From: Escherichia phage vB_EcoM_ULIM9 | Sequence record: OQ850288 | Length of the DNA: 64,000 bases | Strand: one strand, 5' to 3' | Shown here: one piece after another, positions 1-64,000 of the stretch | Layout of the letters: every line of letters begins with the position of its first letter | How positions within the stretch are numbered: position 1 is the stretch's first letter | Position numbers and translations under genes: made by a program | Notes under the pieces: generated by a model | Databases searched by the model: none | What the model was told of the DNA's origin: nothing | Seen by the model: the letters and a program-made list of their open reading frames with translations, nothing else

Positions 1-3
1 CAT

Positions 4-92
4 TTTCAGAATCTCCAGTTTAGGACTTTATTTAGTGGGGAAGGTCATTCCCTCCCCGTTGATGTGTAATTTAATCTATCTAAAAACCAGTG
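4..92 (-). repeat. intergenic cassette copy F (GC hairpin plus RBS-proximal motif), upstream of a minus-strand gene starting at position 3
   Basis: cat at 1-3 followed by tttcagaatctccagtttagg, matching the cattttagaatctcctagtttaagg motif of the other cassettes; GGGGAAGG..CCCTCCCC imperfect hairpin. Confidence 0.45.
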
Positions 93-425
93 TCAACAGT
101 TTTGTTTTCGTTTGCTCAATTCTTGAACAATTACAACGTAGTAGTCTTTTAAGTCACTGACATTTAAAGCATTTATCAGAGAATTATAATCATCAACTAA
201 CTGAAAATTATCTTTGAAGATGTCACTTATCTGATAGGTTTTCGCTTTATATCTGAAGCTCATCTCTAGCCGCTTTATTTGCTCATCACTTAAACGCCCT
301 AGAAAGCTTTCTACAAGGCTATTGCTAACCTGCTGGGTGGTTGCCTTATTTGCTAGATTATAGGCTTTATATGCCTTATATAGAGCGAAAATGGCAATGA
401 TTGCAGTGATACCAGTCATTAACAT
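93..425 (-). CDS. hypothetical small membrane protein
   Basis: 110-aa ORF with hydrophobic N-terminus (ITAIIAIFALY); overlaps the 3' end of ORF 419..715 by 7 nt. Confidence 0.4.
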   Translation of the reverse strand: MLMTGITAIIAIFALYKAYKAYNLANKATTQQVSNSLVESFLGRLSDEQIKRLEMSFRYKAKTYQISDIFKDNFQLVDDYNSLINALNVSDLKDYYVVIVQELSKRKQNC

Positions 426-715
426 GGTGTTTCCTCTTTACGTGATACTTTGCCATTTACAGTTATCTCATAGGATTCTAATAAATCGCTTTTAGATTTT
501 ACAGGACTTTTAAAAGTATCATCATAAATATTGACTTGCAATACAGGTTTTTTATACTCCCTGCAACTGTTCCATAAGCAAATCACTACACGACGGCCTT
601 TGATTTTTCCGTGTAACCATTCCATAACATCATGACTATTCCTTGATGTTTCAATGAAATCAATTTTATTAAGTAACTTGCTTAAATTTTCACGGACTTT
701 ATTTGATAATTTCAT
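419..715 (-). CDS. hypothetical protein
   Basis: 98-aa ORF; AGGAGA RBS about 8 nt upstream of ATG inside cassette A. Confidence 0.45.
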   Translation of the reverse strand: MKLSNKVRENLSKLLNKIDFIETSRNSHDVMEWLHGKIKGRRVVICLWNSCREYKKPVLQVNIYDDTFKSPVKSKSDLLESYEITVNGKVSRKEETPC

Positions 716-807
716 TTTAGAATCTCCTAGTTTAAGGGCTTTATTTGATAAATCTCTTTATCTGGGGCTATCCTACCAGCTTGATAACCCCGTGTAAAGG
801 AATCTAT
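716..807 (-). repeat. intergenic cassette copy A
   Basis: ttagaatctcctagtttaagg...tctttatctggggct...cccc: same architecture as copies B-D. Confidence 0.5.
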
Positions 808-1320
808 TTAGTTCTTAAAGATATTCATCACTGAGTCTTTCAACGATTCCAAACGTTCTAATACTTCAGATTCTGCGTCTGCGTTGTTCACCTCTTCTTT
901 TAGTCTATCCTCTAAATCATCGCCGTCACTGTAGCACCAATCGAAAGCGTAACCAATATAAAAACTTTCTAAAACAGTGCTGCCATTTGCATCTACAACT
1001 TTCGCGGCAATGTTATATTCTGAAGCCTCTAAATCTCTTTCTAGTTCTTTCTGTAAGCTGATGTAAGCCTCTTTTGATGGATTTGCCCGGCCTTGTTTTG
1101 CATAGTCACTTGAAAGCTGTTTAAGGCTGTAATGTAAAGGGATTGCATATTTAAATTCATTACGCTGATAGTTAGGATTTTTAATCGTCACACCGCCTTG
1201 ATGGTCATCTGTAAATTTCCAATTATCAAGATTATGGCTTGCTTCAAAGCAATTAATAGCTTCATAAATAATGGTGAATTTTTCTTTTACAACTTCAAAG
1301 GTAGCGTCTACAGTTTTCAT
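808..1320 (-). CDS. hypothetical protein
   Basis: 170-aa ORF, acidic C-terminal half; preceded by cassette B with AGGAGA RBS. Confidence 0.5.
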   Translation of the reverse strand: MKTVDATFEVVKEKFTIIYEAINCFEASHNLDNWKFTDDHQGGVTIKNPNYQRNEFKYAIPLHYSLKQLSSDYAKQGRANPSKEAYISLQKELERDLEASEYNIAAKVVDANGSTVLESFYIGYAFDWCYSDGDDLEDRLKEEVNNADAESEVLERLESLKDSVMNIFKN

Positions 1321-1414
1321 TTTTGAATCTCCTAGTTTAAGGATTGAGTGGTAAAGCTCTTTATCTGGGGCTTAAGATATCAGCTTTTAAGCCCCATGTA
1401 AAGTACTTTATCAG
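1321..1414 (-). repeat. intergenic cassette copy B: palindrome TAAAGCTCTTTA (1352-1363), hairpin GGGGCTTAA..TTAAGCCCC (1367-1395), palindrome TAAAGTACTTTA (1399-1410)
   Basis: read directly; the perfect 12-bp palindrome abuts the stop of the preceding minus-strand gene. Confidence 0.6.
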
Positions 1415-1668
1415 ATTAAATTGCCAGTTAATGATAAGTGCATTTTATAGCCTTTTTTGGTAAACACGTTCACTTTACCGAGTGATTTTACACCTTTAAA
1501 AAGATTGTTTGAACTGCGTTTTAAGATTAGTTGTTTATCAGCCTTCACGCCCCATCTTACAGCAGATTGTTTTCCGTTGTCAACAACTTTTCCGCCTAAC
1601 TTTTTCGCCATGATGCGAGCGTCATCGCGAGTTTTTGCAGTAATTACAACGTTTTTGATAATAGCCAT
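1411..1668 (-). CDS. hypothetical small basic protein
   Basis: 85-aa ORF, Lys/Arg-rich; cassette upstream. Confidence 0.45.
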   Translation of the reverse strand: MAIIKNVVITAKTRDDARIMAKKLGGKVVDNGKQSAVRWGVKADKQLILKRSSNNLFKGVKSLGKVNVFTKKGYKMHLSLTGNLI

Positions 1669-1756
1669 TTTAGAATCTCCAATTTAGGATTGAGTGGTAA
1701 AGCTCTTTATCTGGGGCTTACTTTATCGAACTATAAGCCCCTTGTAAAGTACTTTA
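1669..1756 (-). repeat. intergenic cassette copy C: hairpin GGGGCTTA..TAAGCCCC (1713-1741), palindrome TAAAGTACTTTA (1745-1756)
   Basis: read directly; near-identical to copy B. Confidence 0.6.
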
Positions 1757-2137
1757 TCAGTTAATTTTGAAAATTGTCACATAACCATCACTACCGATTA
1801 TTTGAGACGCTCCAGCTTTCTCCACTGAATAGCCCATATTTTCAAGATGGTAAACAGCATCATCATAACCATATGCGCCACCTTGATAACGTCTCTTATC
1901 GCATCTTATCAGGTTTTTACCACGTCCAGCAAGCGCATTCAGTACGGCTTTTTCACTTGAAAGCGCACCATCTAACATGGTTGCCGTGTAATGGTTGATT
2001 CTGTTCCCGTTAATGTCATACTTAAAATTGAATGCGTGAACAACAATAATCTGACCTGTAAAATTCTCATCAAGTGATTTTTCCAGTGCGTTGCGGAAGT
2101 TGTCTTTATTGATGAATTTAGGTGCACGATATGCCAT
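1757..2137 (-). CDS. hypothetical protein
   Basis: 126-aa ORF; cassette D upstream with RBS. Confidence 0.5.
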   Translation of the reverse strand: MAYRAPKFINKDNFRNALEKSLDENFTGQIIVVHAFNFKYDINGNRINHYTATMLDGALSSEKAVLNALAGRGKNLIRCDKRRYQGGAYGYDDAVYHLENMGYSVEKAGASQIIGSDGYVTIFKIN

Positions 2138-2225
2138 TTTTGAATCTCCTAGTTTAAGGTTGTTGATAAAGCTCTTTATCTGGGGCTTAAGATATCAACT
2201 TTTAAACCCCTTGTAAAGTACTTTA
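2138..2225 (-). repeat. intergenic cassette copy D
   Basis: ttttgaatctcctagtttaagg...taaagctctttatctggggcttaagatatcaacttttaaacccc ttgtaaagtactttat. Confidence 0.55.
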
Positions 2226-2432
2226 TTAGATATCGTAGTAATAAACTGCTGTCTGTCTCGTAAATTTTTTAGTATTCCTTGTAAGATAACAATCAGAGTT
2301 GATTGCCGTTTCTACATAGTTGCAATAATCAGCTTCTGATATTCTAGACCATACGCCACAAATTTGCATGTAAAAACGTTTTACATTTGTGTTAACGTTA
2401 GTTGTAACCATCAATTCACGACCGTATAGCAT
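2226..2432 (-). CDS. hypothetical small protein
   Basis: 68-aa ORF; RBS-proximal cassette motif (tagattctcctagtttaagg) upstream. Confidence 0.4.
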   Translation of the reverse strand: MLYGRELMVTTNVNTNVKRFYMQICGVWSRISEADYCNYVETAINSDCYLTRNTKKFTRQTAVYYYDI

Positions 2433-2470
2433 TTTTAGATTCTCCTAGTTTAAGGCTATTGGGCTTGTCG

Positions 2471-2942
2471 CCCCGTCTGATGCAAATACTATAAAAACCC
2501 GTTCGAGGAGTCAATAAAAATTTTAAAAATATTTTTGGCAAAAATGTAATGAAACGGGCGCACGCGACTACCACAAAACAGAACTACAATCAAGAATTAT
2601 TTTTCAATCCGCTACAAATTTTTCTGTTGACTTCTCTTTTCAGATGTGGTAGCCTTGTGAGAAATGGCGACATCCCCACCTACACCCACCTACCTGCACA
2701 ATTCTAAAATGATTTTTCTTGCCCGACCTGAGCGGGGTCTGCACGTTTTGAAAATGAAAAAGCTCTTTGGAGATTACCTGCACAGTTTGAAAATGAATTT
2801 TCTCTTTGGAGTTCAAAATTCTCTCTACAGATTTCTGTCCAGAACACTACCTGCACAATCCTGAAATAAAAAAGCCCTCCTTACCTGAAAAATTTACCAG
2901 ATAAGAAAGGCTTAGTCTATTGTGAATATTCTACAGAGTTTC
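2471..2942. repeat. about 470-bp non-coding region with four iteron-like direct repeats (consensus TACCTGCACA-N-TGAAAATGA) at about 2690, 2738, 2777 and 2850
   Basis: direct reading; the only track ORF here (2664..2864, plus strand) is low-complexity and built from the repeats. Confidence 0.5.
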
Positions 2943-3728
2943 TTAGTTCTTTGCGTCTAAGAAGGTAACTCCCGGTGAAGAGAAAATTTCCTCAACATCC
3001 TCATCAGTTCTTGCATAGATATACGTATCTGCATCACTGCCAAATGTTACTGCAATCTTGTGATTGCTCTTCGACAGGTGGGTAACTAGAGCGTTACTTA
3101 GAGACATCTTTTCAACCGGAGGGTTACTTTGATGTATCTTGCCTTTTCTTCGTCTGAAGAGGGTAACTGCATCATTAGTGAATACTACTACACCTGAAAA
3201 GTATTCTGGTTCACAGTAGTTCTTCCAACCTGAGCGTAACTTGTGGTACATCTCTCCTTCATAGACATACAGATACACATCTACACTCTTCATCACCTGA
3301 TTAATGATGACTGTGACGGCTTGAGAGTCTAGTCCACCGATACCTGCACCAATCATAGGTAACCCAACTTTCTTCAACTGATTGACTTCACAGTATCTGT
3401 TAAGCTGTTTCAAAGATGACTCTAAAGCACTGTATCGGGCATCTTTACCAGTCTTAAGCTGAGTGTAAAGGTTAGCTATACGGCCTTGTTCTAAACGTGC
3501 TACAGAGAAATTGCCTAGTAAATTTTCACAGGGTTTGTGGCCTATACCACCTGCATACAGATAGACTTCTGTATCAGTCTCATATGCTTTTGGGTAAAGT
3601 TTAGAAATCTTGTCAGCGATACCTGCACCCATTAAATTCATACAGTTGCAACCGTGACCAATGATATCAAACTTACCTTTATCAAATGCGGAGAAGATGT
3701 CCCCATTGATGATTTTTACAATACCCAT
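2943..3728 (-). CDS. macro-domain protein (OARD1/TARG1-like ADP-ribose processing) with an extra C-terminal domain
   Basis: N-terminal NGDIF...DIIGHGCNCMNLMGAGIA and later GLPMIGAGIGGLD match the CxxxC-MGAGIA and glycine-rich loops of Poa1p/OARD1-type macro domains, as recalled. Confidence 0.6.
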   Translation of the reverse strand: MGIVKIINGDIFSAFDKGKFDIIGHGCNCMNLMGAGIADKISKLYPKAYETDTEVYLYAGGIGHKPCENLLGNFSVARLEQGRIANLYTQLKTGKDARYSALESSLKQLNRYCEVNQLKKVGLPMIGAGIGGLDSQAVTVIINQVMKSVDVYLYVYEGEMYHKLRSGWKNYCEPEYFSGVVVFTNDAVTLFRRRKGKIHQSNPPVEKMSLSNALVTHLSKSNHKIAVTFGSDADTYIYARTDEDVEEIFSSPGVTFLDAKN

Positions 3729-3929
3729 TTAGCATCTCTCCCAAGATTCTTTATCTTCTGAAGGTTTTACACGTTGCCCTTCGTGGTCTACCCAGATACA
3801 TCCACAACCTTCACAGATTACTGGCATTGCATAGCCAGCTTTAAAGTCATCTTCAGTGATAAGACCTTTTAAGTCACCTGTATCACGTCCGAACATTTCG
3901 ATAGAGCAGTCTTTGCAGAAGTCAGCCAT
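3729..3929 (-). CDS. small zinc-ribbon protein
   Basis: 66 aa with CxxC (CKDC) and CEGCGC motifs; stop abuts the start of the macro-domain gene. Confidence 0.45.
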   Translation of the reverse strand: MADFCKDCSIEMFGRDTGDLKGLITEDDFKAGYAMPVICEGCGCIWVDHEGQRVKPSEDKESWERC

Positions 3930-4155
3930 GAATAATTACCTCTTGAGTGATGATACCTTTACCACAACGACTTTTAAAATCTTCTAATGGTTCAGAGAAG
4001 AAGTCACGGAAATGGTTACTGAACTCACGTTTCATCACCTTCTTGTAAGTTAACACATCTTCTCCTGCAAACGGGACGACTTCATGTCTCCCTTTGAATA
4101 CTGCTGAACTTACAATCTTACGTGTCTTTTTATCTCTGGCTAGTATTACTTTCAT
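3922..4155 (-). CDS. hypothetical protein
   Basis: 77-aa ORF, tightly packed with neighbours. Confidence 0.4.
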   Translation of the reverse strand: MKVILARDKKTRKIVSSAVFKGRHEVVPFAGEDVLTYKKVMKREFSNHFRDFFSEPLEDFKSRCGKGIITQEVIIHG

Positions 4156-4462
4156 AGTTTACCTTCTCAGTTAGCTCATACAAGTCAACATGCTCAATAC
4201 TATCAATGTTGATACCAATCTTTTTGAAGCGTTCTATCACTTCGTTGTCAGTCATCCATATCAGACACCAATGATTGTGGATGGATTCTTCAAGAAGGTC
4301 AACACAATCTTTAAAAGTTTTTGTATCACTTCTTGTTCCGACTACTGCGATTGTCCCATACAACCACTTACCATTACCATAAGATACCTGTGCTACACCA
4401 ACTTCTTTATCTTTCTCGTAGTAAACGGCTACAAAGTCTCTTCCATTAATCTGCATAGTCAC
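4130..4462 (-). CDS. hypothetical protein
   Basis: 110-aa ORF. Confidence 0.4.
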   Translation of the reverse strand: MTMQINGRDFVAVYYEKDKEVGVAQVSYGNGKWLYGTIAVVGTRSDTKTFKDCVDLLEESIHNHWCLIWMTDNEVIERFKKIGINIDSIEHVDLYELTEKVNYESNTSQR

Positions 4463-4728
4463 TTCCTCGTTTTAAGAACTGCTAAGATTTCTTTAGAGTC
4501 TGGTAAGAACCATGTGTAGTGATTCTCTTTGATTTCTGGATGAGTGTCAACCTTTATTTTGCACTCTTTACCAACATGCTTAAGTTGTGCTGTGACACCT
4601 TGCATAAAGATATGGCACATCACGTTATCCATAATGGTTGGTGAAAAATCAACCCGCATATAAGTTTCTTTTGGTCGTGGTAGCAGTAAGTACCCTTCTA
4701 CATAGAAAGTATCTTCATTCTCTGTCAT
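4459..4728 (-). CDS. hypothetical protein
   Basis: 89-aa ORF; 4-nt overlap with upstream gene. Confidence 0.4.
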   Translation of the reverse strand: MTENEDTFYVEGYLLLPRPKETYMRVDFSPTIMDNVMCHIFMQGVTAQLKHVGKECKIKVDTHPEIKENHYTWFLPDSKEILAVLKTRK

Positions 4729-4994
4729 TGCTGTCTGTTTCCTAATAAAATCATATCAATAAGGTTATTAGCTTTGATTGTGCACTGGTAAAAACCATCA
4801 CGATAAAACTCAAGGGCTGCTGCCACATCACTACCAGTATTACCTTTGACAGTGAATCTTGACTCTTCTTGAGTGTACTTGTCACTCTCACTTACTTGGG
4901 AGTTTTTGAATGTACTGTTCACTTTGTTCGTTGAACACCCTGACATAATTATCAGTAACACAAACATTATAAAACTCTGGCTTAGTTTTTTCAT
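4725..4994 (-). CDS. lipoprotein, putative o-spanin (Rz1-like)
   Basis: signal peptide with lipobox-like IMSGC; the gene starts inside the 3' end of the TM/coiled-coil gene 4888..5235 in another frame. Confidence 0.35.
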   Translation of the reverse strand: MKKLSQSFIMFVLLIIMSGCSTNKVNSTFKNSQVSESDKYTQEESRFTVKGNTGSDVAAALEFYRDGFYQCTIKANNLIDMILLGNRQQ

Positions 4995-5235
4995 ATGTTA
5001 GTACCTCTTTTGTATGCTTATTCTTAGCAAGCACATCTTTCAAATCATTTTTGTAATTGGTGCTGAGTGTGGCTAAACCTTCCTGATAAGCATCTTTGGC
5101 AACACTTATTAATTTCTCATTATTTAGCTCAGCTTCAGCAACTTGGTAGTCTCTGTAAGAGTATCCTCCCCAGACACCTGCTCCAACTAAGAAAACAATT
5201 ATGAAAGTAGCTTGGCAGAACTCTTTAAATGTCAT
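4888..5235 (-). CDS. membrane-anchored protein, putative i-spanin (Rz-like)
   Basis: N-terminal TM helix (FIIVFLVGAGVWGG) followed by a charged helical region; overlapped by the lipoprotein gene. Confidence 0.35.
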   Translation of the reverse strand: MTFKEFCQATFIIVFLVGAGVWGGYSYRDYQVAEAELNNEKLISVAKDAYQEGLATLSTNYKNDLKDVLAKNKHTKEVLTYEKTKPEFYNVCVTDNYVRVFNEQSEQYIQKLPSK

Positions 5236-5254
5236 TTAACAATCTCCTGAAATG

Positions 5255-5275
5255 AAAAAGGCTCCCGAAGGAGCC
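5255..5275 (-). terminator. intrinsic terminator (UUCG tetraloop hairpin plus U-run on the minus strand)
   Basis: plus-strand aaaaaGGCTCCcgaaGGAGCC just 3' of the stop of gene 5288..5752. Confidence 0.6.
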
Positions 5276-5287
5276 TGTATCTTAACC

Positions 5288-5752
5288 TTAACTGAGGACT
5301 TTAGCAAGGATATTCGCAGCCATCGAAGAAGCTTTTGCAGCAGCAACTACGCCAGCTTTGACAGTGCCATCCTTAATAGCAGATACCGTTGCAGCATCAG
5401 TAAAGAGGTAAGTGATTGTTTTAGAACCACTTGTAAAGGAAAGCATAAGAGTAGTTTCCAGATTGAAAGAGCGATACGGAGCACCTTCTTTAACGATACC
5501 TTCAGCACCTAACTCTGAAGCCTTACCCATATCATAAATAGTCATCAGGTTTTCTTTGTGTGCAGTCGTTGAACCAGCACCTTTTACGTGCTTTTTAACA
5601 TTCAACAATGCACGATATTCACGAATGCTGCCATCAGCTTTTACATTGACAGCACGAAAAATTTTACCTTCAAAGTTACCTTGAATCAATTTACGAACTA
5701 CTACAGATTTGTTTGTCGTATCGTCCAGTGCTACCGTAATGATATTGTTCAT
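5288..5752 (-). CDS. hypothetical protein
   Basis: 154-aa ORF, Ala/Gly/Thr-rich, terminator downstream. Confidence 0.45.
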   Translation of the reverse strand: MNNIITVALDDTTNKSVVVRKLIQGNFEGKIFRAVNVKADGSIREYRALLNVKKHVKGAGSTTAHKENLMTIYDMGKASELGAEGIVKEGAPYRSFNLETTLMLSFTSGSKTITYLFTDAATVSAIKDGTVKAGVVAAAKASSMAANILAKVLS

Positions 5753-5762
5753 AAGTTTTCTC

Positions 5763-6458
5763 TCAATGTTTAACTAACATGGTTTTAATGTGTGGAAGGA
5801 TTCTGTTTACCTTCTGAACATTCTTCTCTGTATCTTCTATAAAGCATACTATATTAAAGTAAGGAAGAATGCAAGACTGAATCATCCTAACTTTTAAACT
5901 TTCTGCACTTATAGAGTTAGTTCCAAAACCACGCATGAAAAGCATGTAATCATGCTCTATGTAATGCCTTAAAAACATCTCAGTAGGTACTCTCTGAGAT
6001 TCACCCCTCGCTGTCAAGAGTCCAATAGTAGCATGATTAGAGATTGCGTCAATAATATTGAAAACATACGTTGGTTTTGCACTTACAGAGTCAAGCAAAT
6101 TAGTGTACTGTGAAAATGACCCATCAATCAATTCTGTTGAGTAATCTTCGTGATTAAAATTTGTAAGAACACCATCAATGTCTGCTAAGATAAGGTTACC
6201 TTTTTCTACAAGGTCTTTATTGACTATGACTAAACTGTCACGTCTTACACCTATAGACTGTCCAGTCTCTTTGTCCACAACGTTCACAATTGTTTCTGAC
6301 GTGTGGAACTCTTCAAGTGAACATACAACTTCTCTTGCAGTATCTTCAAAATCCCTGCACTGCTCTGTAGTCCATACACAGGAATCAAGACCTAACTCAT
6401 GAGGGTGCAAGTCGTAAGCATGGCACAGGACTTCATCAGACTTTCTTAATTTTTTCAT
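5763..6458 (-). CDS. HAD-superfamily hydrolase (putative nucleotidase/phosphatase)
   Basis: motif I LILADIDGVLTN (DxDGV), LLTARG (motif II-like) and FIEDTEKN (motif IV-like). Confidence 0.45.
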   Translation of the reverse strand: MKKLRKSDEVLCHAYDLHPHELGLDSCVWTTEQCRDFEDTAREVVCSLEEFHTSETIVNVVDKETGQSIGVRRDSLVIVNKDLVEKGNLILADIDGVLTNFNHEDYSTELIDGSFSQYTNLLDSVSAKPTYVFNIIDAISNHATIGLLTARGESQRVPTEMFLRHYIEHDYMLFMRGFGTNSISAESLKVRMIQSCILPYFNIVCFIEDTEKNVQKVNRILPHIKTMLVKH

Positions 6459-6984
6459 GATTTACCTTAGAAATGTTTGTTGCAAATTCACATTGGGCAA
6501 TAACTTTCATATTGTTATAGACATCTTGAGAGTATTTCTTAGCTTTAGGAATTTTGTACGAATACCCAGCATTATATGATGCTAAAACTTTTTGTAAAGT
6601 CTTCTTTGACTTCGGTTGACCATGTACCTTCGTCCAAAACTCAAGCTCTTTGTGTGTTTCCTTTGCAGCATAGTCAAAGTCTTTTAAGAGTTTCTTTTTA
6701 GCTACATTAGGACTGATTTTGTTACGCTTTACAACAGTCTTCAAGTGATTCTGGAAGATACCATAGTCATGGGTCTTTTTATTCTCTACCTTCAGACCTA
6801 ACTCTGACTCTTGTAAGGCTATAGCAGCTAGAGTGATACCCCAACCTTTACCCATATTATTCTCACCATACTGGTAAGCTTTTAACATGTTTACTTTTTG
6901 GCTAATTGATAGCTCTGGGCAGTCAACTGCATAAGATAAGTGTGCTGTAAACATTAAGCACAAACCTAGAATCAATTTCTTCAT
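6436..6984 (-). CDS. secreted lytic transglycosylase (SLT-domain)
   Basis: N-terminal signal peptide MKKLILGLCLMFTAHLSYA; ALQESELG...DYGIFQ resembles the SLT catalytic Glu-Ser and GLMQ-type motifs. Confidence 0.5.
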   Translation of the reverse strand: MKKLILGLCLMFTAHLSYAVDCPELSISQKVNMLKAYQYGENNMGKGWGITLAAIALQESELGLKVENKKTHDYGIFQNHLKTVVKRNKISPNVAKKKLLKDFDYAAKETHKELEFWTKVHGQPKSKKTLQKVLASYNAGYSYKIPKAKKYSQDVYNNMKVIAQCEFATNISKVNHEKIKKV

Positions 6985-7043
6985 TGGTTCTCCTGTTTAG
7001 TTTATCGTGACAACAATTATACAGCACTCTGCACAAAATACAA

Positions 7044-7069
7044 ATAAAAAAGGCCGCCGAAGCAGCCTT
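7044..7069 (-). terminator. intrinsic terminator (UUCG tetraloop)
   Basis: plus-strand aaaaaaGGCCGCcgaaGCAGCCtt; on the minus strand an 8-bp stem with one G-U pair, followed by a U-run. Confidence 0.55.
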
Positions 7070-7084
7070 TTAAGAAATTACTTA

Positions 7085-8194
7085 TTAGATTTCACGTTTA
7101 CGCTGAGAGATAAGTTCACCAGCAGTACCAACGATGACATGCAAAGCTTCAGTCTTGCCATCCCATGCTTTCAGTACTTTACGTTGATTATCAACGATTG
7201 CTGCAACTTCATAACGAGACGAGCGCATCTTCATATCGTTGTAATCAGTTGGTACGGATACAACGTCTCGTGGATGGACACGAACCTTCAGAATTGTATC
7301 ACCTGAGAAGTAACGAACATAATCCCAAGCACCAACGTGAAGACCTTGAGAGCAAGTCACGTTACGGTTATTATCAACCATCCAACGTGGCATTTCTACA
7401 ATGTTACCCAAATCATTAGGTACTTTGCAGGTGCGGGAGTCAACCAGCTTGCCTTCACGAGTAGAGACTTTCTTCCAACCAATGATGTAGCCTTCTTCAT
7501 CAATTTCAACATCAAGGTGAGATATGAATCCCCAAAGTTGTTCTACAGAATCTTTAGATGGGTTTTCCATCAGTTTTTCGAAGAACATTACAAGTCGTTC
7601 AAAACCTTTATCACCAGTCTTCATCATGTGAAGTATACGGTCAACCAGAGTAGAACGCATCTCAACAGCACCGTAGAATAGCTTATCACCTTTGATTGTG
7701 ATAGCTCCCTGCGTGAAGTTTTCGATAGACTTACGAATGTTCATCAGTTCAAAGGCTTTCTTGAACTCACCTTTCACAACATGAACTACAATCTCTTGAT
7801 AGTTCGGATGAGTAGATTCAACAATTTCAGACTCTGAACCGTAAGTCATAATTACAGAGTCACCAGTAATCATATACTCAATCTTGTCATCTTTCTGCAT
7901 AGCTTCGTGCAGTTTATTTACTGGAGCTTTCTGTACAGCCTCTTTAACAACCTTTTTAACTGGCTTGTCAGCTTTCTTTTTAAAGGTCTTAGCAACTTGC
8001 TTCAAAGTCTTCGTAGCTGGTGTAGAAGTTACCTTCTTATTCCCTTTTAATGTTGCTTCATGACGCTCTACAGCACGACCGACTGAACGGGTTGAAGTAT
8101 TAAATTTCTGTGCAATAGCTGTTTTAGTCAGCTTACCTTCTTTAACCAGTTTGTAAATTTCTGCGTCAATCTGTGCTTTAGTTTTAGTAGTCAT
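7085..8194 (-). CDS. hypothetical protein with N-terminal helix-turn-helix
   Basis: 369 aa; N-terminal KLTKTAIAQKFNTSTRSVGRAV HTH-like segment. Confidence 0.45.
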   Translation of the reverse strand: MTTKTKAQIDAEIYKLVKEGKLTKTAIAQKFNTSTRSVGRAVERHEATLKGNKKVTSTPATKTLKQVAKTFKKKADKPVKKVVKEAVQKAPVNKLHEAMQKDDKIEYMITGDSVIMTYGSESEIVESTHPNYQEIVVHVVKGEFKKAFELMNIRKSIENFTQGAITIKGDKLFYGAVEMRSTLVDRILHMMKTGDKGFERLVMFFEKLMENPSKDSVEQLWGFISHLDVEIDEEGYIIGWKKVSTREGKLVDSRTCKVPNDLGNIVEMPRWMVDNNRNVTCSQGLHVGAWDYVRYFSGDTILKVRVHPRDVVSVPTDYNDMKMRSSRYEVAAIVDNQRKVLKAWDGKTEALHVIVGTAGELISQRKREI

Positions 8195-8238
8195 CTTATT
8201 ACTCTCTCTTGTTAGTTAATAAATCATTTTGTGAGGAT

Positions 8239-8268
8239 ATTCTAAGGGGCTTCAAAGCCCCTTGTCAA
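8239..8268 (-). promoter_or_regulatory. sigma70-like promoter TTGACA-18-TAGAAT with GC hairpin in the spacer
   Basis: minus strand reads TTGACAaggggctttgaagccccTTAGAAT upstream of gene 7085..8194. Confidence 0.5.
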
Positions 8269-8273
8269 ACACT

Positions 8274-9095
8274 TTAATCGTAAACTGTAGTTCCTTCTGG
8301 AACACACTTCACATCAAAACCTAAGAACTTACTCACTTCGATGGGTGACACTTTATTCCAATCTAAATGGGAAAGCAAGAAGTTTTCTTGTTTTCTTTTT
8401 GAAAGGTAGTTTGTCACCTTAATAACCATACGGTCACCAGCTTTCTTAATTTTCTTGTAAAGCTTTGTATCGTTGTCAAGACAATCTTCCAAAGTTTTCA
8501 ACACACTAACAGTGTAAGTGTATGCAAATGGTGCAGCAACATACTGGATTTTACCAAACATTGCCTCTACAGCCTCTTCATTACCTTCTAGGAAGATAGT
8601 TTTGTTTGTATCCCGTGAATAGCAATAGCCACGAGAAATCTTCCTGTTATTGAACGTAAAGTTTCTGGCAATAATCCAGCTACTTGTAAGGTCAAGAATA
8701 CCATTCATGTAGATGCGTGTCATATACCTGTTATGATTAATCCAATGAACATCAGTTAAGCTGTCGTTCAAGAGTTTCTCATCTACTTCAATCCAGTCTT
8801 CTGGTATCTTTTTCCAATTTGCTTTTCGGAAAACATAGACTGTCTTTCCAATAACATTAGCAACTGACTTAGCTACATCTTCTGGGGATGAGCAAAAACA
8901 TTCACCATCAACTGTGTCACCAATTGCCTTAATGTAAAGCTGAGGTTCTTCAATTGTATCAAAGTCCTCTGAAACCTCTTTATAGGAAGCTACACCTTCT
9001 GCTGGAACAGCTTTCCAGAGTTTTACAACACCTCTTACAGCTTCTTTACGCTGGTAATGGTGCTCCTTATCAGACATTTTCACAATCTTTAACAA
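8274..9095 (-). CDS. hypothetical protein (possible rIIB-like partner of the upstream GHKL ATPase)
   Basis: 273-aa ORF immediately downstream of the GHKL ATPase gene; assignment by synteny only. Confidence 0.35.
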   Translation of the reverse strand: MLKIVKMSDKEHHYQRKEAVRGVVKLWKAVPAEGVASYKEVSEDFDTIEEPQLYIKAIGDTVDGECFCSSPEDVAKSVANVIGKTVYVFRKANWKKIPEDWIEVDEKLLNDSLTDVHWINHNRYMTRIYMNGILDLTSSWIIARNFTFNNRKISRGYCYSRDTNKTIFLEGNEEAVEAMFGKIQYVAAPFAYTYTVSVLKTLEDCLDNDTKLYKKIKKAGDRMVIKVTNYLSKRKQENFLLSHLDWNKVSPIEVSKFLGFDVKCVPEGTTVYD

Positions 9096-9130
9096 ACTTT
9101 TATCAAGTTTGTGCAGATTGATTAAGTCAT

Positions 9131-10639
9131 CTAACTCTTTTCAGTCGAGAATACAAAGACAATACCATTGTATCTGTGAAACAGACTAGACTCACTTGCA
9201 TAGTCTCGACATGCACCACGCAAGATTTGGTTACGCCCAACAGTCTTCTCAGTGCCATTTTTATTTCGACGGTCATTAATCACGAACAAAAACTGTCCAA
9301 TCTGGCTTTTGCGCATTGCACCAAAGATGTTGAACATGCTCGCCTCTTGAGTGTAGGATAGTGCTGTTGCACGAATCTTACTCTCTAAAGAGTTAAACTT
9401 GACATAAGCAACTGGATTGTATAGGTAGTCCACTTTAGGGATGTTGTTTCCTTTACTGTCAACCTTAATATTACCTTTGCCGTCACGTTCATAGATGACT
9501 GAGCCGTCTTCTGCGTAGATAATTCCACGACGAATGTTTAGTAATTCTTCTTCCAGAGAATCAAGCTTAACGCCTCCCCACTCTAGCTTTGGACACACAG
9601 CATTAAACATCTCTCGTGAGTTCAAACGTAACTCAGCATAAGCCTGTGCAGCATCCATGAGTGTAGGTTGGCTATTAACTTTCTTGATAACATCCTTTGT
9701 AATTGCTTCAGTTATCTTTTTAGTAGCCTCAATGATAACATTTTTTGTCGTGTCATTCATCTGCAATGCTTCACGAGAAGCTGCAATAGCAACTGAACCA
9801 ATAGGCATGTAGATGTTTACAAGGTCTACGCTCCTACGGAAAAATTCTGGCAAGACTTTGAAGAAATCATCACCAAGTAATGCTTCCATGTTAACAGGGT
9901 ATGCAATGTTACCCATCACCACATTAAACTCTGTCCTGTTACCACTAGAACGCCAGCTTTGCTTATGAATCATGGCATCATAAACACCTTCTTCACGGGC
10001 AATGACGTTCATATCTGCTAATACATCGTCATACTCGATATTGCTTTCTGGTTTTACAGCAAAGTATGAGTATACGTGACCAGCTTCTTCAAAGAATTTT
10101 GAGATACGATGGTCAGCAACTGCTACACGTACAGCTAAGCCATTAGGTTCCTTTGTTGGGTTGGTAGTCAGCTTAGTCACTTGAGGAATACCATTCTCAA
10201 GATAAACAGAGTACTTATTAACAACACCGTCAACATAGCTAGATACTGTGAATGACTGAGCAATTGCAAATGGGGATTTTGAGCCGATACCCATTGCACC
10301 AATGTAATCATTAGAGTCATTCTTCGTAGAAGCCCCGTAGTTTAGGTACAAACTCATAACTTTATCATGAGTCAATCCAGTTCCAAAATCACGGACTTCA
10401 AAGTAAGGCTCAAATCGAGTAGGCAAATGCACATGGAACGGGATGTTTTCTTTTCCAGCTTCTTTCTGAGCATCTACTGCGTTACATGACAGTTCACGAA
10501 TCACTGCCCTTTCTTTAAACGTGTATACACCAGAACTCAAAAGGCTGAACATTTCAGGTGTCATTGTAATCTGTGCTTGAGACGTCTCTAAAGAAGTTGA
10601 ACTCTTAATCACTTCTGCGTGGTCGTTTACCATGCGCAT
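9131..10639 (-). CDS. GHKL/Bergerat-fold ATPase domain protein (rIIA-like)
   Basis: IRELSCNAVDA (N box ExxxNAxDA), VRDFGTGL (DxGxG) and GAMGIGSKS (G2 box) in order. Confidence 0.55.
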   Translation of the reverse strand: MRMVNDHAEVIKSSTSLETSQAQITMTPEMFSLLSSGVYTFKERAVIRELSCNAVDAQKEAGKENIPFHVHLPTRFEPYFEVRDFGTGLTHDKVMSLYLNYGASTKNDSNDYIGAMGIGSKSPFAIAQSFTVSSYVDGVVNKYSVYLENGIPQVTKLTTNPTKEPNGLAVRVAVADHRISKFFEEAGHVYSYFAVKPESNIEYDDVLADMNVIAREEGVYDAMIHKQSWRSSGNRTEFNVVMGNIAYPVNMEALLGDDFFKVLPEFFRRSVDLVNIYMPIGSVAIAASREALQMNDTTKNVIIEATKKITEAITKDVIKKVNSQPTLMDAAQAYAELRLNSREMFNAVCPKLEWGGVKLDSLEEELLNIRRGIIYAEDGSVIYERDGKGNIKVDSKGNNIPKVDYLYNPVAYVKFNSLESKIRATALSYTQEASMFNIFGAMRKSQIGQFLFVINDRRNKNGTEKTVGRNQILRGACRDYASESSLFHRYNGIVFVFSTEKS

Positions 10640-10667
10640 AATACTTTCCTCTCAGTTTACTGTTAAA

Positions 10668-10844
10668 TTACTTATTAAACATTTTACCAGAACCACCACA
10701 CATAGGGCAACATCCTGCCCTTATGTACCCCTCTCCATTACAGTAGTCACATTTTTTGTGCTCTGCAAAGTACTTACAAAGGAGGTAAACAAATACTGCT
10801 ACACTACCAAGTGACAGTAAAATTTCTATCCAATATGCTTGCAT
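10668..10844 (-). CDS. small membrane-anchored zinc-finger protein (unannotated 58-aa ORF)
   Basis: own translation MQAYWIEILLSLGSVAVFVYLLCKYFAEHKKCDYCNGEGYIRAGCCPMCGGSGKMFNK: TM helix plus two CxxCxGxG motifs; GAGG RBS; starts inside the 3' end of 10826..11161. Confidence 0.3.
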   Translation of the reverse strand: MQAYWIEILLSLGSVAVFVYLLCKYFAEHKKCDYCNGEGYIRAGCCPMCGGSGKMFNK

Positions 10845-11161
10845 GACTCACCTCTCATATTCTTGTAAAGGATAAAGCTTCTGTCATGAACGATACTTGT
10901 AGATACTGCAAAGTTACTTTCAAGCATCTGTTTGTTTGGATTGTAGAAGCTTTCTTTAAACTCGTCAAGTGCAAATTGGTGATGTTGTGGAAGACCTTTT
11001 ACACAAACCTTTATTGTGATTGCTGCTGCAACCTTGCCAGCCAGTTCTTCTTTAGCTGCTACTAAAATTTTGTTAAGGAACTTATGACCATCTTCATGCT
11101 TCTTGATGTTCTCCCAACGTTCTTCTAAGACAATGTTGATGTTCATTTCTTTGATTTTCAT
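10826..11161 (-). CDS. hypothetical protein
   Basis: 111-aa ORF. Confidence 0.45.
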   Translation of the reverse strand: MKIKEMNINIVLEERWENIKKHEDGHKFLNKILVAAKEELAGKVAAAITIKVCVKGLPQHHQFALDEFKESFYNPNKQMLESNFAVSTSIVHDRSFILYKNMRGESCKHIG

Positions 11162-11178
11162 AGTCTTCTCCAGAAATT

Positions 11179-11199
11179 AAAAAGGCTCCCGTAGGAGCC
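11179..11199 (-). terminator. intrinsic terminator (GGCTCC-uacg-GGAGCC plus U-run)
   Basis: plus-strand aaaaaGGCTCCcgtaGGAGCC 3' of the Nampt-like gene. Confidence 0.6.
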
Positions 11200-11214
11200 T
11201 CTTATCATATACTT

Positions 11215-12996
11215 TTAAAGCTGCTTGTCAATATTATTTCGAATATCACCAAGCGTTGTGTAACCGAACTGCTCAGAGTCACTAAAGACTAAACGTAAAG
11301 CACAAACTGGGTGGTCAAGTGCATCTGCAAAACTCTGGAATCCATAGCCATCTACAGCTTTCAGCTTATCACCATCCCACATAGGTGCTACACCACCAAA
11401 GGCAGATTTCTTAACACCACTATCTGTTTTAGGGTCTTTTGCAAGCATAATCTCTTTACCACCAATGCTTGCAAGAGTTGCTTTGACAGCAAATGCAAAG
11501 GTGTCACGAGTCATGTACTGGTAAGTGTAAGAGCCTACACCAAACACTACGTTAGAGCTTGCAAAACCCATTTCATACAGACGCTTCAGGATTTCGTTTG
11601 CACGTTCCAGTGTGATAGAGTCACCATAGATAAGGCCGATATGCTCATCCAGTACCTTAAACCCTTTAGAGTTAAGAGTTCCCCCAAAGATGTTGTACAG
11701 TGTCTTAATAGCTCCATCAATCTCCGCTACAGGGCGTGTTACAACGTTTGCAGAGCCAACCATATAAGCATTCTTCAACATCACTGTATCAGCAACTTCA
11801 AAGTCTTCTCTGTCAACAACCATTTCGTAGCCTTCTGACAGTAGCCATCCAGCAATACCATAGTTGACGTTTTCAAGCTTCATGTTCAGAACAGCATTCA
11901 ACATTGTGTCACTGGCTTCCAGCTTGCTTAGGTGCTCGTAATAAGCCTTCTTAGCACATTCTAAGTGGATTGCTTTATAACCTGTGACAATATGTACAGG
12001 GTCTCCAGAGTCAGGACGAATTACCAGTTTACCGTCACGTTCCATAATTTCTTTACGAAGTGCTGGTAAGATTTCTGACACAGTTCTCCAGAAGTTATAA
12101 GTATCTGAAACAATACTTGCAATACCAGTTGGGTAAGTTTCTGTTAAGAAACGACGGAAGGTTTGTAACTCACCTTTAAAGCGTCTTTCTTCTTCAATCA
12201 ACTCATTACCACCTTCCCAAGCAATGTTTGCACACATTACAGAGTGCTCAGTGGCTGGTACAGAGCTACCAATATCAGAGATTGGGTAAGACTGTCCATA
12301 GATTCGTTTAGCCGTATACACAGCAGGGAAGCTATCAGTTCCTTTAAAGCTGGTTAAGTGACCTACAGCATTAAATGCGTCATCAGTAAAGCCGGACATA
12401 CCACGCATAGCAAAGTCGTGGCACTGATAAGGTAAATGTAGGTCGTTGTCACAAGTAAGGTCAGCCCACTTCTTACAGATGCGTTTGTAATGCAATGCAA
12501 TAGTTGCAATGGTACAAGCTTTCCAAATCTCAGCAGAGAAAGCATCTTCCAGATAACCTGCTACCCAATGGAAACCTGAAACAGTGTTCTGGAAGACAAT
12601 CATTGGGACACGCATAGGGACAACTGTACCTTCTTCTACAGCGTATACTTCAACTGGTAGATAGCCTAAGTCGTGAAGTGCTTCCCAATGCTCTCGACCG
12701 ATAGCATCTTTACCCAGAACACCATTCATGACTTCTAAGATTTCATCAATGGCTTCTTTTTTATCACGTTCAAAGAAAGTGGCGTTCCAGTGGTCTATCA
12801 AGTAATCTTTAACGAAACGTTGAATACCAAAAGCCACTACACCATCAATTGCTAAGGGGCTGTTAAACCATTTATCACTACGTGGTGTCAGGTTCAACAT
12901 AAGATATTGCGTAGCATCTGGATACTGATATATATGTGATGCCTTGTAAGCATCTGCATTAAGACCTGCTGGTACTGCGTAAAGTGACTTACTCAT
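11215..12996 (-). CDS. nadV: nicotinamide phosphoribosyltransferase-family protein (Nampt/NadV-like; candidate Namat of an NAD+ reconstitution pathway)
   Basis: DAYKASHIYQYP, CHDFAMRGMSG...HLTSFKGTDS and IRPDSGDP align with conserved Nampt segments as recalled; 593 aa. Confidence 0.85.
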   Translation of the reverse strand: MSKSLYAVPAGLNADAYKASHIYQYPDATQYLMLNLTPRSDKWFNSPLAIDGVVAFGIQRFVKDYLIDHWNATFFERDKKEAIDEILEVMNGVLGKDAIGREHWEALHDLGYLPVEVYAVEEGTVVPMRVPMIVFQNTVSGFHWVAGYLEDAFSAEIWKACTIATIALHYKRICKKWADLTCDNDLHLPYQCHDFAMRGMSGFTDDAFNAVGHLTSFKGTDSFPAVYTAKRIYGQSYPISDIGSSVPATEHSVMCANIAWEGGNELIEEERRFKGELQTFRRFLTETYPTGIASIVSDTYNFWRTVSEILPALRKEIMERDGKLVIRPDSGDPVHIVTGYKAIHLECAKKAYYEHLSKLEASDTMLNAVLNMKLENVNYGIAGWLLSEGYEMVVDREDFEVADTVMLKNAYMVGSANVVTRPVAEIDGAIKTLYNIFGGTLNSKGFKVLDEHIGLIYGDSITLERANEILKRLYEMGFASSNVVFGVGSYTYQYMTRDTFAFAVKATLASIGGKEIMLAKDPKTDSGVKKSAFGGVAPMWDGDKLKAVDGYGFQSFADALDHPVCALRLVFSDSEQFGYTTLGDIRNNIDKQL

Positions 12997-13010
12997 ATTT
13001 TATCTCTCTC

Positions 13011-13502
13011 TTAGTTATGTCTTGCAAACTCACCATGAAGTTCTATTCGCTTTTTAATTACAGCTTCTTTTGCTTCTTCTACCGTTTTAAATCTTCCACA
13101 AAAGTATTCTTTATGGTAAAGCATGACTCTTGCTTTGTAAAGACCTGTTTGTTTACAAAAACTTACACCCTTCACACCAGTTTTATTATTCTTGTGTATA
13201 CCCCTATTCCTCTGATTTTGTGACTTTGTGCTAAGTCTTAAATTCTCCAGCTTATTATTAGCTTTATCAAGGTCTATGTGGTCTATCTCATATCCACTTG
13301 GTATCTCACCTCCAGACATAATCCATGCAATATTATGTGCATAGTACCTCTTCTTATTTATCTGGACTTGGATATAACCCTTCTTAGACCTTGTGCCAGC
13401 CACATTACCAGCAATAGCGGTACTGCAAAGGGTTACTCTCCAAATTAATAAACCTGTATCTGGTTCATATATTAGGTATTTTTCAAAATAACCCTTATTC
13501 AT
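13011..13502 (-). CDS. HNH homing endonuclease (paralog 1)
   Basis: YEPDTGLLIWR N-terminal motif and ELHGEFARHN C-terminus shared with the ORFs at 26050 and 36137; HxxxxDxxxxN-type core (EIDHIDLDKANN). Confidence 0.7.
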   Translation of the reverse strand: MNKGYFEKYLIYEPDTGLLIWRVTLCSTAIAGNVAGTRSKKGYIQVQINKKRYYAHNIAWIMSGGEIPSGYEIDHIDLDKANNKLENLRLSTKSQNQRNRGIHKNNKTGVKGVSFCKQTGLYKARVMLYHKEYFCGRFKTVEEAKEAVIKKRIELHGEFARHN

Positions 13503-13510
13503 ACTGTTAC

Positions 13511-14392
13511 CTAATCAATGTTTGCTACAGTAACTTGACTATAATGTGTTAAGCCACGGTCTTTAGCTTCCCCTAAAGAGTTTGTAGTGTAGATGTGGTC
13601 AATGCCATTGTCAAGAAGGTTTTCAACGCCTTTAGAGAAGATACCATGAGTCACATAGAGTTCCACACGTTTTGCACCTGCTTCACGAAGATGTTTAGCT
13701 GCTTCTATGAAGGTTCGACCGCCATCACAGATATCGTCGAGAATCATAACAGTTTTATCGTTCAAATCAACATCATCAAGGATTCGCATACCAGTAATTT
13801 CACCAGTCTTAAGGTTACGTACTTTAGACATTGTGATGTATGGTTTATCCACCTCTTTAGTAGTCTCTGCAATCTTCTTAGAAGCACCTGCATCTGGGGC
13901 TACTAAGTAATCAATCAGAGGGTCATTTGCGTAATGGACTGCAATCTCCTTTTGAGGAATACTCTGGAAGCAATTGAAAAGGTTATCTGGAACGTAACTA
14001 TGAGGGTCAACTGCACAGACTGCATCAAAACCCATTGCATTAACCTGTTGTGCAAACACTTTCAAAGCTGCTGCATCACCTTTAAACATGTGACGGTCGT
14101 AACGTGCATTTGGCAAATAGTAAAAGATAGCAGTCTTCATAGCAAACTTATGAGGTACTAAATCATCAATTGCCTCTTTAGCAAGTGCCACAGCAAATAA
14201 TGTGTCTTTGTCATAACCCTTTATAATCATAATCACGTTGTTGATGGATGATGCAGCATAAGCAGTAAAATCAACAAACTCTGGTGAAAAATGTCCACCA
14301 ATCTCACCAGAAGGAAATTGTACGATGTTAAACTCTTCTTCGTGAGTCCCTTTAGTTGGTGAATGAACTGTAACACGGATAGATGTTTTCAT
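13511..14392 (-). CDS. prs: ribose-phosphate pyrophosphokinase-family protein (Prs-like; candidate ADP-ribose pyrophosphokinase)
   Basis: PRPP-binding loop VMILDDICDGGRTF and DPHS motif; start trimmed to ATG 14392 (track start 14407 is a TTG). Confidence 0.8.
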   Translation of the reverse strand: MKTSIRVTVHSPTKGTHEEEFNIVQFPSGEIGGHFSPEFVDFTAYAASSINNVIMIIKGYDKDTLFAVALAKEAIDDLVPHKFAMKTAIFYYLPNARYDRHMFKGDAAALKVFAQQVNAMGFDAVCAVDPHSYVPDNLFNCFQSIPQKEIAVHYANDPLIDYLVAPDAGASKKIAETTKEVDKPYITMSKVRNLKTGEITGMRILDDVDLNDKTVMILDDICDGGRTFIEAAKHLREAGAKRVELYVTHGIFSKGVENLLDNGIDHIYTTNSLGEAKDRGLTHYSQVTVANID

Positions 14393-14403
14393 AGTTTTGT
14401 CTC

Positions 14404-14682
14404 TCAATCAAAGGTTACGTTTGTTACTGCCATTGCAGATTTGCATTTTACAGGGTCTACAACGTGGTAAAGTACACTACAGTTGCCTGTGCTGTCTGGT
14501 ACAGGTTTTACCCATTGATGCTTTATAGTTGGCTCTCCTAAGTCTTTGTAAGAACCATCTGTAAAGTTGTTTACCATCTCAAGTGCAATTGGTTCTGGAA
14601 CATGACCACGTATCATGTACATTTCACAACCATTACCACCTTCACTGACTAATGGTAAAATTTCCCACTTCTCTTTAGCCAT
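14404..14682 (-). CDS. hypothetical protein
   Basis: 92-aa ORF between the 171-aa ORF and the Prs-like gene, no intervening terminator. Confidence 0.4.
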   Translation of the reverse strand: MAKEKWEILPLVSEGGNGCEMYMIRGHVPEPIALEMVNNFTDGSYKDLGEPTIKHQWVKPVPDSTGNCSVLYHVVDPVKCKSAMAVTNVTFD

Positions 14683-15190
14683 TGTAAGTTGCCCTATAAA
14701 CTGTCTCGAACTTCAACAGGAGAGATATTGCCAAATCTGTATAGTTGTTGTCAAGCACATCTGGCATATTATTTTTGATATACTTCTCTTGCTCTTCGTA
14801 GGTCATCTTAGGGATGCTTAGAAGACTGTCGCCTTGCTTCTGGTTATCAAGCTTAGTCTGGATAAACCAGTTTGCACAGTGATGCTCACCACCCTTTGTA
14901 ACAGGCTTGTGGTGACCTAATGTGAAGGATTGGCTACCTGTGTATCTGCAAAGTTTATTGAGCACTGTAATGGTGTTCTTCACAACAAACAATTCATACA
15001 GGTTATCTATAGTGTAGTGTGGGTAATAACGGAATAGTGCTCTTTCACGAGTACTTTCACGATTCCAGAGAATCATGTGATTGGAGTTTGAGGGGTCGTA
15101 TTGGTGGGAGTCAATGAACTCTTGACGTTCCTCAAAGCTGAGTCTTAGCACTGACATTGCAGCAGAACGTTTTAGGTTTGACAGATACAT
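14675..15190 (-). CDS. hypothetical protein with HNH-like motif
   Basis: GHHKPVTKGGEHHCANWFIQTKLDNQK resembles the HH...GG...N...N HNH core; first gene after the terminator at 15201-15229. Confidence 0.35.
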   Translation of the reverse strand: MYLSNLKRSAAMSVLRLSFEERQEFIDSHQYDPSNSNHMILWNRESTRERALFRYYPHYTIDNLYELFVVKNTITVLNKLCRYTGSQSFTLGHHKPVTKGGEHHCANWFIQTKLDNQKQGDSLLSIPKMTYEEQEKYIKNNMPDVLDNNYTDLAISLLLKFETVYRATYNG

Positions 15191-15200
15191 ATCATCTCCA

Positions 15201-15229
15201 AAATAAAAAGGGAACCTTTACAGTTCCCT
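15201..15229 (-). terminator. intrinsic terminator
   Basis: plus-strand aaaaAGGGAACctttacaGTTCCCTT; minus-strand hairpin followed by UUUUUAUUUU. Confidence 0.55.
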
Positions 15230-15241
15230 TATAGTATCTGC

Positions 15242-15562
15242 TTACTGAGCTACTTTCAAGATTCTTGTGAATGGAATTTCACTTTCTTCCATTAACTCTT
15301 TAGTTTCTTTGGTAACTTTCACAAAGTTATCTAGGCAGATAATCTTCTTATCTTTCTTACTATAGGTTAATTTAACCTTTTCAATATCTTTCTCAGAGCT
15401 TTTCTCTTCATTGAAGAGTTTTACAGCCTCTTTGAATGGGAGATATGAGCCATCATTATCGCTAATGAATCCTGTACCACAATAGTAGGAGTTATGCTCT
15501 CTAGCCATAAACTGGCACAGTAAGAAAATCTGTAATTTACGAGTGTTATAAACTTTGCTCAT
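15242..15562 (-). CDS. hypothetical protein
   Basis: 106-aa ORF. Confidence 0.4.
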   Translation of the reverse strand: MSKVYNTRKLQIFLLCQFMAREHNSYYCGTGFISDNDGSYLPFKEAVKLFNEEKSSEKDIEKVKLTYSKKDKKIICLDNFVKVTKETKELMEESEIPFTRILKVAQ

Positions 15563-15564
15563 GA

Positions 15565-15831
15565 TTATTTAGCCTTCTTATTACGTTTACGGTTACGAGC
15601 TTTCTTAGCTGCTCGTTTAATAGCTGCTGCACCAGACGGACGGTGGGCTTGTTTCTTACCACCTTTGCCACGGCCTACATAGATGTAAGGCTGCTGTTCA
15701 ATTTGGCTTGTAAGAACCTGTGCAACCGCTGAAGCATCTACACCGACCTGCTTTCCAGTCATAGAAACAATTGCTGCTGCTTTTGCCAGTGCCTTCAAGA
15801 AGCCAGCTTTCATATCACCTAAAATTCCCAT
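15565..15831 (-). CDS. hypothetical protein with highly basic C-terminus
   Basis: 88 aa ending KRAAKKARNRKRNKKAK. Confidence 0.4.
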   Translation of the reverse strand: MGILGDMKAGFLKALAKAAAIVSMTGKQVGVDASAVAQVLTSQIEQQPYIYVGRGKGGKKQAHRPSGAAAIKRAAKKARNRKRNKKAK

Positions 15832-15846
15832 TTTTAGTCTCTCTCA

Positions 15847-16122
15847 TTAAAGTTTAATACAGAACTTATGAAGTTCTTCTTCAGTGATACCTATTGGAGT
15901 GATACCTTCTCTGATATTTTGAATCCTGTAGAAGTCTCCAAACTTATCTGATTCATGAATGACAAACGTGACATTCTTTACAATCGTTGCAAGAGCACAT
16001 AATGAACGTGAACCAAATTTTTCTCTCGTATAAATCATCCAAGCATCTAACTTGTTGATGTCGTAAGTCCACTTACCAGAATAATCATTCTGCTCGCCAT
16101 TGACAATCACCTTGCCATCCAT
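15847..16122 (-). CDS. hypothetical protein (start uncertain)
   Basis: track ORF 15847..16203 overlaps the nrdG 3' end; internal ATG at 16122 has a GGAG RBS. Confidence 0.3.
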   Translation of the reverse strand: MDGKVIVNGEQNDYSGKWTYDINKLDAWMIYTREKFGSRSLCALATIVKNVTFVIHESDKFGDFYRIQNIREGITPIGITEEELHKFCIKL

Positions 16123-16570
16123 ACTCTTTTCTCCACAAATTTTGGTTGTCTGAACCACGATATGGTTTAACTGTTGGTTTAGAAGAATCATACTTACCAT
16201 CAATCACCACGTCAACATATTTCATCACATCTAGGTGAATTTTTTCGTGTAACTGAAAACCTGTCCAAAGCCATATAGACTTTTCTGGATAAACAGTTTT
16301 AATACGCTTGCATATGTTGGTAACCTCTTGAATGTTTCTATCATCCAGAGGCTCCCCACCAAGTATTGACAGTCCACTGATAGCATTATCATTCATTAAC
16401 TGAATAATTCCGTAAAGGTTTGCATAAGTAAATACTTTACCAGCATTAAACTTCCAAGACTCCCTGTTAAAGCAGCCTTCACAGTGATGCTTACAACCAG
16501 CTACGAAGAGGCTTACACGAACCCCTTCACCATTAGCTGTGTCAAATGGTCTAATCTCCATGTAATTCAT
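16085..16570 (-). CDS. nrdG: anaerobic ribonucleotide reductase activating protein (radical SAM)
   Basis: FVAGCKHHCEGCFN Cx3Cx2C cluster near the N-terminus; about 160 aa; adjacent to the class III RNR gene. Confidence 0.8.
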   Translation of the reverse strand: MNYMEIRPFDTANGEGVRVSLFVAGCKHHCEGCFNRESWKFNAGKVFTYANLYGIIQLMNDNAISGLSILGGEPLDDRNIQEVTNICKRIKTVYPEKSIWLWTGFQLHEKIHLDVMKYVDVVIDGKYDSSKPTVKPYRGSDNQNLWRKEYGWQGDCQWRAE

Positions 16571-16579
16571 CTAGTTACC

Positions 16580-16879
16580 TCACCAATACATATAAGTGCT
16601 CTGAGCAGCTTTCTTTGGAGACTTACTATCAATGTCAAAGTCTTCATCTAAGTAGGATGTCTTAGAAAGCTGCCTTATTTGTGTTCTTGTAAGACGTTTA
16701 GTAGCCTTCTTAATCTCTCTACAAGGCTGGCTTGTAAAGTCATAAGAGCCTCCTTTTCTGGACATCATATCAGAATGGAAGTAGACATCTGAAGCATTTT
16801 CTCTGTTACGTACCTCATTTCTCCACTCATAGAGTCCATGAACGTTCTTCAAACCTTTTCTTCGAATTGTTTTACTCAT
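16580..16879 (-). CDS. hypothetical protein
   Basis: 99-aa ORF. Confidence 0.4.
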   Translation of the reverse strand: MSKTIRRKGLKNVHGLYEWRNEVRNRENASDVYFHSDMMSRKGGSYDFTSQPCREIKKATKRLTRTQIRQLSKTSYLDEDFDIDSKSPKKAAQSTYMYW

Positions 16880-17271
16880 TCAAACACCACCTGACAAGGA
16901 ACCTGTTTAGTAATAAACTCTTCACAATGCTCTTTAATGAAGTTTTGTAATGGCACACAGTCTTGTGCACAAGTCATTAGCATAATGTACTCTGGATTCA
17001 TAATATTTTCAAGACTGTAGAAGACAACATCGTCAGATAGCTCGTGACCATCTTCTTCAGACCAAGTTCCAGTGACTACAGCTAATTTGTCAAGTAATTC
17101 ATTAGGCAAAGATACACCATCTTCTACGGAATCACTCAGAACATTGTCGCCAATATACAATGTGAAGGTTGTGTGAAATGTTGAGTACCTTACGTGATTC
17201 TTTTCACAAGAGCCACACTCTGAGGCATAATCTTTAATCCACTCTAACTGTTTTTGGTTCAACTTAATCAT
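16876..17271 (-). CDS. hypothetical protein
   Basis: 131-aa ORF, Cys-containing. Confidence 0.4.
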   Translation of the reverse strand: MIKLNQKQLEWIKDYASECGSCEKNHVRYSTFHTTFTLYIGDNVLSDSVEDGVSLPNELLDKLAVVTGTWSEEDGHELSDDVVFYSLENIMNPEYIMLMTCAQDCVPLQNFIKEHCEEFITKQVPCQVVFE

Positions 17272-17468
17272 AATTTCACCTTAGTTGGTAATGTACTGAA
17301 TGCTATAGCTAACCCTAAAAATGGTTTGAAGCATGACCATAAATCCATCTGACCATTGTATGATAAATTCCATTGTGGGTCTGAAAAACCCCATACCATA
17401 GCACTAACCCCAAAGAAGAAGATTATAGTGCGGAGTATGTATATCAACGTTTTTGGTATTTTAAACAT
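17268..17468 (-). CDS. hypothetical small membrane protein
   Basis: 66 aa, hydrophobic core. Confidence 0.35.
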   Translation of the reverse strand: MFKIPKTLIYILRTIIFFFGVSAMVWGFSDPQWNLSYNGQMDLWSCFKPFLGLAIAFSTLPTKVKL

Positions 17469-17573
17469 TTTAACTTATCTCTCAATTCACAATAAGAGAG
17501 TCCTAAAAAGAACCCTAGTAAGACAGAACCTATGAACAACCCAATAATACTCTCTGCCATATCTAACATCCAA

Positions 17574-17613
17574 TAAAAAAGGTGATGTAAGCCTATCAAG
17601 ACCTACATCACCT
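17574..17613 (-). terminator. intrinsic terminator (10-bp stem)
   Basis: plus-strand aaaaaaGGTGATGTAAgcctatcaagaccTACATCACCtt 3' of nrdD. Confidence 0.6.
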
Positions 17614-17622
17614 TGTCAAGTT

Positions 17623-19767
17623 TTACATAGAAACTCTGTCACGAATCTCAGCAATTTTTGCATCGTTCATTCGGGATTCACCTTTAATCTTAGTCCATCC
17701 AAGATACCCACACACCCTGTTAATCACAGAGATATCATGTGAATGGCAAACCTCACATTCTTCAACATCAGCCTTTGGTCTGTTACCACAATGTTCACAG
17801 ATTGCTAAGTCGAAGTTAAGTCCCTGATAGAAACCTTTCAACATCCCTCTTGTAATACAACTTTTAAGTGCTGATAAGTTTTCTGGATTAGCTACCCTTA
17901 CATACTGGATTCTGCCGCCTCTACAGATATGGAAGAAGGGTTCTTCTAAGTCCTGCTTCTCAAATGGTGTAATATCTGCTGCAACATTCATATGGAAACT
18001 GTTTGTAAAGTATTCCTTGTCAGAGACACCTTTAATAACGCCAAACATATCTCTGAACTGTTTTAGCTGAGTTCCACAAAGTGATTCTGCTGGAGTGCCA
18101 TAGACTGCATATAAGAAGCCATCTTCATTTTTAAACTCTTCAGTTTTCATGTTGATGTATTCCAGAACATCGTATGCAAAACTACAGCTTCCGACTTCAT
18201 GAAGTCGTTTACCTTCAGCAAGAACAGATAGCTCATCAAGAGCAGTAACCCCAAAAGAAGCTGTGAAGGATTTCACAATATCCCAACCAACCCTGTCAGT
18301 AGGTTTCTTATTCCCTTTGTACAGACCACCCTGTGTGAATGCAAGAGGGTTAGAACTTGCTGGCATATTAGCAATCATTTCGTAACGTTTCTTGTGGAAG
18401 CTGCGAATCATCTCTAGGTACTTATCAAGCTCTTTCCAGAAGTCTAAACCATTCTCTTTAGAATACTGGTAAATCATTGGTAAGTTCAAAGATACAGCAC
18501 CAATGTTAGCACGACCAACGTAGAACTCTTCTCCTTCCTCATTAAGATATGGAGACAAGAAAGCTCTGCAACCCATCGGTGAAATAACCTTACCAGAACG
18601 CTCAAAAGCCTCTGCTACAGCACCATGACCAGATACACTTAAGAAGTCTGGATACATTGCTTTAGAGCAACACTCAATAGCTTTACTGTACAGGTGACTT
18701 TGACAGATATTTTCATCATGTCTCTTCTGGTCATAAATATAAACCAGTTTAGGGAATACAACAGGTTTCTTGCTCTTACCTTGACCATTCATACGAACAT
18801 CTAGGAGGGTACTTGCAATCATATATTGCAGTCGGTTATCTTCATTGGACATATCTGAGTCAAGTAACCCGAATGTCAAAGTTGTGAATGCAAAATCCCC
18901 ACGGCTACAAGGTACAGTGTTTAGTTTCATTTCAAGTGACTGGAAACCTTGAGTCAGTTCAATCTGTAGCTGCTCCATGACATAATTGTGGTAATGTTCT
19001 TTAGGAATACCATAAGATGCTGCTTTCTCAGCATGATAGCGTAGAGACTTCTTAGCATACGGTACAAGTACCTTATCAATCTCTGCTAAAGTAAAACCAC
19101 CAAATTGCTGTGCAGTTGCTGAAAGTACTACGTCACCAATAACCTGCAACGCTGACAGTACAGATTTAGGTTCACAGTATTCGATGCCAGACATTTCAAA
19201 GCCACCTTTCAGTACTTTACCAATGTCAAACAGGCAACAGTTAATCCCACCAAAAATTAGGTCTCTTAAGTCATGGATGTAGATAAAACCTTTTTCAATG
19301 GCTTCCAGTTCATCTGGTGTTAAGTGGTACTGTTTAAAGATTTCTTTAGTCAGATAACCACGAATAATTGAACCTTTTGTAGAAATTAAACTGCTGTCAA
19401 AATTAGCGTTTTCTCGGTCACCTAAGAAGAGTGTATCTTTAGTCTTCTGGTAGAGTTCGTCCCAATTTTGAGCAACCTCTTTACGGTAATTTCTATATGT
19501 TGAGTAAGACTCATAAATCTCGTGATTGACTTCTGCCAAAGCACCCTCAACAATACTGTGAATATCATTTACAGAAATTAGTAAATTATTCTGCTTAGTG
19601 GACTTTACCAGAATCCTCATAAATGCTGACTCAAGGGCTTGAGTAACATCTGGTGGAAGCTCTTTATAACCAACTCTGTTAGCTGACTTTGTGACTGCTA
19701 CTAAAACTTTTTTGATATCAGGTTCTTCGAGTGAGCCATTCTTTTTAATAATCTGTACTTTGTTCAT
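17623..19767 (-). CDS. nrdD: anaerobic (class III) ribonucleoside-triphosphate reductase
   Basis: 714 aa; C-terminal Cys cluster CEHCGN...CEVC followed by glycyl-radical motif RVCGYLG. Confidence 0.9.
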   Translation of the reverse strand: MNKVQIIKKNGSLEEPDIKKVLVAVTKSANRVGYKELPPDVTQALESAFMRILVKSTKQNNLLISVNDIHSIVEGALAEVNHEIYESYSTYRNYRKEVAQNWDELYQKTKDTLFLGDRENANFDSSLISTKGSIIRGYLTKEIFKQYHLTPDELEAIEKGFIYIHDLRDLIFGGINCCLFDIGKVLKGGFEMSGIEYCEPKSVLSALQVIGDVVLSATAQQFGGFTLAEIDKVLVPYAKKSLRYHAEKAASYGIPKEHYHNYVMEQLQIELTQGFQSLEMKLNTVPCSRGDFAFTTLTFGLLDSDMSNEDNRLQYMIASTLLDVRMNGQGKSKKPVVFPKLVYIYDQKRHDENICQSHLYSKAIECCSKAMYPDFLSVSGHGAVAEAFERSGKVISPMGCRAFLSPYLNEEGEEFYVGRANIGAVSLNLPMIYQYSKENGLDFWKELDKYLEMIRSFHKKRYEMIANMPASSNPLAFTQGGLYKGNKKPTDRVGWDIVKSFTASFGVTALDELSVLAEGKRLHEVGSCSFAYDVLEYINMKTEEFKNEDGFLYAVYGTPAESLCGTQLKQFRDMFGVIKGVSDKEYFTNSFHMNVAADITPFEKQDLEEPFFHICRGGRIQYVRVANPENLSALKSCITRGMLKGFYQGLNFDLAICEHCGNRPKADVEECEVCHSHDISVINRVCGYLGWTKIKGESRMNDAKIAEIRDRVSM

Positions 19768-19786
19768 TATTGCCCCTTTACATGTT

Positions 19787-19807
19787 AAAAAGGTCTCCGA
19801 AGAGACC
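19787..19807 (-). terminator. intrinsic terminator (UUCG tetraloop)
   Basis: plus-strand aaaaaGGTCTCcgaaGAGACC. Confidence 0.55.
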
Positions 19808-19815
19808 CTTTCATT

Positions 19816-20022
19816 TTAAATCTTTTTAGAAAACTTCGCAAAGAGTTCTCTTAGTTTTTCAGTGATGCCCAGATGTATCTCTAGGATTTCAAATATAACC
19901 CATAGTAACATGACTCCAAACAACAAACCTTGTTTAAAGTCAGTAAATAGGTTAGCAATAAGCATACCAATTACAATAACTGGTGCATCAATAACCAAAC
20001 CTTCCCAAAGGCGTTTAAGCAT
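19816..20022 (-). CDS. hypothetical small membrane protein
   Basis: 68 aa with two hydrophobic segments. Confidence 0.35.
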   Translation of the reverse strand: MLKRLWEGLVIDAPVIVIGMLIANLFTDFKQGLLFGVMLLWVIFEILEIHLGITEKLRELFAKFSKKI

Positions 20023-20257
20023 TATTCACCTCTGCCATAAAATTCTGTAGCGTCCCAACAGGTTTTAGGTTTTGTCCATCGGTTTTCATGATGAATGGCA
20101 TCTGACGAACTGGCATCTGTGCAATATCCATTAGTTCTGATAGCTCATAGTCCTGCCCTAACATTCTCACAACATGGTCAATACCACGAGCTTTTGCAAA
20201 ATTCTTTGCAGTCTCACACTGAGGGCATCCAGTTTTGGAGTAAATTACATAAGTCAT
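20015..20257 (-). CDS. glutaredoxin/NrdH-like redoxin
   Basis: 80 aa with CPQC active-site motif; directly upstream-adjacent to nrdB. Confidence 0.65.
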   Translation of the reverse strand: MTYVIYSKTGCPQCETAKNFAKARGIDHVVRMLGQDYELSELMDIAQMPVRQMPFIMKTDGQNLKPVGTLQNFMAEVNNA

Positions 20258-21330
20258 TAAGGAACCTCTAAAAATCCACTATTCAAATCATCTACAACAG
20301 TATTCAATAGGTACGCACCGTTCTGTTGCTCCTGATTAGCATTCTGCTCTTTATCAATTTCCATCTTCTTAATCATGTACTTCAAAGGTGGTTCTTTAGG
20401 AGCTACAAAATCTCTTTGAATGCCAAACATATCATACAGTGGGGCAGCATTATAGTAAACCCACTCATGAAGAAGCTTTGTATTTAAGCCAACTACAGCA
20501 CGTCCTTCGGAGAAGATATAATACGACCATTTCTCTTCACTTTCAACTACTTCATCTAAGATTACTTTAATCTCTGGAAGAATTTGTTGAAAAGCTTTCT
20601 GCCACTCATCATCTCTTAAAGTTTCTTTTAAAACTTCAATATCAATTTTAGTGTGAAGGATTTCATCAAGCATAATCTTCTGCACAGCTTGAGCAATACC
20701 CTGAAATTTATCTTGAGCATCAAGTGCAAAAGTACATGCAAAGGATGCCATAAAAGATATACCTTCCAGTGCAGTCACTGCAAACAGCCCTTTCAGAATC
20801 ACTTTATGGAAGTGTAAAGGGTCTTTGTCCAGAAGTGAATCACGCACATAACTCAGACGGTAGTTTATACCTTCATCCAGTAATTCTTCAAGAACACGAT
20901 TCACAGTTTTTAATCGGTCTTGCACAGCAACATTCTGGTTAATCTCATCTAAGATTGTTTCAGGATTTTTAATACATTGTCTTACAATCTCTGAGTAAGT
21001 AAGAGCATGTAGGTTTTCAATCTCAGACTGCTTCATAATTGCAGTTGCATAAATGTCATCAGAGATAAATGGTGCAAAGGCAAATGCCAAGCTCTTAGCA
21101 ACTTGAGTGTCTGCTTCCCATTGCCACTTAAGAATCTCAAGCATTACACCTGACATAGATGCTGGAACACTCTCAAAATCAAGACGTGATTGTTCAAAAG
21201 GGAACTCATCTTCTGACCAATCTTGTGCTTTTTGTTGTTTATAAAGTTCAAAGATTTTTGGGTAGTGCTTATTGAGTGAGTCAAAAGTTTTTCTCTCACC
21301 ACCTAAAAAGATTGGGTGTTGGTTAATCAT
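20257..21330 (-). CDS. nrdB: ribonucleotide reductase small subunit (class Ia beta)
   Basis: size and position next to nrdA; start trimmed to ATG 21330 with AAGGAG RBS. Confidence 0.8.
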   Translation of the reverse strand: MINQHPIFLGGERKTFDSLNKHYPKIFELYKQQKAQDWSEDEFPFEQSRLDFESVPASMSGVMLEILKWQWEADTQVAKSLAFAFAPFISDDIYATAIMKQSEIENLHALTYSEIVRQCIKNPETILDEINQNVAVQDRLKTVNRVLEELLDEGINYRLSYVRDSLLDKDPLHFHKVILKGLFAVTALEGISFMASFACTFALDAQDKFQGIAQAVQKIMLDEILHTKIDIEVLKETLRDDEWQKAFQQILPEIKVILDEVVESEEKWSYYIFSEGRAVVGLNTKLLHEWVYYNAAPLYDMFGIQRDFVAPKEPPLKYMIKKMEIDKEQNANQEQQNGAYLLNTVVDDLNSGFLEVP

Positions 21331-21584
21331 AGTGTGATTTCTCCTTTCTGTATCATTTCTAAGGCTTGTTTTCGGTCTAAGACTTCCCAATTTTCTTTGT
21401 TAAACATGTCATATGGTCTTGCATAGATTTTACCATCTGCTGTAGAGATGTAAGAGACACCAGCTACCCATGAGTCATCATTCTGTTTTATCATCATATC
21501 TGTGCTACTCACATAGTACAGTGTTTTCCGAGGTTTGTGGAGCAAGTATATGGGTCTCTCATGTTTTTCTATTAAATCTTTCAT
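21327..21584 (-). CDS. hypothetical protein between nrdA and nrdB
   Basis: 85 aa from ATG 21584 with GGAG RBS; the longer track ORF would overlap nrdA. Confidence 0.4.
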   Translation of the reverse strand: MKDLIEKHERPIYLLHKPRKTLYYVSSTDMMIKQNDDSWVAGVSYISTADGKIYARPYDMFNKENWEVLDRKQALEMIQKGEITL

Positions 21585-21639
21585 AGTTTCTCCAAAGTTA
21601 ATTTTAGAGGGTCTTTTACGACCCTCATAGTTATTAAAA

Positions 21640-23874
21640 CTAAACACCACAACCCTCGCAATAAGCATCTTGCAGTGCAGATTTACCTACACCAATGCGG
21701 CTGTTGAGATAGTACATGGTTTTCATACCTACTGAGTTGGCATAAATCATATACTTCAAAGCTTGAGCCAATGATACCTTCTTCGCTTTTGCGTAGTCAA
21801 CATAGAAATCTGAAGAGATAGCTTGACCAGTGAACTTTTGAACAATTGCATAACAATCAATCAGGTCAAAGGTGTCAATATCCCAAGCAATTTCATAGAC
21901 ATACTTCAACTCTTCATAATCTGGAACAATAAACAGTACGTTACCAGTTGCAGACTTTTTAGTTAAAATAAAGTCACGAATTGGATACAAGCCATTTGTC
22001 GTATTAGTTGCCAGTGAAGAACTCTCATTAGGCATGTAAGCTTCTAATACAGAGTTACGGATTCCACCATTTTCTTTAATACGTTGTGCTAAGTCATCCC
22101 AATCATAACGAAGTTTTGCATCATGCTTCTCATCAATCTTCCTGTTAGCTGTCTTCGGAGGAACCCAACCTTCAGGATACTTAGTGAACTGCATATACTC
22201 AGGTACACCACGTTCTTTAGCAAGTCTTAAAGAAGCTTCATGTAAGTAGTAAGAGTGCATTTCAGCAAGCTCATGAAGCTTCGTCTTACCTGCTCTTGAA
22301 GAGTAGTTCACGTAGTTTTTTGCAAGGTAATGAGCCACATTTGTAAGGCCAATCCCAACAGAACGACGCTTCTGAACATGGTTGCGCATCGACGGATACG
22401 GATAATCCATAAGGTCAATAACGGAGTCAACCATTGCAAGAGCATAATAAGCAACGTCAGCGTATTCATCTTCTGAAATTCTCCCTGCAACCAAACTAGC
22501 TAGGAAGCAAAGAGCTACCTCACCATCCTCTTTCACAGCATCATCTCTGTAAAGGTCTGTCTCTTTCTCAAAACCATACACTGGCAACACAATTTCCATA
22601 CAAAGATTTGACATCTTCAATGGTTCTTTAAATGGTGTATGTGTGTTCGCATTGTTAGTGAAGAATGGATACACACGACCTGTAGCATAACGCTGTTGAA
22701 TAAACAGCTTAGCAATTTCACGAGCCTTGACTCGTCTGTGCTTGACTCCTGAATGTACTGCGTGACCAACTGCCATAGCAAACTCATCAGCAGATGCTGT
22801 GTAGAACATGTCATAGAGTTTTGGTGCATCTTTGTAAGAGAATAGCAACCAATCTGTATCATACTGAACACACTGCCAGAAATAATCGTTTGTGCCGAAT
22901 GAGTAGTCCATCTCATTAATACGTTTAGAAGGAACCGTTGTAGGGTGCTTCAAACGCAGTAAGTCTTCAATCTGCGGGTCTAGCGCAGTGTAGAAGTTAT
23001 TAGCTGAACCACCACGACTCTTCTGTTTATTTGCCTCTACAGATGAACGTACAAGCTTGTAATAAGGTAGCTTACCCATGTGCTCAATAGTATTTTGACG
23101 GATACCATCACCAATAGTGCGAGTCTCCATCAGCATACCAATACCAGCTTGCTTTGTAGTCATATCATAAGCAACCTTTGCAGCAATACCAAGTGATTCA
23201 GCAGTATCATTTGCCTTAATCAAACAGCATGACGCATAACCTGATTTAGTTGCTCTTAAACCGTTTAAATAAGGCGTAGGAGCGTTAATCTTCAGGTCAG
23301 ATAGGTAAGTGTACAGCTTGATAACATCTTGCAGTCTACGGTGCTTTGGTTGCTTCTCAAAGGCTTTCATAGCCATACCCATAAACATAAATTGTGGTGA
23401 CTCAAAAAGTCTTCCAGTTTTAATATCACGGATACCATACTTGTCTCTGAACTGTTTCAATACTGCATAGCCGTAAGAGATATCTTTTGAGTGTACGATG
23501 TAACCTTGCAGATATTCAAGCTCTTCCTGTGAATAATCCATCTTCTCCCAAAGTCCTGCTCTCTCCATATTTTTAACGAAGGTAATCAGCGTAGGAACCT
23601 TAGTAAAGCCTCCAAAGGCTTCTTTGTAGATAATCCCCAGAAGTAGCCGTCCAGCCATATCTGAGTACTCTTGAGTTTGTTTATCAACACAAACATCAAT
23701 CATGGCTTGGTGCATCTCTTTTGTAGTACAACCCTCATAGACACGTTTCATAGCTTCCATAGTGACTTCTGACCAGATAATTCCACGCTTATCTGCCCAT
23801 GATGCCCACTTATTCAGTCTTTCTGGGTCAAAGCTTACCACTGTACCATTTGATTTTTTAATTGTCTTAATCAT
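21640..23874 (-). CDS. nrdA: ribonucleotide reductase large subunit (class Ia alpha) with ATP-cone
   Basis: 744 aa; N-terminal ATP-cone-like KKSNGTVVSFDPERL; C-terminal Cys pair (CEGCG). Confidence 0.9.
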   Translation of the reverse strand: MIKTIKKSNGTVVSFDPERLNKWASWADKRGIIWSEVTMEAMKRVYEGCTTKEMHQAMIDVCVDKQTQEYSDMAGRLLLGIIYKEAFGGFTKVPTLITFVKNMERAGLWEKMDYSQEELEYLQGYIVHSKDISYGYAVLKQFRDKYGIRDIKTGRLFESPQFMFMGMAMKAFEKQPKHRRLQDVIKLYTYLSDLKINAPTPYLNGLRATKSGYASCCLIKANDTAESLGIAAKVAYDMTTKQAGIGMLMETRTIGDGIRQNTIEHMGKLPYYKLVRSSVEANKQKSRGGSANNFYTALDPQIEDLLRLKHPTTVPSKRINEMDYSFGTNDYFWQCVQYDTDWLLFSYKDAPKLYDMFYTASADEFAMAVGHAVHSGVKHRRVKAREIAKLFIQQRYATGRVYPFFTNNANTHTPFKEPLKMSNLCMEIVLPVYGFEKETDLYRDDAVKEDGEVALCFLASLVAGRISEDEYADVAYYALAMVDSVIDLMDYPYPSMRNHVQKRRSVGIGLTNVAHYLAKNYVNYSSRAGKTKLHELAEMHSYYLHEASLRLAKERGVPEYMQFTKYPEGWVPPKTANRKIDEKHDAKLRYDWDDLAQRIKENGGIRNSVLEAYMPNESSSLATNTTNGLYPIRDFILTKKSATGNVLFIVPDYEELKYVYEIAWDIDTFDLIDCYAIVQKFTGQAISSDFYVDYAKAKKVSLAQALKYMIYANSVGMKTMYYLNSRIGVGKSALQDAYCEGCGV

Positions 23875-23891
23875 TTTCGAATCCTACAGGT

Positions 23892-23914
23892 GAAAAGAGC
23901 CTCCGAAGAGGCTC
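23892..23914 (-). terminator. intrinsic terminator (UUCG tetraloop)
   Basis: plus-strand aaaaGAGCCTCcgaaGAGGCTC. Confidence 0.55.
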
Positions 23915-23920
23915 CCTAGT

Positions 23921-24256
23921 TTAAATCTTGAAAATTTGCTCATTCTGCCACATATCGTAAAACTTATCACTTACCTTTGTGATTGACGATGTGTGCATAC
24001 AATTCAGGAACCATGATGGCGTGTGGTTATCCATAACTGTTTCAAGCTTTTGTGTAACATTCACATCCATGTCTGCAACAACGTAATTACCTCGTATCTT
24101 GCAAACAATTCTTCCAAACAAGATTGCACTTCTTCCCCTTCGGTCGTCACAGTACATCACTGTATCCCCGTGCTTGACATCTTGTCCGATACTATCAACA
24201 CCTAATTTAGCACCTGAGATAATGTCATCATAAGATAGATTTTTTGCTTTAGACAC
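23921..24256 (-). CDS. hypothetical protein
   Basis: 111-aa ORF. Confidence 0.4.
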   Translation of the reverse strand: MSKAKNLSYDDIISGAKLGVDSIGQDVKHGDTVMYCDDRRGRSAILFGRIVCKIRGNYVVADMDVNVTQKLETVMDNHTPSWFLNCMHTSSITKVSDKFYDMWQNEQIFKI

Positions 24257-24581
24257 GGTATTTCTCCAAGTTTCTTTTTAGATACAACCAACCATAGTCA
24301 GTCCTTTCTACACCCATAAAGAGTGGAGCCATCACAACTTTACCGAAAGTATTCCTGTGTTGGCAGATTTCAAAGGAATACTCTTTCTCAATATCAATCC
24401 CGTATTTGTACAGGACTGCTTTTAAAACTTGTTCATTGTCCAGAAGTGTATCTGGAGTCTCACCATACTTCTCAAGTAACGGGTCATACATAAACACCGT
24501 CATAGAAATATTGTAGTTTGAGAAGTGGCTCTTCTGAGCCACACCCTCTTTATTAATGTTCTGTGAATCCATTATAACCAA
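24249..24581 (-). CDS. hypothetical protein
   Basis: 110-aa ORF. Confidence 0.4.
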   Translation of the reverse strand: MVIMDSQNINKEGVAQKSHFSNYNISMTVFMYDPLLEKYGETPDTLLDNEQVLKAVLYKYGIDIEKEYSFEICQHRNTFGKVVMAPLFMGVERTDYGWLYLKRNLEKYRV

Positions 24582-25308
24582 CCCCTTTTAACCAGCACTT
24601 CAGGTTATTAGCATCATAATTCAGTTTCGGGTATGAGGTTACATGGAACTGCTCACCATCATAATAGACAATATCTGCAATCCATAGTCCATTCTCTTTA
24701 CAGAAGTCTTTATCTGCTTTAGAGGTAATTGGATTAACTTCTACAAAACCATCTACACCCAAATCCTTTAAGCTACCTACAATACCTTTGCAGATAACGC
24801 ATGTCTCAGATACTACCACAAAAAGTTCTTGGCTTTCAAGTTCTACAATGTATTCGCCAAGCTGTACTTTAGGGAGGTTCGATTGCTTCATAACCTTTCC
24901 ATCGGCTGCACGAACAATCGCATACCATTCTTTACCATCAACTACTGACATTCTGATAATACACTCTTGACCAGTGCGCTTTTCAATGTCTGCAAGACGT
25001 TTTAAAGCTTCTTCATAGTCATCTGTGTACTTCAGGTCATTATTATGGCAAACAGCTTTCATAGCACCGTTATGGTCATGCTGTGACAGGTAAATCAAAC
25101 CATCAAGAACATATTGCAAATCTGCCTGAGCATCCAGTGTCTCAATGGGGTCTTTCTCTTCAATTGCTTTTACAAGCTCTTTTGCTTCTTCAAGCATACA
25201 CAGAGACTGGGATTTTAAAGACTCCCAATACTCATCACTGTAAGGTTGCTTTTGAGTGTTTCCACAACGAAGATTCCAGTTTTTTACTGCTTCTCTTGAG
25301 TTAAACAT
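24553..25308 (-). CDS. MazG-like nucleotide pyrophosphohydrolase domain protein (tentative) with C-terminal extension
   Basis: LEEAKELVKAIEEKDPIETLDAQADLQYVLDGL resembles the EExxE...D..D helical core of MazG-type NTP-PPases. Confidence 0.35.
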   Translation of the reverse strand: MFNSREAVKNWNLRCGNTQKQPYSDEYWESLKSQSLCMLEEAKELVKAIEEKDPIETLDAQADLQYVLDGLIYLSQHDHNGAMKAVCHNNDLKYTDDYEEALKRLADIEKRTGQECIIRMSVVDGKEWYAIVRAADGKVMKQSNLPKVQLGEYIVELESQELFVVVSETCVICKGIVGSLKDLGVDGFVEVNPITSKADKDFCKENGLWIADIVYYDGEQFHVTSYPKLNYDANNLKCWLKGVGYNGFTEH

Positions 25309-25546
25309 TTGGACTCCTTAAAAATCTGTTAACCTTTAGCTCTCGTGTTTCAATATATTCCAGATGCTCACGTAACTCTTGACGTTTAAGCATTAGGTGT
25401 TGCATTTGAGATTCAACAGCTTCAACTTCTTTAATTATTGACTCTCTGGCATTTGCAAGAATGCGCTCAAGTTCTTCAATCTTGCTGTCAACCTTTGCTA
25501 CATGACTCACAGCTTTACTTTTGTTAAACATTTTATTCTCTCTCAA
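25301..25546 (-). CDS. hypothetical coiled-coil protein
   Basis: 81 aa, heptad-like charged helix. Confidence 0.35.
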   Translation of the reverse strand: MRENKMFNKSKAVSHVAKVDSKIEELERILANARESIIKEVEAVESQMQHLMLKRQELREHLEYIETRELKVNRFLRSPNV

Positions 25547-25552
25547 TAGTTA

Positions 25553-26053
25553 TCAAGCACAATTCGCTTTCATTACCTTATGGATTCTTTTTTCAGCATC
25601 TTCATAAGTTTCTTTAGTAATAAACTTAATTGCTGCAATATTGGCATTGTAGAAGAGTCTGAGCTTAGAGTCAATCCTTTTTGTCATTACATCGAATTTA
25701 TGTTGGAGGTTTGCTTCACCATAAACTAGACCACCTTTCGTGTAGTAGGTTTGTATAATGTAAAAGTCAAAAAATTCTTTTCCAAAGCTCTCAATATCCT
25801 TTTTAATATACTCAGAAGAAGTCTCATAAGTCATCCAATCACTTTCCTTAGTGACTATCTTCTTCCGAGTCTTCCCAGCAACTTTTCTTTTAGTAACACT
25901 GTTAAACTGTTTCTTACCCAAATAATACTGTCCAGTCTTTTTGCAGTACACTAGGTAGACAAAACCAAAGTGCTTTGCTGGGTCAACTTCACCACATAGT
26001 GAAATCCAATGTCCATATTCAGGGCAATTGCCAAAACCTTTTATTTTTCTCAT
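25553..26053 (-). CDS. putative GIY-YIG homing endonuclease
   Basis: GFVYLVYCKKTGQYYLGKK resembles the GIY-x(10)-YIG motif. Confidence 0.4.
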   Translation of the reverse strand: MRKIKGFGNCPEYGHWISLCGEVDPAKHFGFVYLVYCKKTGQYYLGKKQFNSVTKRKVAGKTRKKIVTKESDWMTYETSSEYIKKDIESFGKEFFDFYIIQTYYTKGGLVYGEANLQHKFDVMTKRIDSKLRLFYNANIAAIKFITKETYEDAEKRIHKVMKANCA

Positions 26054-26565
26054 TCATCACCTTTATTAGCAAACTCTTTGTGTAAACGTTGACGTTCCCT
26101 ATTTACAACCTCTGCTGCTTCAGCAATCGTGTCATAGTTGCCGAAGAAGTAAACCCTCTTCTTAAAAGTTATCTGTGTAGCCCACTTACCATACTGTTTA
26201 TTGTAGTACACACCTTTAACACCTGATTTATTGTTCTTATTGAGCAATCTATTACATTGGTTCTCTGATAACGTACATGCTCTAAGATTTACCCAGCGAT
26301 TATCTAATGTTACATGATTTTTATGGTCAACACACTCAGGGAGGTAACCATCCATATACAGAACAGCTAGTGTATGTGCATAATAACCCTTACCAAACAA
26401 ATAAATTCTGATGTAACCTTTTAAGTTTGTACCTGCAACAGAGCCAATTTTTGTGTGTCTAGCAGACTTCTTAATCCAAGTAAAGACCCCTGTTTCGGGG
26501 TCATAGTGCAGGTATTCTTTAAGAGTTTGTTGGGTTAACATTTGGTGTCCATCCATACTTGTCAA
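26050..26565 (-). CDS. HNH homing endonuclease (paralog 2)
   Basis: YDPETGVFTWIKK and LHKEFA shared with paralogs; about 30 nt of the 5' region identical to the copy at 36137. Confidence 0.7.
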   Translation of the reverse strand: MTSMDGHQMLTQQTLKEYLHYDPETGVFTWIKKSARHTKIGSVAGTNLKGYIRIYLFGKGYYAHTLAVLYMDGYLPECVDHKNHVTLDNRWVNLRACTLSENQCNRLLNKNNKSGVKGVYYNKQYGKWATQITFKKRVYFFGNYDTIAEAAEVVNRERQRLHKEFANKGDE

Positions 26566-27565
26566 AAGTGAAATCGTCTTTCTTGTTTCTTTCCTGATAA
26601 GCTAAGAAAAAGTGTTGCTGCATTAACTCTAAAGGTGTTCTGGTAATTGTTTGACCATCCCATGATACATAAGTGTATGACTCTTTCTTAGCATAAAGTT
26701 CATAGATAGCATCAAGACACTCTTTATAAGTATTTTTACCTTCAAGGGCTTTCATTACAGTAGCCTTACCAACGCCCTTTAAACCAAAATAATTATCAGC
26801 ATTGTCACCAGCCACAGCTTGATAACAAAGGAATTTAAAACCTACACCAACTGTCTTCTTAGCTTTTGGTGTTGATTTTATTGGGCAATCCCAAATTTCA
26901 CCTACGTTGTTGTCAGCAATGAAAATCAAAGGCGACTTTTCATAGGTCATATCAATGCAGTAAGTCCCTTCAGCTTGGCGAAGGTCTTTATCAATACTCA
27001 TCAAGGCAGCCTTTTTACCCATCTTTTCAGCTTTAGCAATAACGATAGAATCGGCTTCAAATCCATCAAGAATTAGTTTGAACTCTGGTCTTGACAGAAG
27101 GTATTCACGACAAGCGACTAAGTGTGTTGGTGTGACGGCATCTTTACGGTTACCTTGATATTGGTGCTCAAGACCTTTAATGTCTTTATGCTTATGTACA
27201 CCTTTCTCTGTTAAATAACCTACCCAAGTTCTCTCTTTACCAACCACCTTAAGCCATTCCTGAAGAACCTGTTGAGTAGCCATGATAGCTTCTTTTTCAC
27301 TCTTAGCTTCTTTCCAAGTCTGTCTTTCCCATTCATCTTCATCAAATGTCAGGCCAAGTTCTTCCACAAGGATTCTCTGGTCTGCTAACCATCTTGCAGC
27401 ATCTTTCGCATTATCAAATGGCTCAGACTCTTCTGCTGTGAGTTTATTGACATATTTATATTTTGCTTTCTCAACTACACAAGCCCCTTTATAGGCAATA
27501 CTATCAGAGTCAATAAAGACATGTGTAACTGAATCGGGAAGCTTTGTTAATGTGTACTTCTCCAT
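26519..27565 (-). CDS. 5'-3' exonuclease / flap endonuclease (FEN/RNase H family)
   Basis: N-terminal acidic cluster VFIDSDSIAYKGA and downstream EADSIVIA...SIDKDLRQ typical of FEN-family nucleases. Confidence 0.65.
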   Translation of the reverse strand: MEKYTLTKLPDSVTHVFIDSDSIAYKGACVVEKAKYKYVNKLTAEESEPFDNAKDAARWLADQRILVEELGLTFDEDEWERQTWKEAKSEKEAIMATQQVLQEWLKVVGKERTWVGYLTEKGVHKHKDIKGLEHQYQGNRKDAVTPTHLVACREYLLSRPEFKLILDGFEADSIVIAKAEKMGKKAALMSIDKDLRQAEGTYCIDMTYEKSPLIFIADNNVGEIWDCPIKSTPKAKKTVGVGFKFLCYQAVAGDNADNYFGLKGVGKATVMKALEGKNTYKECLDAIYELYAKKESYTYVSWDGQTITRTPLELMQQHFFLAYQERNKKDDFTFDKYGWTPNVNPTNS

Positions 27566-27579
27566 TATGGCTCTCCATA

Positions 27580-27610
27580 TGAAAAAGCCCCATACTAAGT
27601 ACAGGGCTTT
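27580..27610 (-). terminator. intrinsic terminator
   Basis: plus-strand gaaaaAGCCCcatactaagtacaGGGCTtt 3' of the SSB-like gene. Confidence 0.45.
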
Positions 27611-27627
27611 AAAGTAACTTTTAGAGA

Positions 27628-28485
27628 TTAATCTTCTGTATCGAAGTCTTCATCTTCTTCGTCATCTGGGTCTGGCAAGTCTTCATCATCGCCATCATCA
27701 GAATTATTCGAAGGTTTGTGGTCTGTTGCGTCTTCTTCAGTGATTTCACCGTTATCTTCAACACCATCAAGACCAAGCATAGCCAGTTCGTCTTCATCCA
27801 GTTCAGGTTCACCATTAGCACCGTTACCACCAGTGTAAGGTACAAGAGTATCAATGATAAACTGTTCCTGAATAGGTTTTGTCAGAACATTGTTCTCAAA
27901 AGTGTAGAAGTGAGTAGAAAGAATCACACTACCAAAAGAACCGTTACCAACTGCAATATCTGGATGAATTACATCATAGTTCTTGTCATCTTCATGTTTA
28001 TCAGATGCTTGAGCTTTGATTTTCTTCATTGGCTGCTTAACAGCTACACGCTTACCATTTACTTCTTCAATCAGCATTACAGGGAATGACTGTTTAGCTG
28101 TCCATACAGCACCATCCTTATAAGCTGCTGCACGACTTACTTTCAAGATGTAGTAAGTGTCTGCTTCAAATGGTGGTTTGCAGCCAAACTTCTCTTCGAA
28201 GTCATCTGCATCAACTGCTTCAGTAGTAACTTTATCCCACCCTTCTGGATTTTTCTTAGACTTAGTAAACTCTTTAAAGAGCTTGTTACCGTCTTCTGCC
28301 AGAATTGATACGCTGTAGTTACAGTCTTTTCCTGGGAATTTCTTATCAATTGATTTACCTTTTCCCGGACGTGGTGAAGTGTTCAGGTAATAAAACCAGA
28401 CATCTTTCAGCAGGTAACGCAGAGTTTGACGTTCAGTACCGTTGTACTTCTCTACCGGAGCTTTCATTTTAACAACTTTAGACAT
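27628..28485 (-). CDS. putative single-stranded DNA-binding protein with acidic C-terminal tail
   Basis: 285 aa; C-terminus DDGDDEDLPDPDDEEDEDFDTED; sits in the replication module. Confidence 0.5.
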   Translation of the reverse strand: MSKVVKMKAPVEKYNGTERQTLRYLLKDVWFYYLNTSPRPGKGKSIDKKFPGKDCNYSVSILAEDGNKLFKEFTKSKKNPEGWDKVTTEAVDADDFEEKFGCKPPFEADTYYILKVSRAAAYKDGAVWTAKQSFPVMLIEEVNGKRVAVKQPMKKIKAQASDKHEDDKNYDVIHPDIAVGNGSFGSVILSTHFYTFENNVLTKPIQEQFIIDTLVPYTGGNGANGEPELDEDELAMLGLDGVEDNGEITEEDATDHKPSNNSDDGDDEDLPDPDDEEDEDFDTED

Positions 28486-28521
28486 TATTTAAACCTCTAT
28501 CTCAATTTATGAAGAGTACCA

Positions 28522-28550
28522 ATTCTAATTTGTTGATACTCTATTGTCAA
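28522..28550 (-). promoter_or_regulatory. sigma70-like promoter TTGACA-17-TAGAAT
   Basis: minus strand reads TTGACAatagagtatcaacaaatTAGAAT about 35 nt upstream of the SSB-like start. Confidence 0.55.
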
Positions 28551-28703
28551 ACATTAATTACTGGAAGTTGTGCTTATCTTTAGAAGCTGCTTTACGTGCA
28601 GTTTTTCCAGTTCTTACACGTTTTTCTTCATAGTATTTTGCTGGTTTTCCAGCAGTGGCTTTTAAGGAATCCCCAAAAACTTTTTCAAATGCTTTAGAGT
28701 GTT

Positions 28704-28997
28704 TCATGATATTCTCCGATATACTTGATATTCAAACACATTTTCTTTCATTATAAACAGCCAACCAATATTATGCTGAGGCAGTGTAATGATGACTGTA
28801 ATCATACTTTGATGGAACTGTTGTTCTATTTCAACTTCTCCATCGCATTTCATGTGGAGCATTCTATAGAACCTATCAATCTTTGTCAAACACTCTTCAT
28901 GAAATTTATTTAAACTTTTTTCTTCAAATAAGGGTGTGAACCCCTCTCTTTTATAGCTATCACTCAGTTTCGAACGGGCAGTCATCTGCATCCTCAC
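28704..28997 (-). CDS. hypothetical protein
   Basis: 97-aa ORF; stop overlaps (ATGA) an unannotated 55-aa basic ORF running to about 28540. Confidence 0.35.
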   Translation of the reverse strand: MRMQMTARSKLSDSYKREGFTPLFEEKSLNKFHEECLTKIDRFYRMLHMKCDGEVEIEQQFHQSMITVIITLPQHNIGWLFIMKENVFEYQVYRRIS

Positions 28998-30945
28998 TTA
29001 ATACAGGTGGAATCGTTGAGCTTTGACGCTGCTCTTCAGTATAGACTTCACCAGTCTCACGGTCAAACACTTCATCCTCATAATGTGGCAAAGAGTCATC
29101 GTAATGGTCTTCAGCTTCACCAATACCAAACTGTTGGCGAATATTTTCTGCTGCACCATCAATGTCAACTCCACAACCAGAGGCTTTAATGAGACGTCCT
29201 GTATCTGGATTGTACCAAGTATGACCAGCAATACCTGTTGACTTACCGTGACGACGGCATTTAGTTAACTTGATTTTTGTCAAGTTTTTCTTAACAGGGT
29301 CTGGGTCAACCTTGTTACGCATTAACAGAATGTTGTTCATAGAAATCTGGAAATACGCACCAGAACCTTTAATATCCTCTTCAGAGATATCTCCACCTTC
29401 GGAGTTAGCCTTCTGACCACCTGCACTCTTACGAACGTGACAGACGTTCACCTGTGCATACTGGTAGCGTTTGCAACGACGCAATAGCTCAGACAAAACT
29501 TCTTCTTCATCCGTATCAGAACGTGACAGGGCTAACGTGATAGGGTCAAGAATGATAATCTTACAGTCTAAACTGTTAACAAGATAGTCAACAAACTCTA
29601 GCAGGTTATCTTGGTCAATTGCCCCTTGATGGTCTACGATGTGGATACGACGACCTTTAGACAGTTCTGCGTGTGCTTCCTTCAATTCATCCCAATCACG
29701 TTCGTCATAAGGAATCTCAGAAATCTGCTTGCTCAGGTGGATTGCACAAAGCATCTCCATCAACTCTTCATAGGTATCTTCTACAGGAATTACACCAATA
29801 TTGTAATCGGTATCTTTCCAAGCAGTATAAATCATTTCACGAGTGTATGCAGATTTACCCACTGAAGATGGTGCTGCCAGAGTTGTAATCTCACCTAAAC
29901 CGTAACCACCATAAGTCAGTCTGTTCAAATCCCCGAAAGATTCTGGGAAAGGAATCAATGGAATCTGACCACGATTCTTCATTGCCTCAAAACCATCTGC
30001 GAAGTTCTTGATACCAGCAGGACAGTAACGAGGTGCATTGTAGATACGCTGCTTAAACCCCTCCAGAACTGTATCTTTCTCTTTATAGAACTTTGTCCAC
30101 CACTCGTTAAGGTCTTTTACACCTTCTGGATACTGGAATAAACGAACCTTCTCAATAGGTAGGATACCAGCAGCCTCTTTAGTGGCTTTAGCACCTGCTT
30201 CATCGTTATCAAAGCACAAGTAAATCTCATCAAATGATGTAATGTACTGATAGTTATCCTTGATAGACTTGATGTTTGCACCTGATGGAACAGATACGTG
30301 ACAGTAATTCTTACGACGAGACTTATCTTTAATCGCAAGAGAAGTCATATAGATTGCTGTCGCACATTCCATCTCACCTTCCCAGATGAATAGACGGTTA
30401 CCACCTTCTGGAGCAATCCATGAACCGAACATTGCCAGTTCGCCTTTAATGTCTCCAACACCACCTGAGAAGTCTTTTAGCTTACCTCGTAGGTGTTCTT
30501 TTGGATGGTCTTCTGGATAGCGATGACGTACACGGTAGCCAACGTGCTCTAGCTTACCATCTTCATTACGTTTGTAAGTTGGATAGAAATGCGCATCAAT
30601 TTCACCGTCACTGTCAATGTCAACCTTGATACCCAATCGCTCAAGAACTTTTGCAGGAATCTTCCTGTCTTTTAAGTCCATTGCTTCAAGGTTTTCTTTT
30701 ACATCGTCTAAATCCATTCCACGGAAAGTACGGTTTTTATTGTCTGAACCAGTAGAATAAGTGCTCACGATTTGTCCTTTATCAAAATCCCACTCTGGGA
30801 AACCTTTGTTACAACTAAAGCAAGTCATTGAATAAGAATCATCGTCATGATGATAGATTGAACCAGCATCTGATGAACCACAACGTGGACATGCGCAATG
30901 ACCAACAAACTGACCAGCCTCTTTCAATTTACGACCTTTAGACAT
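28960..30945 (-). CDS. DNA primase-helicase (zinc-ribbon primase plus DnaB-like helicase)
   Basis: N-terminal CACPRCGS...CFSCNKGF zinc ribbon; Walker A GLGEITTLAAPSSVGKSA; start set to ATG 30945 with GAAGAGGTG RBS (track start 30951 is GTG). Confidence 0.85.
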   Translation of the reverse strand: MSKGRKLKEAGQFVGHCACPRCGSSDAGSIYHHDDDSYSMTCFSCNKGFPEWDFDKGQIVSTYSTGSDNKNRTFRGMDLDDVKENLEAMDLKDRKIPAKVLERLGIKVDIDSDGEIDAHFYPTYKRNEDGKLEHVGYRVRHRYPEDHPKEHLRGKLKDFSGGVGDIKGELAMFGSWIAPEGGNRLFIWEGEMECATAIYMTSLAIKDKSRRKNYCHVSVPSGANIKSIKDNYQYITSFDEIYLCFDNDEAGAKATKEAAGILPIEKVRLFQYPEGVKDLNEWWTKFYKEKDTVLEGFKQRIYNAPRYCPAGIKNFADGFEAMKNRGQIPLIPFPESFGDLNRLTYGGYGLGEITTLAAPSSVGKSAYTREMIYTAWKDTDYNIGVIPVEDTYEELMEMLCAIHLSKQISEIPYDERDWDELKEAHAELSKGRRIHIVDHQGAIDQDNLLEFVDYLVNSLDCKIIILDPITLALSRSDTDEEEVLSELLRRCKRYQYAQVNVCHVRKSAGGQKANSEGGDISEEDIKGSGAYFQISMNNILLMRNKVDPDPVKKNLTKIKLTKCRRHGKSTGIAGHTWYNPDTGRLIKASGCGVDIDGAAENIRQQFGIGEAEDHYDDSLPHYEDEVFDRETGEVYTEEQRQSSTIPPVLSEDADDCPFETE

Positions 30946-31138
30946 TAGCACCTCTTCGTTGTAGTTCTGCCTTCAATCCGTTTTCAATCTTGTCCAGTTC
31001 ATGAATTTCATCTGCAATCTCTTTCCTTCGTGATTCAACTCTCTTAAGACGTTCAATCATTACCTCATTGGAAAGAGATGAGAGTTCCACTAAACGGTGG
31101 TCAATAACTTTAAAATTGTCTTTTACTCTCATCTTCAT
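30938..31138 (-). CDS. hypothetical coiled-coil protein
   Basis: 66-aa ORF. Confidence 0.35.
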   Translation of the reverse strand: MKMRVKDNFKVIDHRLVELSSLSNEVMIERLKRVESRRKEIADEIHELDKIENGLKAELQRRGANV

Positions 31139-31146
31139 TCTCTCTT

Positions 31147-31890
31147 TTAAACTTTAATGATGGCTCTTAGCTTGTTCTCAAGGTCTGCAAGAGTACCATT
31201 ATTATGAATAATGTCACGCTCATATTTTGTAGAAATCCCATTTTCTGAAACATGTGATGAAACTTTGTCCACATTGTCTCTTTTTACTTCAATAGTTTGG
31301 TGTGCAAATCTACTCAGCCATTCAGCTTCAGAGTCAAATCTTAAATCACTGATTAAGACAAAACCATATTGATTTCTGAGTGAGCACATTTCATGGAATC
31401 TAACCATTCTTTTTTCAAGGTCTTTAGACCAGAACTTGTCGCCCATAACTTTACGGATAACTTCAGTACCCCAAATCTGTTGAATTTGTCTTGATGAGAA
31501 TTTATACTTTTTGCTAAACCCCAGACGTGTCAATAGAGTCGGTTTAGCAACCTTCTTAAGCTCCATGATTAATCGTCCGGTTAACTCTGACATAAGCTTG
31601 AAGTCCATATGGTAACGTTCATCTCTGAAGGTGAACTCCATAGCTTCCGTAACTTTAAACATCAGTTCAGGATATGATAAGTCAAAAACCTGCGGAGCCT
31701 CTTTAGTTTCACCGTACAGGTCATTCCAAGTCAAGTCAAATATCTTTGATGCAGATAGTTTAAGGTTGTCTGCAAAGGCCATTACTTCAACATTGTAGCC
31801 ATACTCATCCTCTAAGATGTTCTTCACAATAGAACATGAGGTGTCTTTTCCAGAACGTGCCTTTCCAGTAAATGCGATAATATTACTCAT
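31147..31890 (-). CDS. P-loop nucleotide kinase (dNMP kinase-like)
   Basis: N-terminal IAFTGKARSGKDT Walker A; 247 aa. Confidence 0.5.
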   Translation of the reverse strand: MSNIIAFTGKARSGKDTSCSIVKNILEDEYGYNVEVMAFADNLKLSASKIFDLTWNDLYGETKEAPQVFDLSYPELMFKVTEAMEFTFRDERYHMDFKLMSELTGRLIMELKKVAKPTLLTRLGFSKKYKFSSRQIQQIWGTEVIRKVMGDKFWSKDLEKRMVRFHEMCSLRNQYGFVLISDLRFDSEAEWLSRFAHQTIEVKRDNVDKVSSHVSENGISTKYERDIIHNNGTLADLENKLRAIIKV

Positions 31891-31907
31891 TTTATCTCCC
31901 TTAATTA

Positions 31908-31933
31908 CTAAAAAGCCCCCAACTAAGGAGGCT
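31908..31933 (-). terminator. intrinsic terminator (imperfect stem)
   Basis: plus-strand aaaaAGCCCCCaactaaGGAGGCTT. Confidence 0.4.
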
Positions 31934-31951
31934 TGTAAGATTTATAAAGAC

Positions 31952-32752
31952 TTAGTGCAGTTGCTCAGCATACTCTTTTTCAGCCATAGCTGAGATTTGC
32001 TTCACAAAATCATCACCGAAGTTAATGCGTAGTTTCTCTTCAATGATGGAAGCACCAATGTTCACCAAAACATCATTGATTGCTTGCATACTGACGCCAC
32101 CAGTCATCTCTTCAATGAACTCAATACTCACACCCATCATCTGTGAAAGTTGGATTAGTGCAACGATATTCATCATCGTAGAGATAGCTGGAATCATCAG
32201 TGCAACTTTCACCTGAAGCGGTTCTATATCAGCTACAGAGTCATTCTCAACAGCTTCTTCCAAAGACTCTTTAGTTTGCTGGATAATCTCCTTGATTCGT
32301 GGGTTTAGTTCTTCTACACCCCAATCAAGTTTTTCATATCGTGACAACTTCTCTTCCATTCGCTTCTCAAGAGCAGCCATAACAGAACTGGTTGATGAAA
32401 TTAACAGGTCAATTAGCTCATCATTACCTGCGAGTAGTAGCAAGTCTTTTTCTTCAGTGGTCATGGCAATATAGTCATTTTTCTGCATCTCATAAAAAAT
32501 GAACTCTGCAAGAGCATCAACACCTACAACGATAGATGCTAAAGCAAGTGTTTTGTCGCAAAGCATCATGTTAACCTGTTCTGCAAAAGCACCGTTATCA
32601 GACTTGTCTTCAGGCAAGTTATAGCTTGAAGGCATAAACTGTTCTGTGTAGTTGTTGCCACGAAGAATCATAGCCATGCTTTCTACGGCATTGATTAAGA
32701 ATGCTTCATCAACACCTTTCTCTTCAAGCATCTTTTCTACATCGATATTCAT
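31952..32752 (-). CDS. hypothetical acidic protein
   Basis: 266-aa ORF. Confidence 0.4.
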   Translation of the reverse strand: MNIDVEKMLEEKGVDEAFLINAVESMAMILRGNNYTEQFMPSSYNLPEDKSDNGAFAEQVNMMLCDKTLALASIVVGVDALAEFIFYEMQKNDYIAMTTEEKDLLLLAGNDELIDLLISSTSSVMAALEKRMEEKLSRYEKLDWGVEELNPRIKEIIQQTKESLEEAVENDSVADIEPLQVKVALMIPAISTMMNIVALIQLSQMMGVSIEFIEEMTGGVSMQAINDVLVNIGASIIEEKLRINFGDDFVKQISAMAEKEYAEQLH

Positions 32753-32753
32753 A

Positions 32754-33176
32754 TTATTTCTCTCTCAGTTGGTTAAGTTTCTTTCTAGAACATTTTAAGT
32801 TTTCAGATGAAGAAAAGTCAAGTGTCTTTTCAGAACGTGGATAATAGTGCCTATCCCAAGAAGTTTCAACATCGTTAATCAGTGACGCTAGATTACACAG
32901 GTCTGTACCACTTTGCAACTTCTTTTTAAGAGAATCTAGTAAAGCAACTGTGTCTTTAGCTTTACGTCTCGCTGTAGCAACATCTTTCATATGCTCAAAT
33001 ACAGAGCATTTTAAGTCATCTTCATAGTTTTCAGACAACTCTATTTCATGTTGTATATCAACCATTCTCCTGTGATGGTGAGCATATTCCCGTTGAGCAG
33101 CAATGTCAAGTTCTTCCAACTTCTGCAAAGCTCTAACAAAGTCAGCTATGTCTGGGTGAACAAACATTTTCTGCAT
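32754..33176 (-). CDS. hypothetical protein
   Basis: 140-aa ORF; first gene of the leftward unit diverging from the polymerase gene. Confidence 0.4.
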   Translation of the reverse strand: MQKMFVHPDIADFVRALQKLEELDIAAQREYAHHHRRMVDIQHEIELSENYEDDLKCSVFEHMKDVATARRKAKDTVALLDSLKKKLQSGTDLCNLASLINDVETSWDRHYYPRSEKTLDFSSSENLKCSRKKLNQLREK

Positions 33177-33433
33177 GTAAGCCTCTTTTAAGTAACTATT
33201 AAGTTTTAATCTTTTATCTTAACGTATTCTATACGTTATACTTTAAAGCTTTTTAAAAGCTATTAAATAATCTTTTAAGAGTTTTAAAGTATCTGTATAG
33301 TTAAACTGTTAAGTAACCTTTTAAGTAAAAACCCACTTCGCAAAGATTAACACCTTGTCAAGTACATTGTCAACTTGCTTTTTATAATTTTTTGCAGTAA
33401 TGTATGAGGTTAATGATTTTAGAGGGAGTAAAA
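33177..33433. promoter_or_regulatory. AT-rich divergent intergenic region with repeated CTTTTAAG motifs
   Basis: ORF-free stretch between the divergent genes 32754..33176 (-) and DNA polymerase (+); TATAAT at 33383-33388. Confidence 0.4.
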
Positions 33434-36133
33434 ATGGAAAACGTAGATTTTAAGAACTTACATTTAGTTGGTGATACAGAAACTGATGGTTTACTCCTTG
33501 AGTTCACTAAAGTTCACGTAATGGCTTTTGCAGACTATAAATCTGACGATGAAGAGCCACCTGTATGGGTCTTCACAGATGAGCCTATCCTCGGTCACAA
33601 GTACACTAAGTACATTAAGGGTGGTTTACGTGAAGGTGTTGAGTTTGCGTTAAAGGCAAAACGACTTTGTATCCATAATGGTCTCGGTTATGACTGGTGG
33701 GTTTTCAATCACATTGCACCGGATTTATGGAACTTTGATAATCCAAAATGTAAGCCGTGGAGTAATTTCTTTCAGGACTCTCTTATCCAGTCTCGTGTTC
33801 AGTGGATGGATAGACCAACTCCAAAGGGTTATAAAGGTGCTCATGGTTTGGCTGCATGGGGTGCTCGTGTTGGTGTTCGTAAGCCAGAGATTGAGCATTG
33901 GGGTGTGTGGAATGCAGAAATCTTCACTCGTGTTGTAGAAGATATTCGTATTAACGCCAAAACTAAACGGGCACTTGATAATGAGTATCTCAAGCTTAAG
34001 AAGTGTGGCATAGACACTTATGAAACCTACATGCGAGCTAAAGAAACATCTTTCTGGATGAGTCAACAAGCTATCAATGGCTGGAAAGCTGATAAAGAGC
34101 TTATGGAGTTCCATGTAAAGGAACTTGACAAGTTGACTAATGAGCTTGCTTCAGAGGTTGAACCACATCTACCACCAACTATTAAGACCAAAGGTAAAGT
34201 CACTGGAGAAGAGTTTGCAAAAGCTTGGAATGAGTATGTTGAAACATTTGGTCATGCAGATGGACTGAAAAGAATTACCAAGTACCCTAAGACAAAGTAT
34301 CGTCAGCAGGTACGTAATGGTGAGATGCAGACATATGAAATCAAGCCATTTGGTAAGCCAACTACAAAGATTTTTAACATTGAAAAGAGAAATTGCTATA
34401 CACCAACCAACTCTGTAACTGGTGAAGAGTACAAGGAAGGCTTTGTAGCAATGAAGGATGCTCGTGCAATTTGCAATGAGTTGAATGCAAAGATTGGTAA
34501 GAAATGCAAAGACTGGAAGCCAGTAAAAACAGTCAAAACTGTGAAGTACTATAACAGCCACGTTGTTAACCACTTTGAGCTTGAGTCAAGTCGCTACACA
34601 GGTTTGATTGATGCACCATATACACCAATTGAGTTTGAAGTTTCTCGTATGACTCAGGTAGCAGTTGTTAAAGACTACTTGAAATCAGTTGGTTGGATTC
34701 CAGATGACTGGAACTACAAGAAAGACTCAGACGGTCGCCCTATCAAAGTTTGTCGTTTCAAAGACAATAAAAAGATGATTACAAAACATCCTAAGTGGCA
34801 GGAAATGGTTGAGCGGTGCGGTTTGAGCTATGTTGAGCATGAAGGTGTACAGTACATTGAGCATAACTGGTCTGTTAAGAAGTACACAGACTTACTTGAA
34901 CCTTGTCTGATTAGGACTTCACCAAAACTTACTGAATCATCTTATGATACGATTGAAGGTGAGCTTGGACAGAAGATTGCTAAGTACTATACTTTGATGC
35001 ACCGACGCAGAACTATTGAGAACTCAAAGGATGATGAAAAAGGTTGGTTGAACCAGATTCGTCCTGATGGTCGCCTTAGTGCTGGTGCAATGGTGTTTGG
35101 TACTTCAACTGGACGTATGACACAATATGGTATTGTAAACGTACCGTCTGGTGCTGCTGTCTATGGAGCACCTATGAGGGCAGTGTGGATTTGTGAAGAG
35201 GGGACTAACATTGTTTCTGTTGACCAGAACTCAGCCCAGCTAGTTCTTCTTTGTAACTTTATGGGTGATGAAGACTTCACTAAAGCGGTAACTGAGGGTA
35301 AAGAGTCAGTAGAATTTACCAAGCAAGAAGATGGGAGATATTATTGCAAACATCTTGATAAGTACCTTAATCCAGAAACTGATAAGTATCTTCGTTATGA
35401 TGCTGAGAATGACCTCTATGAAGTCTACACAGGTACTGATGCACATACACTGAATAGTATTTACTTTGGTCTGAACAAGGAAGAAGACATTGTTCGTTGT
35501 AGGGAGACACAGGATGAGGAACTTCTCCACGAGATTACAAAAGGTCGTAAGAAGAGCAAAAATGGCATCTACGCCCTGTTATTTGGAGCCGGAGACGAGA
35601 AGTTTGCAAAAACTATCAAGGCATCATCTACGGAAGAAGGTGCATTGACTAAACAAACTTACTATATGCGTCTGCCAAAGATTAAGAAGTTGCTTGATAG
35701 CTTAGAAGCCGATTTTAAGGCGTCTAAAAAGGCTCTGGAAGAGGTTTTTGGGAAGAATTCTTCAATTGCTAAAGGTGGTTATATCAGGGTCGCTGGAGCA
35801 TGGATATGGTGCAAATCTCCACATAAACTACTGAACTACCTCCTGATGAGTTCGGAAGCACAGATTCAGAATGAGGCCATCAACCTAGCAGCAAGAAAAG
35901 CCTGTGAAGATGGCCTGACAAAACTGAATGCTCGAAAACCAGCTATCGGAGCAAGGTTACTTCTGGCATATCACGATGAAAATAGTTGGGAATGCCCAGA
36001 GGGTATGACACATGATATGAAAGCAATTGCTGACTGGATGTATGGACAAGCTTCAAAAAACTTAGGTTTGAGGAAAGAAACACTTGTAACTGGTACAGCA
36101 AAGGTTGGTAAGAGCTGGTTGGAGGTACATTGA
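33434..36133 (+). CDS. DNA polymerase with N-terminal 3'-5' exonuclease domain
   Basis: about 900 aa; Exo I-like LVGDTETDGL near the N-terminus; start set to ATG 33434 with GGGAG RBS. Confidence 0.8.
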   Translation: MENVDFKNLHLVGDTETDGLLLEFTKVHVMAFADYKSDDEEPPVWVFTDEPILGHKYTKYIKGGLREGVEFALKAKRLCIHNGLGYDWWVFNHIAPDLWNFDNPKCKPWSNFFQDSLIQSRVQWMDRPTPKGYKGAHGLAAWGARVGVRKPEIEHWGVWNAEIFTRVVEDIRINAKTKRALDNEYLKLKKCGIDTYETYMRAKETSFWMSQQAINGWKADKELMEFHVKELDKLTNELASEVEPHLPPTIKTKGKVTGEEFAKAWNEYVETFGHADGLKRITKYPKTKYRQQVRNGEMQTYEIKPFGKPTTKIFNIEKRNCYTPTNSVTGEEYKEGFVAMKDARAICNELNAKIGKKCKDWKPVKTVKTVKYYNSHVVNHFELESSRYTGLIDAPYTPIEFEVSRMTQVAVVKDYLKSVGWIPDDWNYKKDSDGRPIKVCRFKDNKKMITKHPKWQEMVERCGLSYVEHEGVQYIEHNWSVKKYTDLLEPCLIRTSPKLTESSYDTIEGELGQKIAKYYTLMHRRRTIENSKDDEKGWLNQIRPDGRLSAGAMVFGTSTGRMTQYGIVNVPSGAAVYGAPMRAVWICEEGTNIVSVDQNSAQLVLLCNFMGDEDFTKAVTEGKESVEFTKQEDGRYYCKHLDKYLNPETDKYLRYDAENDLYEVYTGTDAHTLNSIYFGLNKEEDIVRCRETQDEELLHEITKGRKKSKNGIYALLFGAGDEKFAKTIKASSTEEGALTKQTYYMRLPKIKKLLDSLEADFKASKKALEEVFGKNSSIAKGGYIRVAGAWIWCKSPHKLLNYLLMSSEAQIQNEAINLAARKACEDGLTKLNARKPAIGARLLLAYHDENSWECPEGMTHDMKAIADWMYGQASKNLGLRKETLVTGTAKVGKSWLEVH

Positions 36134-36136
36134 TTA

Positions 36137-36670
36137 ATGGATTTAATTTTACAAAAACGTTTAAAGGAGCTGCTGCACTATGACCCCGAAACAGGGGTCT
36201 TTACTTGGCTTCGTAGAGAAGGTAAATCAAGAGCTGTTAGTGTTTTTAACAGTAATTATGCAGGAAAGGTGGCAGGTAATATCCAGACTGATTCAAGTGG
36301 TCATAAACAGATTAGTATCTATTTTGACAAGAAAGCACATAAAGCACACAGGCTCGCATGGCTTTACGTGTATGGCAAGATGCCAAAAGGTATCATTGAC
36401 CATATCAACGGAGACTCGCTTGACAACAGGATTGTAAACTTAAGGGAAGCAGATGATTTTCAAAGTGCTTGGAATAAAGGTAAACCAGTCACCAATAAAT
36501 CTGGGTACAAGGGTGTAAGTCTTAAGAAGAAGTCTGGTAAGTGGGTCGCACAGATAAGTTATAAAGGTAAGAAGATGTTTTTAGGTCACCATGACACACC
36601 AGAAGAAGCCCATAAAGCTTACTGTGAAGCTGCTATTAAACTCCACGGAGAGTTTGCAAAACTAAGTTGA
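36137..36670 (+). CDS. HNH homing endonuclease (paralog 3)
   Basis: YDPETGVFTWLRR, IIDHINGDSLDNR and LHGEFAKLS shared with paralogs. Confidence 0.7.
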   Translation: MDLILQKRLKELLHYDPETGVFTWLRREGKSRAVSVFNSNYAGKVAGNIQTDSSGHKQISIYFDKKAHKAHRLAWLYVYGKMPKGIIDHINGDSLDNRIVNLREADDFQSAWNKGKPVTNKSGYKGVSLKKKSGKWVAQISYKGKKMFLGHHDTPEEAHKAYCEAAIKLHGEFAKLS

Positions 36671-36721
36671 CAAGGTTCTCATGGAAGAGTACCTTATACT
36701 ATATCTTATATAGGAGGGCTT

Positions 36722-36931
36722 ATGAGCCACCGTGGAAGAACCCATGCAGCGATGATGAAAGATGCTTCAAAGGAAACTATCAAGAACCGTAAACAGAAGT
36801 TGTTTGAGAGGATGAACAGGTTAATTGACAATTCATCTCTTTCTGGTTCTGAGAAGGTTTTCTTGAAAGGTAATCTGAAAAGCATTGCACAAGAACTTAT
36901 TGACATTGAGTATTGGAGACATCAAAAATGA
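36722..36931 (+). CDS. hypothetical protein
   Basis: 69-aa ORF with GGAGGG RBS; stop overlaps the next start (ATGA). Confidence 0.4.
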   Translation: MSHRGRTHAAMMKDASKETIKNRKQKLFERMNRLIDNSSLSGSEKVFLKGNLKSIAQELIDIEYWRHQK

Positions 36932-37146
36932 CACTTGCAGACGTTATTCAGCAACTTCATGATAACTGCTATACTCCAGAGTTGATTCAGGAGATGCTTA
37001 TTGTAGTGATGCCTAGTAAGTTCGTAAAAGGTTTTAATAGTGAATCTTTAAAGTCTGCGCATATCCTTATTGTTGACGGTAAGATTGCAAGAGACCGCAC
37101 AGGAGTCCTTAAGGGCGAACGTATTGATATTGACTTAGTCTTTTAA
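36928..37146 (+). CDS. hypothetical protein
   Basis: 72 aa from ATG 36928 (track start 36913 is TTG); GGAG RBS. Confidence 0.4.
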   Translation: MTLADVIQQLHDNCYTPELIQEMLIVVMPSKFVKGFNSESLKSAHILIVDGKIARDRTGVLKGERIDIDLVF

Positions 37147-37155
37147 GGGAAAACT

Positions 37156-37362
37156 ATGGAAGTCCTAGTAAACTATATCTATTGTTATGATGTTGTTCAC
37201 TCCACTACAACGGTAGCTCAACGTAACCCAATCGTCCCACGAGAAGGTGAGTTTGTTCGCATTGATGGTTGGACTTACACTGTTGAAAGCATCATTCATA
37301 AGTTTGATGTTGCTGGCGATGTTCAAGTTATCGACGTAGAGATTGGTGGTAAGAGAAAATGA
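37156..37362 (+). CDS. hypothetical protein
   Basis: 68-aa ORF. Confidence 0.4.
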   Translation: MEVLVNYIYCYDVVHSTTTVAQRNPIVPREGEFVRIDGWTYTVESIIHKFDVAGDVQVIDVEIGGKRK

Positions 37363-37550
37363 ACAAAGAAGACAAGCATAAAAATGCTGTACGAACTCCT
37401 GATGGGAAGATTCAATCATTCACCCTGACAGTTGGTGGAAAGCCATTCCGTTGCCACTGCGGAGCAAACTGCTTTCATAAACCAGATAAAAATGACTTAG
37501 AGCTTTACGCATGTAATGCTTGCAATACTTGGTATCATTCAGAGGAATAA
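37359..37550 (+). CDS. small zinc-finger protein
   Basis: 63 aa with CHCGANC and CNACN Cys pairs. Confidence 0.4.
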   Translation: MNKEDKHKNAVRTPDGKIQSFTLTVGGKPFRCHCGANCFHKPDKNDLELYACNACNTWYHSEE

Positions 37551-37551
37551 A

Positions 37552-38655
37552 ATGACAACACTGTACAAACAAAATAAAGATGGTTCCTTCAACGTCTGGT
37601 CATGTGTTGCTGTAGGTGATAAAGTTATTACAACCTATGGTAAAGAAAATGGCAAGATGATGTTTGAAGAGTATACAGCAGAACCGAAAAACATCGGTAA
37701 AAAGAATGAGCGTAACGCTGAACAGCAAGCTCTCTTTGAAGTTGCTGCTAAGTATAAAAAGCAAGTTGACCGCAAAGGTTATGCTTACACAAAAGAATCT
37801 GCACAGAATACTGAGAAGGTAGGTGTACAGCTTGCTCATGATGCTGCAAAGGTTAGTCATGCAAAGTATCTGAAGTTCCCTGCTGATACTCAACCAAAAC
37901 TTGATGGTGTTCGTTGTAGAATTTCAAGACACTTAAGTATTGGCAGTGTATTTACAGCATATTCTCGTGAGAACACTATTTATAAAATTCCTACTGAGCT
38001 AATACCTGACATTATGGCAATGTTAAGGCTCCATAAAGACGTTGATGAATTTGATGGTGAAATCTATGCTCATGGGTTGGACTTAGAAGATATTGTCTCC
38101 ATGATTAAAAATGAAGACAATCCTGACCGACACCTACTCAAGTTTTACTGGTATGATATCTGTGACAGTACTAAGACGTGGCCTGAGCGTAGAGATATTA
38201 TTGAGACTTCACCATTGAATGACTTTAGAGACGGCTGTAAAGTTGTTCCTGTTAAGTCTCGTCGTGTAAATTCTTGGGAAGAGTTTGATGAAGCTCATGA
38301 TAAGTGGGTTGAAGCTAAGTTTGAAGGTGCAATGTACCGTTCAATCTCTGAAGACTCCTTCTATGAGTGTTGTCACCGTTCATACTTCTTGATTAAACAC
38401 AAGAAGATGCACACTGAAGAGTTTAAAGTGACTGGTGTCAAGACCGATAAACGTGGTCATGGCAAGTTCGTTGTAGAGACGCTTCCTAACGTCTTTGTAG
38501 ATGTTTCATGGAAAACTACCCATGAGAAGAAGCAGTATCTTGCTGAGCATCCTGAAGAGTTTATCGGGAAACCTTTAACGGTACAGTTTCAGAAGATGAC
38601 TCGTAAGGGGTCTTTACAGTTCCCTGTTGGTCTCGTTATTCGAGACTACGAATAA
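37552..38655 (+). CDS. ATP-dependent DNA ligase
   Basis: adenylation motif I KLDGVRC (KxDGxR); start set to ATG 37552 with GAGGA RBS. Confidence 0.8.
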   Translation: MTTLYKQNKDGSFNVWSCVAVGDKVITTYGKENGKMMFEEYTAEPKNIGKKNERNAEQQALFEVAAKYKKQVDRKGYAYTKESAQNTEKVGVQLAHDAAKVSHAKYLKFPADTQPKLDGVRCRISRHLSIGSVFTAYSRENTIYKIPTELIPDIMAMLRLHKDVDEFDGEIYAHGLDLEDIVSMIKNEDNPDRHLLKFYWYDICDSTKTWPERRDIIETSPLNDFRDGCKVVPVKSRRVNSWEEFDEAHDKWVEAKFEGAMYRSISEDSFYECCHRSYFLIKHKKMHTEEFKVTGVKTDKRGHGKFVVETLPNVFVDVSWKTTHEKKQYLAEHPEEFIGKPLTVQFQKMTRKGSLQFPVGLVIRDYE

Positions 38656-38662
38656 AAAGTTG

Positions 38663-38690
38663 TTGACATAGAAAATTTGGTGAGTATACT
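38663..38690 (+). promoter_or_regulatory. sigma70-like promoter TTGACA-16-TATACT
   Basis: read directly; followed by inverted repeats and GGTTTGG repeats before the ORF at 38944. Confidence 0.55.
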
Positions 38691-38755
38691 GAGCAGCATA
38701 AACCAACGGGTACTCACCAGCATCACTTAAGAGTCTTTTAAAAGGGTTTTTAAGT

Positions 38756-38830
38756 GATGTTTGGTTCGGTATGGTCTAGTAGGCTCTGGTTTGGCAGGGT
38801 TTGGTGTGGTTTGGTATGGAAGGATGGCAG
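38756..38830. repeat. G/T-rich direct repeats (GGTTTGG repeated about five times)
   Basis: ggtttggttcggtatgg...ctctggtttggcagggtttggtgtggtttggtatgg in a non-coding leader. Confidence 0.5.
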
Positions 38831-38943
38831 TAGCCTTATAAAAAATCTGCCAAATAAGCTATAAAATCTGTTGACAAGTCAGGTGTTATAGCTTATTTTT
38901 ATACCCAATGTAATACAAAATTTAATATAACTTTGAGGTCATT

Positions 38944-39327
38944 ATGAAAAAGGTTTTATTAGCTGCTGCAATGGTTATGGCAATGAACTTACCAGTCAAT
39001 GCAACAGAACTTCCAAATGTGGACTTATCAGGTGTTCCAGAAGATACTTGCCAGATTGTAAAAGGTGTTGCGCTATCTAAAGGTGAGTTACTTAAACCAA
39101 TCTCTGAAGAGTCTTTAACAGAGATGACTGATAAGGTGACTGACTACCAGTATCGTGTTCTTGCAGAGTATTTCCTGCAATCTGCAAATATTAAAGAGAA
39201 ACACCATGATGATATTGATGTACAGGTTATGCTCAATCATCGTATCCAGTTTAAAGAAGATTTGATGCAAAAAGCTATGTATGGTGTTGAGTATTTCTTA
39301 GAAAACAGAAGCTGCACAGGTATTTGA
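38944..39327 (+). CDS. secreted/periplasmic hypothetical protein
   Basis: signal peptide MKKVLLAAAMVMAMNLPVNA. Confidence 0.45.
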   Translation: MKKVLLAAAMVMAMNLPVNATELPNVDLSGVPEDTCQIVKGVALSKGELLKPISEESLTEMTDKVTDYQYRVLAEYFLQSANIKEKHHDDIDVQVMLNHRIQFKEDLMQKAMYGVEYFLENRSCTGI

Positions 39328-39328
39328 T

Positions 39329-39541
39329 ATGGCTCTTAAAAAGTTACATCCCAGAAGCGGTTATGGTAAGATAATTGACGATACAGACGGCTTTACAGTC
39401 TTTACAGTTATCTGCCAAGATGATTCACAGATTGAAAAGGCTCTTGACGATTATCTTAACGATGAACGTGAAAAGGTTCGGGCTACAAACATAGATTCAT
39501 TGATTGACACTTCACGCAAACGGAAGAAGAAAGATGAATGA
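39329..39541 (+). CDS. hypothetical protein
   Basis: 70-aa ORF; stop overlaps the next start. Confidence 0.35.
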   Translation: MALKKLHPRSGYGKIIDDTDGFTVFTVICQDDSQIEKALDDYLNDEREKVRATNIDSLIDTSRKRKKKDE

Positions 39542-39833
39542 GGTTTTTGACCCTTATGCCCCACAAGATGATTGGGAGGCTGATAGAGAGGCTGAAATGG
39601 AGAGTTATATTTGTCCAATGGATGTAGACGAAATGAGAGACTTCGTTTCACATCGTTTTAAGAGAGAGATTAAATCCAGAGGTCTTTCTCAAGAACAAGT
39701 TGCTAAAATTTGTGGTATCTCTCAGGCTCGTGTATCCAACATAATCCACCTCACTGGGAATGTTTCCCTTGAGTATATGTTGGAAGTATGTGAAAAATTT
39801 GGTGTTAGTTTTAATTTAAGGTTGGCAGATTAA
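39534..39833 (+). CDS. putative HTH DNA-binding protein
   Basis: LSQEQVAKICGISQARVSNI resembles an XRE-type helix-turn-helix; start at ATG 39534. Confidence 0.4.
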   Translation: MNEVFDPYAPQDDWEADREAEMESYICPMDVDEMRDFVSHRFKREIKSRGLSQEQVAKICGISQARVSNIIHLTGNVSLEYMLEVCEKFGVSFNLRLAD

Positions 39834-39834
39834 T

Positions 39835-40194
39835 ATGAAACGTGAAAACATTATCCACTCTGAAAACTTCGCATTAGGCTTTTATGGCGTACCCACTCAC
39901 CTTGAAAAGTATTATGGTGTGAAGATTCTCTCCAATCTCATTATGGCTTACAAAGATGGTAAGATTAAGCATACCGAGAAGAAACGTGTCATGGGTTATA
40001 TGGCTGTAGGTTCAGCAATCTCGAACATTAAGCTGGAAACAACTAGCAGTCAGGTTGTGAAAGACCACTTCATCAAAGAGCTTTACCAGAATCTTGATGG
40101 TGTAGATGTTCAGGCTGTTTGGCTGGATGTTGATGGTCATAACTACACAAGTTTCGTTTTCAAAAACGATGACATTAAGTGTTTGTTCCCATAA
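39835..40194 (+). CDS. hypothetical protein
   Basis: 119-aa ORF. Confidence 0.4.
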   Translation: MKRENIIHSENFALGFYGVPTHLEKYYGVKILSNLIMAYKDGKIKHTEKKRVMGYMAVGSAISNIKLETTSSQVVKDHFIKELYQNLDGVDVQAVWLDVDGHNYTSFVFKNDDIKCLFP

Positions 40195-40207
40195 TAGGTG
40201 ATTAACT

Positions 40208-40723
40208 ATGATTGATATCTACTTACAAGATGCTCATGCAGATTTCCTTAAAGAGATGCTTAAAAAGTTTATGGCTTCACAGTATGAGAATGAAGCATCT
40301 TTTAAAATAGTTACATGTGGCGACGAAGCTGGTTTTGTTGAGATTGAACATGAAGGTACTGGAAAGACTGTTTGTAAGTTACCTGATAGTATGTTCTCTA
40401 AAACGTTCTTAACAAAGACTAGTATAAATGTTAAGCTTGTACCGCAGATTGAAACATACTCTGGTACAGATTACCCTAAAGGTTTTAAGTCACTAATGAA
40501 GTACTTCTTAGATGACTTTGTGAGTAATCTTCTGAGGGAGGTAAAAGAAAGTCGTACAGTGTTAACTGTAGAGAACATGGGAGGAACTATCAAGGTCACT
40601 TCTGACTGTTTTGTTATGAGCCTCTTCGACTTCGTTCCTAAGAACTTTGATGGTATTCTGGATGAAGAAGATGACTGTGTAGATTTTATATTGGTTCTTG
40701 AGCCAGTTTTTGAGGTTAAATAG
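40208..40723 (+). CDS. hypothetical protein
   Basis: 171-aa ORF. Confidence 0.4.
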   Translation: MIDIYLQDAHADFLKEMLKKFMASQYENEASFKIVTCGDEAGFVEIEHEGTGKTVCKLPDSMFSKTFLTKTSINVKLVPQIETYSGTDYPKGFKSLMKYFLDDFVSNLLREVKESRTVLTVENMGGTIKVTSDCFVMSLFDFVPKNFDGILDEEDDCVDFILVLEPVFEVK

Positions 40724-40984
40724 ATGAAAATTGAACACTGCTATGAGTCTGATGGAACACCTATCCGATGTCCACATTGTGGGTGTACAGACTTACAAGG
40801 CGAGGTAAGTGAAATAGTCAACGGTCATATTGCTGAAGAGAGTACAAGGTGTACAGGATGTAATGAAATCATTGCTTTCTGGGCTTATGGTTCATACCAG
40901 CCTACACCACACTTAATCTACCATAGCAATAAAGCTGTGAAGAGTGTTATCAACTGGTTCATTAAGAAAGGATTTACAAAATGA
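40724..40984 (+). CDS. zinc-ribbon protein
   Basis: CPHCGC...CTGCN Cys pairs. Confidence 0.4.
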   Translation: MKIEHCYESDGTPIRCPHCGCTDLQGEVSEIVNGHIAEESTRCTGCNEIIAFWAYGSYQPTPHLIYHSNKAVKSVINWFIKKGFTK

Positions 40985-41526
40985 TTAAATTAATCTTTGC
41001 AAGTGGTGAAAATGGGGAGTTTGGTACTCCAACTGGTATGCCGTGGCCTCGACATAAACAGGATATGCAAGAGTTTAAGAGACTCACTAAAGATAACTTA
41101 GTAGTAATGGGTAATGAGACTTTTAAGACTCTGGGTAGCAAACCATTACCAGAACGTACAAACCTCGTCTTAACGAACTCTGTTCCATATTTGGGTATAG
41201 ACTTTGACAAAGATGATGTAATGTATGCTAAGGCCAGTAAAGAGTCCTTTGGAGCATTTTTGAAATATCTTGATAGCTCTATTGATGAAGATGTCTTTGT
41301 AATTGGTGGTGCAGGTGTTCTTGTCAATGCTTTGCCGTATGCTGGTGTAGTTTTCCATACAGTTTTCCATAAAGTTACTGAAGAGGCCACTGTGTATTTA
41401 CCTTTTGAAAACTTCTTCGATAAACTGTATGATAGCCGTGTATTTGCAAAGGTGCAGTCAAGACCCTCAGATGATGGTAAAGCAACCTTTGAGATTTATG
41501 TTCCACAAGTAAAAGGACACTTTTGA
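40981..41526 (+). CDS. folA: dihydrofolate reductase
   Basis: N-terminal IFASGENGEFG...MPW and VIGGAGV glycine motif typical of DHFR; 181 aa; directly upstream of thymidylate synthase. Confidence 0.8.
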   Translation: MIKLIFASGENGEFGTPTGMPWPRHKQDMQEFKRLTKDNLVVMGNETFKTLGSKPLPERTNLVLTNSVPYLGIDFDKDDVMYAKASKESFGAFLKYLDSSIDEDVFVIGGAGVLVNALPYAGVVFHTVFHKVTEEATVYLPFENFFDKLYDSRVFAKVQSRPSDDGKATFEIYVPQVKGHF

Positions 41527-41527
41527 T

Positions 41528-42427
41528 ATGTCACAAGCAGATTCAAGTTATAAAAATATCCTGAACCATGTTTTATCAGTTGGTGAACTGCGTACTACAC
41601 GAACTGGAGATGTTATCTCTGCATTTGCTCCACCTAAGTTTCGTTTTGATATGCGAACTGGTTTTCCACTCTTAACATCTAAACAGGTGTTTACAAGGCA
41701 AGTTATTGGGGAAGCTTTATGGTTCCTGAATGGTGAGAATAAACTTGGTGAACTTCGTTACCGCACTTGGGGTGAAAATGATGGAGAACGCTGGACTATC
41801 TGGTCAGATGATTTTAAACGCTGGTTAAGCTCTAACTATTCTTCTGAGCAAGACTGGTTAGAAGATGCAGGTGGGAGAATCTACGGGGTTCAGTGGAGAA
41901 ACTTTGAAGGTCATAATGGTTGTGTTGTAGACCAGTTAGAAACCTTAGTAACGAAGATGAAGGGTGATATCACAGACCGCTACATGCTTGTTAATGCTTG
42001 GAATGCAGCAGATATTGCAGCTAACTCTATGGCTTTAGCACCTTGCCATGTACTGTTTCAGATTTATATCACTAACGAAGGTGAAGTTGACTTACAATGG
42101 TATCAACGTTCTGTAGACACCTTTTTAGGACTTCCGTTTAACATTGCATCTTATGGTTTTATTCTGGAAGTTCTTTGCAAGATGACTGGATACACTCCAC
42201 GGTACTTGATAGGTGTCTTTGGAGATACTCAGATTTATCAGAACCATATGAAGCAGGTTTATGAACTGATGAACAATGAAGAGTTCCATGCACCTACTTT
42301 TGAGATTGGTGTGCAGCTTAACACCCTAAGTGATTTAAAACACCTTACTGCAAGTGATTTTATTGGCGGCATTAACAACTACCAACATGCAGGGAAGATT
42401 GAAGCACCTCTGTCAGTAGGTAAGTAA
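41528..42427 (+). CDS. thyA: thymidylate synthase
   Basis: active-site LAPCHVLFQ, RTGTG-like RTTRTGD and GVQWR motifs. Confidence 0.85.
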   Translation: MSQADSSYKNILNHVLSVGELRTTRTGDVISAFAPPKFRFDMRTGFPLLTSKQVFTRQVIGEALWFLNGENKLGELRYRTWGENDGERWTIWSDDFKRWLSSNYSSEQDWLEDAGGRIYGVQWRNFEGHNGCVVDQLETLVTKMKGDITDRYMLVNAWNAADIAANSMALAPCHVLFQIYITNEGEVDLQWYQRSVDTFLGLPFNIASYGFILEVLCKMTGYTPRYLIGVFGDTQIYQNHMKQVYELMNNEEFHAPTFEIGVQLNTLSDLKHLTASDFIGGINNYQHAGKIEAPLSVGK

Positions 42428-42434
42428 AACAAAA

Positions 42435-42470
42435 AAGGCTCCCGTAAAAAGGAGCCTTAAACTTTATTTT
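42435..42470. terminator. bidirectional intrinsic terminator between convergent genes
   Basis: aaAAGGCTCCcgtaaaaaGGAGCCTTaaactttattttt, with A-run upstream and T-run downstream. Confidence 0.6.
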
Positions 42471-42835
42471 TCAGTATTCTTTGTGTTCTTTTCAGTAATA
42501 GCTTGGAGGGCTGATACTGATTGAGCCAGATTGTTCACACTGTCAGAGAATTTATCAAGAGTTTTGGTAAGTTTTGCGTTTTCACCCTTAACATTCTCTA
42601 ACTGAACTTTCTGGTTCTCCATCCCTAGCTGAATCAGTCTCATGTCAGACTGTAAATCACGAATAGCTGAATAGTTACTTTTGGAATAATTATCTAGCTG
42701 CTGTAACTTTGTTGTGACAGACACTTCTTGCTTACCACTTGAAACTTGCATAGTGGTATACATCCCAATAACACTAAAAATACCAACTACAATTGCACCA
42801 ATATTATTTTTAAAAGCTTCCTCTAGCCACTTCAT
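42464..42835 (-). CDS. membrane-anchored coiled-coil protein
   Basis: N-terminal TM helix (IGAIVVGIFSVIGMY) then heptad-rich region. Confidence 0.4.
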   Translation of the reverse strand: MKWLEEAFKNNIGAIVVGIFSVIGMYTTMQVSSGKQEVSVTTKLQQLDNYSKSNYSAIRDLQSDMRLIQLGMENQKVQLENVKGENAKLTKTLDKFSDSVNNLAQSVSALQAITEKNTKNTEK

Positions 42836-43030
42836 TTATTTCTCCCCCTTAAAAGCTTTTTCTAAGTTATCTACGAACTCATCATCAATAGGTGTGTCTG
42901 TTTTACTCGCAAGGTATCTTGCAAGCTTAAAGAACACTTTCTCAATCATGTATTCACTTAGAAGGGATAAAATGAGTTTCCAGAAGAAGCTACCTAGATT
43001 TTTTAGAAGAATTGCTAGGATTGTAGGCAT
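42836..43030 (-). CDS. small hydrophobic protein (possible holin-like)
   Basis: 64 aa with hydrophobic N-terminal region and charged C-terminus. Confidence 0.3.
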   Translation of the reverse strand: MPTILAILLKNLGSFFWKLILSLLSEYMIEKVFFKLARYLASKTDTPIDDEFVDNLEKAFKGEK

Positions 43031-43109
43031 TTAATCACCTCATCAGCCAAGATGGTGAGAATACCCATAAAGAATATTAACACCATCTTAACAATCAGTC
43101 AACAAGGGA

Positions 43110-45458
43110 TTAAGCAGTTCTCACCCAAGCCATTAACTTGTAGAACTGGTTAGTAACACTAAATGCTGAACCAGAACCTGTACCACCAGTGTTACCACTA
43201 ACTGTGTGACTGTGAGCACCAATACCTACAGAGTGAGCATGGTCGCCAGCAGATGCAGCAGTACCACTGACTGAGTGAGTGTGCGCACCATCATTTTCAG
43301 TCCAACCAACATGGGTCTGTCTAGAGTTTGAAGACGCGACTCTACCTGATGAAACGTTAGCGTTGTCACCCTGTGAAATTCTGTGTGCGTGTTGCCCAGA
43401 AGTTGCAGCAGTACCACTAACTGAGTGAGTGTGTGCACCAGTACCATTAGTGTTCTTCGTACCATAATCAAAAGATGAAGTGGTAGCAGAGAAACTATGG
43501 GTATGTGATGGTAAGTTACCAACAGCTAACGTCACAGAATCTGAGCCGCCTGTTGTAGCAACATCTGAACCGTTTGCTGCTGCGATTCTGATAGTTCTAC
43601 CAACACCATTGTTCAGGTAAGTCCAAGTTAACCCAGGAAGTGCTGTATTAGGGTCAACATTGCTGTTAAACCACGTTACAATACCTACTGGATAGATTTT
43701 ATTAAGGTCTGTAGAGTCACTAATTGCTGTTGCAATTTTCTGGTCAGTTTCTGCTTTAGTATATGCACCAATCTCTGAAGGAGTTGGTTTAAAATCAGTT
43801 GTGTAAAGCTGTGCCTCTCCGGCATAGTCACCATTTCCGTCATAGGCATAGGTGAATGTTGCCAAACCGTTTGAACCGTATACAAAAGAGATACCCCTTG
43901 CGTGTGCAGCAGTCTTACTAGAGTGAGCAACATGAATTGCCAACTCTTTCAGACCACTAGTCACATTGTTGTTTCTGACAAAACCTGAATACCCAAGATT
44001 AAATGCTGAAGGGTTTCCAAGATTATCTACAGATGCAGTCATCAAAGATTGATTTAATAACTGAGTCTTAACAAAGTATCTAGCATCTAAGTTAGACCAA
44101 TTTTGTGGTTGAACCTGCCCATTAATATACAGATTCTTATTCATACTAACCAATGTTGGCTCTAGGGAAATTTGAGTGCCTGAAAAGCTGTTGCTCAAGG
44201 TTACCACGTTAGAATTAGCAGTTCCTACGCCCAGCCACCACCTAGATACGTTCGCAGTATCCACACCACGGATATATTGTGGCTGTCCCTGTGTTAAGTT
44301 CCTCAATACTAGGCCTTCATTGTTAGATACAATAGTCTGCACATTCGTGAAAGTGTTTGCCACATTAATCTTAGCAAGACTACTCAAAGTAGCTGCTGGA
44401 ATGTATCTAGAGTCGATATTAGCCCAATCAGAAGGTTGAACTTGACCTCCAATTTGGACTGTTCTGCTCATGGTAATGGTGTTACCTAATGAGATTTGTG
44501 TTTTTGCTAAATAGTTATAGATGTTTACAATGTTTTCATCACCATCATTACCAATGTACCACTTATTAGTTCCATCTGATTTCCTTGCTTGGATATACAA
44601 AGCCGCAGTTGTATCTACATTTTGAATAGTAATAGCATTAGCATTCTTCTTAATAACAAAATTAGTGAAAATATTAGAACCACTAAATGTGTTATTGCCA
44701 GCTAACTGCGCAAATCTCTGATTAGCTGCTGTCTGAGTAAAGTATCTAGAATCTAAGTTAGCCCAATCAGATGGTTGAACTTGACCAGTAATCTGGATAG
44801 ATTTGTTCACAGAAATTAGGTTATCCAAAAGAGCTAAATACGCACCGGATTTGACATTTTTGATAACAAGATTGTCTGTACCTCTATTATCATTACCTAG
44901 ATACCACCTGTTAGTGCCATCTACATCTTGACCACGAATATAGAGTGGCATATCCTGTGTGATATTTTTAACAATAAGAGCTTCATTGTCAGAGAGAATA
45001 GCTTGAGTACCTCTAAAGGTGTTATTTACAGCTAGTCTTGCATACCTTGCATCATTCTCTTCATTAGTTCTCATCCCAAGTTCATTAGGACTTGGCTTAT
45101 TCAGAGTATGATAGACAGTTGCTGACCTTGAAGCATCTGCAATAGTTAGTTTAAGGCCGTTTGCGTTGATTTTAAAAGTCTTTAAAACATCCCCAACAGT
45201 AATCTCAGAAGAGCCTGTAGGGTCGAATACAGCCTTGCCACCGTAAAGTAGCTTAACAATTCCTAAGTCACCCGTCATAGTGCTACCAGCAATCTGAACA
45301 AATCTTTCAAGTTTAAAAGATGCTAAGAAATCTTGATAGGTCATTCGACGGTCTTCATCACCCAGCATTTCAGGTCTCTTTTTAACCCTGACATGAAGAA
45401 GGTCGTCTGAACGAATTGTGTCGATTGAGTTTAATTCACTCAACTTGTAGTCTGCCAT
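43110..45458 (-). CDS. long tail fibre protein with internal tandem repeats and His-rich C-terminal domain
   Basis: 782 aa; repeated QVQPSDWANLDSRY-type units; C-terminal HTHS/HSHT repeats ending AWVRTA. Confidence 0.7.
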   Translation of the reverse strand: MADYKLSELNSIDTIRSDDLLHVRVKKRPEMLGDEDRRMTYQDFLASFKLERFVQIAGSTMTGDLGIVKLLYGGKAVFDPTGSSEITVGDVLKTFKINANGLKLTIADASRSATVYHTLNKPSPNELGMRTNEENDARYARLAVNNTFRGTQAILSDNEALIVKNITQDMPLYIRGQDVDGTNRWYLGNDNRGTDNLVIKNVKSGAYLALLDNLISVNKSIQITGQVQPSDWANLDSRYFTQTAANQRFAQLAGNNTFSGSNIFTNFVIKKNANAITIQNVDTTAALYIQARKSDGTNKWYIGNDGDENIVNIYNYLAKTQISLGNTITMSRTVQIGGQVQPSDWANIDSRYIPAATLSSLAKINVANTFTNVQTIVSNNEGLVLRNLTQGQPQYIRGVDTANVSRWWLGVGTANSNVVTLSNSFSGTQISLEPTLVSMNKNLYINGQVQPQNWSNLDARYFVKTQLLNQSLMTASVDNLGNPSAFNLGYSGFVRNNNVTSGLKELAIHVAHSSKTAAHARGISFVYGSNGLATFTYAYDGNGDYAGEAQLYTTDFKPTPSEIGAYTKAETDQKIATAISDSTDLNKIYPVGIVTWFNSNVDPNTALPGLTWTYLNNGVGRTIRIAAANGSDVATTGGSDSVTLAVGNLPSHTHSFSATTSSFDYGTKNTNGTGAHTHSVSGTAATSGQHAHRISQGDNANVSSGRVASSNSRQTHVGWTENDGAHTHSVSGTAASAGDHAHSVGIGAHSHTVSGNTGGTGSGSAFSVTNQFYKLMAWVRTA

Positions 45459-45473
45459 TATAAATTTTCCTCT

Positions 45474-45494
45474 AAAAAGGGGCTATAAAGCCCC
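45474..45494 (-). terminator. intrinsic terminator
   Basis: plus-strand aaaaAGGGGCTataaAGCCCCT 3' of the 390-aa fibre gene. Confidence 0.5.
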
Positions 45495-45504
45495 TGTAAA
45501 GAAA

Positions 45505-46677
45505 TTAAGCTGTTCTCTGCCATACATACAGTACGAAGGATGGCTGCTCAATATTAACTGCCTGACCTCCACCAACGCTATTTGTATTGCCACTATGTGT
45601 ATGTTCAGAAGAAGAAACTGTTACAGTGCCACTGTGCGTGTGTGAACCAATACCAACTGTATGGCTGTGAGCACCAATACCAACCGTGTGGCTGTGGTCA
45701 CCTGATGCACCAGATGTGACGTTAAAGCTGTGTGAGTGCGCACCGTCACTAGAAGTCCTTGATGTTCTTCTTGCACCACCACCATCAGAGTCAGCTACAG
45801 CATTACCAGTGCCATCATTTTCTCTAGGATACACATCATGGTTGTGAGTACCATTGGTGCTAGTGTTACCTGACACACCGTGTGTATGGTTGCCAGTTGT
45901 GTTAGTAGCTTTTGTTCCATAGTCAAAAGAGCTAGTAGTCTTAGTCCCATAGTCAAAAGCTGAAATTGACACAGTTGCATTATGAGTGTGACCACCACCA
46001 CTAAGAGATACAGAGTGGGAGTGTTGAGGCATGTTATTAACTGACAAAGTAACAGTTGAAGCACCAAATACAGAACCTGCTGGTCTTGCATCAGAGGCAT
46101 AACCAACCAATGCCCTACCTTTTGAAACCAACTCCCAAGTACCTCCACAAATTAAATATGTAGAAGGGTTTGCAGAGTTCATGGAAAGATGGATAGTACC
46201 TACCGGATAGGAAGCCTGAACAGCCTTGTACAAGTTATTTACTGCTCTCGCTGTAGCATACTTATCTGCATCTTCATTATAAAGGTTAGATGTTGTCCAG
46301 TTCTGGACATTACTCAACCCTACCTGTACCTTAGTTGTATTGTGCGGATTACTCTTATCATTAATATGCTGTTGAACAAGGCTATTAACCTCTTCGGAAG
46401 ACATAATCTGTAGATTTGCTCTTGCCTCAGCTACATTAACAATATCTGATAAGTTATTTGCAGCAACTAACTGAAGAGCATTAATAACATTATCTAAACC
46501 AATTTGTGTTTTAGTAACACCATGAGGGTTATTTCTTAGGCTTGAGTGTGGAGCAAGCAATTGCTCAAGAGTGCATCTCTTATCCTCAATACCCTGCTTA
46601 AGATGGAAGATATCACTAAGGTCAATTGGTAAGGCTGCTTGAGGCAAGGCACTAATTTGAATTTCACCTACTGCCAT
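45505..46677 (-). CDS. tail fibre protein (second, His-rich C-terminal domain)
   Basis: 390 aa; HSHS, GIGAHSHTVGIGSHTHS repeats; C-terminus VWQRTA parallels the neighbour. Confidence 0.65.
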   Translation of the reverse strand: MAVGEIQISALPQAALPIDLSDIFHLKQGIEDKRCTLEQLLAPHSSLRNNPHGVTKTQIGLDNVINALQLVAANNLSDIVNVAEARANLQIMSSEEVNSLVQQHINDKSNPHNTTKVQVGLSNVQNWTTSNLYNEDADKYATARAVNNLYKAVQASYPVGTIHLSMNSANPSTYLICGGTWELVSKGRALVGYASDARPAGSVFGASTVTLSVNNMPQHSHSVSLSGGGHTHNATVSISAFDYGTKTTSSFDYGTKATNTTGNHTHGVSGNTSTNGTHNHDVYPRENDGTGNAVADSDGGGARRTSRTSSDGAHSHSFNVTSGASGDHSHTVGIGAHSHTVGIGSHTHSGTVTVSSSEHTHSGNTNSVGGGQAVNIEQPSFVLYVWQRTA

Positions 46678-46679
46678 TA

Positions 46680-54674
<7,995 letters not shown>

Positions 54675-54675
<1 letters not shown>

Positions 54676-54914
54676 TACATTTTTCCTGCTCTTCTAAGTT
54701 CGTTGTAAGCAATTTCCTCTTTATACGACCTCTGAATTTCAAGAAATTGTCTCAATGATAATAAATCAGAGAATGTCATAGCAAAGAGTTGGTCAAGTGT
54801 TTCTTTACACCCTTCCATACCATAAATAGCAAGCACAAATTTCATCTCGTCTGCTTCTTCATAGGTTGCCTCTACAGCAGCATCAGTTAGTGGTGTCTGT
54901 AGAGTGTTACCCAT
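54675..54914 (-). CDS. tail assembly chaperone (distal)
   Basis: 79 aa, between tube and tape measure. Confidence 0.45.
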
Positions 54915-54916
54915 GT

Positions 54917-55315
54917 TTACTGAGAAGTTAGGCTTTTGAAAATGCTTGCTTCGAAAAAACTTCCGAAGTTTGCCTCCAGCGCAAATGCTAAGTAATCAAT
55001 AAATTCACCATAGTTTGCTTGGAAGTACGTATCAATATTAAGTGGGAAGTCATCAACAGTTGCCCCTTGAAATAGTAATGTAGCCATCTCTTCAAGGTTA
55101 ATTTCTTCAATTCTGTCAAAACAAGCTTCAACAAGTTCTTTAAATGGAACCATTGGAGCTTCTTTCTTACCCTTGTCAGTCAGACTTGATAGCATCTGTG
55201 CAAAAGTTGGAACAACAATTTTACCCAACTTCATAGACATCTTAATACCATCTCTTGCCCCAAGCAGAACGATATTTACTTTCTTGCCGTTAATTACTCT
55301 AGATTCTGTTTTCAT
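54917..55315 (-). CDS. tail assembly chaperone (proximal)
   Basis: 132 aa, between tube and tape measure. Confidence 0.45.
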   Translation of the reverse strand: MKTESRVINGKKVNIVLLGARDGIKMSMKLGKIVVPTFAQMLSSLTDKGKKEAPMVPFKELVEACFDRIEEINLEEMATLLFQGATVDDFPLNIDTYFQANYGEFIDYLAFALEANFGSFFEASIFKSLTSQ

Positions 55316-55344
55316 TGTGATTCCTTAATACTTTTAAAAGAAAC

Positions 55345-55379
55345 AAAAAAGGGGAAGACCTTTTAAAGTCTCCCCCTTA
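55345..55379 (-). terminator. intrinsic terminator after the tube gene
   Basis: plus-strand aaaaaaGGGGAAGACcttttaaaGTCTCCCCC; minus-strand hairpin followed by a U-run. Confidence 0.5.
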
Positions 55380-55388
55380 TAGGATTTA

Positions 55389-55835
55389 TTAAACACTTGA
55401 CGCTGGAATTGTAGAAGTGTAGTCTAGCTTCTCACAACCAAAAATCCAAGTTTTAGAGTTTTGGTCACGACCAAGTTCAACCTGTGGTAATTCCTGCAAC
55501 CAAGCGTTAATACCAGTTGCCAGAACAGAGCCTGATGGGTCGTAGATTACGAAGTTAGAAGAGATATCTTCTTCAAGTTCCATATTGTCTTGTTTAGCTT
55601 GAATTGCAGAAAGCATCTGGTTAGAGAGGGAAGTCTGCATTAGCTCAATCTCAATAGTACCTGTCTTGTCTGCATTTCTTGTCAGAGCAACTTGACCACC
55701 TGCACCAACAACTGGTGTTACAAGTGGTGATGTTCTCTGTAGACGCAAGAATGAGTCTGGGGCAAAGCCTTCAATGGCAATACCATTCCAGCTACATACA
55801 ACGTCTTTAGGGGAATATTGCTGATACATAGCCAT
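55389..55835 (-). CDS. tail tube protein
   Basis: 148 aa directly after the sheath gene. Confidence 0.6.
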   Translation of the reverse strand: MAMYQQYSPKDVVCSWNGIAIEGFAPDSFLRLQRTSPLVTPVVGAGGQVALTRNADKTGTIEIELMQTSLSNQMLSAIQAKQDNMELEEDISSNFVIYDPSGSVLATGINAWLQELPQVELGRDQNSKTWIFGCEKLDYTSTIPASSV

Positions 55836-55850
55836 TCCAATTTACCTCTA

Positions 55851-57203
55851 TTATTCGTAAGCCACTGTACCTTTCAAGTCAACATCCAAGATAGCCCCTG
55901 CTAAGACACCTGCGAAGGTAACGTCTTTCAGGATACGCGCTTTCTTGTCTGCCAAAGCAACTTGAGAGGCTTTAGGAACATTAACTGTGTAAGATGACAG
56001 GAAGTTTCTGTTGACTGCTCTTTGCAGAGAGGTTTCAATGACTTGACGAATACGGGTAATACCAGTATCATCATAAGTAATCTTACCACCCTTCTGATTA
56101 ATTAGCAAGTCTCTCAGAGAAGTTTTCAGGTCTGATTCTAACCAGTCAACACCACGGATGATATCAATCCATTCCCCACCAGAAGTAATCCCTCTACGAA
56201 CCACCGGAACACCACCATCAAGGTCGATAAAGTTACAGTGACGTGCATCTAAAGCTGACTTCTGAATACTTGTCAGAGGTCTCTTATTAGCTGGCTGTAG
56301 AGAAGCAGCTACACCAGTTAGCTGAGCATTACCCCAAGCAATTGAACCTGCATCATATGGAGCACCATAAGCAATGTATGCCATCTCTGGATAATCTTCT
56401 GCTGCTGTGTGATGCCACAAGCAAACTGTGCGAGTATACATACTCTTAGCAAGCTGTGCTGGAACATCATTTGCACTGTTTAATTCTGTACCTTGTAGTG
56501 CTGATACATCAGAGTTAGCAGTGAAGAAGATTTTCTTACGAGCCTGAATCTCAGAAGCCATTGCTAAGACAAACTGTTGAGTTCTGTCTTCTGCTGCAAT
56601 GAAATACCAGTCGGTAGAATAAGCTTCAATGGCTGCCAGAGCAGTTGATGCTGTATCGGCAGTTGTACTTGCAATATATACAGTCTGTGCTGTGGTTGTT
56701 ACTTTCACAAAGTCATTATCACCAGCTTTGGTAATAATCATTGTGGCAGAACCAGCACTACCAGTTACATTCACAGAAACCTTATCTTTGATTGTTGGGT
56801 CAGCTTCAATCTGTGTTTTAAACTGTTGCAAAACTTTCTCAGCAGTATCTGAGCTTTTTGATGTGTACTGATATGGTTGAGAAATTCCACCACCAACAGC
56901 TACAGTAATTGAGTAGTCTGTACTTTCGGTAACAGTATTAGGAATTGATACAGTGTACTGCATAGTACGTCTACCAATATAAAGCTGAGTTACTTTAGGA
57001 GTCTGACTCCAAAGTTGTTTAGCAGCCTTATATGCAGCAGACCTCTCATCGAAATCTTCAGCAACTTCAGTTAAGGAAGTGTAGCCACGTACTCTTTCTT
57101 CAAAGTTATCTGTTGAAGCTAAGAATAGTGGCAAACCAAAACCTTCTCTTGTAGTTCCTGCGGTGTTCAATGTAATATCTACATTAACAATTGGATTCCA
57201 CAT
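55851..57203 (-). CDS. tail sheath protein
   Basis: 450 aa directly upstream of the tube gene. Confidence 0.65.
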   Translation of the reverse strand: MWNPIVNVDITLNTAGTTREGFGLPLFLASTDNFEERVRGYTSLTEVAEDFDERSAAYKAAKQLWSQTPKVTQLYIGRRTMQYTVSIPNTVTESTDYSITVAVGGGISQPYQYTSKSSDTAEKVLQQFKTQIEADPTIKDKVSVNVTGSAGSATMIITKAGDNDFVKVTTTAQTVYIASTTADTASTALAAIEAYSTDWYFIAAEDRTQQFVLAMASEIQARKKIFFTANSDVSALQGTELNSANDVPAQLAKSMYTRTVCLWHHTAAEDYPEMAYIAYGAPYDAGSIAWGNAQLTGVAASLQPANKRPLTSIQKSALDARHCNFIDLDGGVPVVRRGITSGGEWIDIIRGVDWLESDLKTSLRDLLINQKGGKITYDDTGITRIRQVIETSLQRAVNRNFLSSYTVNVPKASQVALADKKARILKDVTFAGVLAGAILDVDLKGTVAYE

Positions 57204-57803
57204 TTATTTTACCCCTTTGGAGTCTACATCTAGATGGATAGTATATTCTGGTGGCTCTTGTCCTTCTTCATAAACCAACTCACCATCAACAATGACACGC
57301 TCAATAATACTTCCACGTTCATCCTTCAGGACTGAGTTTTTTACAAGAGTTACAACAAGAGGTGCAGAATTTTCGAAATCTGTATTGAGATAAGTGTAAT
57401 CATTTGGGATTGCTCCAGTGTCTAGTACTGTAGCCCCTGTTTCTTCAAGGATTAAATCTCTGACTGAACTCATCTCTAATCGTTGTTTAAGCTCAAGCAT
57501 AATACTGTGAGCACCTTTACCATTCACCGTAATTAATACTGGAATCTGAAAAGCAATTCTGTAGCAAACTACATCATCCTCAACAAACTTATCAAGAACC
57601 CAACCATAAGGTGTTGCAGCATCTTGACAGTATACGGTAATAAATGGCTGGTCAGGTTTTAAACCTTTGTCATTTGAGTTATCAGAAGGGTAAGCTCTAA
57701 TTACGTTTGGTCTATTATTTTTATCACGAGCTAGTCTGTGACCAATAACATCCACTAAGGTTCTAACTAGACCTTTTTCAAGTTCTGCTGTTTCTAACTG
57801 CAT
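57204..57803 (-). CDS. neck / tail completion protein
   Basis: 199 aa between capsid and sheath genes. Confidence 0.4.
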   Translation of the reverse strand: MQLETAELEKGLVRTLVDVIGHRLARDKNNRPNVIRAYPSDNSNDKGLKPDQPFITVYCQDAATPYGWVLDKFVEDDVVCYRIAFQIPVLITVNGKGAHSIMLELKQRLEMSSVRDLILEETGATVLDTGAIPNDYTYLNTDFENSAPLVVTLVKNSVLKDERGSIIERVIVDGELVYEEGQEPPEYTIHLDVDSKGVK

Positions 57804-58179
57804 TCATTTTATCCCTTCTAATAATAATATATTCATAATGGGACGTATGGGCTAATTGCTGTGACCAATCCATAGTCATAAATACTTCATACTCATGACC
57901 ATCAATCATAACAATATCAGACTCATTCCACTCTACATCATCTGAAGTTCTAAGTTTATATGTGGTATACAGGATTCTTGTATCGGTAAGTCTGATACCT
58001 TCCGGTAAAGCAATCTGTGTACCATTCTTTACAGAACCTTTGATATATGGCTGGATATTACCTTTACAGTTAACCTCTACAATATCTTGTGAAGCTACCC
58101 AATCACCATCATCATTGTAATAACCGTCTTCAGAGACTTTACGCTTTACTACAAAGCTGTGTCTGTTTAAGAGTCTCAT
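57778..58179 (-). CDS. head-tail joining protein
   Basis: 133 aa; position. Confidence 0.4.
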   Translation of the reverse strand: MRLLNRHSFVVKRKVSEDGYYNDDGDWVASQDIVEVNCKGNIQPYIKGSVKNGTQIALPEGIRLTDTRILYTTYKLRTSDDVEWNESDIVMIDGHEYEVFMTMDWSQQLAHTSHYEYIIIRRDKMNAVRNSRT

Positions 58180-58658
58180 TTCTTAATACCCTTCTTAGTA
58201 GAAATTTTATAAGCAAGATTATCTCTTAAGTCACCTGTCTCAACAAGAGGTGCGTTAAAGCCTTTTTTCTTGACTGTGGAAGGTGCGTTAGGAGGGAGGA
58301 TAGCAGAATTACCAAAACCCCTTTTAATTGCCTTTTGAGCATTCTTTGCAAATGCTTCTAAGGTATTTGAAGGGTCTGTGTTGAGACTGCTAAGTTGCTT
58401 ATATAGATTCTTCTTAGTCTGCTCTAACAAGGTCTGTTTGTTTAGCATCATAGTGATTTCAAACAACCTACGATATACTTTACCAGAAGCTGAAGGAACC
58501 CCAATAACTTCTTGTAAATACATTAAAGCAGGATAAGAAAAACCAGAGCTATGTTGACCTTGTTCTTGAAAATACCCAACTTGAGCATTAGCCGTTTGCA
58601 AGTTCTTCATAGCCCCGACTAATTTTGCTCTAGCGGGGTGAATAACCCTTTTAACCAT
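58176..58658 (-). CDS. head-tail connector / head completion protein
   Basis: 160 aa; position. Confidence 0.4.
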   Translation of the reverse strand: MVKRVIHPARAKLVGAMKNLQTANAQVGYFQEQGQHSSGFSYPALMYLQEVIGVPSASGKVYRRLFEITMMLNKQTLLEQTKKNLYKQLSSLNTDPSNTLEAFAKNAQKAIKRGFGNSAILPPNAPSTVKKKGFNAPLVETGDLRDNLAYKISTKKGIKK

Positions 58659-59107
58659 TATTCATCTCGCTCGATAATAAATACGCCATTAACACGGTTG
58701 CAGTAATCTCTGCCTTCGTATCTGGCAGCATCACCATATTCTGTGTATTTCTTGACAGAGCAAGGATTCTGACGACGCATGTCAATATCACACTGATTAA
58801 TACCACCTGCATAGGGTAGTCCTGAAACAGAGCTTTTAACAAGGTCGTCATAAACAGCTTTCAGAGACTTGAATCTGGAAGAGTTACGTAAATAAACACC
58901 ACCAACCTTCTCATCTCCCATCTTGGCTACTTGAAAGAGTAAATATTTAAGAGCTTTGATGGCTGCTTTCTTTTCATCCTTTCCAGATTCTAGGTAGAAC
59001 CACTCTAGCACAGACTGCTCAATAAGAATTTCATCATTATTAGTGTCTGTGCAGAGGATTCTTACTCTATCAAGAGGGTTATTGGCTGGGTCGCCTGTAT
59101 AACACAT
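58658..59107 (-). CDS. head completion / DNA-packaging stabilisation protein
   Basis: 149 aa immediately after the capsid gene. Confidence 0.4.
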   Translation of the reverse strand: MCYTGDPANNPLDRVRILCTDTNNDEILIEQSVLEWFYLESGKDEKKAAIKALKYLLFQVAKMGDEKVGGVYLRNSSRFKSLKAVYDDLVKSSVSGLPYAGGINQCDIDMRRQNPCSVKKYTEYGDAARYEGRDYCNRVNGVFIIERDE

Positions 59108-59127
59108 TCATAACCCTCCTAAGTTTA

Positions 59128-60234
59128 TTAGCCACCTTGAGCGTCAGCGCGAACATCTACCAGCAACTGAGGACGAGTACAGTATGGCAGCATGTAAGAG
59201 TGAGCTTCGAAGTCAATACCTTCGTCACGGTCTTTTTCGTATTCAAATACGTACAGTTCCTGACCAAGTGTATTTGCGTAACCCATCTTAGGACATGGGC
59301 CATATGCCACTTCGAAGATGTTGTTAGCTTCACCCAGCATAGATACGTTAGGGAAGGCATGACCAACACCAACAGTTGCTGCTACACTGTCAATGCTCAC
59401 CAGAGTGTGAACATTACCACGCTTGTCTTTGAACTTACCGTTGTACTGGACAAACTTAACACCACCGTAGTAGAAGGTGTTCATATGAGCCTGAACGCCG
59501 TCAGTACCACCAGTTCTCAGAGAACCAGTAATCTGTTGCCAAGCCAGCGGAGTCTGCTGTGCAAGATAAGCATCACGAATCTTCGGATGCTTGGTAAGTT
59601 TACTGAAGAAAGTTCTGTCAACAACTACGTGAATCTCTTCACCGTTGATTACAGTACCAGTCTTAGCTTCGTCTTCCATGTGCATACGTAGTTCTTCGAT
59701 GTGAGCATCAATATCAGAGTTCGGATTGTCAAGGTCGAAGTAAACAGTCTTCTTCTCAACGTCGAACTGCTTGTACAGGTCAGCGTACAGAGTACCACGA
59801 GCATCAACAACTTTACCCTTCAGAGCTTGCATAAACAGGAACTCACGAGTAATATCGAACTTGGTACGAATCTTCATCAGCTTCTTAGCACGTACTACAG
59901 CTTCAGTAGTCAGTTCATTTGCAGTGCCTGGCTGACGTACACCCTGAATCTCATCAGGAGTAATGCTTTCAACTTCTTTGAAGTACATCATTGGGAAGCT
60001 GATTTGACGAACACGCTCAGGTGCGCTAGTCTCTGCTTTACGGCTATCACGGTCTACCGCATCAAGCAAGCTAACATCCCAATCTGTCAAGTCCATAAGG
60101 AAAGTAGTTTGGGTGATTGGTGCTGAACGGAACAGACCTAAGTTGGAAATATACCCATAAGTATTTGGGATAGACTGGACTTCACCAGTCAGGTCAGCAA
60201 GGAAAAATCTGCTTTTTTCAGAATTAGTCAACAT
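59128..60234 (-). CDS. major capsid protein (lambda gpE-like position)
   Basis: 368 aa following protease/scaffold and a small decoration-like gene. Confidence 0.7.
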   Translation of the reverse strand: MLTNSEKSRFFLADLTGEVQSIPNTYGYISNLGLFRSAPITQTTFLMDLTDWDVSLLDAVDRDSRKAETSAPERVRQISFPMMYFKEVESITPDEIQGVRQPGTANELTTEAVVRAKKLMKIRTKFDITREFLFMQALKGKVVDARGTLYADLYKQFDVEKKTVYFDLDNPNSDIDAHIEELRMHMEDEAKTGTVINGEEIHVVVDRTFFSKLTKHPKIRDAYLAQQTPLAWQQITGSLRTGGTDGVQAHMNTFYYGGVKFVQYNGKFKDKRGNVHTLVSIDSVAATVGVGHAFPNVSMLGEANNIFEVAYGPCPKMGYANTLGQELYVFEYEKDRDEGIDFEAHSYMLPYCTRPQLLVDVRADAQGG

Positions 60235-60267
60235 TGTAAAATTCTCCAGAATGTCTTATTATTGTTA

Positions 60268-60645
60268 TTACAGGCCAGTTGGTACGAAATCAATACCTTT
60301 AGCAGCCAGAGCTTTCTTGACTTCAGCAGCATCAACGCTTGATTCAAGAATTAGCAGGTCTTTTAGTTCTGCATCACGGTGGATACCAACAACTTTCAAC
60401 TGACCGTGGTAAGACAGTTGCAGGTCTGCATAAAAGTTAACGATACATACAGAATCAGCCTGAGATTCTTCTCCTGCTGCAACTTTAGAGCCATCTGCTT
60501 TCAGAACTTCACCTACACGGTATTCTGTAGAAGCTTTTGGAGTGTACTCTTTGCGAGAGTGACCTGTTGGGGTAATCTGTTCCCAAAGAATGATATCATT
60601 CAGAGGTTCTCTGTTACCTAACTTAGTAAAACCTTGATATGCCAT
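60268..60645 (-). CDS. head decoration protein (gpD-like position)
   Basis: 125 aa between the protease/scaffold and capsid genes. Confidence 0.45.
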   Translation of the reverse strand: MAYQGFTKLGNREPLNDIILWEQITPTGHSRKEYTPKASTEYRVGEVLKADGSKVAAGEESQADSVCIVNFYADLQLSYHGQLKVVGIHRDAELKDLLILESSVDAAEVKKALAAKGIDFVPTGL

Positions 60646-60656
60646 TATTGTGTTCC

Positions 60657-62003
60657 TTATTTGATAAGAGATTTTAGAGCATTCTGGAGAGCCAGTTTGC
60701 GTTGTTCAGCGGTGTCTTCGGAAGCATTCTTAGCTGGTTCTTTTTCTTCTTCAACCAAATCAGCTTCGCCGTCATTACCCACTTCTTCCATAGCGTTGGA
60801 ATGTTCAAGAACAGCACCAGCAGTTTCTTTCAACTTGGTAATTTCTGATTCTTTTTCTTCCATTGCAGAAGCATGGGACGCGATAGTTTCATTAAGTTTC
60901 TGGTTAGCACCTTCCATAGCATTCATAAACAGAACGCTCAGAGGGTTATCAAGACCAGCACCTAAAATAGTCGTTGCAGCTTCTTTTGCATCAAATCCAA
61001 AAGCTTCAGCAGAAGCAGAAATCTTATTAGTCAAATCTGACAAAGCAGCTTCCTGTTCTTTAGCTTTCATTTGAGCAACCTGAAGACGCAAAGCTTCTAG
61101 TTCTTGCTTTTCTTGTTCAGTCATTTCTTCACCTGAATTGTTAACGTTTAAACTTACAGGAGCCTCTTCAGAACCTTGTAAGTAATTTAAGAAATCATCT
61201 TGAGACATGATTGAGTTAATTAAACCAAGTTCAAGAGCTTCCTGAGCAGAATAAACATTCGCCTCAGTATTCTTTACAGCTTCTTCAGAGAGATTACGAG
61301 ATTCAGCTACAAAACCTGTAAAGGTTGTGTAGGTATCATTAATTCTCTTTTGAAGTCTTTCTTTGCTTTCTTCTGAGAGTGCTTGGAATGGTGAACCCAT
61401 ACCTTTAAACTCACCAGCTTTGATGACGTTAATTGTTACGCCATTCTTTTCAAATGCCTTAGTTAATTCCTGATGAACCATAATTACACCAATAGAACCA
61501 ACATCTGCATCTGGTGATGCAATAATTTCTTCAGCAGAAGATGCAAGAGCGTATGCAGCGGAACAAGCGAACTCATCTACATAAGCAATAATTTTCTTTT
61601 GGCCTCTTGAAGCCATAATGTGACGTGCTAATTCAAAGCAACCTGAAGCTTCACCACCACCAGAATCAATGTGCAGAACGATAGTCTTAATTGACTCATC
61701 TGCTAAAGCTTCGTCAAAGCCTCTACGCAAACCTTCATAAGAGCTTAATCCACCTGTACACATTGCATCAATGAATGTCATACGATGGGTTAAACCACCC
61801 ATAATAGGGATAATAGCAATGTCATCTTTTACTTTTAAAAGACTTCTTGCTTCACCTTTGGGTTTATCAAAGTTTACTGCTGCTTGGACATCACCCAGCA
61901 ATCTGTTATTCACATAAGTTGCTGCTGAGTGAGCTAATGATTCAGTGGCTAGTAAAGGTTGGTTGAATAATCTATCAGCAAGTCTGAAGATATTCGAACT
62001 CAT
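60657..62003 (-). CDS. prohead protease (S49/ClpP-like) fused to a scaffold-like coiled-coil domain
   Basis: N-terminal IIPIMGGL...LHIDSGGGEASG resembles S49 peptidases; C-terminal Glu/Ala/Lys-rich coiled coil. Confidence 0.7.
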   Translation of the reverse strand: MSSNIFRLADRLFNQPLLATESLAHSAATYVNNRLLGDVQAAVNFDKPKGEARSLLKVKDDIAIIPIMGGLTHRMTFIDAMCTGGLSSYEGLRRGFDEALADESIKTIVLHIDSGGGEASGCFELARHIMASRGQKKIIAYVDEFACSAAYALASSAEEIIASPDADVGSIGVIMVHQELTKAFEKNGVTINVIKAGEFKGMGSPFQALSEESKERLQKRINDTYTTFTGFVAESRNLSEEAVKNTEANVYSAQEALELGLINSIMSQDDFLNYLQGSEEAPVSLNVNNSGEEMTEQEKQELEALRLQVAQMKAKEQEAALSDLTNKISASAEAFGFDAKEAATTILGAGLDNPLSVLFMNAMEGANQKLNETIASHASAMEEKESEITKLKETAGAVLEHSNAMEEVGNDGEADLVEEEKEPAKNASEDTAEQRKLALQNALKSLIK

Positions 62004-62014
62004 TTTTACTCACC

Positions 62015-62347
62015 CTATTTGTTTAAATCTACAGAGACTGAAGAGATAACATAGATACCTTCTTCAGCAAAGAATTGAGGTTTGCTAAGAGCACCAGTTG
62101 CCACGCATTTATCGTTAGCATCCCACAAGCTATAGTGTGAGACCGTTGCAGAAGCTGGGACAGTGATGTTAACTGTGTCTTCTGAGGCAATTAAGCCATT
62201 ATCCGGTTCAGAAAAATAAATAGCCACTGGCTGAGTAACCTTATTTGCTGTAGGGTCTGCCGTTGGGTCTACATTGTGTAAAATAATAGTCGTTGGGGTT
62301 AGCGTGGCGAGGATTTTATTCTTACCATCAATAGTTAATGTTCCCAT
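62015..62347 (-). CDS. hypothetical head-module protein
   Basis: 110-aa ORF. Confidence 0.35.
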   Translation of the reverse strand: MGTLTIDGKNKILATLTPTTIILHNVDPTADPTANKVTQPVAIYFSEPDNGLIASEDTVNITVPASATVSHYSLWDANDKCVATGALSKPQFFAEEGIYVISSVSVDLNK

Positions 62348-62847
62348 TAATTAAACCTTACTTTTTGTTTAAGGACTGTTGAATGGTTACCAGATTCATC
62401 TACCACATTTACAATCATAGCATATACTTTGCCTTTGACAAGTACTTTGTAATCATTTTGTGAAAAAATGTATTCAAGTCTGTTTGTTTCTTTATTAACT
62501 GTCATTGGAGATTGAAATGCAGTGTCGAGGGTAATGAAAGCGGCTTCAATGCTATTAACATTGATACGTTTATTCTCGCAGTTATATAACTTTACACCCA
62601 AAAGGCATGAACTGTCAAATGGAATTTTAACAATTTCACTACAATTTCCTGAAATAAACGGTTTTCCACTCATTGGAGCATCAAGTAACCTGCAAATAGT
62701 GAAAACGTCAGAGGTTCCACCATCACTTACGTAACCTGAAAGGCTGACCCTTGAGCCAGCCTCTACAGATAATTTGTCAGTGATGATAAGAACACCTCTA
62801 TACGAATGCACTCGTGTAGCATTTGAAATAGAGATAACTTCAGCCAT
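62347..62847 (-). CDS. hypothetical head-module protein
   Basis: 166-aa ORF. Confidence 0.35.
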   Translation of the reverse strand: MAEVISISNATRVHSYRGVLIITDKLSVEAGSRVSLSGYVSDGGTSDVFTICRLLDAPMSGKPFISGNCSEIVKIPFDSSCLLGVKLYNCENKRINVNSIEAAFITLDTAFQSPMTVNKETNRLEYIFSQNDYKVLVKGKVYAMIVNVVDESGNHSTVLKQKVRFN

Positions 62848-64000
62848 TATTTATTTGCCTTATTTGCTGTGCTTGGGTCTTTCGCTGAAGGTGTCTTTGC
62901 AGTACCTTCTCCAGCGGTCTTATAACCATCTCCTGAACGGCTTTGGCTATTTGGAGAAAGCTTTTCAGATACTGGCTGAGACTCATCAGCAGGAGGAAGA
63001 CCAATATGCTCTCTAAGCTTGTTAGATAGCTCTTTGTCAACTTCCAAAGCACCTACTGCAACAGTCTTCTGGATATAAGAACCAATTACTTCAAGGTCTG
63101 GGGTTTCGATATCATCATATGTGATTTGTACATGTTCTTCATCGTCCCACATATTAAGAGCATAAGTCTGTGCAACTAAATCACGGTTAATTACGTTCTT
63201 AATTTGCTTCAGCAGAATATCTACTGACATTGCTAGTAAGCTTGTCTTAGAATCTGCAAGAGAGAATGAACCGTATTTTGACTGACCCATAGCAAGAATA
63301 TCTGACATAAATGCCATCATAATCTGCTTAGAATATCTGTCAATAATAGAACCTGTATCGTATGCTTTAGCACCCTGTCTAGAAACTAATGAGAACTCAA
63401 AAATATCCTCTTTAGTATCTGGGTCGATATATCTAGGCCAGATTAAACCTGCTCTATCATTAGCAATCATATCGTTAACAACAGTTTTGCAGTATTGTAC
63501 GAAAGCTTTCTTTTCAGGTTCTGCATTTTCATCCAGATAATCTGGTGGTAAACCAATCTTTGGCATACCTACCAAGTCTCTTGAAACACCAACGGCTTCG
63601 TACTCTTCAATCTGAACTTTATACTTCCACGGTACATAGGCATTAAGTAATGGTGAACGACCTTCTGGGTTTCCATATTCATCATCATACTTAAACAGCA
63701 TGAATTTAGCTCGTGGAAGTTTTCTTGTTAGTGGCCTTTCTCCGAGATTAATTGCCCCAGCAATATGTGAAACATTTCTCAGATTCTGTCTAACACCAGT
63801 AACTTTTCTAAAGTCTTCGTCAAAATACCACTTATCAAGTGTTGATTGGTTTCTGATTGGTAATTTAGCCCATCCAATCAGACCATCATCAAATTTTGAC
63901 TGGTACTTTCCTTTTTTACCCTGTCGCTTCTTATAAACTTTCTCGTTAACACAGAACCCATAAGTGCAGAATGACATTACAGAATTAATAAAATCTGCCC
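62847..64000 (-). CDS. portal protein (probably truncated at the window edge)
   Basis: position upstream of protease/scaffold; no in-frame stop between the track start (63977) and position 64000, so the N-terminus likely lies outside the window. Confidence 0.5.
   Translation of the reverse strand, partial: ADFINSVMSFCTYGFCVNEKVYKKRQGKKGKYQSKFDDGLIGWAKLPIRNQSTLDKWYFDEDFRKVTGVRQNLRNVSHIAGAINLGERPLTRKLPRAKFMLFKYDDEYGNPEGRSPLLNAYVPWKYKVQIEEYEAVGVSRDLVGMPKIGLPPDYLDENAEPEKKAFVQYCKTVVNDMIANDRAGLIWPRYIDPDTKEDIFEFSLVSRQGAKAYDTGSIIDRYSKQIMMAFMSDILAMGQSKYGSFSLADSKTSLLAMSVDILLKQIKNVINRDLVAQTYALNMWDDEEHVQITYDDIETPDLEVIGSYIQKTVAVGALEVDKELSNKLREHIGLPPADESQPVSEKLSPNSQSRSGDGYKTAGEGTAKTPSAKDPSTANKANK

Follow-up and report, generated by a model that had tools for sequence, protein, structure and literature searches.

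Salmonella phage Felix O1 carries six HNH endonuclease genes (Whichard et al. 2010, PMC3185647), and its HNH-AP2 endonucleases have been cited as prokaryotic relatives of AP2 proteins (PMC4237383). HNH homing genes are thus already known in this group, the Felix O1 HNH-AP2 endonucleases having been published in 2004 and 2010. A further precedent is mobE of phage T4, which promotes the homing of its DNA flanks as well as of an intron close by (PMC2790892). Gene 3.8 and gene 5.3 of T7/T3-like phages (the latter following the DNA polymerase) are, like mobE, small HNH ORFs lying beside polymerase or nucleotide-metabolism genes, and the Felix O1 record itself compares ORF218 and ORF305 to T7 gene 3.8. 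Bonocora and Shub, in 2009, reportedly linked gene 5.3 to an intron insertion site. I-HmuI of Bacillus phage SPO1 (1U3E), an HNH homing endonuclease, is an intron-encoded nicking enzyme with a helix-turn-helix C-terminal domain instead of AP2.

Here we analyse a stretch of 64,000 nucleotides (the window) from Escherichia phage vB_EcoM_ULIM9, a Felixounavirus (Felix O1-like myovirus) with approximately 95% identity to many sequenced phages. The 24.7-kb region of interest is matched by 278 phage records, 205 of which cover at least 80% of it at approximately 90-95% identity. We are fairly confident in the following overall reading: three free-standing HNH-AP2 genes occupy short intergenic slots next to strongly conserved genes in Felixounavirus genomes, most likely through intronless homing, and a GIY-YIG gene beside one of them is fixed and probably domesticated.

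HNH-AP2 genes and their neighbours

The initial annotation placed three HNH endonuclease ORFs between Prs-like and Nampt-like genes, next to a flap endonuclease and directly after the DNA polymerase, with a GIY-YIG-like ORF adjacent to the second. All four ORFs were recovered in the ORF list, with their translations, exactly where it had put them, and the gene coordinates confirm the neighbours:

11215-12996: Nampt gene, start at 12996
13011-13502, minus strand: HNH1, 163 aa, HNH_3 and AP2, between the Nampt start and the prs stop (site 1)
13511-14407: prs (Prs), stop at 13511
25553-26053, minus strand: GIY-YIG (SegE-type) nuclease-domain gene, 166 aa, Pfam SegE_GIY-YIG E 3.6e-27
26050-26565, minus strand: HNH2, HNH_3 and AP2, mechanical ORF start TTG 26565 (site 2)
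26519-27565: 5'-3' exonuclease, stop at 26519-26521
33404-36133: family A DNA polymerase
35200-36133, plus strand: hypervariable 3' end of the polymerase gene, beside HNH3, 60-80% identity to dune, wV8 and FelixO1
36137-36670, plus strand: HNH3, 177 aa, HNH_3 and AP2 above cut-offs, 3 nt past the polymerase stop (site 3)

HNH1, HNH2 and HNH3 all matched Pfam HNH_3 (PF13392; E 5.5e-19, 1.5e-11 and 9e-15) with scores of 68, 44 and 54.5 bits, above the cut-off of 24.8. Matches to AP2 were also obtained (E 4.9e-4, 2.3e-4 and 1.4e-12); HNH3 exceeds the AP2 cut-off of 33.3 with 48.1 bits, while HNH1 (20.8) and HNH2 (21.8) score below it and align with HNH3 over their full length. In addition, phrog_99 ('HNH endonuclease') was matched by each of them, with E-values between 1e-68 and 1e-72. 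Pfam, phrog_99 and alignment thus place the three ORFs in the HNH-AP2 homing endonuclease family, which is widespread in phages; they had been proposed to be HNH homing endonucleases. Searching NCBIfam returned zero matches for all four proteins, and neither tblastn nor a motif scan found further HNH copies in the window.

A profile built from the three proteins matched I-HmuI weakly at the HNH motif (E 1e-3) and plant AP2 domains at the C-terminus (7WQ5, E 1e-5). In the resulting layout, the N-terminal region bears the conserved LHYDPETGVFTW-type motif, the centre is an HNH nuclease motif (I-HmuI-like, beta-beta-alpha-metal) and the C-terminus is an AP2 DNA-binding domain. Both terminal motifs had been described as shared and need correction: copy 1 has YEPDTGLLIW, not YDPETG, and the C-terminal motif takes the forms ELHGEFA, RLHKEFA and KLHGEFA. 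The I-HmuI catalytic residues are an Asp-His pair (D74, H75), a structural asparagine within NLR (N87) and a metal-binding asparagine (N96), a numbering consistent with the profile alignment obtained here. All catalytic residues are present in HNH1 (DH...NLR...SQN) and HNH2 (DH...NLR...SEN). HNH3 keeps DH and NLR and has FQS, placing a serine at the I-HmuI metal-ligand Asn96 position, and this serine is conserved within the HNH3 subfamily. From these residues, HNH3 may be catalytically impaired or serve solely to bind DNA, although the protein is conserved.

The copies had been called paralogous, a term that holds at the level of the family and not beyond it. Pairwise identity among the three is 36-41%, whereas each copy reaches 44-50% with homologues in unrelated viral contigs, and a recent intragenomic duplication was rejected for this reason.

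The HNH genes are free-standing, as had been claimed: each is an ORF of its own between genes, and Rfam detected no group I intron in the window. Since the same search detects introns in the relative REP8, an intron or intein context for the HNH genes was rejected. In relatives such as REP8, HNH3 is accompanied by an intron that lacks an ORF and interrupts the polymerase gene; in relatives the intron is inserted around window position 35570. HNH2 likely starts at ATG 26541 (MLTQQ..., matching other alleles); its ORF overlaps the 3' end of the exonuclease gene and the start of the GIY-YIG gene (ATGA 26050-26053). More generally, the HNH insertions start and stop in intergenic sequence or gene ends, the ORFs either fitting between neighbouring stop and start codons or overlapping them by a few nucleotides.

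Occupancy of the three sites and the adjoining GIY-YIG gene

Among close relatives, all three HNH slots were found filled, empty or occupied by another allele, which agrees with the proposal that these genes are mobile. Of 239 records, 61 have site 1 filled and the remainder carry a 32-bp spacer; in REP8 and wV8 this intergenic stretch, which contains a terminator-like hairpin, stands in place of window positions 13011-13512. At site 2 the allele of the window, with both flanks, is present in 27 of 244 records, and elsewhere there are two other alleles or no HNH gene. The two alternatives, one in dune and FelixO1 and one in wV8, replace 26058-26471; in REP8, 26042-26554 is missing and the C-terminal tail of the exonuclease differs. 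At site 3, between the DNA polymerase and downstream small genes, 52 of 233 records have the HNH3 allele or one close to it. The site is occupied by at least five allele clusters and is empty in wV8, Tribble and JH2. FelixO1 has a different allele there, of which the last ~80 nt and a hairpin stem (see below) alone match the window.

Sequence identity dips in the flanks of sites 1 and 2 when compared with relatives. At site 3 the dip extends over the polymerase 3' end, against a background of 94-99% identity to the same three phages. The flank upstream shows 97.8-99% identity in those Felixounavirus loci carrying the allele of the window (L101, L104 and L111) and 69-87% in most other loci. Polymerase 3'-end haplotypes largely go along with the allele downstream of them, though not always: L095 and L100 carry the same allele cluster with a flank of 74.5%, and L099 carries a different cluster with 99% over 190 nt. 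Ordinary mosaic recombination, instead of endonuclease-driven co-conversion, could account for this flank divergence. A candidate sigma-70 promoter over the HNH3 stop (TTGACA at 36667, TATACT) was dropped; its spacer is 22 nt and the promoter scan did not report it.

For pairs with measurable divergence, dN/dS was 0.08-0.18 for HNH1, 0.05-0.17 for HNH2, 0.08-0.24 for HNH3 and ~0.05 for the GIY-YIG gene, the lowest of the four (overall range 0.05-0.24, dS up to 0.58). Purifying selection acts on all four. Together, site polymorphism and purifying selection support reading the HNH genes as free-standing homing endonuclease genes. During mixed infection, an HNH enzyme would cut or nick the gene-less allele of a relative, its target lying within the conserved neighbouring gene or close to it. 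Repair by recombination, with the carrier genome as template, would then copy the endonuclease gene together with part of its flanks, and transfer would run in one direction.

Strong purifying selection is equally expected of a gene useful to the phage. The HNH genes might accordingly be kept for a benefit rather than by selfish spread, as weapons against the DNA of competing relatives or as DNA-binding regulators, and HNH3 especially could be a catalytically dead DNA-binding protein of AP2/HNH fold. Low dN/dS in all copies, the conserved serine at the metal-ligand position of HNH3, and the occupation of all three positions in FelixO1, dune and the window would fit such a role. However, each HNH gene is missing from many closely related viable phages, so none is required; several unrelated alleles at one site are a signature of repeated invasion, and a competitive benefit would in any case be compatible with homing. 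We regard retention for benefit as quite improbable. It is far less probable still that the HNH ORFs are decaying, now inactive remnants of old insertions. The life cycle of homing endonucleases predicts degeneration once a gene is fixed, and the serine-for-asparagine change in HNH3 might be seen in that light, but the frames are intact, the D-H and N-L-R motifs are retained by all three proteins, and every comparison combines synonymous divergence with low dN.

The GIY-YIG gene presents a different picture from the three HNH genes, having been grouped with them as a selfish mobile element. The GIY-YIG domain itself is real. It spans residues 22-139 of the 166-aa protein, with the catalytic tyrosines, basic residue, glutamate and asparagine all present and the catalytic-type residues invariant; a fold search identified the I-TevI catalytic domain as the closest fold, and a sequence search of the PDB gave zero matches. 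Mobility, by contrast, found no support. The gene occurs in 295 phage records (Erwinia phages included), compared with 276 that have the core exonuclease beside it, and no empty site was seen among the fetched relatives whose exonuclease-MazG region was examined. Lack of presence/absence polymorphism, named at the outset as a refutation of mobility, indicates that the gene is not behaving as a mobile element now. Additionally, the protein has no DNA-binding extension, and its homologues measure 132-169 aa, with 1 of 16 longer. We read it as a long-resident, probably domesticated nuclease whose gene is fixed in Ounavirinae.

Alternatively, the ORF could be an active free-standing homing endonuclease gene that swept to fixation. 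It adjoins an HNH insertion hot spot, it encodes a SegE-type domain with invariant catalytic-type residues and an I-TevI-like fold, and a distant homologue of 270 aa (P0016) is extended at its C-terminus by NPM(F/H)GK-like repeats that resemble the NUMOD3 modules of Seg enzymes. Against this, the gene occurs no less widely than the core exonuclease, its empty site was never seen, and it encodes a protein of just 166 aa, without the extension, that evolves at the dN/dS given above; we consider a sweep to fixation unlikely. Many records mislabel the gene as 'NAD synthetase'.

A hairpin within HNH2 and HNH3

Copies 2 and 3 had been said to share about 30 identical nucleotides. The shared run is real; its exact length is 36 nt, and the 27-mer originally quoted lies inside it:

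26476-26511, minus strand: 36-nt run, copy in HNH2, encoding LHYDPETGVFTW; hairpin at 26485-26502, 17 nt past the exonuclease stop
36173-36208, plus strand: 36-nt run, copy in HNH3; hairpin at 36182-36199, 49 nt past the polymerase stop

A set of 100 shuffles produced no match. Within the run, 11 of 11 degenerate codons are identical, compared with 38% at conserved residues elsewhere in HNH2 and HNH3 (P ~2e-5). The identity therefore exceeds both chance and amino-acid conservation. The run contains the hairpin GACCCC-GAAACA-GGGGTC (stem GACCCC-N6-GGGGTC), whose stem is made of codons that the phage almost never uses, with a joint expectation of 7e-5.

Across eight allele clusters with 34-73% amino-acid identity, this stem is unchanged at the two sites in Felixounavirus, Suspvirus and Mooglevirus, while the loop and adjoining codons vary among alleles. 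It is kept in all Ounavirinae alleles seen at site 3, including 16 of 16 loci found by C-terminal peptide alone, and is absent from all non-Ounavirinae homologues with a DP..G-type motif. A universal RNA element of the HNH family was rejected, since synonymous recoding revealed no extra hairpin stability outside Ounavirinae (mean z ~-0.4 even with Ounavirinae copies counted). As judged from the alleles compared, the hairpin element is lineage-specific. No compensatory stem changes were found across alleles, because the stem never varies. The HNH gene of Erwinia phage Rouille is uninformative for covariation, since it lies upstream of the polymerase and its product lacks the DP..GV motif.

The initial annotation had suggested that repeated segments could drive recombination. 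This was unsupported: the two copies lie in opposite orientation, separated by 9.7 kb, the 205 relatives covering at least 80% of the 24.7 kb are colinear, and no rearrangement between the copies was found. Recent gene conversion within the genome was also rejected as the origin of the identity. A leucine codon of the run (CTG or CTA) distinguishes the two sites in other genomes, in either direction, and there is consequently no sign of within-genome homogenisation. Each of the eight allele clusters is confined to one site.

We tentatively raise the possibility, without favouring it, that the run is a cis-acting element inside the coding sequence, namely the hairpin or palindrome, instead of a mere repeat. 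Situated just past the essential exonuclease and polymerase genes, the hairpin possibly acts as an intrinsic terminator or attenuator, or as a hairpin protecting the mRNA 3' end, in which case endonuclease expression would stay low. It could alternatively be a protein-binding site or a recombination joint for allele exchange. Were it functional, it would offer a small testable case of a free-standing endonuclease gene held at low expression or swapped as a cassette, leaving the essential upstream gene unharmed.

Relation to described systems

The small conserved hairpin in two HNH genes is the sole part of these findings that goes beyond the known features of the group, and their main value lies in annotation and housekeeping. 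The insertions explain the indels of ~0.5 kb and the locally divergent patches seen in Felixounavirus genomes beside prs/Nampt, the exonuclease and the polymerase. Phylogeny and typing should avoid these regions, above all the final ~900 bp of the polymerase gene, and the 'NAD synthetase' label should be treated as unsupported.

Among the closest described systems is Felix O1, a member of the same genus with HNH ORFs at the three corresponding positions, after prs, the exonuclease and the DNA polymerase; its six HNH genes include ORF305, ORF257 and ORF218. ORF305 has ~90% DNA identity to HNH1, whereas Felix O1 carries other alleles at sites 2 and 3, the match at site 2 comprising the 5' ~95 nt alone. 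The likeness to I-HmuI spans the catalytic core, through the HNH_3 motif DH...N...NLR...N, and HNH3 departs from it at the Asn96 position. As with T7/T3 genes 3.8 and 5.3 and mobE, the small HNH ORFs described here adjoin polymerase or nucleotide-metabolism genes, but they lie in a window without an intron. Finally, the GIY-YIG protein shares fold and motif with T4 SegE and the catalytic domain of I-TevI, but differs from the Seg enzymes and I-TevI in having neither a DNA-binding domain nor presence/absence polymorphism.

Three HNH-AP2 genes in a Felixounavirus genome

A search of the phage collection with the 24.7-kb region around the four endonuclease-like ORFs revealed 278 matching records, of which 205 covered at least 80% of the region at an identity of about 90-95%. 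Almost all belong to Felixounavirus, the Felix O1-like myoviruses infecting Escherichia, Salmonella and Shigella. Records labelled Campylobacter phage A126/A132 and Staphylococcus phage SA1 (H67, H114, H166, H192) also contain Felixounavirus sequence and are probably mixed or mislabelled assemblies. ORF calls, translations and domain matches confirmed the four ORFs as initially annotated, and the names given to the neighbouring genes proved right according to Pfam and the annotation of four relatives (dune, REP8, FelixO1 and wV8).

11215-12996 (-): Nampt
13011-13502 (-): HNH1, site 1
13511-14407 (-): Prs
25553-26053 (-): GIY-YIG ORF
26050-26565 (-): HNH2, site 2
26519-27565 (-): 5'-3' exonuclease
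33404-36133 (+): family A DNA polymerase
36137-36670 (+): HNH3, site 3
36398-36480 (+): HNH3 segment, residues ~88-115, with Ser for Asn96 in alignment to I-HmuI

In each HNH protein Pfam identifies an HNH_3 domain with an AP2 domain C-terminal to it, and each matches phrog_99 ('HNH endonuclease') over its full length; no fourth copy was found within the window. The shared motifs described initially required small corrections, copy 1 reading YEPDTGLLIW and copy 2 ending in RLHKEFA. Pairwise identity among the three is 36-41%. They belong to a very large family (HNH3 has matches at E 1e-15 or better in 1506 phage records, among them T5-like phages and numerous phages of Klebsiella, Vibrio and Salmonella), and each copy is closer to homologues on unrelated viral contigs (44-50%) than to its siblings. 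The term 'paralogous' thus holds insofar as the copies share a family, but recent duplication was rejected; they are separate lineages.

A profile built from the three proteins aligned over its HNH core with I-HmuI (1U3E) and over its C-terminal part with plant AP2 domains. In this alignment the Asp-His pair, the NLR Asn and the distal Asn are all retained in HNH1 and HNH2. At the distal metal-binding position (I-HmuI Asn96; FQS as against SQN or SEN), Ser occurs instead in HNH3 and its close relatives (alleles of the window, of dune, and of the SUSP and Sf13 types), yet this subfamily is conserved and under purifying selection, leaving its nuclease activity, and that of HNH3, uncertain. All three genes are under purifying selection (dN/dS 0.05-0.24 at dS up to 0.58), and are therefore not relics.

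Smaller differences were also observed. A small ORF (16580-16879; indel at 16596-16837; weak DUF5499 match) is missing in dune, REP8 and FelixO1, and another (36722-36931; indel at 36706-36927; without Pfam match) is missing in wV8. A 106-aa ORF at 15242-15562, which the wV8 and dune annotations call a 'putative HNH endonuclease', matched only DUF7390 in Pfam and contains no HNH motif.

Polymorphic HNH sites and a fixed GIY-YIG gene

The initial annotation regarded all four genes as selfish mobile elements and proposed presence/absence polymorphism as the check. Each HNH gene with its flanks was compared with the phage collection and the four relatives. At site 1, HNH1 is held by 61 of 239 records; in the remainder both flanks are joined across a span about 470 bp shorter, and in REP8 and wV8 the place of 13011-13512, between prs and Nampt, is taken by 32 bp with a terminator-like hairpin. 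At site 2, only 27 of 244 records carry the window's allele with both flanks. REP8-type genomes lack 26042-26554, whilst two other alleles of the same length, one in dune/FelixO1 and one in wV8, replace 26058-26471. At site 3, no gene follows the polymerase in wV8, Tribble and JH2, FelixO1 carries a different allele with only the last ~80 nt in common with the window, and at least five allele clusters (groups of related alleles) occur in IMG/VR. All three HNH genes are thus present, absent or replaced among relatives, supporting their interpretation as mobile endonucleases.

The last ~12 codons of the exonuclease (26519-26554) differ between genomes with and without the site-2 HNH gene, REP8-type genomes ending in a different 12-residue tail. 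The insertion thus has its boundary within the coding sequence of the exonuclease, which receives a new C-terminal tail from the cassette.

The GIY-YIG ORF encodes a genuine domain, as first proposed (SegE_GIY-YIG, E 3.6e-27), with Y33, Y44, G46, K47, K48, E113 and N136 invariant in 15 homologues. The protein is 166 aa in length (homologues 132-169 aa) and has no DNA-binding extension. Its gene is present in 295 records, Erwinia phages among them (the neighbouring exonuclease in 276), no empty site was found among the phage records and relatives compared, and dN/dS is about 0.05. The gene thus behaves as a fixed one, and its reading as a selfish mobile element is unsupported. The label 'NAD synthetase', given to it in phrog_447 and many GenBank records, found no support in any test run.

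HNH homing endonuclease genes of Felix O1-like phages are already known. Six, none inside introns or inteins, were described in Felix O1 in 2010 (PMC3185647), and its HNH-AP2 proteins have been cited as the relatives that plant AP2 domains have among prokaryotes (PMC4237383). Published accounts of the genus mention nrdD genes that are split and accompanied by an endonuclease, as well as an endonuclease content that varies (PMC4837284, PMC8300805). For large coliphages, homing endonuclease 'infestation' with associated gene conversion is treated as a routine matter (PMC8594841), and a survey exists of nuclease genes at the boundaries of exchange (PMC10448857). GenBank records already annotate the present ORFs as HNH or GIY-YIG homing endonucleases.

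A conserved hairpin in HNH2 and HNH3

The identical run shared by HNH2 and HNH3, first put at about 30 nt, is 36 nt in length (CTGCACTATGACCCCGAAACAGGGGTCTTTACTTGG) and contains a perfect hairpin, GACCCC-GAAACA-GGGGTC, in the N-terminal coding region of both genes.

26476-26511 (-) and 36173-36208 (+): 36-nt run (sequence comparison)
26485-26502 (-) and 36182-36199 (+): hairpin GACCCC-N6-GGGGTC

All 11 degenerate codons in the run are identical between the two genes, as against only 38% at conserved residues elsewhere (P about 2e-5), and amino-acid conservation was rejected as its cause. The suggestion that the repeat could drive recombination was not borne out by any evidence of repeat-driven rearrangement. 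Its two copies lie 9.7 kb apart in inverse orientation, and recombination between them would turn the replication block around. The 205 relatives are colinear across at least 80% of the region, and each of the eight allele clusters bearing the run is confined to one of the two sites.

The two hairpin copies are the top terminator-like hits within 25000-37500, and the stem dominates the predicted fold. Its four degenerate codons are rare in the phage (CCC, 2.5% of Pro; GGG, 7% of Gly; GTC, 11% of Val; joint expectation 7e-5), and only 0-0.3% of synonymous recodings fold equally well. An identical stem was found in 16 of 16 loci on Ounavirinae-sized contigs, these having been located through the C-terminal peptide alone, and eight divergent alleles across Ounavirinae share it without change. 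Variation is seen in the loop (GAAACA, GACAAA, GATACA, GAAATA), in the Tyr codon before the hairpin and in the codons after it. The stem is absent from every homologue with a DP..G-type motif in other phages, and the weak AU-rich stem that is all HNH1 has does not exceed expectation. Taken together, these results point to nucleotide-level constraint in the Ounavirinae lineage; a stem without variation permits no covariation test. The hairpin lies 17 nt (exonuclease) or 49 nt (polymerase) from the upstream stop, and possible roles include an attenuator or terminator, RNA 3' protection, a protein-binding palindrome or a recombination joint.

Flank divergence and the polymerase locus

Identity to relatives is 94-99% across most of the region, with dips beside sites 1 and 2, and falls to 60-80% against close relatives over the last ~900 bp of the polymerase gene (35200-36133). 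Haplotypes of this segment mostly match the downstream allele: Felixounavirus loci with the window's allele are 97.8-99% identical to it, versus 69-87% for most others. The exceptions are loci L095/L100, in the window's allele cluster at just 74.5%, and L099, in another cluster but 99% identical over 190 nt. Co-conversion around a homing site produces flanks of this kind; ordinary mosaicism is an alternative reading. Short patches of 58-82% identity at 15600-16100 and 32400-32600 adjoin no endonuclease gene.

Comparison with relatives shows the polymerase gene to be a hot spot for mobile elements. REP8 carries, alongside HNH3, a group I intron without an ORF at the position equivalent to window ~35570 (motif KNGIYA|LLFGAG), and a second intron in nrdD. 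Tribble and JH2 have an insertion with an Endonuclease_7-type ORF at the REP8 intron site and no post-polymerase HNH gene; in the window HNH3 is present and introns are absent. Immediately 3' of the intron site, eight codons in a row, all with synonymous differences, set the window and FelixO1 apart from dune, wV8 and REP8.

Introns and insertions in compared loci (polymerase site at window ~35569-35579):
L002, 23603-23886 and 6881-7255
L193, 545-1027
L194, 275-757

Gene 5.3 of T3-like phages provides one example of a free-standing endonuclease paired with an intron. The Felixounavirus polymerase locus, with HNH3 and, in relatives, an intron, likewise resembles the free-standing-endonuclease-plus-intron arrangement described for T4 mobE (PMC2790892).

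Follow-up and report, generated by a model that had tools for sequence, protein, structure and literature searches.

An orphan vrRNA gene of a Felix O1-type phage and its putative target in the vipr gene of related phages

Introduction

VIPR (Viral Interference Programmable Repeat), described in 2026, is an RNA-guided system for the silencing of DNA that phages employ against satellites as well as prophages and from which CRISPR effectors may descend (bioRxiv 10.64898/2026.04.26.720920, 10.64898/2026.04.26.720927). The effector Vipr, a minimal protein of the RAMP type, forms polymers on the vrRNA, one protomer being bound per GGY (10.64898/2026.04.26.720927). The vrRNA has a size of about 100 nt and consists of 9–16 YNNGG repeats and an invariant tail, which is pseudoknotted in the SUSP1 clade (both preprints). 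Its NN dinucleotides pair with double-stranded DNA, every third base of the target being skipped, and binding of Vipr-vrRNA silences transcription on either strand and with no PAM (both preprints). As found in the published experiments, silencing is abolished by replacement of GGY, the constructs being read here as substituting all of them. Guides of the SUSP1 clade are mostly aimed at a satellite phage of E. coli genomes, which accounts for 18 of the 20 published targets, and some vrRNAs of the Pseudomonas fulva clade target other VIPR systems (10.64898/2026.04.26.720920, 10.64898/2026.04.26.720927). Orphan vrRNAs, Felix O1 and anti-vipr guides in the SUSP1 clade are not mentioned in the preprints. 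The clade was defined there by BLAST with Vipr; hence, loci without vipr were not sampled.

Effector-less viral modules are known from CRISPR-Cas. Viral Cracr/crlRNA and vsgRNA compete for a Cas effector and redirect it to its own gene, which is thereby silenced (10.1101/2024.10.29.618823; 10.64898/2026.06.01.729453). Virus-borne mini-CRISPR arrays are guide modules in the conflict between viruses (Medvedeva et al. 2019, PMC6858448), and Racr RNA anti-CRISPRs are repeat modules that serve as effector decoys (PMC10651486).

Here, an intergenic element of Escherichia phage vB_EcoM_ULIM9 (OQ850288), a Felix O1-type myovirus of the genus Felixounavirus, is compared with these systems. The window is the whole stretch of DNA that was analysed, with a length of 64,000 nucleotides (64 kb). 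Between 38500 and 39100, its identity is 96.7% with Salmonella phage ph2-2 and 92% with Felix O1.

Results

Architecture of the locus

The features of the locus are listed in Table 1. The original prediction had described a near-consensus promoter, two inverted repeats and about five copies of GGTTTGG as one untranslated leader of about 250 nt in front of the next ORF. The promoter (P1) is real and the ORF starts at the predicted position. Both inverted repeats exist as well; the first (IR1) is perfect, and the second had been described too narrowly, as it belongs to a 19-bp hairpin (hairpin A). For the GGTTTGG copies only three exact ones (38788, 38798, 38808) and one GTTTGG (38759) were found, the true unit being a pentamer of the form GGY-NN. 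A single leader is not consistent with the locus. The ORF is set apart from the repeats by a terminator-like hairpin and by another promoter (P2); thus, the tract belongs to a separate transcription unit.

Table 1 Features of the vrRNA locus and its neighbours in the window
Feature	Position	Strand	Description
ATP-dependent DNA ligase gene	37516..38655	+	Borders the VIPR locus on the 5' side in all relatives
Promoter P1, TTGACA-16-TATACT	38663..38690	+	11/12 consensus match
Inverted repeat IR1, TGGTGAGTA ... TACTCACCA	38678..38719	+	Arms 38678-38686 / 38711-38719, 100% complementary
Hairpin A, 5' flank of the repeat tract	38720..38760	+	19-bp stem, dG -18.2 kcal/mol, z -6.6
vrRNA repeat tract, 12 GGY-NN pentamers	38758..38817	+	
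vrRNA 3' tail, GGAAGGAUGGCAGUAGCCUUAUAAAAAAUCUGCCA	38818..38852	+	Hairpin S1 and pseudoknot
Terminator-like hairpin followed by T-run	38852..38901	+	Arms 38852-38870 / 38880-38898
Promoter P2, TTGACA-17-TATTTT	38871..38899	+	10/12 consensus match; serves the downstream operon
Downstream ORF, 127 aa, phrog_4332	38944..39327	+	Borders the VIPR locus on the 3' side in all relatives

P1 is the sole match of at least 11 of 12 consensus positions on the plus strand of the whole 64-kb window, and it is invariant among 13 relatives without vipr. It is also conserved 5' of vrRNA1/vipr in the loci with vipr and there serves the VIPR locus as promoter. The start of transcription is predicted near 38697. 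IR1 (-15.3 kcal/mol, z -3.2) is invariant across the relatives. As the -10 hexamer of P1 and the 5' arm overlap, IR1 could be an operator, or a hairpin of transcripts reading through from the ligase gene.

Hairpin A stands before every vrRNA unit in the related loci. Its loop is conserved and its arms covary between unit types, with CACTTAA/TTAAGTG in one type and CCTTTTTAAAAG/CTTTTAATGAGG in the other (read in locus L006). A role in processing or as a boundary is probable; the mature vrRNA, with its published size of about 100 nt, leaves scant room for it. In phage ASO1B this hairpin is annotated as a terminator by TransTermHP.

The tract consists of the pentamers TGTTT GGTTC GGTAT GGTCT AGTAG GCTCT GGTTT GGCAG GGTTT GGTGT GGTTT GGTAT. 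GGY is intact in nine of the 12; the broken three are TGT, AGT and GCT. Read as a guide, the NN code is TT TC AT CT AG CT TT AG TT GT (TT AT). The final pentamer GGTAT is kept in nearly all vrRNA units. TRF reported a period of 10 or 5 for the tract, which is the only GGY-NN tract on either strand of the window; paralogues of the element were not found elsewhere in it. A Trp-rich ORF of 36 aa (38754-38864) was rejected as coding sequence, because it is not conserved and a 5-nt period is unable to hold a reading frame. No tRNA was predicted in the window. Searches against Rfam gave no match at gathering score in the window and 11 related loci, and for 38600-39000 only matches at chance level (E >= 1.8) were obtained. 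The tract is unmentioned in the genome paper of Felix O1, and the literature on Felixounavirus transcriptomes gave nothing usable.

The tail forms hairpin S1, in which UGGCAG (38825-38830) pairs with CUGCCA (38847-38852), and a pseudoknot between AAGG (38820-38823) and the loop bases CCUU (38834-38837). The terminator-like hairpin, a 19-nt inverted repeat with 89% complementarity (dG -17.8 kcal/mol, z -5.0), is invariant across the relatives and probably ends the primary transcript of the vrRNA. Its loop and 3' arm hold P2, which carries a promoter annotation in phages ASO1B and AYO145A. P2 bounds the vrRNA gene and is not part of it. For the predicted transcript of 210 nt a folding z-score of -5.9 was calculated. 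The N-terminus of the phrog_4332 ORF resembles a signal peptide and, as far as can be seen, there is no sign that this ORF is regulated by the element.

Relation to VIPR loci of related phages

Ligase-anchored loci from IMG/VR (L001-L029) were used as comparison set. In relatives the intergenic region between P1 and P2 is interrupted by 0.1-1.7 kb including two genes, and the ORF is left undisturbed. The central part of the region is repeated two to five times per interrupted locus, with the tracts always on the transcribed strand. The order of a module, as seen in L006, is hairpin A, 10-20 pentamers with GGT every 5 nt and free spacers, and a conserved tail.

A scan of IMG/VR for (GGTNN)5GGT brought up degenerate tracts of this sort in numerous unrelated viral contigs, frequently as tandem arrays. 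Clustering of all ORFs showed that one protein family adjoins the tracts in 27 of the 38 tract-bearing loci. The Felix-type member of this family (195 aa, phrog_4652, no Pfam domain) matches PDB entry 36pp, 'SUSP1 Vipr protein', with an E-value of 2e-127. With this linkage to Vipr homologues several candidates were dropped: a wrap around a TRAP-like ring protein, a cluster of T7-type primase sites, a G-quadruplex/R-loop origin, an anti-rut tract, a multi-Shine-Dalgarno sponge, pairing with tRNA 3' ends and PeSL-like shuffling cassettes. The leader of the Bacillus trp operon carries (G/U)AG repeats, a fixed triplet in a 5-nt register, each of which is bound by one subunit of TRAP. The element has another motif, its protein another fold, and its function is a different one; a TRAP homologue does not take part, and the spacers here are informational.

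The element shares the locus from ligase to phrog_4332, the promoter and hairpin A with the vrRNAs of the SUSP1 clade. The GGY-NN tract with a size in the range of 9-16 units, the pseudoknotted tail and the terminator are likewise common to both, tail and terminator being identical. For SUSP1 (L016) our unit calls placed one vrRNA before vipr-vap and three behind it, in agreement with published sRNA-seq. By its position, the element is orthologous to the terminal vrRNA of SUSP1, a unit that was detected by this sRNA-seq. In the terminal units of SUSP1 and SUSP2, the terminator and P2 are those found here, and hairpin A shows only scattered differences in the loop and the first base of the arm. 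The tail is 100% identical to the terminal vrRNA tails of SUSP1, SUSP2 and L006.

Altogether, 27 unique tails could be assigned to four classes, in which the stems of hairpin and pseudoknot are both kept by compensatory changes. Class 1 combines the pseudoknot AAGG/CCUU with the hairpin UGGCAG/CUGCCA, class 2 GUAG/CUAC with AGUCUCA/UGAGACU, class 3 GUGG/CCAC with UGGUAG/CUACCA and class 4 GUAG/CUAC with UAAUCGGA/UUCGAUUA.

An alignment of the relatives, from which the conservation of the flanks was judged, showed a hypervariable tract between near-invariant flanks: G2 and Y3 of the pentamers are constant, and NN is wholly replaced. The 18 unique orphan units have G at G1 in 73% and at G2 in 96% of the pentamers, and C or T at Y3 in 99%. 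For the 69 units of loci with vipr the corresponding values are 78, 92 and 96%. The composition of N4 and N5 is near uniform. A conserved scaffold with hypervariable NN is the signature of a guide. The original prediction had named the absence of the repeats from close relatives as a refutation; the scaffold is conserved and the variable positions are hypervariable, so this argument points the wrong way.

Based on the 12-pentamer tract, the tail identical to SUSP1, the covarying stems and the orthologous position, the region 38663-38901 is almost certainly a self-contained vrRNA gene of type II / SUSP1 clade. Of the earlier proposals, a small RNA is supported, with a gene predicted to be under its own strong promoter P1, as is a protein-binding array of G/T repeats, since in the VIPR family each GGY is held by one Vipr protomer (10.64898/2026.04.26.720927). 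The proposed check of folding and covariance across related phages gave strong folds and covariation in the arms of hairpin A and the stems of the tail. A riboregulator of the next ORF was not supported, given the terminator-like hairpin, the ORF's own promoter P2 and the lack of an Rfam family.

Absence of vipr and vap

In contrast to the SUSP1 clade, vipr and vap are lacking in the window and in ph2-2, and a single unit is present instead of arrays of four to five. In tblastn searches with 27 diverse Vipr homologues and Vap no hit was obtained in the window (best E 0.03), and neither Vipr nor Vap was found in the complete genome of ph2-2 (85,944 bp). This phage, whose complete genome is the nearest to the window, is collinear with it (92-95% identity), and its only tract occupies the corresponding position. 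An HMM built from 27 Vipr proteins gave E-values of 2.9 or worse on the six-frame translations of the window and ph2-2; for L006, the control, E was 2e-57. Hence, the element does not flank a vipr (RAMP) and a vap gene, yet its position is still that of the orthologous locus. Without vipr and vap the guide is an orphan and the RNA is unable to act alone.

In GenBank, 118 Felix-type records with vipr at >=90% identity were found. About 109 records, Felix O1 among them, have a contiguous intergenic region, counted as such if one place covered at least 80% of it; 21 of these were examined and all have a single unit.

Target of the guide

As positive control, guides of phages with vipr were decoded by the published rule and scanned against the E. 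coli satellite, which was located by means of its baseplate gene (92% identity). Of 5426 genomes, 474 carry this satellite, with a DUF72 gene as the site of integration. With 13 further satellite loci, 14 were scanned in total. Many guides of vipr-positive phages matched the satellites at 0.82-0.93, compared to decoy maxima of about 0.75, which reproduces the published targets. The window guide reached only decoy level (0.71) on the 14 satellite loci.

A match was found in vipr itself, when the loci of Felix-type phages were scanned. By the same one-nucleotide-skip code as used by the natural targets of the SUSP1 clade, the first 10 NN of the window guide match TTaTCtATgCTaAGtCTgTTaAGaTTgGT at 20 of 20 positions. 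The site lies within the coding sequence of vipr on the coding strand, at offset +361..+389. None of 1000 decoys with changed NN order reached 20/20, the decoy maximum being 18. The site is perfect in eight of the 20 vipr-positive loci, including L002, L023, L024 and L025, and has one mismatch in nine more. The last two NN (TT, AT) are unpaired, so that the match of the whole guide is 20/24 (83%), just over the published cut-off of 80%. The skipped base is codon position 1 of vipr; in most published targets it is the wobble position. Ordinary homology is unable to yield such a match, because the guide is read at a period of 5 nt and the target at a period of 3 nt.

A self-target was not found in the window (best 15/20). 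The exact pattern of the 10 NN (ATNMTNAGNCTNTTNAGNTTNGTNTTNAT) gave five matches in IMG/VR and 15 in metagenomes, all in low-GC environmental contigs. None of them extends into the flanking NN, and they were therefore taken as chance matches. Guides of vipr-positive phages scanned against the window and ph2-2 gave nothing above decoys. From these comparisons, it is very probable that vipr is the target encoded by the guide. In this point too the element differs from the SUSP1 clade, whose guides are aimed at the satellite phage.

Other orphan alleles and signs of selection

For five of the six single-unit orphan alleles vipr gave the best match, which clearly exceeded the decoys in four cases, and each matches a different site. 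The EC6 allele matches vipr +39..64 on the minus strand (18/18), the allele of the Felix O1 family (11 phages) vipr +465/468 (20-22/22) and the JH2 allele a site over the vipr ATG on the minus strand (19/20). The window-type allele (eight phages) reaches 18-20/24 at vipr +361, and the L009 allele is just above its own decoys at vipr +99 (15-17/20). For the JLBYU28 allele no target was found. The 61 unique guides from the 20 loci with vipr gave no match to vipr or vap above decoys. One apparent match upstream of vipr, which guide L025:3406 gave in L001, was discarded as a low-complexity artefact within another GT-rich tract.

Guides without vipr also occur in other settings. The two-unit loci L005, L013 and L027 lack vipr and retain anti-satellite guides; those of L005 and L013 match satellites at 0.83-0.88, and those of L027 are identical to guides of the vipr-positive L002/L007/L031. 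Furthermore, the satellites L159 and L160 bear vrRNA tracts without vipr. A guide-only lifestyle thus exists in VIPR.

Orphan units and units from vipr-positive loci do not differ in GGY integrity (Mann-Whitney p=0.10), and P1, hairpin A, tail and terminator do not vary among the relatives. In the allele family of Felix O1, one change in 22 NN positions was observed compared to nine in 33 GGY positions (a small, post hoc sample), with substitutions at G1 (5), G2 (1), Y3 (3) and N4/N5 (1). In vipr, guide-paired sites are more polymorphic than unpaired ones, both at codon position 1 (8/38 vs 7/157, p=0.002) and at codon position 3 (8/10 vs 67/185, p=0.015); like the comparison of NN conservation, these tests are post hoc, use small samples and ignore linkage and phylogeny. 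Conservation of NN in the Felix O1 allele family and excess polymorphism at the targeted vipr positions are weak hints of ongoing selection. In a sister sub-allele of the window type (ph2-2, D1-2, NJ12, RPN213) two NN changes lower the match to 18-19/24, which looks like drift.

Discussion

The vrRNA class is already known, but the orphan, vipr-directed configuration appears to be undescribed. The element is encoded by a genome without effector and carries a guide that is very likely aimed at the effector gene. The following mechanism is proposed. The transcript from P1 would comprise hairpin A, the 12 GGY-NN pentamers and the pseudoknotted tail and would end at the terminator-like hairpin. 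During co-infection with a vipr-positive relative, the abundant orphan vrRNA would compete with the guides of the rival for the rival's Vipr, and the resulting Vipr filament would be steered to the rival's own vipr gene. There, it could repress vipr/vap and form an R-loop roadblock on a sequence unique to the rival genome. With vipr, a sequence would be targeted that every donor of Vipr must carry and that the orphan phage lacks.

We consider it possible, but not quite probable, that the orphan vrRNA is used in trans today, judged from sequence comparison. The statement as a whole, a vrRNA gene directed at vipr that acts against VIPR by such a competition mechanism, is moderately probable. Several points speak against the mechanism: repression by means of the rival's own Vipr is self-limiting, three of the 12 GGY are broken and the last two NN unpaired in the window guide, the sister sub-allele seems to have drifted, the skipped base is not at the usual wobble position, the JLBYU28 allele gave no target, and guides of vipr-positive phages do not match the window or ph2-2 above decoys. 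As a tentative extension, about half of the sequenced Felix O1-type phages, Felix O1 included, may have dispensed with Vipr and kept one strongly expressed guide, with vipr as its sole target, in an arms race with vipr. Such an arms race would show as guide alleles at different vipr sites and as polymorphism of the targeted positions.

Alternatively, the element might be a relic. An ancestral phage with vipr would have gained a guide against its own vipr; the silenced cassette, being dispensable, would have been removed by recombination between the repeated modules of hairpin A and tail, and a vrRNA that is still transcribed but functionless would have been left. Modules of hairpin A and tail flank vipr-vap on both sides and are thus fit for such a deletion. 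CRISPR self-targeting is reportedly associated with effector loss, as Stern et al. are said to have found in 2010. The anti-satellite guides shared between two-unit loci without vipr and phages with vipr (L027 and L002/L007/L031) indicate that the cassette is indeed lost in some phages, with guides remaining. The weakened match of the ph2-2 sub-allele and the several broken GGY in the window, more of which are found in the Felix O1 allele, also fit a relic. However, at least five independent events of self-targeting and deletion, all with one end architecture, would be required, and not one of the 20 sampled vipr-positive genomes carries an anti-vipr guide. GGY integrity of the orphans is no lower than in active loci, NN is conserved in the large Felix O1 allele family, the targeted vipr positions show excess polymorphism, and P1 and the tail are invariant. 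Thus, a relic is rather unlikely, although it is the strongest of the alternatives.

It is improbable that the guide-only vrRNA acts in trans on another target, for instance a satellite or prophage absent from the databases searched, with the match to vipr being secondary. The vrRNA tracts without vipr in the satellites L159 and L160 and the satellite matches of the L005 and L013 guides would be in line with this. The window guide itself, however, stays at decoy level on all 14 satellite loci, the pattern matches in IMG/VR and metagenomes are low-GC, environmental and at chance level, and the match to vipr is perfect over 10 NN and highly significant.

A structured 5' leader or riboregulator of the ORF at 38944 is very improbable. 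The 210-nt transcript is indeed highly structured, but the terminator-like hairpin and P2 intervene before the ORF, insertions of 0.1-1.7 kb between P1 and P2 leave the ORF intact in relatives, and no Rfam match was obtained. Hardly any weight can be given to an element acting at the level of DNA (iterons that bind a protein, a hot spot for primase, or an origin of replication with a G-quadruplex/R-loop of the G-rich strand): its non-template strand is G-rich and C-poor with GG every 5 nt, and some pentamers resemble the T7 primase sites NGGTC, but the one to five copies of the relatives all lie on the transcribed strand, tract and Vipr homologues are closely linked even in unrelated phages, and vrRNAs were shown experimentally to be Vipr-bound RNAs.

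In the anti-VIPR mechanism preferred here, the proposed logic is that of Cracr/vsgRNA: a guide-only RNA of an effector-less virus competes for the effector of the enemy. There, the effectors are those of host CRISPR-Cas and mostly promoters are targeted, whereas here the effector would belong to a rival phage and the site lies in the coding sequence. The mini-CRISPR arrays (PMC6858448) differ in that they use host Cas proteins and target genes of rivals in general. Racrs (PMC10651486), unlike the element described here, have no targeting information.

If this reading is true, the orphan anti-vipr guide is the first counter-measure to VIPR and the phage-versus-phage counterpart of Cracr/vsgRNA. 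Effector-less guides against an effector gene would add a layer of counter-defence to VIPR and would show that this strategy has arisen independently in conflicts between phages. In addition, a likely function is suggested for a conserved, never-annotated intergenic region of Felix O1. This phage is a classical typing phage of Salmonella and a chassis for biocontrol. In mixed cocktails, Felixounaviruses with and without vipr might show mutual interference.

Guides and satellites

A stretch of about 560 bp of a phage baseplate gene (window 51890-52447, minus strand) shared 92% identity with an E. coli chromosomal island. This island was found in 474 of the 5426 complete E. coli genomes. Its genes (L154) include tape-measure, baseplate, HNH and serine-recombinase genes, and it is the satellite that the guides of vipr+ relatives target.

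Guide tracts were also detected at loci without the vipr-vap cassette. Five loci possess two vrRNA (VIPR guide RNA) units and no vipr. Several of their guides still match satellites (0.83-0.88), and a guide of vipr+ phages recurs unchanged among them. Thus, the vipr-vap cassette was lost recently from these loci and the guides were kept. Two satellites, L159 and L160, bear a GGY-NN tract of their own as well; neither vipr nor vap is present in these two loci, and their tracts are guide-only elements within satellites. For the single-unit allele of Escherichia phage JLBYU28 the tract reads …GGTAC AGTAC GGCTA GGTTG GGTCT GGTAA GGTCA GGTAT GGTTT. Its guide gave nothing above the decoys (shuffled guides) in vipr, vap or satellites.

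Features of the window and of the comparison loci
Feature	Locus	Position	Strand	Remarks
177-aa ORF	window	36137-36670		HNH/AP2-like motifs; annotated in ph2-2 as 'HNH endonuclease motif protein'
Inverted repeat TGGTGAGTA N24 TACTCACCA	window	38678-38719		arms 9 nt, perfect
XRE-type HTH gene	window	39504-39833		possible regulator for the inverted repeat
48-aa ORF (MFSTVILFILVVFVLSYVASKLL...)	L006	4111-4257		very hydrophobic; about half of the loci have it at the corresponding place
Two-unit vrRNA loci without vipr	L005, L013, L026, L027, L029	about 4200-4600
E. coli satellite island	L154	4007-17383		about 13 kb; inserted in DUF72 (yecE-like) gene
GGY-NN tract in satellite	L159	1799-1858	-	tail begins GGGTG
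GGY-NN tract in satellite	L160	4917-4981	-	tail begins GGGTG
Single-unit orphan allele	L196 (JLBYU28)			tract upstream of GGAAGGATGG
GGTNN arrays with distant Vipr homologues	L067	2217-3406
	L055	4600-5047	-
	L053, L063, L076, L082, L127, L135
GGTTAGGTTAGGTAAGGTTAGGTTAGGTAAGGATA motif	L036, L041, L052, L056, L078, L079, L095, L115, L122

Repeats in unrelated viral contigs

In eight unrelated IMG/VR contigs, 4-13 degenerate GGTNN tracts are arrayed in tandem beside distant Vipr homologues. Their units are punctuated in other ways: each one in L067 ends in GGTAAGGAATGGTTTAATGAATTTAAT and each one in L055 in GGTAAGGCTAATGG, and flanking hairpins are absent. These arrays are probably other VIPR types. 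A 35-nt motif, GGTTAGGTTAGGTAAGGTTAGGTTAGGTAAGGATA, occurs in near-identical copies across many viral contigs, mostly of about 40 kb, and has no obvious character of a hypervariable guide.

Surroundings of the promoter

The 5' arm of the inverted repeat at promoter P1 overlaps the -10 hexamer, and the repeat is unchanged in all relatives. A phage regulator could use it as an operator, or it could form a hairpin in ligase read-through RNA.

The 36-aa Trp-rich ORF (MMFGSVWSSRLWFGRVWCGLVWKDG...) at 38754-38864, a region across which 'hypothetical proteins' are annotated in some GenBank records, is no gene and arises from the TGG-rich tract. The 48-aa hydrophobic ORF, an insertion that separates the ligase stop codon from P1 in many relatives, is not present in the window. 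The 177-aa ORF, with the DNA polymerase on one side and the ligase gene cluster on the other, probably encodes a homing endonuclease.

Follow-up and report, generated by a model that had tools for sequence, protein, structure and literature searches.

Two adjoining minus-strand genes in the window (the whole stretch of 64,000 nucleotides analysed here, from Escherichia phage vB_EcoM_ULIM9, record OQ850288) most probably (roughly 90%) encode the short and long tail fibres (STF, 390 aa; LTF, 782 aa) of a Felixounavirus, each carrying a C-terminal module of the T4 gp37 type, with LTF cassettes that have been reassorted by recombination. The essentials of both fibres have been published before and were already known, from VpaE1 (Viruses 2015, PMC4690856) and from cryo-EM of Bas63 (Sci Adv 2025, PMC12609058); the gp37-type, metal-stapled needle of both fibres is likewise a design already described for Felixounavirus.

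The window was assigned to Felixounavirus, with 230 matching phage records, and the two open reading frames are exactly those given in the original prediction. The STF matches phrog_2097 (tail fibre, E 7e-137), is 99.0% identical to its counterpart in REP5, and shows 90–100% identity per domain to the corresponding fibres of VpaE1 (gp74) and ULIM8; the LTF matches phrog_4277 (1255 bits) and has the same sequence as the tail fibre of vB_EcoM_ULIM9 (P0121; 100% identity). By size, the local gene order (489, 285, 100, 390, and 782 aa) fits that of wedge 2, wedge 1, platform, STF, and LTF in Bas63 (sizes from the paper), and an STF followed by an LTF after wedge and platform genes is also observed in ULIM8, VpaE1, and one further contig (L009). 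Given its position and the gene order following the 489-aa and 285-aa wedge proteins, the 100-aa protein is probably the LTF-platform protein (Bas63 gp25, T4 gp9-like).

Table 1. Features of the tail fibre region, with coordinates in the window; HxH sites are aligned with T4 gp37
Feature	Position	Strand	Residues	Details
100-aa protein, directly upstream of STF gene	46680..46982	-	100 aa	phrog_4141
STF gene	45505..46677	-	390 aa	ORF; orthologue of VpaE1 gp74 and Bas63 gp26
STF N-terminal part	46252..46677	-	1–142	Two NPHxxTKxQ(I/V)GLxNV motifs, read off the translation; helices in AF2 model; putative baseplate-binding region and helical shaft (baseplate role from Bas63)
STF collar domain, gp10/gp37 D10 type	46024..46251	-	143–218	Pfam Gp10_C, 63.4 bits (cut-off 27); STF profile vs T4 gp10 2FKK, E 1.6e-12; aligns with T4 gp37 802–885
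STF needle, descending arm	45838..46023	-	219–280	HxH at 219, 230, 264, 278; H219, H264, H278 align with T4 H883, H915, H929; H230 additional; FDYGTK spacer in duplicate
STF head loop	45739..45837	-	281–313	Hypervariable; aa 281–300, mean identity 0.17 vs 69 relatives; aligns with T4 head, residues 932–965; matches to this head type confined to Felixounavirus records
STF needle, ascending arm	45595..45738	-	314–361	HxH at 314, 328, 337, 346, 359; H314, H328, H337, H346 align with T4 H966, H980, H989, H998; H359 additional; 27-nt tandem duplication at 45639-45696
STF C-terminal strand	45508..45594	-	362–390	...VWQRTA; aligns with T4 gp37 C-terminus ...IVRLA; predicted to return to collar
LTF gene	43110..45458	-	782 aa	ORF; orthologue of VpaE1 gp75 and Bas63 gp27
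LTF N-terminal conserved region	45060..45458	-	1–133	91–100% mean identity over 119 relatives; one allele; putative baseplate-binding domain and first shaft domain (role from Bas63)
LTF repeat unit 1	44760..45059	-	134–233	Variable cassette, 100 aa; unit HMM E 4e-44; 11 alleles
LTF repeat unit 2	44421..44759	-	234–346	Variable cassette, 113 aa; unit HMM E 7e-45; 11 alleles
LTF repeat unit 3	44094..44420	-	347–455	Variable cassette, 109 aa; unit HMM E 2e-46
LTF middle domain, phage Mu tail fibre S-like	43707..44093	-	456–584	Variable, indels among relatives; 11 alleles (aa 461–560); site of the insertions in 843- and 855-aa LTF variants
LTF collar domain	43509..43706	-	585–650	Paralogous to STF collar; aa 581–660, 97–100% conserved among relatives; Pfam Gp10_C, 24.6 bits, just under cut-off 27
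LTF needle, descending arm	43383..43508	-	651–692	HxH at 652, 676, 690, aligning with T4 H883, H915, H929
LTF head loop	43284..43382	-	693–725	RISQGDNANVSSGRVASSNSRQTHVGWTENDGA; aa 681–720, mean identity 0.50–0.55 among relatives; 14 alleles
LTF needle, ascending arm	43200..43283	-	726–753	HxH at 726, 740, 749, aligning with T4 H966, H980, H989; T4 H998 site missing
LTF C-terminal strand	43113..43199	-	754–782	...AWVRTA; aligns with T4 gp37 C-terminus; predicted to return to collar
27-nt block, copy AGCCCAATCAGAAGGTTGAACTTGACC	44421..44447	+	338–346	Antisense of GQVQPSDWA
27-nt block, second copy	44760..44786	+	225–233	One mismatch; antisense of GQVQPSDWA
27-nt block, third, degenerate copy AGACCAATTTTGTGGTTGAACCTGCCC	44094..44120	+	447–455	Antisense of GQVQPQNWS

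As originally predicted, both fibres contain clusters of HxH motifs and a conserved (A/V)W(V/Q)RTA end (...MAWVRTA in the LTF, ...YVWQRTA in the STF), and GIGAHSHTV is present in both. The six HxH motifs of the LTF and nine of the STF far exceed the chance expectation from 2000 shuffled sequences (means 0.39 and 1.42, maxima 3 and 6, respectively). The part common to both fibres is larger than had been stated: LTF aa 589–782 and STF aa 157–390 align at 36% identity (E 2e-40), and the two C-terminal modules are paralogous. The arrays had been described as reminiscent of metal sites in T4 fibres, and they are in fact homologous in sequence to the T4 gp37 needle, with the His pairs in register. 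Searches against the gp37 tip (2XGF) returned E values of 5e-29 (STF) and 8e-16 (LTF) with phmmer, and 3e-29 and 6e-24 with profiles; in a MAFFT alignment under T4 numbering, six of T4's seven HxH sites (883, 915, 929, 966, 980, 989, and 998) are present in the LTF and all seven in the STF, along with two extra, collar-proximal sites. The proposed likeness to both the long and the short fibres of T4 held for the long fibre gp37 and for the gp10-type collar, but not for the receptor domain of the short fibre gp12, as no gp12 chain appeared among the PDB matches for STF or LTF, with either single sequences or profiles. This STF is called "short" for its position and length alone, and it has a tip of the gp37 type. 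No homologue of the gp37 chaperone gp38 was identified in the window (tblastn E >= 0.2), so that folding must differ from T4 in this respect.

It is unlikely, though the best surviving of the alternatives, that the metal in the HxH ladders is not iron but, for example, zinc, or that the ladders are metal-free and form a hydrogen-bonded or pH-sensitive histidine zipper. Zinc has a precedent in the T4 short fibre gp12, where it is coordinated by histidines. The identity of the metal is itself taken from the analogy with T4 rather than from direct identification in the sequence analysis, and the number of HxH sites per STF relative varies from 6 to 10, with single sites missing in up to 22 of 69. 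Because the number varies and single sites are lost, no single STF site appears indispensable; individual STF His pairs are kept in 47–69 of the 69 relatives. However, the HxH sites align residue by residue with the iron ligands of T4 gp37, the His pairs of the LTF are near-invariant (kept in 118–119 of 119 relatives), no PDB search matched the gp12 receptor domain, and the counterpart histidines are essential in T4, where His929 and His931 are iron ligands required for function and seven Fe lie along the needle (PMC6957217).

Tandem repeats in the LTF, predicted as three to four units of about 90 aa, were recovered as three units of 100–113 aa (30–46% pairwise identity); the shorter length fits the conserved core only, and in place of a fourth unit the unit HMM finds just an 11-residue linker remnant. 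Pfam gp37_trimer (PF20744) matches the LTF at 191.4 bits (cut-off 21.7) in three stretches, with 86/95 model positions covered (E 2.4e-57), and the Phage_fiber repeat (PF03335) at 32.7 bits (cut-off 20); neither family is among the Pfam matches for the STF at E <= 0.1. The repeated nucleotide block reported previously was also recovered, as two copies with a spacing of 339 nt on the strand antisense to the LTF gene plus the degenerate third, and it encodes the conserved linker GQVQPSDWA. In a Foldseek search with the LTF model (pLDDT 46.8), the top eight matches of the repeat region were to the T4 gp34 rod (PDB 4UXG/5NXH; E 5e-6, probability 0.99–1.0, TM ~0.13–0.19). The unit HMM did not reach significance against T4 gp34 or gp37 (E 0.02–0.05 in a 5-protein database), and the gp34-like assignment therefore draws on a low-confidence model and on the Bas63 paper. 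Unit 3 additionally resembles the T7 gp17 fibre (4A0U) at the profile level (E 1e-4).

Alignment of relatives bears out the mosaicism that had been anticipated. Across 120 sequences, the five LTF cassettes, with 9–14 alleles each (called at an 85% threshold), occur in 58 combinations, and four-gamete quartets are found for all 10 cassette pairs. Nucleotide identity swings between 1.00 and 0.43 over a few hundred bases within the LTF gene, while remaining steady at 0.80–1.00 in the STF and baseplate genes. Compared with the window, the ULIM8 LTF shows identities of 0.98 in repeat R2, 0.94 in the head, and 0.40 in the middle domain; for the VpaE1 LTF the values are 0.92 in R3, 0.81 in the middle domain, and 0.18 in the head. 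One metagenomic relative (P0201) has cleanly lost exactly one unit (aa 345–453, unit 3), with a deletion junction inside the 50-nt linker block; this is a natural crossover product within the very repeated block quoted in the original prediction. T4-type heads (65–88% identical to T4 residues 932–965) occur in LTF and STF homologues alike, and the LTF head in the window is 73% identical to that of gp76 of the Chaseviridae phage ST32, as against 23% for the collar. Head types seen among the relatives recur in T4-like and Chaseviridae fibres, indicative of portable cassettes. Linkers, collar, and HxH arms, all of them conserved, would serve as homology anchors, between which recombination would reassort the variable cassettes among phages, with possible consequences for host range.

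Patchy variation of this kind could in principle reflect fast local point mutation under diversifying selection, without recombination and without the repeats or shared ends acting as its substrates. The variable zones are indeed the surface-exposed, receptor-facing parts in which positive selection is expected, and divergence of the repeat domains in Bas63 was ascribed to sequence variation rather than repeat number (PMC12609058). However, mutation alone is very improbable given the four-gamete quartets for every cassette pair, the change of nearest relative from cassette to cassette with abrupt steps in nucleotide identity, the placement of the unit deletion junction inside the repeated block, and the near-identical head types across phage families. 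Reassortment by recombination is the preferred reading of these patterns. More tentatively, the LTF middle domain (aa 456–584) might be a second specificity determinant, with fibre length tuned by unequal crossover at the GQVQPSDW..RY linkers, a possibility that we consider rather doubtful. The co-isolated ULIM8 and ULIM9, whose published lysis patterns differ on a few strains, have STFs that are 96–100% identical per domain, LTF heads that are 94% identical, and middle domains that are 40% identical; this pair is a natural test of the middle domain as a specificity determinant.

Each fibre would be expected to form a homotrimer, with its N-terminus docked on the baseplate and its C-terminus forming a T4 gp37-type receptor-binding module. 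The collar domain would lead into a six-stranded beta needle, the chain running down the needle to a small distal head and back up again, where W-x-R-T-A would be tucked into the collar. On the three-fold axis, each HxH and its two symmetry mates would present six histidines that coordinate a single metal ion (Fe2+ in T4), with six predicted sites in the long fibre and nine in the short, the ions stapling the needle. Contact with the receptor, which in characterised relatives is provided by LPS core sugars, would be made by the hypervariable loop of 33 residues that forms the head and separates the two HxH arms. The LTF shaft would comprise three similar beta-rich units (T4 gp34 rod-like) with conserved linkers between them, followed by the Mu-S-like domain.

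This topology departs from the original prediction, whose wording implied that the conserved (A/V)W(V/Q)RTA end was the tip; that end aligns with the stretch of T4 gp37 leading back into the collar, and the receptor-binding head would instead be the variable loop (aa 693–725 in the LTF, 281–313 in the STF). The HxH motifs are laid out 3+3 (LTF) and 4+5 (STF) around this loop, where mean identity falls to 0.17–0.55 while the His pairs persist, and both C-termini align with T4 residues 1010–1026, which together with residues 811–881 make up the T4 collar D10 (PMC6957217). Least credible of all is a one-directional chain with the extreme C-terminus (HxH cluster and W-x-R-T-A) as its distal receptor-binding tip: although a distal C-terminus is usual in many fibres and AF2 monomer models cannot settle fibre topology, the last 29 residues are (near-)invariant among relatives with differing heads (AWVRTA is kept in 119 of 119 LTF relatives), an ill fit for a specificity determinant, the C-termini align with part of the collar, and in the cryo-EM density of Bas63 the chain turns back on itself at the head (PMC12609058). 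The AF2 models were poor (pLDDT 64.7 for the STF and 46.8 for the LTF), and a structural search with the STF model recovered nothing beyond the gp10 collar, a match that did not reach significance (E 0.057).

The nearest known systems are the STF/LTF pairs of Felixounavirus, namely Bas63 gp26/gp27 (cryo-EM, Sci Adv 2025, PMC12609058) and VpaE1 gp74/gp75 (Viruses 2015, PMC4690856); Sf14 gp52/gp53 is a further such pair. All share with the window the genus, gene order, and two-fibre layout, a gp37-like collar, needle, and head in both fibres, and beta-rich repeat domains in the LTF; tips and repeat domains vary across the genus. Per domain, the LTF here is 18–100% identical to VpaE1 gp75, and its combination of cassette alleles is specific to ULIM9. 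Seven HxH motifs are reported for the Bas63 STF, compared with nine here and in 50 of the 69 relatives sampled; no differences in the number of repeats are described in the Bas63 paper (PMC12609058), whereas the metagenomic relative P0201 lacks a unit.

The T4 gp37 tip (2XGF) has a homologous collar, in-register HxH arms, and a head loop of 34 aa as against 33 here, and its FDYGTK and GIGAHxHTV elements are conserved in the present fibres. The gp37 C-terminus returns to the collar, and the fibres here align in keeping with a predicted return. However, gp37 is the end of a four-protein fibre, while here the module and a short shaft are contained in a single polypeptide; T4 has seven metal sites rather than the six or nine predicted here, the head sequences here are unrelated to T4's, and T4 receptors are OmpC/LPS, as compared with the LPS core for relatives of these fibres. 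Residues 337–427 of the Mu tail fibre S (PDB 8JU3/5YVQ) match LTF aa 481–576 (8JU3, E 1e-4 with the single sequence and 1e-7 with the profile; also by Foldseek), but the domain is internal here, directly ahead of the collar, without a Mu-type chaperone or invertible segment. Lastly, gp76 of Carltongylesvirus ST32 (Chaseviridae) has the same collar-needle-head module as the LTF, with the closely similar head loop and divergent collar described above, in a 348-aa protein with more HxH motifs, from an unrelated phage family.

The His-x-His (HxH) clusters of the two fibre proteins are real: the long tail fibre (LTF) carries six such motifs and the short tail fibre (STF) nine, all within the last 135-175 residues, and in 2000 trials of residue shuffling (mean 0.39 motifs for LTF, 1.42 for STF) the observed counts were never reached. 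Both ORFs lie where the original prediction placed them (see table), and the likeness it drew to the metal-coordinating fibre tip of T4 is borne out by sequence homology to 2XGF, the solved receptor-binding tip of T4 gp37 (STF, E 5e-29; LTF, E 8e-16; family profiles, 3e-29 and 6e-24, respectively). In an alignment of the fibres to T4 gene 37, extracted with true T4 numbering, the HxH motifs of gp37 fall at 883, 915, and 929 in one arm and at 966, 980, 989, and 998 in the other. In this alignment, LTF His652, 676, and 690 and His726, 740, and 749 occupy the first six positions, and STF His219, 264, and 278 and His314, 328, 337, and 346 occupy all seven; the extra STF motifs, His230 and His359, each sit at the collar-proximal end of their arm. 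The T4 head (932-965) aligns with the loops between the arms, LTF 693-725 and STF 281-313, of 33 aa each.

The same alignment corrects one element of the original prediction, whose wording implied that the conserved W-x-R-T-A end is the fibre tip. The T4 ...IVRLA sequence aligns with the C-termini of both fibres, and in T4 the collar, D10, is formed by residues 811-881 together with 1010-1026 (PMC6957217); the W-x-R-T-A end is therefore predicted to be the strand returning to the collar, and the loop amid the HxH array to be the tip. Cryo-EM density of the related phage Bas63 agrees with a tip at the loop and a C-terminus back at the collar (PMC12609058). In the STF, the needle is preceded by a collar of gp10 type (Pfam Gp10_C, 63.4 bits; profile against 2FKK, 1.6e-12). 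AF2 monomer models were of low confidence (pLDDT 64.7 for STF, 46.8 for LTF), as expected for intertwined trimers, and cannot reveal metal sites; the STF model had no significant match in the PDB, the best being the gp10 collar (E 0.057). A search of the window for a gp38-type chaperone found no homolog, so that folding departs from the T4 route in that respect.

The shared termini noted in the original prediction (LTF ...AWVRTA, STF ...VWQRTA, with GIGAHSHTV in both proteins) prove to be part of a whole shared module, STF 157-390 against LTF 589-782, with 36% identity (E 2e-40). Within this module the STF contains two tandem duplications, encoding VGIGAHSHT/VGIGSHTHS and FDYGTKTTSS/FDYGTKATNT, and both elements are single-copy in the LTF. 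Both duplications are also recognizable in T4 gp37, which marks them as ancient. Conservation was assessed across cluster representatives (119 LTF and 69 STF). The LTF count is fixed at 3 + 3 motifs in 117 of 119 sequences; STF relatives have 6-10, most commonly nine (50/69), a range that probably reflects gain and loss of short duplicated units. The His pairs themselves are kept in 118-119 of the 119 LTF and 47-69 of the 69 STF sequences, and the N-terminus, collar, and C-terminus are single alleles across relatives. Conservation is lowest in the head loops, with mean identities of 0.17 (STF 281-300) and 0.50-0.55 (LTF 681-720). Conserved histidines around a variable loop are what would be expected if the histidines bind structural metal and the loop sets specificity. 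In the STF shaft, two copies of NPHxxTKxQ(I/V)GLxNV were also observed (aa 50-66 and 110-126; window 46300-46530); this is probably a widespread shaft motif, as these regions match many unrelated phage tail- and collar-fibre PHROGs.

Structures from T4 and Bas63 suggest how the homology, His register, conservation pattern, and mosaic structure observed here may translate into function. Each fibre would be a trimer, in which every triplet of HxH motifs would hold one metal ion on the axis, predicting six sites in the LTF and nine in the STF; these ions would rigidify a six-stranded needle, and the head loops would bind the receptor. At the N-terminal ends, the LTF would dock on its platform protein and the STF on wedge 2. 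The T4 needle holds seven iron atoms along its length, and replacing the iron ligands His929 and His931 abolishes plaque formation (PMC6957217). [quoted passage not shown]

The original prediction of three to four LTF repeats of about 90 aa is upheld for three units, at aa 134-233, 234-346, and 347-455 (R1-R3; 30-46% identical); an HMM of the unit recovers each at ~1e-44, with no more than a leftover linker to represent a fourth, and the units are longer than proposed (100-113 aa). Self-BLAST did not report these internal repeats, which were recovered by anchor-based alignment and HMM; Pfam PF20744 covers all three (E 2.4e-57). The repeated nucleotide block is likewise present: the 27-mer lies at 44421 and again 339 nt further on, at 44760, and a third copy, at 44094, is degenerate. 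Its antisense strand encodes the conserved linker GQVQPSDWA. In the LTF model, the three repeat cores are moderately confident, beta-rich blocks, and the T4 gp34 rod takes the first eight places among the PDB matches of this model (E 5e-6; overall pLDDT 46.8), ahead of the Mu and T7 fibres. In profile searches, unit 3 found the T7 gp17 fibre (E 1e-4) and aa 481-576 found Mu tail fibre S (E 1e-7). The repeat-unit HMM had no significant match to T4 gp34, gp35, gp36, or gp37, so the Pfam name 'gp37_trimer' should not be taken to mean that the repeats are homologous to the T4 gp37 shaft. A gp34-like character of the repeats, supported by the Bas63 paper, is suggested only weakly by our own models.

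As the original prediction anticipated, relatives are mosaic in the LTF: cassettes reassort and identity jumps along the gene. Five cassettes are variable: the head, the three repeat cores, and a middle domain of Mu-S-like type. At an 85% threshold, 9-14 alleles are distinguished per cassette, forming 58 combinations among 120 LTF sequences, and each of the ten cassette pairs shows four-gamete quartets, in which two alleles of one cassette occur in every combination with two of the other. At the nucleotide level, the identity of phage ULIM8 to the window is 97-100% over 44460-44759 and falls to 43-60% over 43860-44159; in VpaE1 the pattern is reversed and the head differs. In both comparisons, identity stays at 80-100% throughout the STF and baseplate genes. 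(REP5 was left out of the LTF comparison, as its record ends inside this gene.) By domain, VpaE1 identities are 0.92 (R3), 0.81 (middle domain), 0.44 (R1), and 0.18 (head); those of ULIM8 are 0.98 (R2) and 0.94 (head), with the middle domain, at 0.40, its most divergent part, and STFs 96-100% identical. ULIM8 and ULIM9 were co-isolated and differ in their lysis patterns on strains G205, A-I-137, and A-II-37 (PMC10223428). This pair hints at middle-domain specificity, since heads and STFs are nearly the same while middle domains and lysis patterns differ; the Mu-S-like domain (aa 456-584) is nevertheless a doubtful candidate for a second host-range determinant beside the head. The insertions of 843- and 855-aa LTF variants sit in this domain (window 43707-44093).

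Recombination at the repeats, also proposed originally, is illustrated by P0201, a metagenomic LTF of 673 aa that lacks exactly one repeat unit (equivalent to window 44094-44420). Its gene, at 3001-5022 of a contig with normal Felixounavirus gene context (L009; ENA ERZ27237763 k111_2436), aligns with nt 1-1055 and 1333-2349 of the window gene; the two alignments overlap by 50 nt, in the conserved GQVQPSDW..RY linker block, and it is within this block that the junction falls. An assembly artefact was judged unlikely, as the k of 111 used for the contig far exceeds the 27-nt conserved linker block and the protein is found on two contigs. P0201 is the product that would be expected from unequal crossover at the block quoted in the original prediction. 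Repeat number has been described as invariant in the genus (PMC12609058), a statement that this one-unit loss qualifies.

The window represents a Felixounavirus, a Felix O1/VpaE1-like myovirus: with 4 kb of DNA around the fibres as query, 230 phage records matched, nearly all of them Escherichia or Salmonella felixounaviruses at 88-92% identity. The vB_EcoM_ULIM9 tail fibre is 100% identical to the LTF; ULIM9 is described as a Felixounavirus of 86.8 kb for which an O8:F18 ETEC strain served as isolation host (PMC10223428). Among the matches listed, the closest relatives differ by gene, being of REP5/TH10 type for the STF (99.0%/97.7% amino-acid identity) and of ULIM8/VpaE1_ev108 type for most of the LTF (~92% nucleotide identity); the DNA matches listed do not include ULIM9 itself. 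Upstream on the same strand are genes for 489-, 285-, and 100-aa proteins, matching in order and size the wedge 2, wedge 1, and LTF-platform genes that precede the STF (gp26) and LTF (gp27) of Bas63 (PMC12609058). NCBIfam has no family for the STF, the LTF, or the 100-aa neighbor. Two small ORFs, which may serve in lysis or in fibre assembly, appear to be co-transcribed with the fibres, given their placement after the LTF gene and before a hairpin that resembles an intrinsic terminator acting in both directions and would close the fibre operon. The 65-aa homolog on the P0201 contig has a match to Pfam PF26925 (Phage_PM2_Gpl). The fibre gene of T4, like that of ST32, is followed by a holin gene.

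Features of the fibre locus, in window coordinates
Feature	Coordinates	Strand	Description
STF	45505-46677	-	390 aa
LTF	43110-45458	-	782 aa
STF tandem duplication	45903-45959		30 nt x1.9; encodes FDYGTKTTSS/FDYGTKATNT
STF tandem duplication	45639-45696		27 nt x2.1; encodes VGIGAHSHT/VGIGSHTHS
64-aa ORF	42836-43030	-	downstream of LTF; membrane-type, hydrophobic N-terminus; phrog_402, function unknown
123-aa ORF	42464-42835	-	membrane-type, hydrophobic N-terminus, coiled coil; phrog_4038, function unknown
Hairpin	42435-42458		GC-rich, T-runs on both strands; between convergent thymidylate synthase gene (+) and 123-aa ORF (-)

The gp37-type module is very common. Among representatives of 50%-identity clusters, 6849 match the STF tip at E <= 0.001 and 513 do so at <= 1e-10; the best-matching proteins, 200-1176 aa long, carry the module C-terminally. 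T4-type heads, with 65-88% identity to T4 932-965, are found among LTF homologs as well as STF homologs, while the head type of the window STF was seen only in felixounaviruses. The tail fibre gp76 of Escherichia phage ST32, an unrelated 53-kb phage of the Chaseviridae (gene at 1781-2827 of the ST32 sequence L008), is 73% identical to the window LTF in the head and only 23% in the collar, which suggests that a head cassette has passed from one phage family to another, or else strong convergence.

The fibre-tip observation is thus real, correctly interpreted save for its topology, and already known, and the scientific gain is small. Homology of both fibres to gp37 was published for VpaE1 in 2015, with 54% identity of gp75, its LTF counterpart, to the C-terminal adhesin domain of T4 gp37 (PMC4690856), and cryo-EM of Bas63 in 2025 described the HxH-bearing collar-needle-head architecture, repeats of gp34-like character, and genus-wide variability of tip and repeats (PMC12609058). 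The residue-level map, the quantified reassortment of five cassettes, and the one-unit deletion are minor additions. The map may be of use in engineering ULIM9-type therapeutic phages, marking the histidines to leave alone, the 33-residue loops to swap, and the linkers suited to clean cassette exchange. Against the known systems, two further additions are the cross-family heads, of types common to Ounavirinae, T4-like phages, and Chaseviridae, and the nine STF sites found here, as compared with seven in Bas63.
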